Of a stretch of DNA of 64,000 nucleotides, positions 1 to 64,000 are shown in pieces (within the stretch, counting starts at the first letter, position 1; every line of letters begins with the position of its first letter). Position numbers and translations under genes: made by a program. The stretch is from Lytechinus pictus (taxonomy: Eukaryota). Under the pieces are notes generated by a model. The model ran no database searches. It was not told the origin of the DNA and saw only the letters and a program-made list of their open reading frames with translations. The stretch covers positions 14,570,001 to 14,634,000 of the forward strand of contig NC_087250.1 of assembly GCF_037042905.1 (NCBI RefSeq), written 5' to 3'.

Positions 1-144
1 ATTTCAATTTTTTTTAATATTTTGAAATTTTATTTTTCATGGATTTAGCTCCTTAAGGAGGCTTAGTTGAATGTCAATTTATGCCTTTTTAAACATTTAT
101 CATTGAAAATGGAACACGAAACACAAATCTAAAGAGTACATTTT

Positions 145-1228
145 CAGTCAGACTGCAGGTCCCAAGAAAGTGGCTTCTTTCATCCAAGTGATATTCATGA
201 CTTGAGATGTTTTGCATATTTAATGAGCTTGATGCGGACCAAAACACATCTTTTCATTCGGTCATTGCTGCTCTAATTGTGCATCGAATTTCATGAATTT
301 GGTACCATTGTAAAGAAGAAGAATCATTCTTTTAGGTCATGTGTTTGGATTTATTCAAAGATTTTGTAATATAGGTTAAAATTTTGATCTAAAATATGCT
401 ACAAAATAAATATTTTCACCTGACAAAAGCTGCTATTTTCACACTTTATATTTGTTTGAGCCCAAATGATTTTTATATCATGATAAAGCTGAATATGTAT
501 ACTTTGAAATGATATAGGTTTCAAAATAAGAATTGGTTTAATCGGGTCAAGATCACACTTTTCATTTGCCAAGTACATAAAGCAGCTTGAAAACAAGAAT
601 ACTGCACTCTGATTGGTCAAAAAGACCACACAATGGCAAATTCCAACGGTTCCAGTGCCTGGGTTCGTGGGAAGGTCACACTTCCCATGTGGTAATCTCC
701 TCAAATACCCCGCGCCTGTTGTTCTGTGAACCTTATCCAGCCAATCAGAACTCTGGATTTCATGCAAGTACAAAATTTCAGAAATCTCGTCTTGTACCTT
801 GGTGGGAAAAGTGTGATCTTGACCCGATTAAAAGGTGCCGCATATCAAGAGTGGCATTGTGAGAAAGTACAGAAGTTCAGCTCTATGGTGATATAGATAT
901 CATTGAGGCTCAAAATAAAAAGTTTTGCACAATTTGCAAAAGAAAACAGAGGAAGAAAATTCAGTTTTGAAGCACATTTTCAGGCCAGAAATTTACTTAT
1001 TTAACAAAATATTGTATACAAAATAAATGACCAATATGAAAGAGTAACTTTTACTCTATCTGATGGTGCAATAATATTTCATTTAACTTGAGATTAAAAC
1101 AGGTAAATTCTTAGAGAAAGAAAATCTCACGAATCACGAGATTTTGCAAGGAGGAGGATTCAGCCACGAGATGATTTGGATGAATCTGGCCTTTTTGCTC
1201 ATTAGCATAGGGACCTGCGGTCTGACTG
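145..1228. mobile_element. Fold-back MITE
   Basis: TIR CAGTCAGACTGCAGGTCCC / GGGACCTGCGGTCTGACTG; internal inverted repeat 538-564 versus 806-831. Confidence 0.7.
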
Positions 1229-3154
1229 TTTTACATCATATCTGTTGTTTATCCATTGAAAATTTTAAAAAGAAAAAATATTATTTTTTCATCTTTTCTG
1301 AGGACGGTACCTTTTCGGTGTTGAAGGAGCTAAATCCAAAATAATTTTAATAAAATTGTTATTTTCATCAAAATTTGCACAGATGGTGTGAACTTGTATC
1401 CACAACATGTACATGTACCTAAAAATTTGAATGCATGACTATGTATTAAAGTAGAAACATTTTTACCAATCTTCCCCAATTTTTTTTTCAAATGCGATAC
1501 GGTGCATTTGATTCCCAGGTCCGAGATACATATATTTATATCAAAAAAATCAATTTTGGTCAATACTGGTTTAGCCCCTTTTGGACTCAAGCTTTTCAAA
1601 TACTGTCATAAATATAATACAGGTAATGAAAATCAAAAAGAGACAATTCAACATGTATGTAACATGTAAAACACATCTGTAATTATTACATGTTTACAGA
1701 ATGAACATGTATTATGTATTGTACATTCATATCTATACTTGAACTGAAACCATGACAGAGTCTACTCTAGTCATACCACAACTAACTCTTGTCGGTAAAC
1801 CCTGAATAGTCACATAGAACAGGATATGTTTCCATAGAGTCCTATCTCCCATTACAGATCTTTGTCATGTTATTAGCCTGCATTCAAGACCAAACAGTAA
1901 AAAAAATGCTTGTATCATTCCCTATCTAGGGATAAACTAGTCTGCAGGCACAGACCCTAATTGAATCTTTTATCAACAAGTAGGTCTTCACACAAGACTA
2001 GCACAAATAAAAGTTGCTGTTTCAATATTTCAATGGCAGGGACCTTAGGCTGCATATTCAGACTACTTAAGCTGAGCGAGAGGTTTGTTCAAGGGATCAG
2101 ACTAGGGATAACCAGGGTCAGTGCTAGTCTGCTGTGCAAACCCTTCACTTGAGTTAAGGGGTCTGAATGTGCAGCCTATAAGGACTTGTGGACTGACAGC
2201 CCTCTCGCTAGTCTTAGTGTGAAGACCCGCCTGTTGATCAAAGTTCAATAAGGGTCTGCAGACTAGGCCAAAGGCTGTTGACAACCCCTCCCCAGTAATT
2301 TTTCAAGTAATTAATAAAAGAAAAGAGAGGGGGAAAAAGGAAGTAGAGTATTAAAACAAAAAGGAGAGATCTGTGCTATCTGACTCTAATATCCTTATAA
2401 TTCAGTTTTTAAATAAATGTGACAACCTATTGAGGTCATCTGAACTGAACAATGATGAAATCCCCATCCCAATGACCAAAACTTACCGGTACTTAAAGGG
2501 CAAGTCCAAGAAAAAAAAATGAAATGAATAAAAGAAAAATGCAGAAAATTTGGGATAAATCCAAGAACAATATTATGGAATCACTTAATTAATTTAATCT
2601 CAATGTATTGCGCCTTATTTGTTTTTAGAGATGTGATATAAATTAATTTGAATTTCATCAAAATGGGATTTCAAATAAAAAATGTTATGACTATTTTTAA
2701 AGTTTTGCTTATACATAAAACAGTTACATGTGCAATTTGAAAAATCAACTATTCCCATAACTGGCAGATCGGGTCTTAGACCCAATGGAATTTGAAAATT
2801 TCATAATAAAATTGCGTTAAGTTGTGCCATTATTGTGATGTCACCCTTCTGCGTTAATCCAAATACAATAGATTGGTCGAACAAAGTGTACGCAACGCCA
2901 TGCATTGATCACAGTTTTTCTCTTTCAAAGTGATTACAAACCTCATCTAAACACAAGTTTTCCTTAAATTTCAGGAGTACATGTAGATCTACTGCTAATC
3001 CATGTTCTTTCCTGTTACTGAATATCTTCATTGTTCAATTAAACACAAGGCGGCGTACTTCTTTAATTTGTCCATTACTCGCAGTACACCGATTTCCACA
3101 AAGATTCTGTCAAAAATTCTTTCCTTGTGAATCTTTCAATCTCACTTTTCTATT

Positions 3155-3409
3155 TCAAGATACCACATCGCTCTTTTTAGAAGGCAGCGACTCCCCATTG
3201 ACTTCTTGCAGACATCGTTTCTCTCCTCTTCTCTCCTTGGTCAGTTCTGTCTTTTCTACCAAGTTGCTCTTAGTAGAAGAGTTCTGATTGGAGGATTTCA
3301 AAATATACGTGTTCTGATTGGCTGACTTGTTCTCTTCATCATCAGATGATTCTTCCGAGTCTGACTCCGAGCTGCTTTCCTCCGACGAGTCATCTTTGCT
3401 TACAGATGT
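3155..3409 (-). CDS. UBE2T: UBE2T terminal coding exon: Ser/acidic then basic C-terminal tail; stop TGA at 3155-3157 (full protein about 243 aa)
   Basis: TAG acceptor at 3410-3412 followed by an 85-codon phase-0 frame (TSVSKDDSSEESSSESDSEESSDDEE...KKSDVVS*). No homology support beyond composition. Confidence 0.72.
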   Translation of the reverse strand, partial: TSVSKDDSSEESSSESDSEESSDDEENKSANQNTYILKSSNQNSSTKSNLVEKTELTKERRGEKRCLQEVNGESLPSKKSDVVS

Positions 3410-3464
3410 CTAGAACAAATATTAAAATTTGAATGAAGAATTACCACTAGGGAAGTCATTCTTA

Positions 3465-3607
3465 TACCTCAGTCACATTTCCCCTACGGCAAGTAAAAAA
3501 CAGCAGTTTTAACATATTTGTACCAGCTACATATAGTTGGCTTGAATAAAATTAATAAAATGGCTGTTTTCGACTTGCCGTACGGCCACCATAATGTGAC
3601 TGAGGTA
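3465..3607. mobile_element. PIF/Harbinger-type MITE
   Basis: TIR TACCTCAGTCACATT; TTA duplication on both sides. Confidence 0.75.
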
Positions 3608-4406
3608 TTACCCATTATTCAATATTCATCCAAATTTCAAAGAAAGTTCCATAAAAGAAATTCATCAAAATCAGATATAGGAAAGAAAGTGACAGCATTT
3701 CTCAGTTTAATACATGCATAACATTTCTGTATATGCAAATCAACCAATGATATCACAATATCACTTATTCTTATGTCTTTTCTTACAAAAATTTTCATCA
3801 CATAAAAAAGATGAATTTGAGAATTCCTCTAACGTATCATAAAAATTAATTGTTGTTGAACAAGAGGGGCTTTTTTTTATTTTCCCTAGGCATCACACCA
3901 TACATGTATGTTATATTATTTGAGCACCAAAAAGATATACCTCTTACAACCAATTTCATACAATGGGACTTATTTAGGGGCCACAAAACCAGGGGAGTGC
4001 AAGGGGGGGGGGGTTCAGCCCCTCCACTTTTTTCAAAAACCGCATACAATAATGTAAAAATTACCATTTGATTGTGATTTTTTGCATGGTCACCCCCCCC
4101 CCCTTAAAAAACCGTTCTGCAGCCCCTTAATGAAAAATTAATTTGCATTCCACACTTGTTTTGCATACATGTAGCATAGCTTCAAAAAGTCATATGCAGA
4201 GCTATCAACCGTGTGCAATAAACAAAAATGAAAAAATGGTGTATCACTAGTAAATTTGTAACTATTTGCAATCGATTACAAATATTTTTAGATTGATTGA
4301 AACACACCCCTTCACCTTTCTCTGGCCACTGAAGCAGAATTTGCAATGCTTTAATAGCCACTACTTTTTTCTCATTTTTTCTGAGAACTGAGATGATATA
4401 CTCATA

Positions 4407-4726
4407 GGCCTATATTCTGACGGGATTAAACTAAACCCTGGTTTAAAGTTGTGGTTTAACTATGGAGAGCCAATTGGGGCAAAAATCCGTAACAGTACAC
4501 ATCCAATTTATTATCTCATTTGACAGTCAAATTGTTCATAATTGTCTGGGAATGATAACTGAAATATTTTGAAGTATTTTTCTTCATCATGAGAGCAAAA
4601 GGAAACATAAGAGTAAACATAAGAAATATACAATACAAACAGAATCTTTGCACTTTGGGCTCCCTTTAATTCTCGCACAGAGTAAGACCATGGTCTAAAT
4701 TAAAACCCGACTTCAGAATACGGGCC
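4407..4726. mobile_element. GGCCCGTATTCTGA-family MITE (related copies 6209-6519 and 62284-62594)
   Basis: 14-bp TIRs; AGT 3-bp duplication at the 62284 copy. Confidence 0.75.
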
Positions 4727-5069
4727 ATTGGGTGGTGTTCTGATAATTAAACCTACTCTAAACTAGAATTTTAAACCATGCTTCATGGAGTGCTGGGTTT
4801 CATAATATTTCTTCCATGTTTGTGGCTGGCAATTATACTGAATTAATTCAGTATAATTCATTAATTAATATTTTTGCATTTTCTTATTCTTTCCATTTCA
4901 CAACTCAATTAATTTCTTGGCAACTTTTTGCAGCAGAATAAGAATCATTTTTAAATTGGTGAATGGGTTGACAAATGGCACTTCATAAAACTGTGATCTA
5001 TGTAAACCCATGTTTAACTGAACGATGACAATCAGAATACCGCCCGTAGTGTATTACACCTTTTCCCAC

Positions 5070-5156
5070 CTGTTGCATATCTTGTGTAGCATGTGTCTTT
5101 GTCAATTGCTTAGCCTTCTCCACAAACACGGCTCTGTTGTGCTTGAATTCTGCAGA
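5070..5156 (-). CDS. UBE2T: UBE2T coding exon 5 (SAEFKHNRAVFVEKAKQLTKTHATQDMQQ)
   Basis: Matches the last E2 helix (S.EFK.N...F...A...T..HA); TAG acceptor and CAG|GTGGGA donor. Confidence 0.9.
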
Positions 5157-6688
5157 CTAGGAAAATCAAAGTAGAATTTAATAAATAATTTGCTAAAAGT
5201 ATTAAGGCACAATAGGGCAATCCAATCCTGTCAAGAAATTATAATAATAATAACAAATAGCTGGATTTATAAAGCACTTTTTGCCTGAGGATACAAAGCG
5301 CTGCTCTTATTACCCCGGCTTAAGCTGTGCTGCTATTATGGGTGCTGCAGCTTTTGAGGAATTTCTTCCTACCCTGTACCCAGTTGCCTCACCTGGGTTG
5401 AGTGCAGCACGATATGGGTATATTTCTTGCTGAATGTTCATGAAGGAGAGGAGCAATTTCGCCCACATGACAGCCGAAATCACAGCTGAAATTCACAAAA
5501 TGGAATGCTTTGGGGTGACCAACTTTAAACAATACTCAAGAACAATATTCTACATACATCAGAATACTGAAATATACTTTTCCATCATAATCGCTCATTC
5601 AGAAAAAATTAGCCTTTCAAGTAAAGAAATAGCCCCCAAAATTCAGCCATTGCCCTAATCTGTCTAAAAAAATAAAAAGTTATTTCCTAATCAGCTGAAT
5701 TATGTTGGACTATCACTGGACATCTTACTAAGATGTAGTGACCAGTAAAAAGGAAACAAGAAAAGCGTGATTCCCTGAATACAAATAAATAATAATAATA
5801 ATAATAATATAGGATTTGTATAGCGCACGTATCCACCTTGCTAGGTGCTCAAGGCGCTTCTTTATTACCCCGACTAAACTAGTCTACCGATTCCGGTGTG
5901 CACAGCTTTTTGAGGAATTACTTCCTGCCGGTACCCATTCACCTCACCTAGGTTGAGTGCAGCACAATGTGGATAGATTTCTTGCTGAAGGAAAACATGC
6001 AATGGCTGGGACCACGTCCTTCAGATTGAAAGACGAGAATCTTAACCACTAGACCAAGACGCCCCCACATAGTGTAGGAATTATTTCTACACTGTACATA
6101 ACACCACTGTAAAAGGAGATGTTCGAACTATGCTGGCTGGAATGAAAATTTGTCTTTAGTCTTGGTTCTAGTTGTGAGGAACCAGGCAAATAATACATTA
6201 ACTTCAATGGTCCGTATTCTGATAGCAGGTTTAACTTAAACTCAGGTTTAAAGTTGTGGTTTAAGTATGGGAAGCCAAAAGTATCAAAACTTTTATTAAG
6301 TTGTATGTTTATTATGTGTACTGTGCTCTTTTCTGATACATCGATGGTGAAGACAATCATCTATTTATACTTCCTAGACAATTATGAATGATTTGAGAGC
6401 CAAATGAGCTGAAGTATGATATCTCTACTGTTAGTGATTTATGTAACAATTGGCTATCCATACTTACACCACAACTTTAAACACGAGTTTAAGTTAAACC
6501 TGCAATCAGAATACGGGCCACCGGGGCTAATTATGTAAATGAGGTCATATCTAAGGGCGCCATGGCCAAATCACAGCACAGAAAACATATGTGTATGGAG
6601 ATGCAGCAGGTTTAAGAGCTGTTGCAATGTGTGCATTGGCCTGCAATGCGAATTGCACTGATATGCGATTGGCAACTTGTTGCAACCT

Positions 6689-7135
6689 GGGCCCCGTCTT
6701 ACAAAGAGTTACGATTGATCTGATCAACCTCAAGTATATGGAAATCCATCAATGTCATAATTTGGGGGGGGGGGGAATTTGCACAACATCCTTTGAAAAC
6801 AAAGAGAAGCACATGCACTGAATTGTCAAGAAAACAGTGAATGTATGAATACAGGGAATAATTTTGCTGTACAAGTTTGAATAGCATTTTTGGTCATAGA
6901 GAAAAGCTCTCAACTAAGTAATGAACGGACCTATGTAAAAAATATGCTATACAAAAGACTTTATGCTTAGCAGTCTTTCAAATATGTGGAGCAAATTGCG
7001 ATGCGATACCAGGAAATTTATTCCCTGGAATATACATCATACCTAGAAAATATTTTTAACACACATGTATTTTAGATGTTGACATTCGTCCCATAGTTGT
7101 GGTTGATCCCAGCACCTCTTTGTAAGACGGGGCCT
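6689..7135. mobile_element. GGCCCCGTCTTACAAAGAG-family MITE (related copy 22592-22862)
   Basis: Terminal inverted repeats of about 20 bp shared by both copies. Confidence 0.75.
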
Positions 7136-7166
7136 GATCTCAGTGAAATCTGAGGAGGATACTTAC

Positions 7167-7265
7167 AATATCGGCCATAAGCGGATCGTCAGGGTTAGGC
7201 TCGGCCATCAAGAGTTGCAAGGAAGTCAACATGGTAGAGATGTTGAGACTTGGTTTCCAGTTACC
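7167..7265 (-). CDS. UBE2T: UBE2T coding exon 4 ([33 protein letters not shown])
   Basis: Close to UBE2[29 protein letters not shown]; 99 nt, phase 0. Confidence 0.97.
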
Positions 7266-7436
7266 CTGTAAGATGATAGATTTAAACATTATGACAGTGA
7301 TTACAAGCATGGAGTAATATAAAAATTTAATACTATTATTGTTTTTTTTTCAACACATCTACTGTTACTTTTAATTGTACCTCAAAGATGATAACAAATA
7401 CAATGTATAATTAAGAGCTCAAAAATGTTTTTTTTA

Positions 7437-7755
7437 GATGATGATGACGAATATGATATATGATATGATGAGATGATGTGGTGGTGGTGGTGGTGATGAT
7501 GATGATGATGATGACATGATGATGATATTAGGATAATGATGATACTGATAATATTGATGATCATAATGATTATGATAATGACGATGATGATGATTATCAT
7601 AATGGTGATGATGACGATGATTATGATGATGATGAAGATAAGGACAACGATGATGATGATAATGAAGATGATGATGACAATGATGATGATGATTGTGAAG
7701 ATGATGATAATATTGATGATCATGATGATAATAATGATGATGATATGATGGTGAT
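7437..7755. repeat. Imperfect (GAT/ATG)n microsatellite
   Basis: Trinucleotide run in a UBE2T intron. Confidence 0.95.
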
Positions 7756-7761
7756 TCTTTT

Positions 7762-8210
7762 AAGACATTGTTTTCATTATACTTTCTAAAACTAGTTTAC
7801 TGGAAATCGGTTCCGGGAACCAGTTTGGAAGATCTCTTTGCTAGCGTTCCCATTTGATCAGCTGGAAGTGGTTTTCAAAACCAGTTCACGTAAAGTGGCC
7901 TTGTTGCTATGGGAACGCTCTCTGTGGGGGTGACATGTTTCGCATGAAATTCAAAACTGCAGCGTAGACATTCTACACTGACAGTGTGTGGAGTAGCGCG
8001 TTCAAGATGTACAAAGATCGCTTCCTGAAGAACGGATGTGGCCTCACCCAAAACCAGTTCAAGGAGGCAAAGCGATCTTGAAGACTACATCTCGAGGTGG
8101 TTTTCCGAACTGGCTGAAAGATCCCTTTAAAAACCGCTCTGACCGTTCTTATTACACGTTAAACAAGTTTCCAGTAAACTAGTTTTAGGGCGGTAATGAG
8201 AACGGGGTCT
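7762..8210. mobile_element. MITE
   Basis: Inverted repeat CTAAAACTAGTTTACTGGAAA / TTTCCAGTAAACTAGTTTTAG. Confidence 0.7.
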
Positions 8211-8556
8211 ACGTCTCTGGACAATATCTTTATAATATTAATAATATTAATAATAACAGCATATTTACCCAGGGTAGCCACTTTAGTTCCGAAAACTGTT
8301 CTACCAGCGGGCCCTGCTATTATTATTACCCGGCTAAGCTAGGCTACCAATTCAGGTACACAGAGCTTTTTGAGGAATTATTTCCTGCCGGTAGTACCGG
8401 TACCCATTTACCTCACCTGGGTTGAGTGCAGCACAGTGTGGATAAAATTCTTGCCCCTGAATCACAATACACTGCACTTCGAGACAAGTCACACAGTCTC
8501 TGTCTTGAGAAACCAAACACTGACAACAAGAAACCAAAAATATTTTCAATTCTTAC

Positions 8557-8662
8557 AGCGGGAGGCATCTTCAGGAGGTCCAGACAGATTCTTCCACTCG
8601 TATCGATATTTGGATGATAGATGGGAGTTACATACTGCACCTTCGGAGGCTCAAACGGGTAT
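8557..8662 (-). CDS. UBE2T: UBE2T coding exon 3 ([35 protein letters not shown]), contains catalytic Cys
   Basis: HPN motif and GRICLD active site followed by the UBE2T-type K.PP loop; AG/GTAAG boundaries. Confidence 0.97.
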
Positions 8663-9705
8663 CTACAAGTATAGAACAAAATAATTCAATTCAATTCATT
8701 TCATTTATTTGACATCCTTTAAAAACATACAAACATATATACAAGTATAATATGATACAATAACAAAGGAGTAAAAGAATTTATATCACAGTATAAGCAA
8801 TAAAAAATGGTAGAAATATTAAAAGAAATGAAAAGAGAATGTAGCGGATGTAGGAAGTCAGAATGGCCATTGACCTGTCAAAGCCAACTCCCTTGATTAC
8901 TATATTATGGTACGATTAAAAACACAAATAGAATAGTGGCAAAAAAATAACAGACACAAACATATCGACATCAACCCCCCCCCCCCCCCCCCCTTTAGAT
9001 AGGCAGTTGGAATTTTATCTTCTATAATAATATTAATCACATGAATTTATATAGCGTAATCTATCTAGAAATAATCTATTCCGATGCGCATTGTTATTAT
9101 TATTATCATAACCCTTGCTTTAGTTCAATCTGATCAATCCTGCCGGGTTCCCATTCACCTCACCTGGGTTGAGAGCAGCACGATGCGGGTGAATTTCTTG
9201 CTGAAGGAAAACATGCCATGTGAATATCAGTGCTGGGCGATATTTCAATATTATATTATCAAAATTATGTGATAATTTAGAAAATATTGAATATCCAATA
9301 ATGGTTTTGTGCAGGCAAGATATTTTTTTACTTTGGGGAGCTACTTTTCAAAACTTACTGCCTAAATCTGCAACATTAGATAAGCTTAAACATTGCAATC
9401 AATCAAGATTTCCAGGGCTCTATTGAACATTTCGGGGGCTAAATGTAATTATTGGCCTGGTTCGGTTCGTAACATTTAGAACCAGGCCAATAATACATTG
9501 ACTTCAATGGGGCTAATTATGTATTCATGAGGTCATATCTAAGGCCCCCATGGACCAATTCCAACTAAATTTTGAAAGTGGGGGTTTTTCATCATGCTCT
9601 ACCAAAATATGGTATAAATAATGCTGAAATGCTAAAATGTTTTAGTGACGTCATCACTTTGAGACTCTATATAACATAATGATAAGTCAAGATAATTTAT
9701 ATCAC

Positions 9706-9775
9706 CTGTCTGGTATATGAATGTCTAATTTAAAGACGCCTCCAGCATATGGTGTTGATTCACCACCAAGAATTT
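9706..9775 (-). CDS. UBE2T: UBE2T coding exon 2 (KILGGESTPYAGGVFKLDIHIPDR)
   Basis: E2 motif TPY.GG.F.L; AG/GT boundaries; phases 1 and 2 fit the neighbouring exons. Confidence 0.95.
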
Positions 9776-10888
9776 CTGAAATTAAAGATATAAGGAAATA
9801 TTGTAACTTTTTTTTTTTATATTTCAATGATATTTTTATTGATACTAAATCAGTAAAACACATATACAAATCAATGTTTATAAGGTGCCATTCATATTCT
9901 TAATGTTTCATAGCAAAATAACAGAAGTACAGGAACAGCGAGTAATTATTGAAAAAAAAAAGTAAGTGTAAGTACATATATCTAGACAAAAACTCAATAA
10001 TAATCGATTTTAAAAAATGGTACAATTCCATTCTTGATAGTCAAATTTCCTTTCCTTGTACTGTTCTTCTGTTTAGAAGAAAATATCATACTTTGTAAAA
10101 GCTGATACTTGGCTCGTTTACTATTGTAAATGCACCTTTCTGGTAAGAGTAGGATATGATTTTTTTTTTACCATCCTGTTGTTTTTCTGAAAGTCCTACA
10201 ATTACAGTCTTTTTGTCCAGATTAGAAAAATCAAATGTGGGTTCAAAAAAATGAAATTCATACCAAAATATTTGTACAAAGCAGCATTGCCGAATAATAA
10301 TAATAATAAATAATAATAAATTATAATAATAATAATAATTAACGGCAATAAATAATAATAATAATGATATTAACATCTGCTATATGTTCTTTTTTTAGTT
10401 TGTTCTTGTTGTTCACGATCATAGTGATTTATTTGTGTTTTTCATGTGATGGACAGAAAAATTACTGAGAAAAAAATATTAAGCAATTGCATATTTTAGC
10501 ATTACCATTTAAATCAATGTGAGAAAAATGAATTGTCAACTTTTCAAATAGCTACTATGATTAAAATATAACATACTCAAAAAAATTCACAGTTAAAGAT
10601 GAATCAGAAAGCAAGACATCATTACTAAAATGAATATTCATACAAATTGAATTGGAAAAAAAAATAATAATTGACTTCAAACATCAATGGAGTCTTCAGT
10701 CTTTAAAGCTATGAAATAAGTAGCCTAAATCAATATCAAACATTTATAACATGTTGCATATTAATGTTGTATTGTACTGTTTTTTGTACATGCAATAGTT
10801 CAAAACAGTCGTTTGTCAAGTTTTTAGAACTTCACCTCTAGTTAATTATTCACAATCCAATGTTTGTTAAATTCAATAATAAACTTAC

Positions 10889-11003
10889 TTGCTTCAAGTC
10901 GAGTTACATCATCATCTTTCATCCAGCAACTTATGCCAGGAGGGGGCGCCCTTTTCATCATCTCAATTTCTCGTTTCATTCGAGAGTTACATGTACTCTG
11001 CAT
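10889..11003 (-). CDS. UBE2T: UBE2T coding exon 1 (start codon; MQSTCNSRMKREIEMMKRAPPPGISCWMKDDDVTRLEA)
   Basis: Translation resembles the UBE2T N-terminus (R.KRE..M....PPPGI.CW). GTAAG donor at 10888; CAG acceptor at 11062-11064 upstream of the ATG. Confidence 0.93.
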
Positions 11004-11924
11004 TGCGTCCTAGTATGTAGCTCACAATATATCTGGAGTAGAATTTGTGATGCTGCAAAGTCTGAAGTAGAAGGGAAGAAGAAAAAGGGCTCTAATTATT
11101 TAGTTCTAAATCCAAGACAACAAAGGTTAGCATTGTTGAAAGAAATTTAAATTCAATTCCAAAATCAAGGAAAATCACATCCTTTGATTTAAACATATAT
11201 ATGTAACTTGTTAATCTTGCAATATGCACTTTACAAATCTACTTGAATTGTAATTGACTGCAACTTGTGCAGTAACTTTTGTATTTCAAAATAGGGTCTA
11301 CCAGTACCAATCAACATGCAACATGCTCAAGCTCAACTTAGTTTATGAAAATTGTAAAACTCGTGAAAACAATTTGTCTCAAGTACCAGTCACAATTCTT
11401 CAACCCACTAACGTTAAGCAGAGAATTTATTGAGTAGGTTCAGTGACAACCAAATATAAAGCAGGATCTCTCTGCTGATCTCTGAAGCTAACGGAGGAAG
11501 AAGAAAGACTGAAGTTTATCATAATTTCTCCATTTCATTTTCAAATCCAACATTGATTGGATGTTGGAATCCAGGTCCCAGGACCAGGAATATAGAGGAT
11601 GCGGCGATGCGCTACCAAGTCTGGCATGCGTTCGCGTTAAGATCCATACTCTAACCATACTCCATAGCCTTAACTTTTTTAGTCGTATGAAAGTCTAAGT
11701 TTGTCGTACTTTAAGTTTAATTAAACCTTGGCTTGAGGGTTGGACGGCAAGGCTTGCGCTTAATTGGTCACAAAACGGCAAAAACTCCCAAAACTCAGAT
11801 CAGCCAATCTTCAATTTCAATTCAGTTTAACGTTTAGAAATTAGAGTTTAGCATTAGCAGAATTTTTGCCAGTCTCCTTGGCCTTGGGATCTCGATTTAT
11901 TGCTATGACGTTTAGGTCTACTAC

Positions 11925-12272
11925 CTGGAGCGTGAAACTGTCTTGTGCTGCATAGCTTTTCCCGCGACGGAAGTCGAAGAAAATGGTAAAATCCCCTACT
12001 GGCTCGAACCACTAAAGTTTAGAATAATTCATATTTATCTTTATTATTCGCTAATATTTAATTTTTATTTGATTCTTTACTGCTAATATTAAACTACGTT
12101 ATAATTTTTTTTAATTTTAGAATTGGATCTATATTTCTACATATTTTAAAAATTTAGTTAAATTATGGACCGTCTTTCGTTTTCTTAGGGTTAGACGTTG
12201 CCAATTTTAACTCTGGTTTTGCCAATCGCGAAGGTCTCATTTTCGGATAAAATTCTCCCTTTCGACGCAAAG
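11925..12272. promoter_or_regulatory. Probable bidirectional promoter/5' UTR region shared by UBE2T and ACTL6A
   Basis: Divergent ATGs about 1.27 kb apart. Putative UBE2T non-coding exon donor at 11924; E2F-type TTTCCCGC 11958-11965; ETS-type CGGAAGT 11968-11974; CCAAT at 12201 and 12222. Confidence 0.6.
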
Positions 12273-12297
12273 ATGAGTGGTGGAGTTTATGGTGGAG
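12273..12297 (+). CDS. ACTL6A: ACTL6A/BAF53 exon 1 (MSGGVYGG)
   Basis: Diagnostic MSGGVYGG N-terminus; GTGAGT donor. Confidence 0.95.
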
Positions 12298-25573: not shown

Positions 25574-27461
25574 AGGAGAAATATATTGAAAATCGTAAAA
25601 ATGGAGAATCATATATCAAATCAAAGGAGAAAATAAGGAGAACACGATGGTGTACATCATTTATCATGGAGACCGATGGAACTCAGTTAATTGATAGTTT
25701 AAAGTTCTCTCTCTGAATGCTTCAAACACGCAGAATTACGTCCGCGAAATTGGGGATTTTTATGACGTCACTTTCTGTACGAGAGGCGTGATTGGCTCTC
25801 CCACGTGAAGCTCCACTTGCATGCAAAACCTGTTGCGAGGGTACGTTTTCTCCACATTGTCACTGAATACTTCGATCACGAAATGAAAGAAAACCCAGAA
25901 TTTTATCTAGATTTGGATTTTCAAATTGATTATTTTGAAGATGAAGAGAATGATGATGAAGTGAACAACAAAGTGACGTAGTTGGAGGTAAATTGGGGGA
26001 ATTACGCCGATGATGATGAGTCGGACAATTCAACTTGCAACACGATCACATGCCGATTCGCTACCTAACTCATGCAGCTGCTAAGTGCTAGCTACACCGC
26101 GCGGGCCAAATTGAATTCATGAAAATGAATTACCACACTGTCCAGACAGAGTCTCTTACCTCTGTGACTATGAAGAAGGAAAATAATGATAAAACTGTAC
26201 TTACAAACAAGTGAATGTAATCCGAACCTGAAGGCAAATCAACTCAACGAATAGCAGCAGACGATATGCACCGATGATAAACTTCATGTGGCTGGGATAG
26301 ATTGTCACTCGTTCTGTTAGATGTAATTTTTATCTCATTAATTTGACAAAATTACGAAACTCGGGGAATTATTTATCTATATAAAAATATAGTAACATCT
26401 CGTATAATTTTTAAATTACGATAAAACGTTTTTTGAAGGAAAACGTTGAGGTAAATTAAAATTAGATGTAAAAGATCCCCAACATGCGTAGCTTGATTGA
26501 GAGCTGTGCAACACGTGCATAGATCTTCTCTCTCAGCCAAGGCGAGCAAGCAATACGGCATGTTTGTGATTTTGATTACGATCACATATTCGAGCTTTTA
26601 AAAGATTTTATCGTAATTTAAAAGATAATACGAGATGTTACTATATTTTTATATAGATAAATAATTCCCCGAGTTTCGTAATTTTGTCAAATTAATGAGA
26701 TAAAAATTACATCTAACAGAACGAGTGACAATCTATCCCAGCCACATGAAGTTTATCGTCGGTGCATATCGTCTGCTGCTATTCGTTGAGTTGCCTTCAG
26801 GTTCGGATTACATTCACTTGTTTGTAAGTACAGTTTTATCATTATTTTCCTTCTTCATAGTCACAGAGGTAAGAGACTCTGTCTGGACAGTGTGGTAATT
26901 CATTTTCATGAATTCAATTTGGCCCGCGCGGTGTAGCTAGCACTTAGCAGCTGCATGAGTTAGGTAGCGAATCGGCATGTGATCGTGTTGCAAGTTGAAT
27001 TGTCCGACTCATCATCATCGGCGTAATTCCCCCAATTTACCTCCAACTACGTCACTTTGTTGTTCATTTCATCATCATTCTCTTCATCTTCAAAATAATC
27101 AATTTGAAAATCCAAATCTACATGTAGATAAAATTCTGGGTTTTCTTTCATTTCGTGATCGAAGTATTCAGTGACAGTGTGGAGAAAACATACCCTCGCA
27201 ACAGGTTTTGCATGCAAGTGGAGCTTCACGTGGGAGAGCCAATCACGCATCTCGTACAGAAAGTGACGTCATCAAATTCAAGTCAATTCAGAGACCGATG
27301 CGAGGCATATTTCGGAGAGGCATTTTGAGCGTTTTTTAATCGGCGATTTTCACCTTATGTATTATTTTCGTTATTTTTTAATGACCCACTGATAATCCCC
27401 ACATCATTATCTTTCCATTGACATATAATAAGACCACATTCATAATCAATATAGTTCTCCT
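25574..27461. mobile_element. TTAA-flanked (Kolobok-like) non-autonomous element with about 670-bp internal inverted repeat
   Basis: TTAA|AGGAGAA...TTCTCCT|TTAA; arms about 25762-26435 and 26595-27272. Confidence 0.82.
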
Positions 27462-27772
27462 TTAAGCATGAATGCCAAATCTGTGAACAATACTCCAAGG
27501 CAGGTCGAACTGTGGACTTATAAAGTAGCTTGAAGCTCCTAGGTTAAGCTTTACAAAAGAATATAATTCCTGATATATTTCAATATTTATGAAGTATGAA
27601 TAGAAAAATCAGAAAGTCCACTTTGTAACTCTGTGAATATATATGATAATCAAAATTGTAACTAACACAGACAAATTTCTGTTGTTGAGGTAGAGAGCAC
27701 TATAGAAAACAAGCAGATCATTATTTGTGTGAATGTTTATGAAATTAGTCTCCTTAACCAGTCACTTTATAG

Positions 27773-27867
27773 CTTTGCCAATGGAAGAGCGACAGGCTTA
27801 GTAATAGACAGTGGAGCAACTCACACCACAGCAGTGCCTGTATATGAAGGCTATGTCAACCAAACAG
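27773..27867 (+). CDS. ACTL6A: ACTL6A exon 6 ([31 protein letters not shown])
   Basis: [22 protein letters not shown] motif; GTAAGT donor. Confidence 0.97.
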
Positions 27868-29955
27868 GTAAGTTATTTGAGCTACAGATGATATTTTATG
27901 TGTGCCTCGCACTATACTATATCAAATCAGATTTTTGCTAACCCAAAATAAGCAAATGGGACTTCCAATATAAATCAATTCGCAACAGAAAATACCACTG
28001 CTAAAAAGCAAATTAAAAAATTTGTAGTACCAACTAATATCTCTCTCGGGGGTGGATCCACAATTTTTTTTTTTTTTTTTTTTTTTTTTTGGGGGGGGGC
28101 ATTTTTGTACAGAACAAAATGAACAAGCCAAGCCCCCCCCCCCCCCTCCAAAAAAAAAGGTCGTCACTCCCAATTAACAGTGATATATGTCCGGAAAAAT
28201 TTGACAAGCAAAAAAAAAAGAAGAAGAAAATGTCCTTTCTTGCGCCGTATGCACAACATATTTTACTAACAAATACTTGTTATGGCTCTCAAAGGTCAGG
28301 GAGGGGGACACAGGCCAGGTGTGCCCCTTCATTGATCCTCCACACATCTATCTAGCCCTACAACACGAAATGTGCACATCAACTCACAGTAAAAACAAAA
28401 ATCAATAATGAACAGGAATAACCATTCATTCTTAAAGGACAAGTCCACCCCAACAAAAAGTTGATTTGAATAAAAAGAGAAAAATCCAACAAGCATAATA
28501 CTGAAAATGTCATCAAAATCGGATGTGAAATAAGAAAGTTATGATATTTCAAAGTTTTACTAAATTTCACAAAATAGTTATATGCACATCGTGGTCGGTA
28601 TGCAAATGAGGAGACTGATGACGTCATTCACTCACTATTTCTTTTGTATTTTATTATGTGAAATATGAAATATTCTAATTTTCTCCTCATTGTCAAGTGA
28701 AAAAACTATTTATACCGCCCTGAACATGTGGAATTAACATTGTTTAATACTATATGGCTCAGTCAAGTTGGTCCTTATTGTTGAATATGTAAAAAATGAA
28801 ATATTGTATAATTCAAACAATAAAAAACAAAACAAATAATGAGTGAGGGACATCAGCGACTGTCTTATTTGCATGCAACTGAGCTGTGCATATCACTGTT
28901 TTGTGAAAAATAAGTGGAACTTAAAAATGTCATAACTTTCTTATTTTACATCCGATTTTGATGAAATTTTCAGCGTTATGATAGTTTGATTTTTCTCTAC
29001 TCAAATCAACATTTTTCTGGTGTGGACTTGACCTTTAATGAATAACTCTCGAAACAAACAAAAATAGTTTGAAATAGCCAAGCCAAGTCTTTGATTGTGA
29101 AAAAACATCTGATTTGATTTTAATGATATGTATTCAAAGTCTCAAACTAACAAAATACGTGACTTTATAATGTGATATATATACACACTCACAAAAAATA
29201 ATGTGACTGCAGTTATGAAAAATGTTTTTATTCAATACAGCAATAAAAGTCAACCAAATAAGCATGCAACAAGCGACATGTAACAATGATATTATGACTT
29301 CTGCACACAACAAAATGTGACTACATACTCATTAACATGAATATGCATTCTTGAAATATTTTTCCAAAAATAAAATATTCATATTTTTATTCATTACAAC
29401 TATTTTTGGAACTCCACTATTAAAGAGAAAACTTCATAAGCAAGCAATGAGGTAACAAAAACATATGACATTTTAAATGTACGCTGTACACTCACAAAAA
29501 AGGTGACTACACATGTACATGATAATACACTCATTAACATAATTTTTGCAATATTTCAAAAAAAAATCAATATTTATGATTTTATTCTATACAGCTCTTG
29601 TTAAATGTCCACCCAAAAAAAGATTTTGTACGCATGATGAGCTTTTAACAAAAATATGATTTTATGAAAGTACACACCAGACAGAAAATCAATATTTTAT
29701 TTTCGAGGGCTACATGTACTTTTCACATTCTATTGCCTAAATTTGCAGTGAATTAAGATTTTCTTGGGCATTTTTAAAATTATTTTTCATGGCTCTTTTG
29801 TGCATTTCATGGGAAAAATTGCCCCAAGTTCTCTTGTAGTTTTTCCCTGGTACACACACAAAAAATGATGTGATTTCATGATAATGATTATTCATCAATA
29901 TGCATGCTTTGGATATTTAGAAAAATGAATATATTCATGTTTTTATTCTATACAG

Positions 29956-30062
29956 CTATTGTTAAAAGTCCGCTTGGAGGGGACTTCATAAGCATGCAAT
30001 GTAAAGAGTTCTTTGACGAGGAGAAGATAGACGTGGTCCCTGCTTACAGGATAGCATCGAAG
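29956..30062 (+). CDS. ACTL6A: ACTL6A exon 7 ([36 protein letters not shown]); later exons not found in the window
   Basis: IVKSPL.GDFI.MQC and IASK motifs; GTAAGG donor. 229 codons are assembled up to here. Confidence 0.96.
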
Positions 30063-30078
30063 GTAAGGCTCTATTTAA

Positions 30079-31826
30079 TTTGCTTCTCCTCACAACCATT
30101 CATTACATGTGTTAAACAACCAGTAACAGGGGAGCAGCATATAAATATGGTCAATATTTCATTTGCTGCTACTCATAACCATTCATTACGTGTGCGATAC
30201 AACTGGTAACATGGGAGCAGCATATAATATTGTTAATATTTCATTTGCTGCTACTCACAAACATTCATTACATGTGTTAAACAACTAGTAACAGGGGAGC
30301 AGCATATATACGGTCAATATTTCATATGCTGCTACTCATAACCATTCATTACATGTGTTAAACAACCAGGAACAGGGGAGCAGCATGTAAATATGCCATA
30401 ATACGGTCAATATTTCATATGCTGCTACTCATTACCATTCATTACATGTGTTAAACAACTAGTAACAGGGGAGCAGCGTACAAATATGGTCAATATTTCA
30501 TATGCTGCTACTCATTACCATTCATTACATGTGTTAAACAACTAGTAACAGGGGAGCAGCGTACAAATATGGTCAATATTTCATATGCTGCTACTCATTA
30601 CCATTCATTACATGTGTTAAACAACTAGTAACAGGGGAGCAGCGTACAAATATGGTCAATATTTCATTTGCTGCTCCTCAAACTCATTCATTACATGTGT
30701 TAAACAACTAGTAACAGGGGAGCAGCATATAAATTTGGTCAATATTTCATTTGCTGGTCCTCATAACCATTCATTACGTGTGTCATACAACTGGTAACAT
30801 GGGAGCAGTATATAACATTGTTAATATTTCATTTGCTGCTACTCATAACCATTCAGTACATGTGTTAAACAACCAGTAACAGGGGAGCAGTATATAAATA
30901 TGGTCAATATTTCATTTGCTGCTCCTCAAACTCATTCATTACATGTATTAAACAACTAGTAACAGGGGAGCAGCATATAAATTTGGTCAATATTTCATTT
31001 GCTGCTCCTCAAACTCATTCATTACATGTGTTAAACAACTAGTAACAGGGGAGCAGCATATAAATATGGTCAATATTTCATTTGCTGCTCCTCAAACTCA
31101 TTCATTACATGTGTTAAACAACCAGTAACAGGGGAGCAGCATAGAAATATGGTCAATATTTCATATGCTGCTACTCATTACCATTCATTACATGTATTAA
31201 ACAACTAGTAACAGGGGAGTAGCATATAAATATGGTCAATATTTCATTTGCTGCTCCTCAAACTCATTCATTACATGTGTTAAACAACCAGTAACAGGGG
31301 AGCAGCATATAAATTTGGTCAATATTTCATTTGCTGCTCCTCGCAACCATTCATTACATGTGTTAAACAACTAGTAACAGGGGAGCAGCATATAAATATG
31401 GTCAATATTTCATACGCTGCTCCTCAAACTCATTCATTACATGTGTTAAACAACCAGTAACAGGGGAGCAGCATATAAATATGTTCAATATTTCATTTGC
31501 TGCTCCTCAAACTCATTCATTACATGTGTTAAACAATCAGTAACAGGGGAGCAGCATAGAAATATGGTCAATATTTCATTTGCTGCTCCTCAAACTCATG
31601 CATTACATGTGTTAAATAACCAGTAACAGGGGAGCAGCATATAATGTTAATATTTCATTTGCTGCTGCCCCGAAACATTCATTACATGTGTTAAACAACT
31701 AGTAACAGGGAAGCAGCATACAAATATGGTCAATATTTCATTTGCTGCTCCTCACAACCATTCATTACATGTGTTAAACAACTAGTAACAGGGGAGCAGC
31801 GTATAAATATGGTCAATATTTCATTT
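30079..31826. repeat. 83-bp minisatellite, about 21 copies
   Basis: Unit CATTTGCTGCTCCTCAAACTCATTCATTACATGTGTTAAACAACTAGTAACAGGGGAGCAGCATATAAATATGGTCAATATTT; period 83 measured at 30431/30514/30597. Confidence 0.97.
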
Positions 31827-32473
31827 TACTACCGGTATTTTGTGTTTTGCAAATATGGCAAGGCATGAAAATCACACGTATGTGTGAGAGTTCAGCTTTT
31901 TATCTGATTTCAGATTTTTTTTTTTTTTTGGTTTTGATTTTCAGCTTAATTTCAACTTCTTTTAGCTTTCTTCTGTACAAAAACTGTGGGAGCTCTTTCT
32001 GTTTCAGTGTTTTTTTTCAACACTCTAGCTTTTTTCAGATCTTTTTATTTGTGACCATTCACACCCCTGAACACACTTTTGTACAACAGAGTGTGTATGC
32101 AGCAACAAACAGAATCAGTATTCACAGCTGCTAACCATGAAGAAAACTTTAAACTCTTTTTTTTTTTAAGATGATGTGAAAAGGAAAGTATAAAAGGGTA
32201 TCCAAAAAAGTATGGATTCAGGGTTGATAGGAGGGGGAAAAAAGAGTATCCTGAAATGAAATGCTGGGTAGCACTTCCTGGTTCCTGTTGCAGAAAAGTT
32301 ATTACTATGGCAACCTCCGTGGCCGCAGCACTCCACAGCCAATCAAAATCAAGGATTTCATGGAGGTAAACATTTGATGGCAAAGTTTAATACCATTGAA
32401 GAAAACTTCTGCAACAGGGTCCTGGATAGGACAAGTGGAAAAATTATTGATCACCTATAAGTTTTAAAATAGA

Positions 32474-35215
32474 TTAAACAGGTATAACACTATTGATGGC
32501 CCTATTGGATCTCATGCTCTTCTCAAACTGAGCCCAGAAGAGTTCCTGACCATCCTCATCATCTGTCCAGAGCATGTAAGGTTTGTTCTTACTCAAGAAC
32601 AACCGAACTAGGTACGGAAGGTCAGCATCCCGGATGTCCTCAAGGAAAATCAAGATGACCATGTCCAGTTTGGTATCGTTCATTTGCTCCAGGGCGATGC
32701 GCAACTTGGTCAAGAACCAAGCGTCATTTATACAGTTATAACTGATCAAAAGGACCGTCTTGAAACTGTTATCAACAACATAGTGAAGAGCATTGATGTA
32801 GAACATCGCAATGTTGAGGTCATTGTCCCCAAAGGCCACCTTCTGGAGATGTGGAAACCTTTCCCGCAGAACTGGCTTCAAGATGCCGTCAACCCATTCC
32901 TGGTCGTCTTCGTTATACATAATGTTTAGCTGGTATTCGTAGTCCTGTGCATCAAATTCATGGTTGATTTCCTCGTAGCCAAAGATGGCTAGCTTCAGGA
33001 GAAAGAACTTGTAGTTCAGCCACCATCGCTGCCGGTAAGCCACCAGGCCAATCACCAATACCAGAAGACCTGAAAGGCATACACTTGTGATCATCACAAA
33101 GTTTATTCCACAATATTTGTCTGGGTTAAATGTTAATATGGGTGAATCCACTTCTGCTTTGATTGATGTTAGTGAGCAGAGAGTTTGCTTTGGAAGCCTG
33201 AGTTCAATGTTGCCAGAACGAAGCCATTTCACAAACCAACTCAGTTGGCAAGTACAGGAGAATGGGTTTCCAGCAGCATCTATTCTCAGTGTCGTATTCG
33301 TTGGGAAGGACGTCATTGGTTCTATGGTGGTGATTCTGTTTTGTTGGATGAAAAGACTGTGCAAAGAGGTGGTTTCCTTGAACAATGTTCTTGGAATAGT
33401 CTCAAGTTTATTATTGCCTAAGAACAGAACGGCAAGGTGGTGTTGCCTTTGAAGCAGGGACTCGGGTACCTTCATAATCGCATTGTCCCGGACGTCCAGA
33501 GTTGTGAGGGCAGTCAGGCTATCAAAGACACCACAGCTCAGAACTGATATAGTACACTGAGACAGGTAAAGAATCCTGAGTTTCTTCATGGGGTTGAAAG
33601 TACCTGGTGCTAACATATCAAACTGATTTTGTCTCAGGTCCAGAACTATCAGGGAATTTAATCCCCAAAAGAGGGTCCTATTTGTCTTAGCATGGTGTAT
33701 ATCTGCACTTTTCAAGCTGCAGTCTCGCATGATTAGCCTATTGAGCGATGAAGCATTTGTAAATTGCCTCAGGGTGGTAATCTTTAACGGAGCAAAGGAC
33801 AAATCCAACACTTGCAGATGTCCCAGGTAGCGAAAAGCGCCATTGATGAGTTGCTGATTCTCGTTAGTGAGATGCAGCTCTTGAAGGTGTCTCAAGTTGA
33901 TAAAAGAGTATGGGGAGAATGACTGAGAGATGCCATTGTTGGACATGTTCAGAATTTGAAGATTTGTGAAACTCCACATTAAGAACCTTCGGATCGTTTT
34001 GAATTTGTTAAAAGACAGGTCTATATATTCTACTGAAGGAATTGTCACGTTGCTCCTCGGAATTTCTTCTATATTATTATGTGCCAAGTTGAGTTGGGAG
34101 AGTGAGAATAAGCCTGATACTAAATCAATAAACAGACTTGCAATCTGATTACTATTCAGCTTAAGTGTGGATAACATGTGCAGGCAGGAGAATGTCTTAA
34201 AGCTCAGAGTTGTCATGCAATTATAAGACAAATCCAAATCAATTAGGTTGTCCAATCCACAGAATGATTTACTAGATAAGTTGGCAACTCTGTTTCTATG
34301 AAGTGAAATTTTTTTTGTCTGATTGAACCCCCAAAACGCATAATCAGGTAAATATCGTATTCTGTTTCCTTTCATGATTATCATAGATATTTGACCATGA
34401 TCTTCTAGAGCAATGTGAGATTTGTTCCCTGAAATTATATATTCAATCTTGCAAGCATTTAAATCTAGATGTGTAATAGCACTTCTCCCTATAATCACTG
34501 AGGGAATAAAGTTTTGAAAATTGTTGTGTGACAGCAACAACCAATTCACTGTCTTCAAATAGGAGAAAACCTTAAAAGGAAGAGTCTGTAAGGCATTTCC
34601 TCTTAGGTATAGTTTTTCTAGTGAGCAGTTCTGTAGCGGTTCAAAGTCAAGGGCATCAAGAAAAGCGATTCTATTCTGAGATACATCAAGGGTCGTGATG
34701 CTGGTGGACCAAGGAAGTGCACTGCGTGGGAAAGAAACCAATCTGTTTTTGCCGAGAATGAGTATAGAGAGGAAACGGTTTTCACGGAACAACCCTGGGG
34801 GAAGAGAAACAAGTATGTTGTCTCGTAGACTTAATTTCCTGAGGTGACTCAGAGACTCAAAGGCACCATGTTCTATCTTCGACAGAACATTGTGTTCAAG
34901 TCCTAAGGAAGTGATATTTGGGTAATATGCAAAAGAGCCGTTGAACAAGGTTGATATCTTATTGAAGGAGAGATCGACCATTACTGTGTTCCGTGGAAGA
35001 TCCTGAGGAACAGATTTGAGGTGTAGGTGAGTGCAGATGGCTTTTGTTCCAAGGCTTGTGTTCTTGAGGATGCATTCTTCGGTCGACTCAGAGCTGAGAC
35101 TTCCTGAAACATCCTTGAAAGGCCGCTCAGCCAGAAGCAGGGACATGGTAAGGAGCAGTATCCCCAGACAGGAGGAAACCCTTGAGGCATTCATGGTGGT
35201 ATTAACAGCCAGCAT
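32474..35215 (-). CDS. Toll-like receptor copy A (intronless, 913 aa: signal peptide, LRRNT, about 20 LRRs, LRRCT, TM, TIR)
   Basis: LxxLxLxxNxL repeats; NPFSCTCQLSWFVKWL LRRCT; hydrophobic TM (FVMITSVCLSGLLVLVIGLVAY); C-terminal TIR domain. Confidence 0.97.
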   Translation of the reverse strand: MLAVNTTMNASRVSSCLGILLLTMSLLLAERPFKDVSGSLSSESTEECILKNTSLGTKAICTHLHLKSVPQDLPRNTVMVDLSFNKISTLFNGSFAYYPNITSLGLEHNVLSKIEHGAFESLSHLRKLSLRDNILVSLPPGLFRENRFLSILILGKNRLVSFPRSALPWSTSITTLDVSQNRIAFLDALDFEPLQNCSLEKLYLRGNALQTLPFKVFSYLKTVNWLLLSHNNFQNFIPSVIIGRSAITHLDLNACKIEYIISGNKSHIALEDHGQISMIIMKGNRIRYLPDYAFWGFNQTKKISLHRNRVANLSSKSFCGLDNLIDLDLSYNCMTTLSFKTFSCLHMLSTLKLNSNQIASLFIDLVSGLFSLSQLNLAHNNIEEIPRSNVTIPSVEYIDLSFNKFKTIRRFLMWSFTNLQILNMSNNGISQSFSPYSFINLRHLQELHLTNENQQLINGAFRYLGHLQVLDLSFAPLKITTLRQFTNASSLNRLIMRDCSLKSADIHHAKTNRTLFWGLNSLIVLDLRQNQFDMLAPGTFNPMKKLRILYLSQCTISVLSCGVFDSLTALTTLDVRDNAIMKVPESLLQRQHHLAVLFLGNNKLETIPRTLFKETTSLHSLFIQQNRITTIEPMTSFPTNTTLRIDAAGNPFSCTCQLSWFVKWLRSGNIELRLPKQTLCSLTSIKAEVDSPILTFNPDKYCGINFVMITSVCLSGLLVLVIGLVAYRQRWWLNYKFFLLKLAIFGYEEINHEFDAQDYEYQLNIMYNEDDQEWVDGILKPVLRERFPHLQKVAFGDNDLNIAMFYINALHYVVDNSFKTVLLISYNCINDAWFLTKLRIALEQMNDTKLDMVILIFLEDIRDADLPYLVRLFLSKNKPYMLWTDDEDGQELFWAQFEKSMRSNRAINSVIPV

Positions 35216-36329
35216 GATTGTGATCTGGAAGGTGTCACAACTGAAGGATCCTACCCATGTTACTCTCAGGATGGATAAATCTATCTGTAAGGACTGCTGG
35301 CCTTCAGGTAGTGGTGTAAAACTGTTTTCACAAGTACAAAATCAGCATCTCCTGTTTGGTTTCAGAAAAGCCAAAGTTGCATGTATTTGTACAATGACAA
35401 ACTGCAGTTTGGAATTGTCTTCCAGATTGCGATGTCACCACTGCCGAAGCAAATATCTTGATCAATTTAAATTGCTGCAAGAGAGTCAGGAATCTTGCCT
35501 TGTCCATAGACGTCCTCCCCTTGAAAGGTTGTCCGTAGCGACATTTGCTGCTGAATAATCATTTCAAATTCATTGTTGATATGAAGAACAAAGCAGCTGC
35601 AAAATTGATATGTTATGCTTCTGTGCAGATATGACTTGAAGCAAAGAAAGGATTGCAGAGATGAAGTGGCAAAGCAGACTGATGAATAAAGTCAAAGTTT
35701 CTGGAGCTCGAGTGCAATTTAAAATCACAAAATCATAGTTTGTTAACCGAGTGTCAAAGTCAGATAGCACTTGATAACAATGGAATGCTTAATCACTCTG
35801 AAATACATTTACATAACTTGAAGATTGCAACCAATTGTGCTTTTATTAGAAAAAAATAGTTTGTAATGAGTCTATTTTATAGCTGTTCTACTTTCGATTT
35901 CGGGTCTGATTCGTAATAAGTACTAGGAATGTACAATAATATTTTTTTTAAGTAAATAACTGGATAAACTTATTACCAGGATGTAAGGATATCAATGTTT
36001 CAGTTCTTTTAATAAAGCAAACATTTCCTGAGTACTCAAATCAATAATGATGAATGGTATTCTATTTCTTGGGTTTTTCTCTCTTTTTTTATCCCTTTCT
36101 TCCCTAAAGCAACCACTAGTCGAGCTGTATGAAATAAAATGATTTTAGTGGGTGTATTTAGCAATTTAACAGGAAATAATTGGTTTTATTTGCCCCCCAA
36201 AATTATTTTTTTCCTTTTGATATGAAACAAAAGTCTTTTGAATCTTTATTATAGAATGGGCTAATTATCTAAAGATATTGTTTTGTACATGTAGTATTAT
36301 GATATAACATACAGATATTCAATCACTAT

Positions 36330-36731
36330 GACCTGAATTCACAAAGGTGATTTTGAAAACCCACGGTTGAGTCCATGGTTTATGCAGATTTCCTGTATAA
36401 ATTACACTGATTTTACCGCGTATGCGCTTTTGTCACAGTGCGCCGAATTGACGCCTGTTACCATGGTTAGATATGCTATTTCATTCATGAGTCCACTGTT
36501 TTGAATTAATGAGTCCACTCTTCAAACAGTGGACTCATGAATAAAATAGCGTAACTAACCATGGTAACAGGCATCAATTTGGCGCACTGTGACAAAAGCG
36601 TGCATCAGCATTGGATATTTTTAAATACACGCGCCCGATACCTGCTAAATTAAGTGTAATTTATACAGGAAATCTGCATAAACCATGGATTCAACCGTGG
36701 GTTTTCAAAACCACCTTTGTGAATTCGGGAC
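36330..36731. mobile_element. Palindromic 400-bp MITE upstream of TLR A (paralogous copy 49080-49481; absent in unit C)
   Basis: Near whole-length inverted symmetry; TAT duplication; empty site AATCACTATATTTGTG near 61170. Confidence 0.85.
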
Positions 36732-39700
36732 TATATTTGTGAGATTTCAATGGTTTCCTTAAAAAAGTGTGGAAAGTGGAAACTTATATTTTCTTATTCT
36801 TTTACTATACATGTAAATGTATGGAACATATATGTTGATGCTTTTCGCTGAAAGACATATACAATGTGATGTATAGAACACTGGAAAGCAAGGAATTTTC
36901 ATTTTAAAAATCAGAATTCTTTGGACTTTGGTATACAGTGTGTCCCACAAAAAAAATGAAATCGAAATTTAGCAATGATTTATCATAACTTAATCACATA
37001 TACAATAGACAAATGACCTACCATTGTAAAGCTTAGAATCTCCTCTTTCAGCTGGTATAACATACAAGATTTCTCATCCATGCATGAGTGAATAAAAACA
37101 ATTTGAAGAAAGGATATCAAAAACTCATTTGGCAGTTGTTAAACAACTAGTAACAGGGGAGCAGCGTATAAATATGGTCAATATTTCATTTTACTACTGG
37201 TATTTTGTGTTTTGCAGATATGACAAGGCATGAGAATCACACGTAGGTGTGAGAGTTCAGCTTTTTATCTGATTTCATATTTTTTGGGGGGGGTTTGATT
37301 TTCAGCTTAATTTCAGTTAATTTTAGTTTTCCTCTGTTCAAAAACTGTGGGAGCTCTTTCTGTTTCAGTGTTTTTTTCCAACATTCTTTCAGCTTTTTTT
37401 CAGATATTTTTATTTGTGACCACTCACCCCTGACCACACTTTTTTGGAAGCAGGAGACCGTCAAAAACACGGATATACGTCGTGTAGTAATTCGAAATAC
37501 CACACGATGAATTATTTACGTCGTGTAGTAATTCGAATTACTACATTACACGACGCAATTCCGAATTACTACCCAACGATTTGTCATGACGTTAAATGAA
37601 TAGTGTCGCTACATCAAATAATTAAGGTCGTGTAGTAATTCGAATTACTACACGACGTAAATGATTACGTAGTGTAGTAATTCCAATTACTACACTACCT
37701 AAAGAATTACGTTGTGTAGTAAATAATTACTACACGACGTAATTCCGATTTACTGCTCAACGATTTAACGTCGTGACGTTAAATCAACCAATGAGATCGT
37801 TCGTTATTTGCGATGACGGCCGCAGACGTGAAACTACATACATTATATGTACCGCCGCCGTAGAGCTGTATATACAGCTCTATGACCGCCGCGTACAAAA
37901 TCAAATCCAGCTAGCTAGCTGCATGCATGATTATATGCGCCGTCCGTTATTGAAATATGATTGATCTCTCAGTTATTATTTTGCAATTATTCCCTAACAA
38001 GCTAACATCATTTGACAAGCATTTAATGTTGTGAAGTCAAATTCAGTTTTGTAAAGTGTGAAAAGCAATTTTTTAATAAATGCACCAGTATGTTTTTATG
38101 GGAACACTTTAGTTTTAATTTGTAAATATGTTAATATCATTGTAAATGATCATCTTCATGGAAAGGGGGAAAAGACCTTAAGGAGGAAGAGCTAAAATCA
38201 ATTCTTCCATGAGTAAATGGTTTAATTTCTGTCTTTAATCATTCATTTTCACACATTACCAATGTTTGCAAAACTCAAAAATATGATTCCCTTTTACCGC
38301 ATTTCATTCATTATTAATTTTCTTTTTGAAAATAAAAGGAAACAAGCAGTCTCTTTCTCAAAAGATATTTTTGTGCAAGAACACAATAAACAACTTTGTA
38401 ACAACAACGCGTCTCCTTACGGAGGGAAGGGACGCCCAACATGATTTACAAAGATCCCCTTTCTCCATGACCACAGATGCAATTCAAACAGGGTTTCTGC
38501 AAGATGTTGGTAAGAAGTTATAGATTCATACCCTGAAATAGCATTATGATTGATCTATCATAAAAGTTATCGATGTAGAAAGTCCGATTGTAATTTTGGG
38601 GGGGGGACATGAGGTATAGCATAAGAAATGTCAGGAAGGGGAGTCTTGTATAGCATAAGAATTATTCTACAGGAATTTGGTCCATAAATCAAAGCTAACA
38701 AAATGTGTATGAATTATTGGTCATTTATTGGAGAAGTTTAGTCTTACCTAGGATGTCACTTATTTTGTACAAAAGGAAATTTTCTGTTCTGTGATTTTGG
38801 ACACCCTCTATTTCCTGCCTTTAATTATTTTGTACCAACATCTTTACTGGGAATTTTTTTTACAGTCAACATCTCACAAGATGAATTTTTGTTGACCAAA
38901 AGATATAAGAGGACTTTGTTAGAGGTATAGATACAATTAGGTACAGAAAAAAAAGTAAACACGTTTTTTTTTTAAGGAACATTTGAATTTAATACTTTAT
39001 GAAAGTTAAAGTATTTAACTTTCATACAGGTTTCACAGTACAACAGATGATGTGATTTCACCAATCAACTGTGTTTTCTTCTTCAAACAAAAAATCAATG
39101 TGACATTGTGTACATGTATGTGTGTTGGGAATGTCATTCATGTTACACTTAAACAAATTGATATATAATCACAATGTATATGGCTGACAGTGGTTCCATA
39201 GTTCAGAAATATTCTGAACTAATTTCATACATAATACATCGCAAGGCTTATAGGTATCAATTAAACCCAACAGGCTAGAAAAGTATTTACCACAATAAGC
39301 AACCATGAAAACAAAAAGCTGGAGTAACTGCAGGGAATAAGTTATTTTAATTATTTGACATAGTTGATAAATACTGTTCTAAAAATACAAACATTCTAAA
39401 AAAGTACAGACCTTCATGGAATACTTTTCAATACTATTCAATACAGTATATATTGTAAAGAGAAAACCCCAAAACCTAACGCCCAACTAAGGCCGAAATA
39501 GAATACCTTTCACAATAAACACACATTGTACGATAGTAATATCAATTCTTTGTTTAAGATTTGAACATGTTCAATGAATGAATATTGCAGTAAAAATGTC
39601 TTTCTGGACTATACCTGCATAGTTAAAGACTGTACATGGCAATATCAATGCTTTGCCTAAGTCATGAACTAAAAACAAACAAACAAATAAAAACACCAGA

Positions 39701-40815
39701 CTAGCTGGCAATATGTTTCCTATACAAAAAAATACAATGTTCCTGGCAATATCAATGCTTATAAACTAATAAAATAAACATCTTTCTTACAACATGAAAG
39801 ACAACAAACCCGACTAGCTGTGCTTTGAATGTGCGCATTCGAAAATGATGCCTTGGCCATTGCATGAGTTTTATATCAACCCCAAATTAACATGCACTGA
39901 ATTTATTCATCAACTCAATTTTGACAGAAATCTTTCAACCAGATCTATATTTGCATTTATATCCCTCTTATGAATATTTATGAGTATTCTAGATAAACGA
40001 TTGGTCGATTTGTGATCATGTGACAAAGTATAATTTCAATAGGAAAACACATCGCTGCAATTAGCTCCGTAGGGGAACTTGTGACACTTTTTGCATTTTC
40101 CATGTTAGAATTGATATGACTAGTAATATTGTAGAAATAAGTACCTTGCCTTTAAATTTGATTCTTGGGAAATATTTTTCACCTATATATATATATCATC
40201 TTGACCTTTGAAAAAAACGATGTCAAATGGCTCAACTTGCCCCATCTGTGGGGTAACTTGTGCCACCGTCCGGGGTAAGTTGAGCCACAAAAACTATGTA
40301 CAAAAAATGTATGCGGGAAGAACCAGGATGTCAATTTTTCATTTAAAGTCTTTTCACTTGCTAATTCTCTATAAATACTAACATCTTCTAAAAGTAAAAG
40401 AACTGTCATGTGCATTTGCTCCTTTCTGCCTGCATATCAATGGCTTTTTATGTTTGTTTTTTTTTTATATCAAACATTACCATAAGAATTACCATGGCTA
40501 AACTTGCCCCATGTTGGTTGGCTTAAATTACCCCAGTCCGAACTTTTTGCGATATTTTCACATCCACACATTTCTTATGCATCCATCATGTAAAAGACTA
40601 TGACAAGAATGAGAATCAATACCTGGACTAACAATATTGATCTTACTAAATAGGTTCATTATTGCGGATTGAAATAATCGCTAGAGGGTATTCATTTGTC
40701 TCGCAATCTACTATGGTCAACAAGGAAATTCGTGATCACTCTCGCAAAAAGTGTTCACTGGCTTTCTAGGAAATTCGTGATCACTCTCGCAAAAAGTGTT
40801 CACTAGCTTACAAGT

Positions 40816-40856
40816 TCACGAGCTTTCGAGTGCCGCTGCAACTCTTTATCAAGTGA
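40816..40856 (-). ncRNA. Mirror copy of the minimal hammerhead ribozyme motif
   Basis: Reverse complement of 42579-42619. Confidence 0.75.
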
Positions 40857-41054
40857 CGAAAATTATCTGATGACGTACTCTATTTATACTAATCTCCAGG
40901 ACCGTACGCACGAACGCGAGAACAATAGGTGGGTATTGATCCGTTGCGTCGGTATGCGGCGCGGCCGGTAATCCGTATATGCAAATAAGCCGGGGGTATA
41001 TGCAAATACGCCGTGGGTCGGCGATATGCAAATTAGACAAAATTGGCGGGCTCG

Positions 41055-41676
41055 CTAGTTTCCCGTGGGCGGGGGCTGACTAGCTGAGCGGTCCCTCGTT
41101 CGGGGCCGGGAATGATCGGGTCGGCGTGCACTGCCAGGCAAGGGGGTATTGTGCTGTCTGATGGTTCGCATCCAGAAGTCGGGGATGTCGATCCCGCTGT
41201 CTCTGTTGAAGTTGTTAGGACAAAGACGTATACTAATAGCCTCCTTAATCCTGCGTGTATACCAATGTCTCTCTTTGGCAATGCAATGTACACCCTCCCA
41301 ATCTGGGTGGTGTTGTTTCTCCCAAGCATGTTCTGCCACCGCGGATGTGTCGGTTCGCTGTAACTGAACATCGCGCTTGTGTTCAGAAATGCGTTCAACT
41401 ATCGGTCGGGCTGTTTCTCCGATGTAAGACCCGTCACATCCCTGGCAAGGAATGTTGTATACTACGCCATCACGTCTGTGATCAGGGATAGGGTCTTTGG
41501 GGTGTACAAGCTGTTTGTGTAAGGTGGTGTCCGAGCGGAAAACCGTTCGGATACCGTGACCTTCTAATCGGCGTTTAATTTGTTGTGAGAGGCCATCTAT
41601 GTATGGCAAGACTGTGCAAGTCTTGAAAACCTTCTGATCCCTTGGTGGTAGTTTTTTCTTGAAAGTGTTCTTGATA
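41055..41676 (-). pseudogene. Inverted copy of the Penelope-like GIY-YIG ORF fragment
   Basis: Reverse complement of 41759-42380 with three visible amino-acid differences. Confidence 0.9.
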
Positions 41677-42380
41677 TCATAACTCACCCACCTGAACTCC
41701 CGAAAGAAAGAGCACACATACGTGGCGCCTTGTACAGCAACGGCTACCCACGCCGTTTTATCAAGAACACTTTCAAGAAAAAACTACCACCAAGGGATCA
41801 GAAGGTTTTCAAGACTTGCACAGTCTTGCCATACATAGATGGCCTCTCACAACAACTTAAACGCCGATTAGAAGGTCACGGTATCCGAACGGTTTTCCGC
41901 TCGGACACCACCTTACACAAACAGCTTGTACACCCCAAAGACCCTATCCCTGATCACAGACGTGATGGCGTAGTATACAACATTCCTTGCCAGGGATGTG
42001 ACGGGTCTTACATCGGAGAAACAGCCCGACCGATAGTTGAACGCATTTCTGAACACAAGCGCGATGTTCGGTTACAGCGAACCGACACATCCGCGGTGGC
42101 AGAACATGCTTGGGAGAAACAACACCACCCAGATTGGGAGGGTGTACATTGCATTGCCAAAGAGAGACATTGGTATACACGCAGGATTAAGGAGGCTATT
42201 AGTATACGTCTTTGTCCTAACAACTTCAACAGAGACAGCGGGATCGACATCCCCGACTTCTGGATGCGAACCATCAGACAGCACAATACCCCCTTGCCTG
42301 GCAGTGCACGCCGACCCGATCGTTCCCGGCCCCGAACGAGGGACCGCTCAGCTAGTCAGCCCCCGCCCACGGGAAACTAG
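41674..42380 (+). pseudogene. Penelope-like element ORF 3' part (end of RT thumb NGYP plus GIY-YIG endonuclease), 5'-truncated
   Basis: NGYP; LPYI.GLS; GVVYNIPCQGCDGSYIGET...R..EH...EH (GIY-YIG with CCHH); no ATG start. Confidence 0.9.
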
Positions 42381-42578
42381 CGAGCCCGCCAATTTTGTCT
42401 AATTTGCATATCGCCGACCCACGGCGTATTTGCATATACCCCCGGCTTATTTGCATATACGGATTACCGGCCGCGCCGCATACCGACGCAACGGATCAAT
42501 ACCCACCTATTGTTCTCGCGTTCGTGCGTACGGTCCTGGAGATTAGTATAAATAGAGTACGTCATCAGATAATTTTCG

Positions 42579-42619
42579 TCACTTGATAAAGAGTTGCAGC
42601 GGCACTCGAAAGCTCGTGA
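42579..42619 (+). ncRNA. Minimal type I hammerhead ribozyme motif in the PLE pseudo-LTR
   Basis: TCAC-TTGATAA-A-GAGT(tgcagcggc)ACTC-GAAA-GC-TC-GTGA: stem I TCAC/GTGA, U3:A8 core variant, stem II, GAAA, palindromic AGCT in place of stem III. Confidence 0.75.
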
Positions 42620-44292
42620 ACTTGTAAGCTAGTGAACACTTTTTGCGAGAGTGATCACGAATTTCCTAGAAAGCCAGTGAACACTTTTTGCGAGAGTGAT
42701 CACGAATTTCCTTGTTGACCATAGTAGATTGCGAGACAAATGAATACCCTCTAGCGAATATTGATCTTATTTCTATAATATATTTAAAGACGTGTGTGGG
42801 TTAAAAGCACTTATCTATTTCACACCCTTTTTTACTTTTTTGGCTGAAATTTTTATTTTTCCCTCTAAAAAAGTACTTTTTGTTTCAAAGTTGAAAACAA
42901 TGTGGTGGGGTTAAGGGTTATGCAATGGGTCATCAATACATAACACCACCACAATGTCTGACTCATTATTAGCCTGGGGGAGGTGGCTCAACTTGCCCCT
43001 ATGCTCAACTTACCCCGCCTTCCCCTATAGTTTTCCTGTAGCTCCGTATATTTTTCGATATACTTTCATGGGCAGAACTGCGCATGCTCATGCTCGATAT
43101 TTTCTCTCAACTTTGAATTGCGCATGCTCCCTGACTTGACCCAGATATCGATCATCCGAAAAAAGTAAATAAAGTAAAATACAAGCTCTTGCCCAAATTA
43201 CCGTACCGACAATCTAAAAAACAGTGTGGAATTGGGTCTTGATTACAATGCAGAAAATCTAATTCCGACGGCCATAATTCATACAGGATCTTTTACTATG
43301 GAATAAACATACCTAACATAACAAGGTGAGTCAAGATCCGATACTAATTTTTAGAGCATACATTTTAACTGCGCGTATTTATTTTGAGCGCCACTGCAGC
43401 AACGGCCAACGCAATGCAGCGGACGTCTCATTAAGTGCAGTCGGGTAGAAGCCGCGCGCAGCCTACCCATGAACTGTCTAGCAATTAGCTCGACAGGCCT
43501 AGAGTACTAGGTCCAGCAACGTTAGATTTGGTCGAGATTGGTTCCGGTACAATACTCTGTAGTCTCAGCTCTTCGCATTGCGCTCATATAACGAACGATC
43601 TCATTGGTTGATTTAACGTCACTACACTAATTCATTTAACGTCATGACGTTAAATCGTTGAGCAGTAATTTGGAATTACGTCGTGTAGTAATTATTTACT
43701 ACACGACGTAATTCTTTAGGTAGTGTAGTAATTGGAATTACTACACGAAGCACGAGCTGAAAATTTGTGACATTCCAACCTAAAAAAATAAAAATTCTAA
43801 GCATATTTTGTATTCATGGGCAGGATAGGCATATAACTAAACAATGCGTGTAGTAATTGGAATTACTACACGACGTAATTATTTACGTCGTGTAGTTTTT
43901 CGAATTGCTACACGACCTCAATTATTTAATGTAGCGACACTAATTCATTTAACGTCATGACATTAAATCGTTGGGCAGTAATTCGGAATTGCGTCGTGTA
44001 GTATTTTGAATTACTACACGACGTAATTATTTACGTCGTGTAGTAAATTGAATTACGACACGACGTATATCCGTGTTTTTGACGGTCTCCTGCTTCCATA
44101 TACTTTTGTACAACAGAGTGTGTATGCAGCAACAAACAGAATCAGTATTCACAGCTGCCTACCATGAAGAAAACTCACTACTTTTTTTGAAAAGATGATG
44201 TGAAAAGGATAGTATAAAAGGTTTTTTTTTTTTTTAGTATGAATTCAGGGTTGATAGAAGGGGGAAAGAGAAAGTATCCTGAAATGAAATAC

Positions 44293-44648
44293 CAGGGTTC
44301 CCAGCCCATCAGGGAAATCAGGGAAAATTATTTTACTTTTTATCCAGTCAGGGAAAAATCAGGGAATTTGATAGAAAATACCTCAAATTGGGGAAAAATC
44401 AGGGAATTTTGATCAGCCCAAAAGTCGAAAGCACGGTAGTCAGATTCTGTTATATTTTGTTCAATCCATTGAATGACTGGTTATTGTGGAACTAATTAGT
44501 TTTACATCATTGTTTTTATACTGAAAATACATGTAATTCACTGCAACAACTTAGAAAACATGCAAAACTGGGAATGGGTTTAAATCATTATCAGGTAATT
44601 TTAAACTGAATCAGGGAATTTTGTTTTCTTGAAAATCTGGGAACCCTG
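44293..44648. mobile_element. CAGGGTTCCCAG-TIR MITE with 5-bp TSD AATAC (paralogous copy 54164-54525)
   Basis: Perfect 12-bp TIR; internal TCAGGGAA repeats; AATAC on both sides. Confidence 0.8.
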
Positions 44649-45223
44649 AATACAGAGCAGTATACATGTACATTTAGGGTCAATGGGTAGATCTACTATA
44701 TTATTGCATGCCTTCCACTTCTTAATAATTGTAATAATTATAGCCAGCTTTATAGAGTGCTTTTTGCCTGAGGATGCAAAGTGCTGCTTTTATTACCCCA
44801 GCTGTAGCTCGAGTTGCCATCACCAGCGCTCGCTCAGTGCATTCAAGGAATCAATCCTGCCGGTACCCATTCAATTTGCCTGGTCGAGCGCAGTACAGTG
44901 TGGATAAATTTCTTGCTGACATATAAACACACCATGCCTAAGATTCAAACCCACGACCCTCTGTTTAAAAGGCGAGAGTCAGAACCACCACATCATGATG
45001 CACCCACCCGGTTCCTGGTTGTAGAAAAGTTAATACTATGGGAACTTTGCCAACCAATGGAAACCCGTAGCGCTCCACATCCAATCAAATTTAAGGATTT
45101 CATGGAGGTAACCATTTGTAGCAAAGTTTAATACCATTGAAGTAACCTTCTGCAACATGGTCCTGGAGAGGACAAGTGGAAAAAAAGTCTTGATCACCTT
45201 AAGGTTTTTATTTTTAAAATGGA

Positions 45224-47965
45224 TTAAACAGGTATAACACTATTGATAGCCCTATTGGATCTCATGCTCTTCTCAAACTGAGCCCAGAAGAGTTCCTGAC
45301 CATCCTCATCATCTGTCCAGAGCATGTAAGGTTTGTTCTTACTCAGGAACAACCGAACTAGGTACGGAAGGTCAGCATCCCGGATGTCCTCAAGGAAAAT
45401 CAGGATGACCATGTCCAGTTTGGTATCGTTCATTTGCTCCAGGGCGATGCGCAACTTGGTCAAGAACCAAGCGTCATTTATACAGTTATAGCTGATCAAA
45501 AGGACCGTCTTGAAACTGTTATCAACAACATAGTGAAGAGCATTGATGTAGAACATCGCAATGTTGAGGTCATTGTCCCCAAAGGCCACCTTCTGGAGAT
45601 GTGGAAACCTTTCCTGCAGAACTGGCTTCAGGACGCCGTCAACCCATTCCTGGTCGTCTTCGTTATACATAATGTTTAGCTGGTATTCGTAGTCCTGTGC
45701 ATCAAATTCATGGTTGATTTCCTCGTAGCCAAAGATGGCTAGCTTCAGGAGGAAGAACTTGTAGTTCAGCCACCATCGCTGCCGGTAAGCCACCAGGCCA
45801 ATCACCAATACCAGAAGACCTGAAAGGCATACACTTGTGATCATCACAAAGTTTATTCCACAATATTTGTCTGGGTTAAATGTTAGTATGGGTGAATCCA
45901 CCTCTGCTTTGATTGATGTTAGTGAGCAGAGAGTTTGCTTTGGACGCCTGAGTTCAATGTTGCCAGAACGAAGCCATTTCACAAACCAACTCAGTTGGCA
46001 AGTACAGGAGAATGGGTTTCCAGCAGCATCTATTCTCAGTGTCGTATTCGTTGGGAAGGACGTCATTGGTTCTATGGTGGTGATTCTGTTTTGTTGGATG
46101 AAAAGACTGTGCAAAGAGGTGGTTTCCTTGAACAATGTTCTTGGAATAGTCTCAAGTTTATTATTGCCTAAGAACAGAACAGCAAGGTGGTGTTGCCTTT
46201 GAAGTAGGGACTCAGGTACCTTCATAATCGCATTGTCCCGGACGTCCAGAGTTGTGAGGGCAGTCAGGCTATCAAAGACACCACAGCTCAGAACTGATAT
46301 AGTACACTGAGACAGGTAAAGAACCCTGAGTTTTTTCAAGGGGTTGAAAGTACCTGGCGCTAATATATAAAACTGATTTTGTCTTAGGTCCAGAACTATC
46401 AGGGAATTTAATCCCCAAAAGAGGGTCCTATTTGTCTTAGAATGGTGTATATCTGCACTTTTCAAGCTGCAGTCGCGCATGATTAGCCTATTGAGTGATG
46501 AAGCATTCGTAAATTGGCTCAGGGTGGTCATCTTTAACGGAGCGAAGGACAAGTCCAACACTTGCAGATGTTCCAGGTAGCGAAAAGCGCCGTTGATGAT
46601 TTGCTGATTCTCGTTAGTGATATGCAGCTTTTGAAGGTGTCTCAAGTTGATAAAGGAGTATGGGGAGTATGTCTGAGAGATGCCATTGTTGGACATGTTC
46701 AGAATTTGAAGATTTGCGAAACTCCACATAAAGAACCTTCGGATTGTTTTGAATTTGTTAGAAGACAGGTCTATATGTTCTACTGAAGGAATTGTCACGT
46801 TACTCCTAGGAATTTCTTCTATATTATTATGTGCTAAGTTGAGGTGGGAGAGTGAGGATAAGCCTGATACTAAATCAATAAACAGACTTGCAATCTGATT
46901 ACTATTCAGCTTAAGTGTGGATAACATGTGCAGGCAGGAGAATGTCTTAAAGCTCAGAGTTGTCATGCAATTATAAGACAAATCCAAATCAATTAGGTTG
47001 TCCAATCCACAGAATGATTTACTAGATAAGTTGGCAACTCTGTTTCTATGAAGTGAAATTTTTTTTGTCTGATTGAACCCCCAAAACGCATAATCAGGTA
47101 AATATCGTATTCTGTTTCCTGTCATGATTATCATAGATATTTGACCATGATCTTCTAGAGCAATGTGAGATTTGTTCCCTGAAATTATATATTCAATCTT
47201 GCAAGCATTTAAATCTAGATGTGTAATAGCACTTCTCCCTATAATCACTGAGGGAATAAAGTTTTGAAAATTGTTGTGTGACAGCAACAACCAATTCACT
47301 GTCTTCAAATAGGAGAAAACCTTAAAAGGAAGAGTCTGTAAGGCATTTCCTCTTAGGTATAGTTTTTCTAGTGAGCAGTTCTGTAGCGGTTCAAAGTCAA
47401 GGGCATCAAGAAAAGCGATTCTATTCTGAGATACATCAAGGGTCGTGATGCTGGTGGACCAAGGAAGTGCACTGCGTGGGAAAGAAACCAATCTGTTTTT
47501 GCCGAGAATGAGTATAGAGAGGAAACGGTTTTCACGGAACAACCCTGGGGGAAGAGAAACAAGTATGTTGTCTCGTAGACTTAATTTCCTGAGGTGACTC
47601 AGAGACTCAAAGGCACCATGTTCTATCTTCGACAGAACATTGTGTTCAAGTCCTAAGGAAGTGATATTTGGGTAATATGCAAAAGAGCCGTTGAACAAGG
47701 TTGATATCTTATTGAAGGAGAGATCGACCATTACTATGTTCCGTGGAAGGTCCTGAGGAACAGATTTGAGGTGTAGGTGAGTGCAGATGGCTTTTGTTCC
47801 AAGGCTTGTGTTCTTGAGGATGCATCCTTCGGTCGACTCAGAGCTGAGACTTCCTGAAACATCCTTGAAAGGCCGCTCAGCCAGAAGCAGGGACATGGTA
47901 AGGAGCAGTATCCCCAGACAGGAGGAAACCCTTGAGGCATTCATGGTGGTATTAACAGCCAGCAT
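45224..47965 (-). CDS. Toll-like receptor copy B (intronless, 913 aa)
   Basis: Same architecture; close paralog of copy A at offset 12750. Confidence 0.97.
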   Translation of the reverse strand: MLAVNTTMNASRVSSCLGILLLTMSLLLAERPFKDVSGSLSSESTEGCILKNTSLGTKAICTHLHLKSVPQDLPRNIVMVDLSFNKISTLFNGSFAYYPNITSLGLEHNVLSKIEHGAFESLSHLRKLSLRDNILVSLPPGLFRENRFLSILILGKNRLVSFPRSALPWSTSITTLDVSQNRIAFLDALDFEPLQNCSLEKLYLRGNALQTLPFKVFSYLKTVNWLLLSHNNFQNFIPSVIIGRSAITHLDLNACKIEYIISGNKSHIALEDHGQISMIIMTGNRIRYLPDYAFWGFNQTKKISLHRNRVANLSSKSFCGLDNLIDLDLSYNCMTTLSFKTFSCLHMLSTLKLNSNQIASLFIDLVSGLSSLSHLNLAHNNIEEIPRSNVTIPSVEHIDLSSNKFKTIRRFFMWSFANLQILNMSNNGISQTYSPYSFINLRHLQKLHITNENQQIINGAFRYLEHLQVLDLSFAPLKMTTLSQFTNASSLNRLIMRDCSLKSADIHHSKTNRTLFWGLNSLIVLDLRQNQFYILAPGTFNPLKKLRVLYLSQCTISVLSCGVFDSLTALTTLDVRDNAIMKVPESLLQRQHHLAVLFLGNNKLETIPRTLFKETTSLHSLFIQQNRITTIEPMTSFPTNTTLRIDAAGNPFSCTCQLSWFVKWLRSGNIELRRPKQTLCSLTSIKAEVDSPILTFNPDKYCGINFVMITSVCLSGLLVLVIGLVAYRQRWWLNYKFFLLKLAIFGYEEINHEFDAQDYEYQLNIMYNEDDQEWVDGVLKPVLQERFPHLQKVAFGDNDLNIAMFYINALHYVVDNSFKTVLLISYNCINDAWFLTKLRIALEQMNDTKLDMVILIFLEDIRDADLPYLVRLFLSKNKPYMLWTDDEDGQELFWAQFEKSMRSNRAINSVIPV

Positions 47966-50194
47966 GATTGTGATCTGGAAGGTGTCACAACTGAAGGATC
48001 CTACCCATGTTACTCTCAGGATGGATAAATCTATCTGTAAGGACTGCTGGCCTTCAGGTAGTGGTGTAAAACTGTTTTCACAAGTACAAAATCAGCATCT
48101 CCTGTTTGGTTTCAGAAAAGCCAAAGTTGCATGTATTTGTACAATGACAAACTGCAGTTTGGAATTGTCTTCCAAATTGCGATGTCACCACTGCCGAAGC
48201 AAATATCTTGATCAATTTAAATTGCTGCAAGAGAGTCAGGAATCTTGCCTTGTCCATAGACCTCCTCCCCTTGAAAGTTTGTCCGTAGCGACATTTGCTG
48301 CTGAATAATCATTTCAAATTCATTGTTGATATGAAGAACAAAGCAGCTGCAAAATTGATATGTTATGCTTCTGTGCAGATATGACTTGAAGCAAAGAAAG
48401 GATTGCAGAGATGAAGTGGCAAAGCAGACTGATGAATAAAGTCAAAGTTTCTGGAGCTCGAGTGCAATTTAAAATCACAAAATCATAGTTTGTTAACCGA
48501 GTGTCAAAGTCAGATAGCACTTGATAACAATGGAATGCTTAATCACTCTGAAATACATTTACATAACTTGAAGATTGCAACCAATTGTGCTTTTATTAGA
48601 AAACAATAGTTTGTAATGAGTCTATTTTATAGCTGTTCTACTTTCGATTTCGGGTCTGATTCGTAATAAGTACTAGGAATGTACAATAATATTTTTTTTA
48701 AGTAAATAACTGGATAAACTTATTACCAGGATGTAAGGATATTAATGTTTCAGTTCTTTTAATAAAGCAAACATTTCCTGAGTACTCAAATCAATAATGA
48801 TGAATGGTATTCTATTTCTTGGGTTTTTCTCTCTTTTTTTATCCCTTTCTTCCCTAAAGCAACCACTAGTCGAGCTGTATGAAATAAAATGATTTTAGTG
48901 GGTGTATTTAGCAATTTAACAGGAAATAATTGGTTTTATTTGCCCCCCAAAATTATTTTTTTCCTTTTGATATGAAACAAAAGTCTTTTGAATCTTTATT
49001 ATAGAATGGGCTAATTATCTAAAGATATTGTTTTGTACATGTAGTATTATGATATAACATACAGATATTCAATCACTATGACCTGAATTCACAAAGGTGA
49101 TTTTGAAAACCCACGGTTGAGTCCATGGTTTATGCAGATTTCCTGTATAAATTACACTGATTTTACCGCGTATGCGCTTTTGTCACAGTGCGCCGAATTG
49201 ACGCCTGTTACCATGGTTAGATATGCTATTTTATTCATGAGTCCACTGTTTTGAATTAATGAGTCCACTCTTCAAACAGTGGACTCATGAATAAAATAGC
49301 GTAACTAACCATGGTAACAGGCATCAATTTGGCGCACTGTGACAAAAGCGTGCATCAGCATTGGATATTTTTAAATACACGCGCCCGATACCTGCTAAAT
49401 TAAGTGTAATTTATACAGGAAATCTGCATAAACCATGGATTCAACCGTGGGTTTTCAAAACCACCTTTGTGAATTCGGGCCTATATTTGTGAGATTTCAA
49501 TGGTTTCCTTTAAAAAGTGTGGAAAGTGGAAACTTATATTTTCTTATTCTTTTACTATACATGTAAATGTATGGAACATATATGTTGATGCTTTTCGCTG
49601 AAAGACATACAATGTGATGTATAGAACACTGGAAAGCAAGGAATTTTCATTTTAAAAATCAGAATTCTTTGGACTTTAGTATACAGTGCATCCCACAAAA
49701 AATGAAATCGAGATTTAGCAATGATTTATCATAATTTAATCACATATACAATAGACAAATGACCTACCATTGTAAAGTTTAGAATCTCTTCTTACAGCTG
49801 GTATAACATACAAGATTTCTCATCCATGCATGAGTGAATAAAAACAATTTTAAGAAAGGATATCAAAAACTCATTTGGCAGTTGTTAAACAACTAGTAAC
49901 AGGGGAGCAGCGTATAAATATGGTCAATATTTCATTTTACTACTGGTATTTTGTGTTTTGCAGATATGACAAGGCATGAAAATCACACGTAGGTGTGAGA
50001 GTTCAGCTTTTTATCTGATTTCAGATTTTTTTTTTGGTTTTGATTTTGATTTTCAGCTTAATTTCAGTTAATTTTAGTTTTCCTCTGTACAAAAACTGTG
50101 GAAGCTCTTTCTGTTACAGTTTTTTTCCAACACTCTTTTAGCTTTTTTTCAGATATTTTTATTTGTGACCACTCACACCCCTGACCTCACTTTT

Positions 50195-53100
50195 ATGGAA
50201 GCAGGAGACCGTCAAAAACACGGATATACGTTGTGTCGTAATTCAATTTACTACACGACGTAAATATTTACGTTGTGTAGTAATGAATAATTACTACACG
50301 ACGTAATTCCGAATTACTGCTCAACGATTTAACGTCGTGACGTTAAATCAACGTCGTGACGTTAAATCAACCAATGAGATTGTTCGTTATTTGCGATGAC
50401 GGCCACAGACGTGAAACTACATACATTATATGTACCGCCGCCATAGAGCTGTATATACAGCTCTATGACCGCCGTGTACAAAATCCAATCCAGCTAGCTA
50501 GCTGCATGCAACTGCATGCATGATTATATGCGCCGTCCGTTATTGAAATATGATTGATCTCTCAGTTATCATTTTGCAATTGTTCCCTAACAAGCTAACA
50601 TCATTTGACAAGCATTTCATGTTGTGAAGTCAAATTCAGTTTTGTAAAGTGTGAAAAGCAATTTTTTAATAAATGCACCAGTATTTTTTTATGGGAACAC
50701 TTTAGTTTTAATTTGTAAATATGTTAATATTATTGTAAATGATCATCTTCATGGAAAGGGGGAAAAGACCTTAAGGAGGAAGAGCTAAAATCAATTCTTC
50801 CATGAGTAAATGGTTTAATTTCTGTCTTTAATCATTCATTTTCACACATTACCAATGTTTGCAAAACTCAAAAATATGATTCCCTTTTACCGCATTTCAT
50901 TCATTATTAATTTTTTTGTTGAAAATAAAAGTAACAAGCAGTCTCTTTCTCAAAAAATATTTTTGTGCAAGAACACAATAAACAAGTTTGTAACAACGCG
51001 TCTCCTTACGGAGGGAAGGGACGCCCAACATAATTTACAAAGATCCCCTTTCTCCATGACCACAGATGCAATTCAAACAGGGTTTCTGCAAGATGTTGGT
51101 AAGAAGTTATAGATTCATACCCTGAAATAGCATTATGATTGATCTATCATAATAGTTATCGATGTAGAAAGTCCGATTGTAATTTTTGGGGGGACATGAG
51201 GTATAACATAAGAAATGTCAGGAAGGGGAGTCTTGTATAGCATAAGAATGATTCTACAGGAATTTGGTCCATAAATCAAAGCTAACAAAATGTGAATGAA
51301 TTATTGGTCATTTATTGGAGAAGTTTAGTCTTACCTAGGATGTCACTTATTTTGTACAAAAGGAAATTTTCTGTTCTGTGATTTTGGACACCCTCTATTT
51401 CCTGCCTATAATTATTTTGTACCAACATCTTTACAGGGAATTTTTTTTTACAGTCAACATCTCACAAGATGAATTTTTGTTGACCAAAAGATATAAGAGG
51501 ACTTTGTTAGAGGTATAGATACAATTAGGTACAGAAAAAAAAGTAAACATGTTTTTTTTAAGGAACATTTGAGTTTAATACTTTATGAAAGTTAAAGTAT
51601 TTAACTTTCATACAGGTTTCACAGTACAACAGATGATGTGATTTCACCAATCAACTGGGTTTTCATCTTCAAACAAAAATCAATGTGACATTGTGTATGT
51701 GTGTTGGGAATGTCATTCATGTTACACTTAAACAAATTGATATATAATCACAATGTATATGGCTGACAGTGGTTCCATAGTTCGAAAATATTCTGAACTA
51801 ATTTCATACATAATACATCGCAAGGCTTATAGGTATCAATTAAACCCAACAGGCTAGAAAAGTATTTACCACAATTAGCAACCATGAAAACAAAAAGCTG
51901 GAGTAACTGCAGGGAATAAGTTATTTTAATTATTTGACATAGTTGATAAATACTGTTCTAAAAATACAAACATTCTAAAAAAGTACAGACCTTCATGGAA
52001 TACTTTTCAATACTATTCAATACATTATATATTTTAAAGAGAAAACCCCAAAACATAACGCCCAACTAAGGCCGAAATAGAATACCTTTCACAATAAACA
52101 CACATTGTACGATAGTAATATAAATTCTTTGTTTAAGATTTGAACATGTTCAATGAATGAATATTGCAGTAAAAATGTCTTTCTGGACTATACCTGCATA
52201 GTTAAAGACTGTACATGGCAATATCAATGCTTTGCCTAAGTCATGAACTAAAAACAAACAAACAAATAAAAACACCAGACTAGCTGGCAATATGTTTCCT
52301 ATACAAAAAATACAATGTTCCTGGCAATATCAATGCTTATAAACTAATAAAATAAACATCTTTCTTACAACATGAAAGACAACAAACCCGACTAGCTGTG
52401 CTTTGAATGTGCGCATTCGAAAATGATGCCTTGGCCATTGCATGAGTTTTATATCAACCCCAAATTAACATGCACTGAATTTATTCATCAACTCAATTTT
52501 GACAATAATCTTTCTACCAGATCTATATTTGCATTTATATCCCTCTTATGAATATTCATGAGTATTCTAGATAAACGATTGGTCAATTCGTGATCATGTG
52601 ACAAAGTATAATTTCAATAGGAAAACGCATCTCTGCAATTAGCTCCGTATAGTTTTCCTGTAGCTCCGTATATTTTTCGATATACTTTCATGGGCAGAAC
52701 TGTGCATGCTCATGCTCGATATTTTCTCTCAACTTTGAATTGCGCATGCTCCCTGACTTGACCCAGATATCGATCATCCGAAAAAAGTAAATAAAGTAAA
52801 ATACAAGCTCTTGCCCAAATTACCGTACCGACAATCTAAAAAACAGTGTGGAATTGGGTCTAGATTACAATGCAGAAAATCTAATTCCGACGGCCATAAT
52901 TCATACAGGATCTTTTACTATGGAATAAACATACCTAACATAACAAGGTGAGTCAAGATCCGATACTAATTTTTAGAGCATACATTTTAACTGCGCGTAT
53001 TTATTTTGAGCGCCACTGCAGCAACGGCCAACGCAGCGCAGCGGACCTCTCATTAAGTGCAGTCGGGTAGAAGCCGCGCGCAGCCTACCCATGGACTGTC

Positions 53101-53972
53101 TAGCAATTAGCTCGACAGGCCTAGAGTACTAGGGTTGGCAACGTTAGATTTGGTCGAGATTGGTTAAAAAATAGCAAGGACTAGGTCCACAAAGTTAAAG
53201 AGGGATATAAAACAAATATATCAGGCGTTTCTTTCGAAAGCATAGTGGGAATTATTAATCCTCGGTTGGACTGGCAATGTAAATATTTTTCCCTCGGGGC
53301 TTCGCTCCTCGGGAAAAATAGTAATTGCCAGTCCAACCTCGAATAAATAATTCCCACTATACTTTCTCAAAGCCTGATATATTTGTATAATATGTGACCT
53401 TGTGATCAGTGACCTTGCCCGGGATTTCTGCAACCATGTCACACGCGGTAGGGGCCGGCCGGAGGGACGTACCGCACCGTTGTTCCGAATTCCATGTGGT
53501 GTACCTTGGCGCGCGCGCTGCTCTGGCACTGCCGGTACGTTCCGGTACAATACTCTGTAGTCTCAGCTCTTTGCATTGCGCTCATATAACGAACGATCTC
53601 ATTGGTTGATTTGACGTCACTACACTAATTCATTTAACGTCATGACGTTAAATCGTTGAGCAGTAATTCGGAATTACGTTTTGTAGTAATTATTTACTAC
53701 ACGACGTAATTCTTTAGGTAGTGTAGTAATTGGAATTACTACACGACGTAATTATTTACGTCGTGTAGTTTTTCGAATTGCTACACGACCTCAATTATTT
53801 AATGTAGCGACACTAATTCATTTAACGTCATGACATTAAATCATTGGGCAGTAATTCGGAATTGCGTCGTGTAGTATTTCGAATTACTACACGACGTAAT
53901 TGTTTACGTCGTGTGGTAAATTGAATTACGACACGACGTATATCCGTGTTTTTGACGGTCTCCTGCTTCCAT
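50195..53972. mobile_element. Same non-autonomous TIR transposon (unit C copy, about 3.8 kb)
   Basis: Same TIRs, same insertion site and near-identical internal sequence. Confidence 0.88.
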
Positions 53973-55097
53973 GCACTTTTGTACAACAGAGTGTGTATGC
54001 AGCAACAAACAGAATCAGTATTCACAGCTGCCTACCATGAAGAAAACTCACTACTTTTTTTGAAAAGATAATGTGAAAAGGATAGTATAAAAGGTTTTTT
54101 TTTTTTAGTATGAATTCAGGGTTGATAGAAGGGGGAAAGAGAAAGTATCCTGAAATTAAATACCAGGGTTCCCAGCCCATCAGGGAAATCAGAGAAAATT
54201 ATTTTACTTTTTATCCAGTCAGGGAAAAATCAGGGAATTTGATAGAAAATACCTCAAATTGGGGGAAAATCAGGGAATTTTGATCAGCCCAAAAGTCAAA
54301 AGCACGGTAGTCAGATATTTTGTTGAATATTGAAACAACATCCATTGAATGGCTGGTTATGGTGGTAATAATTAGTTTTACATTATTGTTTTTATACTGA
54401 AAATACATGTAATTCACTGCAACAACTTAGAAACACATGCGAAAGTGGGAATGGGTTTAGATAATTATCAGGTAATTTTAAACTGAATCAGGGAATTTTG
54501 TTTTCTTGAAAATCTGGGAACCCTGAATACAGAGCAGTATACATGTACATTTAGGGTCAATGGGTAGATCTACTATATTATTGCATGCCTTCCACTTCTT
54601 AATAATTGTAATATTTATAGCCAGCTTTTTAGAGTGCTTTTTGCCCGAGGATGCAAAGTGCTGCTTTTATTACCCCAGCTGTAGCTCGAGTTGCCATCAC
54701 AAGCGCTCGCTCAGTGCATTCAAGGAATCAATCCTGCCGGTACCCATTCAACTTGCCTCGTTCGAGCGCAGTACAGTGTGGATAAATTTCTTGCTGACAG
54801 GAAAACACACCATAGATTCAAACCCACGACCCTCTGTTTAAAAGGCGAGAGTCAGAACCACCACATCATGATGCACCCACCCGGTTCCTGGTTGTAGAAA
54901 AGTTAATACTATGGGAACTTTGCCAACCAATGGCAACCTCCGTGGTCATAGCGCTCCACATCCAATCAAATTCAAGAATTTCATGGAGGTAACCATTTGT
55001 AGCAAAGTTCAATACCATTGAAGTAACCTTCTGCAACAGGGTCCTGGAGAGGACAAGTGGAAAAAAAATCTTGATCACCTATAAGTTTTAAAATAGA

Positions 55098-57839
55098 TTA
55101 AACAGGTATAACACTATTGATGGCCCTATTGGATCTCATGCTCTTCTCAAACTGAGCCCAGAAGAGTTCCTGACCATCCTCATCATCTGTCCAGAGCATG
55201 TAAGGTTTGTTCTTACTCAAGAACAACCGAACTAGGTACGGAAGGTCAGCATCCCGGATGTCCTCAAGGAAAATCAGGATGACCATGTCCAGTTTGGTAT
55301 CGTTCATTTGCTCCAGGGCAATGCGCAACTTGGTCAAGAACCAAGCGTCATTTATACAGTTATAGCTGATCAAAAGGACCGTCTTGAAACTGTTATCAAC
55401 AACATAGTGAAGAGCATTGATGTAGAACATCGCAATGTTGAGGTCATTGTCCCCAAAGGCCACCTTCTGGAGATGTGGAAACCTTTCCTGCAGAACTGGC
55501 TTCAGGACGCCGTCAACCCATTCCTGGTCGTCTTCGTTATACATAATGTTTAGCTGGTATTCGTAGTCCTGTGCATCAAATTCATGGTTGATTTCCTCGT
55601 AGCCAAAGATGGCTAGCTTCAGGAGGAAGAACTTGTAGTTCAGCCACCATCGCTGCCGGTAAGCCACCAGGCCAATCACCAATACCAGAAGACCTGAAAG
55701 GCATACACTTGTGATCATCACAAAGTTTATTCCACAATATTTGTCTGGGTTAAATGTTAGTATGGGTGAATCCACCTCTGCTTTGATTGATGTTAGTGAG
55801 CAGAGAGTTTGCTTTGGATGCCTGAGTTCAATGTTGCCAGATCGAAGCCATTTCACAAACCAACTCAGTTGGCAAGTACAGGAGAATGGGTTTCCAGCAG
55901 CATCTATTCTCAGTGTCGTATTCGTTGGGAAGGACGTCATTGGTTCTATGGTGGTGATTCTGTTTTGTTGGATGAACAGACTGTGCAAAGAGGTGGTTTC
56001 CTTGAACAATGTTCTTGGAATGGTCTCAAGTTTATTATTGCCTAAGAACAGAACGGCAAGGTGGTGTTGCCTTTGAAGCAGGGACTCGGGTACCTTCATA
56101 ATCGCATTGTCCCGGACGTCCAGAGTTGTGAGGGCAGTCAGGCTATCAAAGACACCACAGCTCAGAACTGATATAGTACACTGAGACAGGTAAAGAACCC
56201 TGAGTTTCTTCATGGGGTTGAAAGTACCTGGTGCTAACATATCAAACTGATTTTGTCTCAGGTCCAGAACTATCAGGGAATTTAATCCCCAAAAGAGGGT
56301 CCTATTTGTCTTAGCATGGTGTATATCTGCACTTTTCAAGCTGCAGTCTCGCATGATTAGCCTATTGAGCGATGAAGCATTTGTAAATTGCCTCAGGGTG
56401 GTAATCTTTAACGGAGCAAAGGACAAATCCAACACTTGCAGATGTCCCAGGTAGCGAAAAGCGCCATTGATGAGTTGCTGATTCTCGTTGGTGAGATGCA
56501 GCTCTTGAAGGTGTCTCAAGTTGATAAAAGAGTATGGGGAGAATGACTGAGAGATGCCATTGTTGGACATGTTCAGAATTTGAAGATTTGTGAAACTCCA
56601 CATTAAGAACCTTCGGATCGTTTTGAATTTGTTAAAAGACAGGTCTATATATTCTACTGAAGGAATTGTCACGTTGCTCCTCGGAATTTCTTCTATATTA
56701 TTATGTGCCAAGTTGAGTTGGGAGAGTGAGAATAAGCCTGATACTAAATCAATAAATAGACTTGCAATCTGATTACCATTCAGCTTAAGTGTGGATAACA
56801 TGTGCAGGCAGGAGAATGTCTTCAAGCTCAGAGTTGTCAAGAGATTATAAGACAAATCCAAATCAGTTAGGTTGTTCAATCCACAGAATGATTTACTAGA
56901 TAAGCTGGCAACTCTGCTGTTGTGAAGCGAAATAGTTTTTGTCTGATTGAACCCCCAAAACGCATAATCAGGTAAATATCGTATTCTGTTTCCTGTCATG
57001 ATTATCATAGATATTTGCCCGTGATCTTCTACAGCAATGTGAGATTTGTTCCGTGAAATTATATTTTCAATATTGCAAGAACTTAAATCTAGATGTGTAA
57101 TAGCACTTCTCCCTAAAACCGCAGATGGGGTAAAGTTTAGAAAATTGTTCTTTGACAGCGACATCCACTTGACTGTATTTAAAGTGGAGAAAACCTTAAA
57201 AGGAAGAGTATGTAAGGCATTTCTTCCAATATATAGTTTTTCCAGTGAGCAGTTCTCTAGCGGGTCAAAGTCAAGGGCATCAAGGAAAGCGATTCTATTC
57301 TGAGATACATCAAGGGTCGTGATGCTGTTGGACCAAGGAAGTGCACTGCTTGGAAAAGAAACCAATCTGTTTTTGCCAAGGATGAGTATAGAGAGTAAAA
57401 GGTTCGCACGGAACAACCCTGAGGGTAGAGAATCCAATCTGTTGTGTTTTAGAGATAAGTTCCTGAGGTGGCTCAGAGGCTCAAAGGCACCATGTTCTAT
57501 CTTCGACAGAACATTGTGTTCAAGTCCTAAGGAAGTGATATTTAGAAGATATGCAAAAGAACCGTTGAGCAAGGTTGGTATCGAATTAAAGGATAGATCG
57601 ACCGTTACTGCGTTGCTTGGGAGATCCTGAGGAACAGATTTGAGGTGTAGGTGAGAGCAGATGGCTTTTGTTCCAAGGTTTTTGTTCTTGAGGATGCATC
57701 CTTCGGTCGACTCAGAGCTGAGACTTCCTGAAACTTCCTTGACAGGCCACTCAGCCAGAAGCAGGGACATGGTAAAGAACAGTATCCCCAGACAGGAGGA
57801 AACCCTGGAGACGTTCATTGTGGTATTAACAGCCAGCAT
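55098..57839 (-). CDS. Toll-like receptor copy C (intronless, 913 aa from the ATG at 57839)
   Basis: Same architecture. The ORF-track start at 57872 is a TTG; the ATG equivalent to copies A and B is at 57839. Confidence 0.96.
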   Translation of the reverse strand: MLAVNTTMNVSRVSSCLGILFFTMSLLLAEWPVKEVSGSLSSESTEGCILKNKNLGTKAICSHLHLKSVPQDLPSNAVTVDLSFNSIPTLLNGSFAYLLNITSLGLEHNVLSKIEHGAFEPLSHLRNLSLKHNRLDSLPSGLFRANLLLSILILGKNRLVSFPSSALPWSNSITTLDVSQNRIAFLDALDFDPLENCSLEKLYIGRNALHTLPFKVFSTLNTVKWMSLSKNNFLNFTPSAVLGRSAITHLDLSSCNIENIISRNKSHIAVEDHGQISMIIMTGNRIRYLPDYAFWGFNQTKTISLHNSRVASLSSKSFCGLNNLTDLDLSYNLLTTLSLKTFSCLHMLSTLKLNGNQIASLFIDLVSGLFSLSQLNLAHNNIEEIPRSNVTIPSVEYIDLSFNKFKTIRRFLMWSFTNLQILNMSNNGISQSFSPYSFINLRHLQELHLTNENQQLINGAFRYLGHLQVLDLSFAPLKITTLRQFTNASSLNRLIMRDCSLKSADIHHAKTNRTLFWGLNSLIVLDLRQNQFDMLAPGTFNPMKKLRVLYLSQCTISVLSCGVFDSLTALTTLDVRDNAIMKVPESLLQRQHHLAVLFLGNNKLETIPRTLFKETTSLHSLFIQQNRITTIEPMTSFPTNTTLRIDAAGNPFSCTCQLSWFVKWLRSGNIELRHPKQTLCSLTSIKAEVDSPILTFNPDKYCGINFVMITSVCLSGLLVLVIGLVAYRQRWWLNYKFFLLKLAIFGYEEINHEFDAQDYEYQLNIMYNEDDQEWVDGVLKPVLQERFPHLQKVAFGDNDLNIAMFYINALHYVVDNSFKTVLLISYNCINDAWFLTKLRIALEQMNDTKLDMVILIFLEDIRDADLPYLVRLFLSKNKPYMLWTDDEDGQELFWAQFEKSMRSNRAINSVIPV

Positions 57840-58884
57840 GATTGTGATCTCGAAGGTGTCACAACTTAACAATCCTACCCAAGTTACTCTCAGGATGGAT
57901 AAATCTATCTGTAAGACTGCTGGGTGCTGGCTTTCAGGTAGTGGTGTAAAAATGTTTTCACAAGTACAAAATCAGCATCTCCTTTTTTAATTTCAGAAAA
58001 GCCAAAGCTGCATGTATATGTACAATGACAAACTGCAGTTTGGAATTGTCTTCCAAATTGCGATGTCACCACTGCCAAAGCAAATGTCTTGATCACTTTA
58101 AATTGCAGCAAGAGAGTCAGGAATCGTGCCTCGTCCATAGACCTCCTCCCCTTGAAAGGTTGTCTGTAGCGACATTTGCTGCTGAATAATCATTTCAAAT
58201 TCATTGTTGACATGAAGAACAAAGCAGCTGCAAAATTGATATGTTATGCTTCTGTGCAGATATGACTTAAAACAGTCTGAAGCAAAGAAAGGATTACAGA
58301 GATGAAGTGGCAAGGGACGGATTGTTCCGCAAATCAGTGATTTCATCAGTGTATCGAAAGGAGACTGATGAATAAAGTCAGAGTTTCTGGAGCTCGAATG
58401 CAACTTAAAATCACAAAATCGTAGTTTGATAACCGAGTGTCAAAGGTCAGATAGCTCCTGATAACATTGGGATTGTTAATCTCTCTGAAATACATGTACA
58501 CTGTACATCATTGGAAGGTTGCAACCTAACTGTGCTTTTATTAGAAAACAATAGTTTGTAATGAGTCTATTTTATAGCTGTTCTACTTTCGATTTCGGGT
58601 CTGATTCGTAATAAGTACTAGGAATGTACAATTATATTGTTATTAAGTAAATAACTGGATAAATTTATTACCAGGATGTAAGGATTTTAATGTTTCACTT
58701 CCTTTAATAAAGCAAACATTTTCTGAGTACTCAAATCAATAATGATGAATGGTGTCTTATTGGGTTTTTCCTACCTTCTCTCTTTTTTTATCCCTTTCTT
58801 CCCCAAAGCAACCACTAGTTGAACTGTATGAAATAAAATAATTTTAGTAGGTGTATTTAGCAATTTAGCAGGAAATAATTGGTT

Positions 58885-61029
58885 TTGTCTCGCCTGCTTA
58901 GCGGAGTGAGACATAGGTATCACTATTTCCGGCGGCGTCGGCATCATCGACTCGTCGTCGTCATCAACAATTGTGTTGTACACGCAATAACTTTCTATAG
59001 CTTCGAGGTAGGATCACCAAATTCATACCAGAGGTCCATCTCCTGAAGGCACAGGTCAAGTTCGAATATGAGTCGAATTTGATTAAGGTCAAAGGTCAAT
59101 GAACTTTCCATGACTGGCACTGTGCTATGTTGTACACATAATAACTTTCTATATCTTCGAGGTGGGATCACCAAATTCATACCAGAGGTTCATCTCCTGA
59201 AGGCACAGGTCAAGTTCGAATATAAGTCGAATTTGATTAAGGTCAAAGGTCAATGAACTTTCCATGACTGGCACTGTGCTGTGCTGTACACACAATAACT
59301 TTCTATATCTTCAAGGTAGGATTGCCAAATTGATACAAGGGGTCCATTTTTGAAGGTGCAGGTCAAGTTCGAATATGAGTTGAATTTGATAAAGGTCAAA
59401 TGTCAATTAACTTTCCATGACTTCACTGTGCTGTGTTGTACACATAATAACTTTTTATATCTTCGAGGTAGGATTGCCAAATTCATACAAGAGGTCCATC
59501 TCTTAAAGGTGCAGGTCAAGTTCGAATGTGAGTTGAATTTGATTAAGGTCAAAGGTCAATGAACTTTCCATGACTGGCACTGTGCTGTGTTGTACACACA
59601 ATAACTTTCTGTAGCTTCGAGGTGAGATCGCCAAATTCATAACAGAGGTCCATCTCCTGAAGGCACAGGTCAAGTTCGAATATGAGTCGAATTTGAATAA
59701 GGTCAAGGGTCAAAGGTCAATGAACTTTCCATGACTGGCACTGTGCTATGTTGTACACATAATAACTTTCTACATCTTCGAGGTGGGATCACCAAATTCA
59801 TACCAGAGGTCCAACTCCTGAAGGCGCAGGTCAAGTTCGAATATGAGTCGAATTTGAATAAGGTCAAAGGTCAATGAACTTTCCATGACTAGCACTGTGC
59901 TGTGTTGTACACACAATAACTTTCTGTAGCTTCGAGGTGAGATTGCCAAATTCATAACAGAGGTCCATCTCTTGAAGGTGCAGGTCAAGTTCAAATGTAA
60001 GCCGAAGTTGAATAAGGTCAAAGGTCAATGAACTTTCCATGACTGGCACTGTGCTGTGCTGTACACACAATAACTTTCTATATCTTCGAGGTAGGATTGC
60101 CAAATTGATACAAGGGGTCCATCTTTTGAAGGTGCAGGTCAAGTTCGAATATGAGTTGAATTTGATAAAGGTCAAAGGTCAATGAACTTTCCATGACTTC
60201 ACTGTGCTGTGTTGTACACATAATAACTTTTTATATCTTCGAGGTAGGATTGCCAAATTGATACAAGAGGTCCATCTCTTAAAGGTGCAGGTCAAGTTCG
60301 AATGTGAGTTGAATTTGATTAAGGTCAAAGGTCAATGAACTTTCCATGACTGGCACTGTGCTGTGTTGTACACACAATAACTTTCTATAGCTTCGAGGTG
60401 GGATTGCCAAACTCGTAACAGAGGTCCATCTCTTGAAGGTGCAGGACATTTTGCCCCCACATCTATCATAGCCTTTAATCAAAATGTGCTTATAAAAAAA
60501 TGCACTCTTTTAAACTTCCTACTCATACCCTATTACTTATTTTATCTTGTAGTACTTCACTCTTGCATCCTTTACTTATCATATGCACACAGATCAATTT
60601 CGAAAACCCTACTGCTAAAATGAAGGCAAGATGGCTAAAAATCACACACAATAAGTTTTTATATTTATCTTTCATGTACAATCTTCTCCTCCATTTTTTC
60701 AAACAATAAGTTTGCCATAACACCTTAATAATTAATTTAATTCTACAATTTTACTCACATTATTATTAATTACATTCTTTTTCACAAACATTAATTTCCT
60801 TACTTGCATGGAAATAATTATAGCTTCATAGTATTAACAGCATTCTTAGTGTTATCTGATTTTCTAGGGATAAAGTAGGCCTATACCATTAATGCATATG
60901 TAAACTGTCAAAACCACAATTCACCCCCTTAACTGCTGACAGCCTCAGAAGTCATATAGCATAGTTTTGACATGCAGTCTCTTCATGACTGCAATATGCA
61001 GGCGAGACAACGCTTGGCGTTTGCCTTGT
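58885..61029 (+). mobile_element. Helentron-associated/HINE (DINE-1-like) non-autonomous element with central tandem array
   Basis: Subterminal inverted repeat TTGTCTCGCCTGC / GCAGGCGAGACAA; short 3' hairpin; (CGG/CGT/CAT)n microsatellite near the 5' end; inserted in a T-run that is empty in units A and B. Confidence 0.78.
58973..60446. repeat. About 154-bp tandem repeat, about 9.5 copies, most containing AGGTCAAAGGTCA
   Basis: Period measured at 58977/59131/59285/59437. Confidence 0.96.
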
Positions 61030-61372
61030 ATTTGCCCCCCAAATTTATTTTTTTCCTTATGATATGAAACAAAAAAGTCTTTTGAATCTTTATTATAGAA
61101 TGGGCTAATTTTCTAAAGATATTGTTTTGTACATGTAGTATTATGATATAACATACAGATATCCAATCACTATATTTGTGAGATAGGTGTTCAATGGTTT
61201 CCTTGAAAAAGTGTGGAAAGTGGAAACTTATGTTTTCTTAATGTATGGAACATTGTTTTTTGATATGTTGATGCTTTTCACTGAAAGTCATACAATGTGA
61301 TGTACATGTATAGAACACTGGAAAGCAAGGAATTTTCATTTTAAAAATCTGAATTCTTTGGACTTTAGTATA

Positions 61373-62156
61373 CAGTGCATCCCACAAAAAATGAAATCGA
61401 GATTTAGCAATGGTTTATCATAACTTCATCACATATACAATAGACAAATGACCTACCATTGTAAAGCTTAGAATCTCCTCTTTCAGATAGTATAACTAAC
61501 AAGATTTCTCATCCATGCATGAGTGAATAAAAACAATTTGAAGAAAGGATATCAAAAACTCATTTGGTGGGGGATATCAATATGTCAACAAGAATATCAC
61601 ATGCCTAATAGTTCAATAACTGCTCTTTAATTTGATAATGATAGCTAAATCGCATAAAATGGTCAAGAAATAACAAAGATATGTTTCTTCGATACATTGC
61701 TTGTATTTCCATAATTTCATAAAATATATAGTACATGTTTTCACCGGTTTCACACCTAAGCTATCACATGGTTAACAAAAGACTTTATGCATGGCTGATC
61801 GTCAACAAAACGAGGTGTCGAATAAGGCTGAAAGCTATCCTGTGAAACCTCTTCATTTTATGAAATTATTGGAATTCGAGCCTTATTTCAAATAAACATA
61901 ACTTTGTTATATTTCTTAGCCATTTTCTGTAATTGAGGTATCAAAGAGCAGATATTGAACTTTTTTTTAAATTATTTTCATTTTGAAACCCAGATACCGC
62001 CCGCCAAGTGACTTTTGTTTCCTCTCTTCAAATTGCTTTTGCTCATTGATACATGAATGAGGAATAATCCTAAGTTATTTCAAATGAAAGAGCAGACTCT
62101 AAGCTTTACAACGATAGGTCATTTGTCTATTTGATTTGCGGTTGTGGGACACACTG
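61373..62156. mobile_element. Tc1/mariner-type MITE, complete in unit C and truncated at the duplication junction in units A and B
   Basis: TA|CAGTG..TCCCAC ... GTGGGACACACTG|TA; left parts recur at about 36935-37132 and 49684-49878. Confidence 0.8.
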
Positions 62157-64000
62157 TAATGACTCTATATCTGCCCAGCATTGATTGTTGACTGGGATCC
62201 CTTTTCATGAAGACATGTTACAAAAGCAACATGTAAATGTATAACAAGTTTACTATTGGCTAATCAGATTCAGTGATTTCAGTGGCCCGTATTCTGAAGT
62301 CAGGTTTAACTTAGACCATGGTCTAACTCTCTGCTAAAATTATGGGGAGCCAAAAATTCAAAAATTTTGTTTGCATTGTATATTCTTATGTTTACTATTT
62401 TGTTTCCTTTTGCTTTCATAATAAAGAATAATACTACAGTTATCATTCCCAGACAATTACAAACAATTTGGGTGTCATATCAGTTAATAAATTGAATGTG
62501 TACTGTTAGGGATTTGTGCTCCAATTGGCTCTCCATAATTAAACCACAACTTTAAACCAGGGTTTAATTTAAACCCGAGTTCAGAAAACAGGCCAGTAGC
62601 TTTAAGCTATTATTGCAAATTTGTTATTATAACAAGTTTTATGAAACCAGGTCCAAATGTAAGTACATGTAGGACATTAGAAGTGACTCTCATTGAAAGT
62701 AATATTATCACTGCATCCATATCCAGATACTTTCAATTAGTAATTTAGCTGTTTGCGACCCTTCGAGAAATAAACAAAGCTCTTAACTGATCAGTATTAA
62801 AGAGGGATCCTCCCCAAATGAAAAGCTATGTTTAAAGGAAAAAGATAAATTAGACAAGAAGATCTAGGGGAAAGTTTGAACAATATCAGATAAGCAATAA
62901 AAGAAGTTATGAATTTTTTAAGTTTTGAAAAAATTGGTAGTCACTATACCCATGGAGACTTCAAATTGGCTGCATCGGTGACTGATGTCATAGTGGTGTA
63001 CATGTACGACAAGGACTACTCATCTATTAATACTCCAATACATAAAATGGCTAACTTGTCATTTCTTTTTCAAAAGTTTAACTTCAAATTATATTTTTCT
63101 TTTTTTCATGAAGACATAAAAGAAAGTGCTACCTTATTAGTTATGTTTTGATTACTGCCCCAGGGGAATGTAGACCTGTACTCAATGGAAATAATATGAC
63201 ACCTAGACAGATCTTTGTCATTTGATTGGCTGTTTGACATCGATCATTTGGACCATTTTACAATGACGTCATCGACCGTGCAATTTAGGATCCATTCATC
63301 GTGTAATTTTGGATCCATACGATTTTGTCCATTGCACGCGTGCACCGAGACTGCGTGTTTACAGCGCGCATGTTTGCAAAGCTCTCTTAAAATGTACTGT
63401 AAGTTGGAACAAAGCATTCATATACATGTATCTATAATTACAATCCCTTCATAGAATGCATGGAATTGACAATCAATATTCAACAGACCAAGCTCGCACT
63501 GCACAATCATATTTTGCACCTAAATTGATCAATTTCATATGAAAAATAATCTAGTTTTAAGTGTCATATAAACCAAACAATGAATGTTCCTTCATTCGTG
63601 CAATGGACAGAATACTTCATTCGGTGAAAGATGAAGTATTCTGTCCATTGCACTCATAAACATTCATTATTTGTATAATCATAAATCCCTGATAAATTAC
63701 GTGGCCTTTGGGAAAGTTGTCCCTACCACTTGTCAAAACTTACGTAGTCTTAATGTAGGTATCTAAATTTAAAAACAGCCGTAGATTTCTTATTGCTTAT
63801 CTGATTTCTTTCAAACTTTTCTGTTTTATTTTATATTTTTCTCCTCTATCACACAACAATTTATGACCATGGTTGGATTCCGCTTTAAAATAAAAGTTTA
63901 ATTTTTTATTTAATAATAATAATAATATGTTCATTTATATAGCGCTCTTACAATATATCATCGTTTCACAGCGCTTTACACAATGATTGAATAGAAAATT

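What the first reader, a model, noticed from the sequence alone, without database searches (positions are those of the whole stretch)
30063..64000. Expanding TLR immune-receptor array nested antisense inside an intron of the chromatin gene ACTL6A
Seen: ACTL6A exon 7 ends at 30062 with a normal donor, and I find no further ACTL6A exon in the next 33.9 kb. That stretch holds three intact, intronless TLR ORFs on the opposite strand. Known: ACTL6A/BAF53 is a conserved BAF/NuA4/INO80 subunit of about 430 aa, so about 200 aa must lie downstream; sea-urchin TLRs are typically intronless and tandemly expanded. Inference: a birth-and-death immune cluster is growing inside a housekeeping-gene intron. 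Copy-number change would then alter host intron length by 5-13 kb per step, and every ACTL6A pre-mRNA would be a full-length antisense transcript of all three TLRs.
Basis: partly seen in the sequence, partly recalled or inferred. Interest (0 to 1): 0.82.

Follow-up and report, generated by a model that had tools for sequence, protein, structure and literature searches.

The report
TLR gene triplet inside ACTL6A intron
Three nearly identical, intact Toll-like receptor genes sit back-to-front inside one 34-kb intron of the single-copy chromatin gene ACTL6A in a sea urchin (most likely Lytechinus pictus); this is a real, tidy example of a nested, recently duplicated immune gene cluster, but both nesting and TLR arrays are well-known things.

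Summary
ACTL6A exon 7 ends at 30062 (AAG|GTAAGG). The next exon starts 338 bases past the window end, at extended coordinate 64338, behind a canonical acceptor. The two exons match human ACTL6A residues 192-226 and 227-277 back to back. All 13 exons splice into an uninterrupted 438-aa protein, and the gene is single-copy.

Intron 7 (34,275 bp) holds three intact 913-aa intronless TLR genes on the minus strand, each with a signal peptide, LRRs, a TM segment and a TIR domain. They lie in a 29.8-kb tandem array, 87% of the intron.

The array grew in steps:
- an ancestral unit of about 5.4 kb was duplicated;
- a transposon with inverted ends landed in the spacer;
- the 9.9-kb unit was duplicated again;
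- a 2.95-kb palindromic insertion followed.

Blockwise dS (0.004 to 0.14) shows gene conversion. Omega is 0.03-0.09 in the TM/TIR part, so the copies are constrained.

S. purpuratus carries an intact sister-clade TLR, antisense, 4.4 kb upstream of its ACTL6A exon 8. The nesting is therefore probably ancestral and the triplication lineage-specific.

Expression and any host/nested interplay remain untested, because only assembled contigs were available. Nested genes and urchin TLR arrays are both known, so interest is modest.

The parts
12273..12297 (+). ACTL6A coding exon 1 (MSGGVYGG...), donor GAG|GTGAGT
18312..18388 (+). ACTL6A exon 2
   Evidence: Pfam Actin hit; tblastn; splice model
21397..21580 (+). 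ACTL6A exon 3
22394..22494 (+). ACTL6A exon 4
23508..23605 (+). ACTL6A exon 5
27773..27867 (+). ACTL6A exon 6
29956..30062 (+). ACTL6A exon 7 (= human ACTL6A residues 192-226), donor AAG|GTAAGG
30063..64000 (+). ACTL6A intron 7. It runs on to extended coordinate 64337 (34,275 bp in all). Exon 8 is at G000:C6:14634338-14634486 (= L001:338-486). Exons 9-13 lie at extended coordinates 71597-71711, 73580-73660, 74473-74568, 76290-76400 and 78022-78099 (stop).
   Evidence: exon 8 is single-copy in the genome
30072..31826 (.). 83-bp tandem array of 21 copies, starting 10 nt after the exon-7 donor. Part of its monomer matches unit sequence 37121-37191.
31772..61567 (-). The whole TLR tandem array (29.8 kb, 87% of intron 7)
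   Evidence: self-blastn
32474..35215 (-). TLR copy T1: 913 aa, intronless (signal peptide, LRRs, TM 704-727, TIR)
45224..47965 (-). TLR copy T2: 913 aa; 51 nt / 25 aa differences from T1, clustered at aa 370-548
55098..57839 (-). TLR copy T3: 913 aa from the ATG at 57839; 120 nt / 68 aa differences from T1, almost all at aa 10-355
37444..44101 (.). Insertion in the spacer of unit 1, bounded by inverted ends of about 250 bp (37445-37695 / 44098-43848, 89%). Its shorter counterpart in unit 2 is about 50195-53973. Neither the left flank of the array nor unit 3 has it.
40673..42762 (.). Near-perfect palindrome (two 1004-nt arms, 82-nt spacer) inside the unit-1-specific 2.95-kb insertion 40072-43022. 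The arm ORFs give weak GIY-YIG hits.
58972..60445 (.). 154-bp tandem array (9.5 copies) upstream of T3, interrupting the homology to units 1 and 2

Best explanation
Intron 7 of the only ACTL6A (BAF53) gene of this sea urchin holds a small TLR subfamily locus on the opposite strand. The genome is most likely Lytechinus pictus.

How the array grew. A single TLR unit of about 5.4 kb was probably already in this intron in the common ancestor with Strongylocentrotus. In this lineage it then expanded by DNA-level tandem duplication, in this order:
1. The 5.4-kb unit was duplicated, giving T3 and the T1/T2 ancestor.
2. A transposon with inverted ends landed in the spacer.
3. The resulting 9.9-kb unit was duplicated, giving T1 and T2.
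4. A 2.95-kb palindromic, Penelope-like insertion landed in unit 1.
Patches of gene conversion then shuffled LRR blocks between copies.

State of the genes. All three copies remain intact and under purifying selection, strongest on the TM/TIR half, so they are most likely working receptors with slightly different ectodomains. The host gene is unharmed, because the whole array is removed with the intron. Its only visible cost is an intron grown from roughly 4.5-10 kb to 34 kb.

Shown: the geometry, the intactness, the order of duplications, the conversion mosaic, the selective constraint, and the presence of a TLR at this position in S. purpuratus.
Inferred: the duplication mechanism (unequal crossing-over or replication slippage between units), the ancestral nesting, TLR expression, and the view that host read-through antisense RNA has no special role.
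For: Host gene.
- 13 GT-AG exons give a 438-aa ORF that aligns end to end with ACTL6A proteins.
- Exons 7 and 8 abut at human residues K226|E227.
- Exon 8 occurs only once in the genome.
- Intron 7 has canonical splice sites.

The TLRs.
- LRR_8 about 10 times plus TIR.
- TIR matches TLR2/15/3 structures at E 2e-12.
- A TM segment and 14 N-glycosylation sequons.

The array.
- Copies are spaced 12,750 and 9,874 bp apart; units are 94-99% identical.
- The left flank 31772-32465 is collinear with 37137-37443, 44102-44290 and 45007-45207. This shows a 5.4-kb ancestral unit and a 6.66-kb insertion with inverted ends.

Mosaic and selection.
- dS 0.004 (T1-T2, aa 1-360) against 0.13 (either copy vs T3).
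- dS 0.016 (T1-T3, aa 361-550) against 0.12-0.14 (either copy vs T2).
- Omega 0.03-0.08 for aa 551-913.
- Long-term omega 0.2-0.3 overall and 0.08-0.09 in the TIR part.

Tree and timing.
- The S. purpuratus clade is sister to the L. pictus clade; ((T1,T2),T3) and the dispersed C20/C21 copies all have full support.
- dS within the array is at most 0.14, against 0.48 to the dispersed copies and 0.98 to S. purpuratus.

Synteny. S. purpuratus locus L005 has ACTL6A exon 8 at 12526-12675 and an intact 914-aa antisense TLR at 5358-8099. No exon 7 lies between them.

Species.
Against: - Copy number could not be checked against raw reads. Only Logan contigs were served, so depth is meaningless.
- Expression is only hinted at. 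A run guessed to be RNA from a related organism has contigs over the CDS only, while a DNA run continues upstream. No run is on record as RNA.
- The S. purpuratus exon 7 could not be fetched. 'Nested' in that species therefore rests on exon 8 being an internal exon with the TLR just upstream of it.
- Reciprocal monophyly of the two species' clades could in principle come from concerted evolution rather than late duplication.
Confidence: 0.85

Rival explanations
1. The three copies are partly an assembly artefact. Divergent haplotypes of a highly heterozygous urchin were laid in tandem, so the true haploid copy number is one or two.
For: Divergence between copies (dS 0.004-0.14) overlaps what alleles can show in sea urchins (general knowledge). 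No read-depth test was possible. A near-perfect 2-kb palindrome in unit 1 is the sort of thing long-read artefacts can also produce.
Against: Three copies cannot be two haplotypes of a one-copy locus. The intron has no N-run or contig break. The units differ by discrete events (a transposon with inverted ends in units 1 and 2 only, a 2.95-kb insertion in unit 1 only, a 154-bp array in unit 3 only), which form a nested history rather than allelic copies. No extra haplotig copy of this locus exists elsewhere in the assembly.
Confidence: 0.08
2. Host and nested genes are functionally coupled. Constitutive ACTL6A transcription through the array gives antisense RNA or transcriptional interference that keeps these TLRs low except where their own promoters win. 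Alternatively, TLR induction perturbs ACTL6A elongation or isoforms. Under this reading the position is retained by selection.
For: The same position and orientation are seen in S. purpuratus, despite dS of about 1 between the species. Host/nested interplay is documented in mammals (PMC11694760; PMC13309782 abstract).
Against: There are no expression data. Simple synteny retention explains the shared position. Copies of the same subfamily have left the intron for chromosomes C20 and C21 and stay intact under the same constraint, so the receptors do not need the host. The mammalian study's section heading reports no strong orientation bias for nested genes (PMC11694760).
Confidence: 0.12
3. The TLR copies are intact but silent passengers: very young duplicates that have not yet had time to decay.
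For: T1 and T2 are very young in parts (dS 0.004). The Pfam TIR hit is weak (23.9 bits against a 21.3 cut-off). No run on record as RNA holds them.
Against: There are 9-11 synonymous but only 1-3 non-synonymous changes in the 363-codon TM/TIR part between copies (omega 0.03-0.08). Omega is 0.08-0.09 there against paralogues at dS 0.48 and against S. purpuratus at dS about 1. All six L. pictus and the S. purpuratus members keep full ORFs. Contigs of a run guessed to be RNA cover just the CDS.
Confidence: 0.1
4. Misjoin at the 83-bp array: exon 7 and the TLR block are not truly adjacent, and ACTL6A is broken or split here.
For: A 1.75-kb satellite begins 10 nt after the donor. Satellites are classic places for assembly errors.
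Against: Exons 1-13 are collinear, in order and on one strand across the block, and give a full ORF. There is only one ACTL6A in the genome. S. purpuratus independently shows a TLR antisense upstream of exon 8. The satellite monomer shares sequence with the array unit, so it belongs here.
Confidence: 0.02

Closest known systems
Host/nested gene pairs in animals (catalogued for human and mouse in PMC11694760). The classic multi-gene case is human NF1, whose large intron carries EVI2A, EVI2B and OMG on the opposite strand (from general knowledge).
   Same: Complete protein-coding genes with their own promoters lie inside one long intron of a broadly expressed host. Here they are on the opposite strand, as in NF1. 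Several nested genes share one intron. The host splices normally.
   Different: Here the nested genes are paralogues produced in situ by recent tandem duplication, so the nest itself is a growing multigene array and accounts for 87% of the intron. The NF1 guests are unrelated or old.
Sea urchin TLR multigene families (Buckley & Rast 2012, PMC3367398)
   Same: Single-exon TLRs of the vertebrate-like type, genomically clustered in tandem arrays, with lineage-specific recent expansions and variation concentrated in LRRs.
   Different: This is a small subfamily: 6 close members in this genome and at least 4 sequences in S. purpuratus. It is about 30% identical to SpTlr1.1, which belongs to the expanded S. 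purpuratus TLR repertoire. No positive selection was detected (omega <1 in all blocks). That paper does not contain the word 'nested'.
ACTL6A/BAF53A, the actin-related subunit of BAF, INO80 and NuA4/TIP60 complexes (PDB 6LTJ, 7VDV and others)
   Same: 438-aa protein, 59-69% identical over the alignable length to metazoan ACTL6A proteins. Exon 7 and exon 8 match human residues 192-277 without a gap.
   Different: Nothing unusual in the protein. Only the size and content of intron 7 are notable.

Membership tests
Toll-like receptor (vertebrate-like, single cysteine cluster type) | Extracellular leucine-rich-repeat solenoid | tested here: met
   PF13855 LRR_8 E 4e-67 to 3e-71, with 10-11 stretches per copy, plus LRR_4/LRR_5
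Toll-like receptor (vertebrate-like, single cysteine cluster type) | Single transmembrane helix between ectodomain and TIR, and an N-terminal signal sequence | tested here: met
   The only strong hydrophobic 21-mer window is at residues 704-727. A hydrophobic N-terminus lies at residues 16-29. Cysteines 654/656/680/702 precede the TM, as in an LRR-CT. No dedicated signal-peptide predictor was run.
Toll-like receptor (vertebrate-like, single cysteine cluster type) | Cytoplasmic TIR domain | tested here: met
   PF01582 at 23.9 bits against a 21.3 cut-off. Residues 761-903 align to the TIR domains of TLR15/TLR2/TLR3/TLR6/TLR1 structures, best E 2.3e-12.
Toll-like receptor (vertebrate-like, single cysteine cluster type) | Signalling function (ligand recognition, MyD88-type adaptor recruitment) | not testable with these tools
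   Only selective constraint is available: omega 0.03-0.09 on the TM/TIR part
ACTL6A / BAF53 (actin-related protein) | Actin-fold protein orthologous to ACTL6A over its full length | tested here: met
   Pfam Actin hits on 6 exons. Exons 7 and 8 hit only ACTL6A chains in the PDB at E 1e-9 to 1e-12. The 438-aa spliced ORF aligns over residues 1-439 with a 432-aa ACTL6A representative.
ACTL6A / BAF53 (actin-related protein) | Functional (not a truncated or duplicated pseudogene) copy | tested here: met
   No stop or frameshift, and all 12 introns are GT-AG. Exon 8 has a single match in the 812-Mb genome. Transcription was not tested.
Host/nested gene pair | The nested gene lies wholly between two exons of the host that are joined in the mRNA | tested here: inconclusive
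   The geometry is met: the TLR ORFs at 32474-57839 lie inside intron 30063-64337, whose flanking exons encode contiguous residues. The exon 7-8 junction in RNA was not observed, because no raw RNA reads were available.
Birth-and-death multigene array | Recent in-situ duplicates (births) | tested here: met
   Units are 94-99% identical at 12,750 and 9,874 bp spacing. ((T1,T2),T3) has 100/100 support.
Birth-and-death multigene array | Pseudogenised or deleted members (deaths) | tested here: not met
   All three array members and the three dispersed members have full ORFs without stops. No TLR fragment is seen elsewhere in the intron.

The most novel reading that the evidence does not exclude
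The ACTL6A intron-7 site is an old 'nursery' for this TLR subfamily, at least as old as the Lytechinus-Strongylocentrotus ancestor. Constant host transcription keeps the site open and recombination-prone, and supplies antisense RNA that damps the TLRs in non-immune cells. New copies are born there and later seed other chromosomes (C20, C21). The position would then be selected for, not just inherited.
Probability: 0.1. Interest if true: 0.6.

Novelty: new member of a known kind. Interest (0 to 1): 0.3.

Why it matters
This is a clean, fully resolved natural example of an immune multigene array growing inside the intron of an essential single-copy gene. The step-by-step history can be read from the sequence: unit duplication, transposon landing, second duplication, gene conversion.

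It offers a convenient locus for two questions:
- whether host read-through affects nested innate-immunity genes;
- how much intron growth a housekeeping gene tolerates. Here one intron is 52% of the gene, measured from ATG to stop.

It also warns annotators. In S. purpuratus the same region appears to have split the ACTL6A model into fragments.

It does not change what is known about TLRs, ACTL6A or nested genes.

Tried and rejected
1. Reaching S. purpuratus ACTL6A exon 7, to prove nesting there.
- A search with an ACTL6A N-terminal half gave 120 listed hits, none echinoid; the best was 73% identical to the L. pictus exons.
- Look-ups of P0053, of the L005 TLR ORF and of P0003 were not on record.
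- L005 itself holds only exon 8, even at E<=10.

2. Synteny in other echinoids through the ENA proteins P0006 and P0054: no DNA was served.

3. Read depth, tandem-junction and expression tests.
- All runs are Logan contigs, so depth, strand and transcript ends are not available.
- A 'goes back' record in X2 (37427 to 32335) lies in repeated elements and was not taken as a tandem junction.
- A 70-nt skip in an X1 contig (32307-32376) has no GT-AG on either strand (sequence printed), so I read it as an indel polymorphism, not an intron.

4. Positive selection on the LRRs: omega is below 1 in every block (0.3-0.9), so it is not claimed.

5. Retroposition as the origin of the dispersed C20/C21 copies. 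Homology to the array is limited to about 2.96 kb, roughly transcript size. At 18% CDS divergence the flanks may simply be unalignable, so this is left open.

6. The conserved block in intron 8 (L001:5507-7192, 69% to S. purpuratus) is a GAT/GAC simple repeat giving a poly-Asp ORF, not a gene.

7. Rfam found no RNA family at gathering score in the intron. The only sub-threshold hit, MIR821, is the palindrome's hairpin.


Full report
WHERE AND WHAT. The window is G000:C6:14570001-14634000, plus strand, of an 812-Mb genome in 368 contigs. The genome is almost certainly Lytechinus pictus. Protein P0003, named 'Lytechinus pictus' by NCBI and recorded on a contig of 17,200,559 bp, is contained 100% in an ORF on G000 contig C21, which has exactly that length. 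I fetched 30 kb beyond the window (L001-L003). 'Extended' coordinates are window coordinates continued past 64000.

THE HOST GENE.
- Pfam Actin matches on contig C6 lie inside the window (18.3, 23.5 and 27.8 kb) and 10-14 kb beyond its end, on the same strand.
- A motif scan and tblastn with four ACTL6A representatives located every exon.
- A junction-by-junction search for GT-AG pairs that keep the frame gave one coherent model of 13 coding exons. The exons are 12273-12297, 18312-18388, 21397-21580, 22394-22494, 23508-23605, 27773-27867, 29956-30062, 64338-64486, 71597-71711, 73580-73660, 74473-74568, 76290-76400 and 78022-78099.
- The spliced ORF is 438 aa, [17 protein letters not shown]...KKCP, without a stop. 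It aligns over its full length with ACTL6A proteins at 59-69% identity.
- Exon 7 matches human ACTL6A residues 192-226 and exon 8 matches residues 227-277. The only significant PDB hits are ACTL6A chains.
- The donor is ATCGAAG|GTAAGG and the acceptor TTGCTGATAG|GAATCT.
- Exon 8 has a single match in the whole genome, so this is the only ACTL6A gene and cannot be a decaying spare.
- Intron 7 is 34,275 bp (30063-64337). The other eleven introns are 0.8-7.1 kb. Intron 7 alone is 52% of the 65.8 kb from ATG to stop.
- No ACTL6A-like segment occurs inside it at E<=1.

THE GUESTS.
- The only ORFs of 200 aa or more in the intron are three minus-strand ORFs of 913 aa (T1 32474-35215, T2 45224-47965, T3 55098-57839) and two arm ORFs of a palindrome.
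- Each TLR has 10-11 LRR_8 stretches and a TIR hit above Pfam's cut-off.
- The last 234 residues align to the TIR domains of TLR15/2/3/6/1/10 structures, best E 2.3e-12.
- There is one strong transmembrane window (704-727), a hydrophobic N-terminus, LRR-CT-like cysteines and 14 N-glycosylation sequons in the ectodomain.
- They are therefore complete, intronless, vertebrate-like TLRs of the architecture that Buckley & Rast describe for most sea urchin TLRs (PMC3367398).

ANATOMY AND HISTORY OF THE ARRAY.
- Copies recur at 12,750 and 9,874 bp, and units are 94-99% identical.
- The sequence left of T1 (31772-32465) is collinear with three pieces of unit 1: 37137-37443, 44102-44290 and 45007-45207.
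- The ancestral unit was therefore about 5.4 kb: a spacer of about 0.7 kb, the TLR, and about 1.9 kb upstream.
- The segment 37444-44101 is an insertion bounded by inverted ends of about 250 bp (37445-37695 vs 44098-43848, 89%). Unit 2 has the same insertion in shorter form (about 50195-53973). Unit 3 has none.
- Unit 1 alone carries a further 2.95 kb (40072-43022), containing a near-perfect palindrome with two 1004-nt arms.
- Unit 3 alone has a 154-bp tandem array (58972-60445) in its upstream region.
- Homology ends at about 61567. The array thus spans 31772-61567, which is 29.8 kb or 87% of the intron.
- The most economical order of events is: (1) duplication of the 5.4-kb unit; (2) transposon insertion in one spacer; (3) duplication of the resulting 9.9-kb unit, giving T1 and T2; (4) the palindromic insertion. 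This agrees with the protein tree ((T1,T2),T3), which has 100% support.

DIVERGENCE, CONVERSION, SELECTION.
- T1-T2 differ at 51 of 2742 nt, T1-T3 at 120 and T2-T3 at 148. The differences come in blocks.
- In codons 1-360, T1 and T2 are nearly identical (dS 0.004), while T3 is at dS 0.13 from both.
- In codons 361-550, T1 and T3 are nearly identical (dS 0.016), while T2 is at dS 0.12-0.14.
- In codons 551-913, all pairs are at dS 0.04-0.05.
- Such a mosaic is what gene conversion or unequal exchange between array members produces.
- Omega is 0.03-0.08 in the TM/TIR part and 0.3-0.9 in the LRR blocks. Nothing exceeds 1, so I claim constraint, not positive selection.
- Against the nearest paralogues (dS 0.48) and the S. 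purpuratus copy (dS about 0.98), omega is 0.2-0.3 overall and 0.08-0.09 in the cytoplasmic part.

RELATIVES AND SYNTENY.
- Besides the three array copies, the genome has three intact members at 76-77% identity, two on C21 and one on C20. The next relatives are at 51% or less.
- The big S. purpuratus TLR family is distant: Tlr1.1 is 30% identical.
- In S. purpuratus (Spur_5.0, AAGJ06000020.1), a gene model (P0015, 172 aa) contains ACTL6A exon 8. Its locus L005 shows exon 8 at 12526-12675 (86% identical to L. pictus exon 8).
- In L005, 4.4 kb upstream on the opposite strand, lies an intact 914-aa TLR ORF (5358-8099). It is 68% identical to T1 and 82% to P0004.
- No other ACTL6A exon lies in the 24.3-kb locus, even at E<=10.
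- Since exon 8 encodes internal residues, that TLR lies in the S. purpuratus equivalent of intron 7, unless the assembly is wrong there. I could not fetch exon 7 itself.
- A second S. purpuratus member (P0004) lies about 250 kb away on the same contig, in an unrelated context.
- In the tree, the S. purpuratus sequences form one clade and the six L. pictus sequences its sister clade.
- Most simply, one gene sat antisense in ACTL6A intron 7 in the common ancestor of the two lineages, which separated about 50 My ago by commonly cited estimates (my own knowledge). It then duplicated independently in each lineage.
- On that scale the dispersed L. pictus copies left about half-way (dS 0.48 of 0.98). 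The array copies are younger than about a seventh of that time, and in converted blocks far younger.

EXPRESSION.
- No run on record as RNA holds the TLR, and only Logan contigs could be laid, so depth, strand and ends are not available.
- One run of the same organism has a 3191-nt contig, 99.3% identical, over 32597-35781.
- A run of a related organism, guessed to be RNA, has contigs only over the CDS (32504-35253), while a DNA run of that organism continues to about 36075.
- This is compatible with transcription but proves nothing.
- The statement that every ACTL6A pre-mRNA is antisense to all three TLRs follows from geometry. Whether it matters is unknown.

HOW UNUSUAL IS IT?
- Over a tenth of mouse and human genes contain a nested gene, preferentially in a long intron and without strong orientation bias (PMC11694760; PMC13309782 abstract).
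- Single-exon TLRs in tandem arrays with lineage-specific bursts are the textbook picture for sea urchins (PMC3367398).
- No paper in the library links ACTL6A and urchin TLRs. The TLR review does not use the word 'nested'.
This fits the expectation that, with many single-exon TLRs and large introns, some will be nested.
- The case is therefore a new, well-resolved instance of known phenomena. Its particular features are that the guests are in-situ paralogues, that they make up 87% of the intron of an essential single-copy gene, and that the position appears conserved between two urchin families.

RIVALS.
- Haplotype-derived false duplication cannot be excluded without reads. It is unlikely given three copies, no gaps, no extra haplotig and unit-specific insertions that nest into a history.
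- A misjoin at the 83-bp satellite is very unlikely. The exons are collinear across it, the S. purpuratus arrangement agrees, and the satellite monomer shares sequence with the array unit.
- Silent young duplicates are argued against by the synonymous excess in the TIR half.
- Functional host-guest coupling remains possible but has no positive evidence. The dispersed paralogues do well outside the intron.

Noticed in passing
window 40673-42762 (inside the unit-1-only insertion 40072-43022): Near-perfect palindrome: two 1004-nt arms with an 82-nt spacer. Rfam finds no hammerhead ribozyme here at E<=1. The only hit is a spurious MIR821 match to the hairpin. An assembly fold-back artefact is not excluded.
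   Followed up: partly
window 37444-44101 and about 50195-53973: Non-autonomous element with inverted ends of about 250 bp and internal 42-bp repeats, inserted in the TLR spacer before the T1/T2 duplication. No long ORF apart from the later palindromic insertion.
   Followed up: partly
window 30072-31826: 83-bp satellite (21 copies, about 89% identical) starting only 10 nt after the ACTL6A exon-7 donor. Part of its monomer matches array sequence 37121-37191, so it seems to have grown out of the array's spacer.
   Followed up: partly
window 21674-22198: 525-base N run inside ACTL6A intron 3, between exons 3 and 4.
   Followed up: no
L001:5507-7192 (extended 69507-71192, ACTL6A intron 8): 561-aa ATG ORF that is 61% Asp and 20% Gly, a GAT/GAC simple repeat. 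It is 69% alignable to S. purpuratus L005:19500-21080, where a 799-aa product is annotated. Probably simple sequence mistaken for a gene.
   Followed up: yes
L004 and L005 (S. purpuratus Spur_5.0, AAGJ06000020.1, 43.89-44.17 Mb): The gene calls there look wrong. A 136-aa RPL32 model spans more than 280 kb. ACTL6A exon 8 sits in a 172-aa fragment model (P0015) with a non-ACTL6A start. The intact 914-aa TLR ORF is called as a 527-aa spliced product. The nested array region seems to break automatic annotation.
   Followed up: partly
L006 and L007 (G000:C21:1840200-1850000 and 13827000-13836800); L008 (C20): The dispersed members of the subfamily include two copies 12 Mb apart on C21 in opposite orientation, sharing more than 7 kb at 96.5% identity (dS 0.02). 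A third on C20 is at 92.5%. These are recent long-range segmental duplications. Their homology to the ACTL6A array is limited to about 2.96 kb around the CDS.
   Followed up: partly
window 32307-32376: A contig of run X1 (same organism) joins 32306 directly to 32377. It skips 70 nt exactly at the left edge of the 9.9/12.75-kb duplication unit, and there is no GT-AG. This looks like an indel polymorphism at the unit boundary.
   Followed up: no

Follow-up and report, generated by a model that had tools for sequence, protein, structure and literature searches.

Segment exchange, probably by unequal crossover and gene conversion, in a tandem array of three TLR3-like genes of Lytechinus pictus

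Sea urchins possess very large TLR repertoires, and their diversity is usually ascribed to duplication and positive selection. The locus described here raises the question of how three neighbouring TLR genes of Lytechinus pictus came to be related to one another in different ways along their length. A sequence-only reading of the window, the whole stretch of 64,000 nucleotides that was analysed, had described them as segmental mosaics. Gene A (32474..35215), the middle gene B (45224..47965) and gene C (55098..57839) all lie on the minus strand, and each is an intact TLR ORF of 913 aa. Judged from sequence and structural modelling, they are predicted to form a tandem array of TLR3-like single-exon TLR genes of the single cysteine-cluster type. 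The ectodomain matched Pfam LRR_8 at 4e-67, and 23 LRRs were mapped by motif, to which the AF2 model (pLDDT 81.8) gave a corresponding ladder of short beta strands. The LRRCT cysteines (CxC...C...C) were invariant, a transmembrane (TM) helix was modelled at residues 706-728, and the Pfam TIR score was 23.9 bits vs a cutoff of 21.3. Alignment with full-length TLR3 (7c76; E 1e-50) extended over residues 371 to 872 and covered the TM and TIR. The linkage order C-I1-B-I2-A, where I1 and I2 are the spacers, is that given by the genome assembly. No record was returned when public assemblies were queried for the exact proteins of A and B.

Among the coding sequences (CDS) of A, B and C, 159 sites were variable, and the pair of genes that agreed depended on the segment. 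Over nt 1-1083 (N block), A and B were 0.4% different and C was 9.6% different; 103 sites joined A and B against C, and the other two kinds of pattern occurred at two sites each. Over nt 1109-1785 (middle block), A and C were 0.3% different and B 5.1%, with 37 sites joining A and C against B and one site of each other kind. After nt 1818 all pairs were 0.7-1.4% different, and the patterns over nt 1818-2742 were mixed (BC|A at eight sites, AB|C at five, AC|B at two and three-state at one). The residue counts of the sequence-only reading were reproduced in the proteins: A and B differed at three of residues 1-355 (47, 77 and 282), where C differed at about 60, and A equalled C over residues 370-543, where B differed at exactly 18. 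The LRRCT position for which three states (L/R/H) had been reported was located at residue 674, with codons CTT/CGT/CAT; the ancestral codon is CGT, a CpG site.

A recombination signal, the absence of which had been named as a refutation of the mosaic, was significant in both kinds of permutation analysis. The 3SEQ-like maximum descent was 34, a statistic that never exceeded 13 in 200,000 permutations (p<5e-6), and the max-chi-square analysis put one breakpoint at 1083/1109 and the other in the interval 1785-2064, each with p<=2e-4. In gene A the first breakpoint lies at 34108..34132 (minus strand), between the diagnostic CDS sites 1083, where A equals B, and 1109, where A equals C (window 34133/34107), where LRR12 passes into LRR13, in agreement with the switch point proposed near 34110-34155. 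The second lies at 33399..33430 (minus strand), between CDS nt 1785 and 1818 (window 33431/33398). They enclose a probable C-derived conversion tract at 33431..34107 (minus strand), running from LRR13 to LRR21/22, with a minimum extent of CDS nt 1109-1785 and a maximum of 1084-1817, in which A and C differed at 2 of 705 nt. Could selective pressure or mutation rate varying along the gene give such a pattern with no exchange at all? We regard this as extremely improbable. The dN/dS ratio does vary (0.7 in the N block, 0.3 in the middle block and 0.1 in the 3' third, <1 in all blocks), but rate variation cannot make A closest to B and then to C in successive blocks, and the same switches were seen at synonymous sites. 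Adjacent segments supported mutually incompatible trees, and a single tree was rejected both by the permutation tests and by the block trees that included the outgroup species.

That outgroup species was Lytechinus variegatus. Its syntenic locus (CM031020.1) has two genes 15.2 kb apart, one A-like (LvA, XP_041466744.1, the positional orthologue of A) and one C-like (LvC, XP_041466745.1, that of C). Its outer flanks are collinear with those upstream of C and downstream of A, and it has no counterpart of B. When rooted three-taxon AU tests had no outgroup other than distant paralogues, the middle block was weak (p 0.06-0.08) and the 3' third gave no resolution; the L. variegatus orthologues then resolved the middle block. 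The N-block tree recovered ((A,B),LvA) with support of 98-99 and (C,LvC) with 99-100. The middle-block tree recovered (B,LvA) with a bootstrap of 94 and (A,C) with 89, monophyly of A+B+C being rejected (AU 0.005-0.03), and the grouping of (A,C) with LvC was weak at 45%. In the 3'-block tree, (A,B,C) at 89 and (LvA,LvC) at 100 were recovered and orthology trees were rejected (AU 4e-5). In the quartet site patterns, agreement by orthology gave way to agreement within species, at nt 1109 with A in the quartet and at about nt 1800 with B. L. variegatus has conversion tracts of its own.

With the A-like lineage called alpha and the C-like lineage gamma, gene A has an alpha-type N block, a gamma-type middle block and a homogenised 3' third, B has alpha-type N and middle blocks, and C is gamma-type across all LRRs. 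Three of the four possible combinations of N-terminal and C-terminal LRR blocks thus exist, all on one predicted signalling module. The middle block of B (46181..46857, minus strand) is the original alpha version, retained, and groups with LvA. The transfer most likely ran from C to A, as the internal tract in A is bordered on either side by sequence of A itself and the pre-tract state is visible in B and LvA, read in one genome and with 45% support for C with LvC. The alpha and gamma versions are of the same age in both blocks (old-lineage dS 0.134 in the N block and 0.12 in the middle block), and derived states were divided about equally between the two lineages. An outside donor of C's N block or B's middle block was considered and rejected: the nearest other paralogues in the genome, L004-L006 (83% nt identity), stood equally far from A, B and C whichever block was compared.

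The 3' third of A (32474..33398, minus strand), which encodes LRR22-23, LRRCT, TM and TIR, has been homogenised with those of B (45224-46148) and C (55098-56022). Its dS among the three genes was 0.03-0.05 vs 0.12-0.13 elsewhere; across the two species it was 0.03-0.07 within and 0.11-0.16 between species. Since the synonymous distance to outgroup paralogues was similar in every block (0.43-0.56), the low dS reflects homogenisation and not a slow rate. The constant signalling module of the sequence-only reading is therefore accounted for by purifying selection (dN/dS ~0.1) plus homogenisation, and its appeal to gene conversion is borne out by this concerted evolution and by the 0.7-kb C-like tract in A. 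Its further proposal, that B equals C in the TIR while A differs, was correct as to the letters (V778I and Q784R are private to A) and failed as a third phylogenetic relationship, because A-private derived changes account for five of the eight BC|A sites, and the tree of this segment lacks resolution.

The same proposal extended to the transposable elements of the 3' flank. A SINE-like repeat pair of 609 nt does lie 3' of B (44397..45005, minus strand) and of C (54268-54878), with none 3' of A or 3' of LvC, yet no breakpoint in the TIR is thereby shown, the repeats being common to B and C because both flanks are copies of one spacer. The pair consists of two interspersed repeats of ~270 nt with thousands of candidate copies in a genome search, and ARAGORN found no tRNA in these downstream repeats. 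The spacers, ~7-10 kb long, are I1 between C and B (47966..55097, minus strand) and its duplicate I2 between B and A (35216..45223, minus strand), with a divergence of 1.8-5%. Only I2 carries a 2.9-kb insertion (40072..43022, no strand assigned) with an inverted repeat (40673-41676 / 42762-41759, 99.6% identity), earlier called Penelope-like. B combines the 5' flank of A with the 3' flank of C, and A's own 3' flank was, over its first 200 nt, 11-16% diverged from those of B and C. The upstream flanks of A and B were 99.3-99.6% identical across ~1.7 kb, a region with 85-88% identity between species and no special conservation. Together with CDS nt 1-1082 this flank forms a low-divergence tract in A (34134..36930, minus strand; B counterpart ~46884-49680), in which 12 of 2822 nt differed (0.43%) vs 1.8% in the distal spacer (binomial p 4e-11). 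The unequal crossover postulated from sequence fits well with the duplicated spacer, the chimeric middle gene and the two-gene state of L. variegatus.

The same features could, however, arise by false tandem duplication, in which each chromosome would carry only two genes (C and A) and the near-identical 3' third would have led the assembler to string both haplotypes together head to tail. On this view B would be a fusion of 5' sequence from the second A allele with 3' sequence from the second C allele, and the A/B difference over LRR13-21 would be a conversion polymorphism segregating at a single locus. The structure of B is exactly as such a join predicts, and unequal crossover yields the identical structure. 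Divergence of 1.8-5% is within the expected allelic range of sea urchins, and that of I1 and I2, with the private insertion, resembles such variation; the syntenic locus of L. variegatus also has two genes. The contigs of run X1 (a Logan contig set of 193 Mb) point the same way, with no B-type middle block among them and equal depth over the gene contig (9.64) and A's private 3' flank (9.57), although absence from a set of only 193 Mb proves nothing. Against this explanation, there is no gap (N) in the window between 22199 and 64000, and a chimeric join would have no read-supported path in a long-read assembly. We consider false duplication unlikely, and even under it C-to-A conversion and concerted evolution in the 3' third would hold. 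One X1 contig of 3191 nt carries the A-type junction with both diagnostic letters of the first breakpoint, and these sites are 27 nt apart, so that a single 31-mer spans them. The sites at which the contig departs from A are precisely those of the tract edge and the 3' block, with B/C-like letters in the 3' third, which means either that the A-private changes are polymorphic or that the contig is a path through several copies.

Reciprocal crossovers only, with cycles of duplication and deletion producing the chimeras and no non-reciprocal conversion, were judged very unlikely. One unequal crossover is required in any case, and in a single genome the products of crossover and conversion are not always distinguishable. 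But the C-like tract of 0.7 kb lies inside A, between A's own flanks, and C is unchanged, so that without conversion two exchanges at exact positions would be required. A B x C hybrid would moreover be expected between C and B and not in A's place, and the homogenised 3' third of the two L. variegatus genes could not be produced by crossover without a change in copy number.

Considering these results, we propose that the three-gene array is probably real and was shaped by non-allelic homologous recombination, comprising both unequal crossover and conversion. Before the split from L. variegatus, one gene would have duplicated into gamma, the present C, on the upstream side and alpha, the present A, on the downstream side. 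Their N-terminal LRRs then would have diverged fast (dN/dS 0.7), while the 3' third may have been kept similar by recurrent gene conversion, separately in each species, plus purifying selection. The resulting long, near-identical 3' block could have been the substrate for an unequal crossover of alpha and gamma, which would have produced B with the alpha 5' flank, alpha LRR1-21 and gamma 3' flank, and duplicated the spacer. Later, a tract of ~0.7 kb (LRR13-21) was presumably copied from C to A, and A and B presumably became alike over a tract of ~2.8 kb that takes in LRRNT-LRR12 and 1.7 kb of upstream sequence. These tracts adjoin and seem to be of the same recent age, so they were perhaps made in one template-switching repair event. 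The order and number of these steps and the position of the crossover are our reconstruction, and any functional benefit would be a further supposition.

The shuffling of LRR blocks had been read as giving combinatorial ectodomain diversity, which is apt as a description of the three block combinations; selection for diversity was unsupported. When variable residues were mapped on the solenoid, as had been suggested, Fisher tests on the exposed x positions of LxxLxLxxN gave no significant enrichment on the concave face, and hence no sign there of diversifying selection (p=0.09 in the N block, p=0.55 in the middle block). A broader reading, to which we give little weight, would be that segment exchange is a general, selectively maintained source of new ectodomains in echinoid TLR arrays, that the homogenised LRRCT-TM-TIR block acts as an in-built recombination substrate, spawning chimeras time and again and allowing exchange of N- and C-terminal LRR blocks, that such tracts segregate in populations, and that the N and C LRR blocks are separate recognition surfaces, the last by analogy with TLR3, which has two ligand-contact sites. 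A second paralogue triplet, L007/L009/L010, is likewise mosaic (p about 5e-5), and this, the tracts of L. variegatus and the X1 differences at tract edges are hints in the direction of general exchange.

Exchange of blocks between paralogues is already well known in tandem immune receptors, and the closest analogue is mammalian TLR1/TLR6, where gene conversion between the tandem genes occurred independently in each species (Kruithof et al., 2007, PMC2077338; wider TLR1 family, PMC3125219). In both systems tandem TLR paralogues have N-terminal LRRs that follow orthology and a C-terminal block that is closer between paralogues than between orthologues through conversions in each species; the converted block comprises LRR16-19, the C-terminal cap, TM and most of the TIR in TLR1/TLR6, and LRR22-23, LRRCT, TM and TIR here. 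The present locus differs in having three genes, a chimeric middle gene attributable to recent unequal crossover and a separate internal tract (LRR13-21) passed between two non-adjacent genes, in TLR3-like echinoderm TLRs and not in TLR1-family members, and the exchange is traceable step by step. In a comparison of Strongylocentrotus purpuratus and L. variegatus, sccTLR genes were described as single-exon tandem arrays with a variable ectodomain and conserved TIR, as is also the case here, and their diversity was attributed to duplication and positive selection, in a text that uses neither the term gene conversion nor the term recombination (Buckley and Rast, 2012, PMC3367398). In contrast, the exchange itself is demonstrated here, in a small array with no concave-face enrichment. 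The Sp185/333 (SpTransformer) clusters are likewise echinoid immune genes for which segmental duplication and gene conversion are discussed and, according to their titles, microsatellites and short tandem repeats are implicated in diversification (PMC3091723, PMC5103432); by comparison, the protein family here is unrelated and the likely substrate is a long identical 3' coding block. Within the literature that could be searched, no direct report of gene conversion or unequal crossing-over in sea-urchin TLRs was found.

The locus may serve as a worked example in which unequal crossover and short conversion tracts also create new receptor combinations, and in which the signalling half is kept uniform through conversion as well as selection. 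For such families, gene trees and selection scans of the PAML type would be unreliable unless recombination is treated block by block, and array copy number may vary among close species or haplotypes. An X1 contig also skips 70 nt (32307-32376) downstream of A. A 3'-UTR intron was considered and rejected, and the skip is an indel, since GT/AG ends are missing and the direct repeat TTGCCAT stands at its edges.

In this 811-Mb genome, the window holds three open reading frames of at least 250 aa, genes A (32474-35215), B (45224-47965) and C (55098-57839), all on the minus strand and each an intact frame of 913 aa. Many leucine-rich repeats (LRRs) were matched in every one (Pfam LRR_8, 4e-67), and all three C-terminal TIR domains scored above the curated Pfam cutoff. 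In an AlphaFold model (mean pLDDT 81.8), a protein of this type has 23 LRRs flanked by LRRNT and LRRCT, then a transmembrane helix (residues 706-728) and a TIR fold; its nearest solved relative by sequence was full-length vertebrate TLR3 (E 1e-50), in an alignment spanning the transmembrane and TIR regions. Another TLR frame of the genome matches, at 100% identity, an NCBI protein assigned to Lytechinus pictus, which makes L. pictus the probable source.

Among A, B and C, 159 coding sites are variable, and their grouping changes along the gene. In the N block (nt 1-1083), 103 sites join A and B against C, two join A and C, and two join B and C; in the middle block (nt 1109-1785) the corresponding counts are one, 37 and one, with no three-state site in either block, and in the 3' third (nt 1818-2742) they are five, two and eight, with one three-state site. 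With A as child and B and C as parents, the 3SEQ-like random-walk statistic reached a maximum descent of 34, against at most 13 in 200,000 permutations. Max-chi-square analysis placed breakpoint 1 between nt 1083 and 1109 (window 34133/34107), at the LRR12/LRR13 boundary, and breakpoint 2 between nt 1785 and 2064. The sequence-only reading had counted three amino acid differences separating A from B over residues 1-355, 18 residues specific to B within 370-543, two TIR residues private to A and three states at residue 674, and all these counts were reproduced. Its proposal of a third relationship, with B equal to C in the TIR, was not upheld, as the 3' third has no resolved relationship among the three genes: five of its eight sites joining B and C are derived and private to A, two are derived in B and C, and at codon 674 the ancestral CGT (a CpG) was hit twice, giving three states.

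The 90% clusters of A and of C each contained one Lytechinus variegatus protein, with consecutive accessions. Their genes, the A-like LvA and C-like LvC, are separated by 15.2 kb on CM031020.1 and have the order and orientation seen in the window, and a 38-kb region is collinear with it from C's upstream flank to well past A's downstream flank, an 83-bp satellite included. This region has two TLR genes only; B has no counterpart there, and the SINE pair is missing downstream of LvC. In the N block tree, ((A,B),LvA) received 98-99% and (C,LvC) 99-100%, so the duplication that separated the lineages of A (alpha) and C (gamma) is older than the species split. In the middle block, (B,LvA) received 94% and (A,C) 89%, and all topologies with A, B and C monophyletic were rejected (AU 0.005-0.03); here the alpha version persists in B, and A, orthologous to LvA by position, has C's version, which sets the direction of conversion as C to A. 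The 3' third grouped (A,B,C) at 89% and (LvA,LvC) at 100%, orthology trees were rejected (AU 4e-5), and this block has evolved in concert within each of the two species. Quartet site patterns using B followed orthology until about nt 1800 and the within-species pattern after it, and those using A made the same switch at nt 1109.

The first 300 nt of the two L. variegatus genes cluster together (bootstrap 100) and are 4% apart (L032:10001-10300 vs L031:10001-10300, their loci on CM031020.1), whereas most of the remaining N block differs by 12-18%; this is an independent 5' conversion tract, which the window's species does not show. In the annotation, an actin gene model (439 aa, opposite strand) spans both genes and extends past each end of their 22-kb loci; the model is over-extended, or else the TLR genes sit inside one of its introns, which would be very long.

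Synonymous divergence (dS) is 0.134 for C vs A/B in the N block, 0.12 for B vs A/C in the middle block and 0.03-0.05 among the three genes in the 3' third, and is 0.004-0.006 for A vs B in the N block and A vs C in the middle block. As dS to outgroup paralogues varies little from block to block (0.43-0.56), the low values reflect recent common ancestry and not a slow synonymous rate. On the scale of orthologue dS (0.10-0.14), the spacer duplication (~2%) and the young tracts (~0.4%) are recent. Raw divergence is 9.6% in the N block and 5.1% in the middle block, with dN/dS of 0.7 vs 0.3, and this gap is a difference in dN, not in age. An outside donor for the mosaic blocks was ruled out, since the nearest other paralogues, three genes on other chromosomes with 83% nucleotide identity, show the same distance to A, B and C block by block.

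Self-comparison of the window showed that the B-A spacer (35216-45223) is a copy of the C-B spacer (47966-55097), and B is accordingly flanked upstream as A is and downstream as C is. The sole interruption of the copy is a 2.9-kb insertion (40072-43022) holding a 1-kb inverted repeat, which a separate note of the sequence-only reading labelled Penelope-like. In the downstream flank common to B and C lie two paired SINE-like repeats (609 nt), absent behind A; in the first 200 nt past the stop, divergence is 16% for A-B, 11% for A-C and 5% for B-C, and the upstream flank of C differs from those of A and B by 5-9%. Between A and B, the distal spacer is 1.8% divergent, and the stretch from ~36930 down to breakpoint 1 only 0.43% (12/2822; binomial p 4e-11). 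Constraint does not account for this low value, because the stretch upstream of A and B has 85-88% identity between species, no better than other non-coding DNA. The upstream edge of the tract sits within window 36316-37400, a high-copy interspersed repeat judging from summed contig depth, very high in each of the four runs, and from the many joints and loose ends there.

Considering these results, we propose as most likely a history in which an old tandem duplication would have given gamma (C) and alpha (A), the N-terminal LRRs would have diverged fast at the amino-acid level, faster on the gamma side, and the 3' third would have been converted repeatedly. An unequal crossover inside the homogenised 3' block would have generated B and the second spacer copy, and a 0.7-kb conversion of C into A would have come later, with a 2.8-kb equalisation between A and B as young as this tract. 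The two young tracts abut, and thus one round of repair that switched template may have made both. Equally well, the 1.8% that separates the spacer copies could be allelic divergence caught by a very recent crossover between homologues.

Read evidence came from Logan contigs, which for sequencing run X1, from the same organism, total 193 Mb. One 3191-nt contig across 32597-35781 has A's letters at both sites bracketing breakpoint 1, which are 27 nt apart and covered by one 31-mer, and at all listed diagnostic sites of the N and middle blocks; the junction of alpha N block and gamma middle block is therefore present in a second data set. In the 3' third the contig departs from A at 1818 (C's letter) and 2021 (B's letter), and at 2064, 2080 and 2214 it has the B/C letters, which are ancestral, unlike A's. 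Polymorphism of the 3' changes private to A would explain this, as would a contig assembled along several copies. No B-type contig was seen in X1, an absence that proves nothing with 193 Mb of contigs only. A false tandem duplication derived from haplotypes, with B an unconverted A allele, would give exactly B's structure; we consider it unlikely, and both the conversion from C into A and the concerted 3'-third evolution hold even under it. Depth in X1 is flat (9.6) over 32040-35781 and falls beyond, a profile that looks more transcript-like than genomic-DNA-like. A 70-nt skip (32307-32376) in the 3'-flank contig was rejected as an intron, being bounded by the direct repeat TTGCCAT; this stretch of A's flank, kept in B and C, is an indel polymorphism.

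The sequence-only reading also spoke of combinatorial ectodomain diversity. As a description of what resulted (alpha-alpha, alpha-gamma and gamma-gamma) it is accurate; it is not a demonstrated function, given that dN/dS is below 1 in every block and variable residues of the three ectodomains show no significant concentration at exposed beta-strand positions. Orthologue dN/dS is 0.54 on the gamma side vs 0.24 on the alpha side, the basis for the faster gamma divergence in the history proposed above.

The closest analogue of the array is mammalian TLR1/TLR6, in which separate conversions in the individual species keep LRR16-19, the C-terminal cap, the transmembrane segment and most of the TIR alike, and orthology is followed by the N-terminal LRRs (PMC2077338). 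The main study of the echinoderm TLR family attributed diversity to duplication and positive selection, with no mention of recombination or gene conversion (PMC3367398), and our literature searches found no report of sea-urchin TLR gene conversion. The locus is an unusually legible and tidy case of a mechanism that is itself not new and would not surprise a specialist. A second mosaic triplet and the independent L. variegatus tracts hint at generality.

That triplet of TLR paralogues, ~70% identical to A, comprises L007 (C5:3491608-3492771 region) and, on a different chromosome, L009 and L010 (C15:20652922 and 20661918, 9 kb apart); L007 is closest to L009 at ~nt 300-600 and to L010 at ~nt 900-1200 (3SEQ-like p ~5e-5). 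Two further intact TLR genes, L004 (C21:13830521-13833230) and L005 (C21:1843749-1846458), are 0.3-1.4% diverged, in opposite orientation with 12 Mb between them, and L006 (C20) is 3-5% away; the pair may reflect recent dispersed duplication, or one gene may be a duplicate made in assembly.

Around the array, the 83-bp satellite (30072-31826; 21 copies, 89% match) lies directly downstream of A and also occupies the syntenic L. variegatus place (positions 28428-29055 of the merged L032 and L031 region). Also downstream of the array, two ~680-nt arms (25758-26432 and 26600-27276) form an inverted repeat with 96.9% identity. On the upstream side, the old upstream homology of C with A and B is broken up ~1.1 kb from C by a satellite (58972-60445; 9.5 copies) whose unit is 154 bp, with 307 bp also scored.
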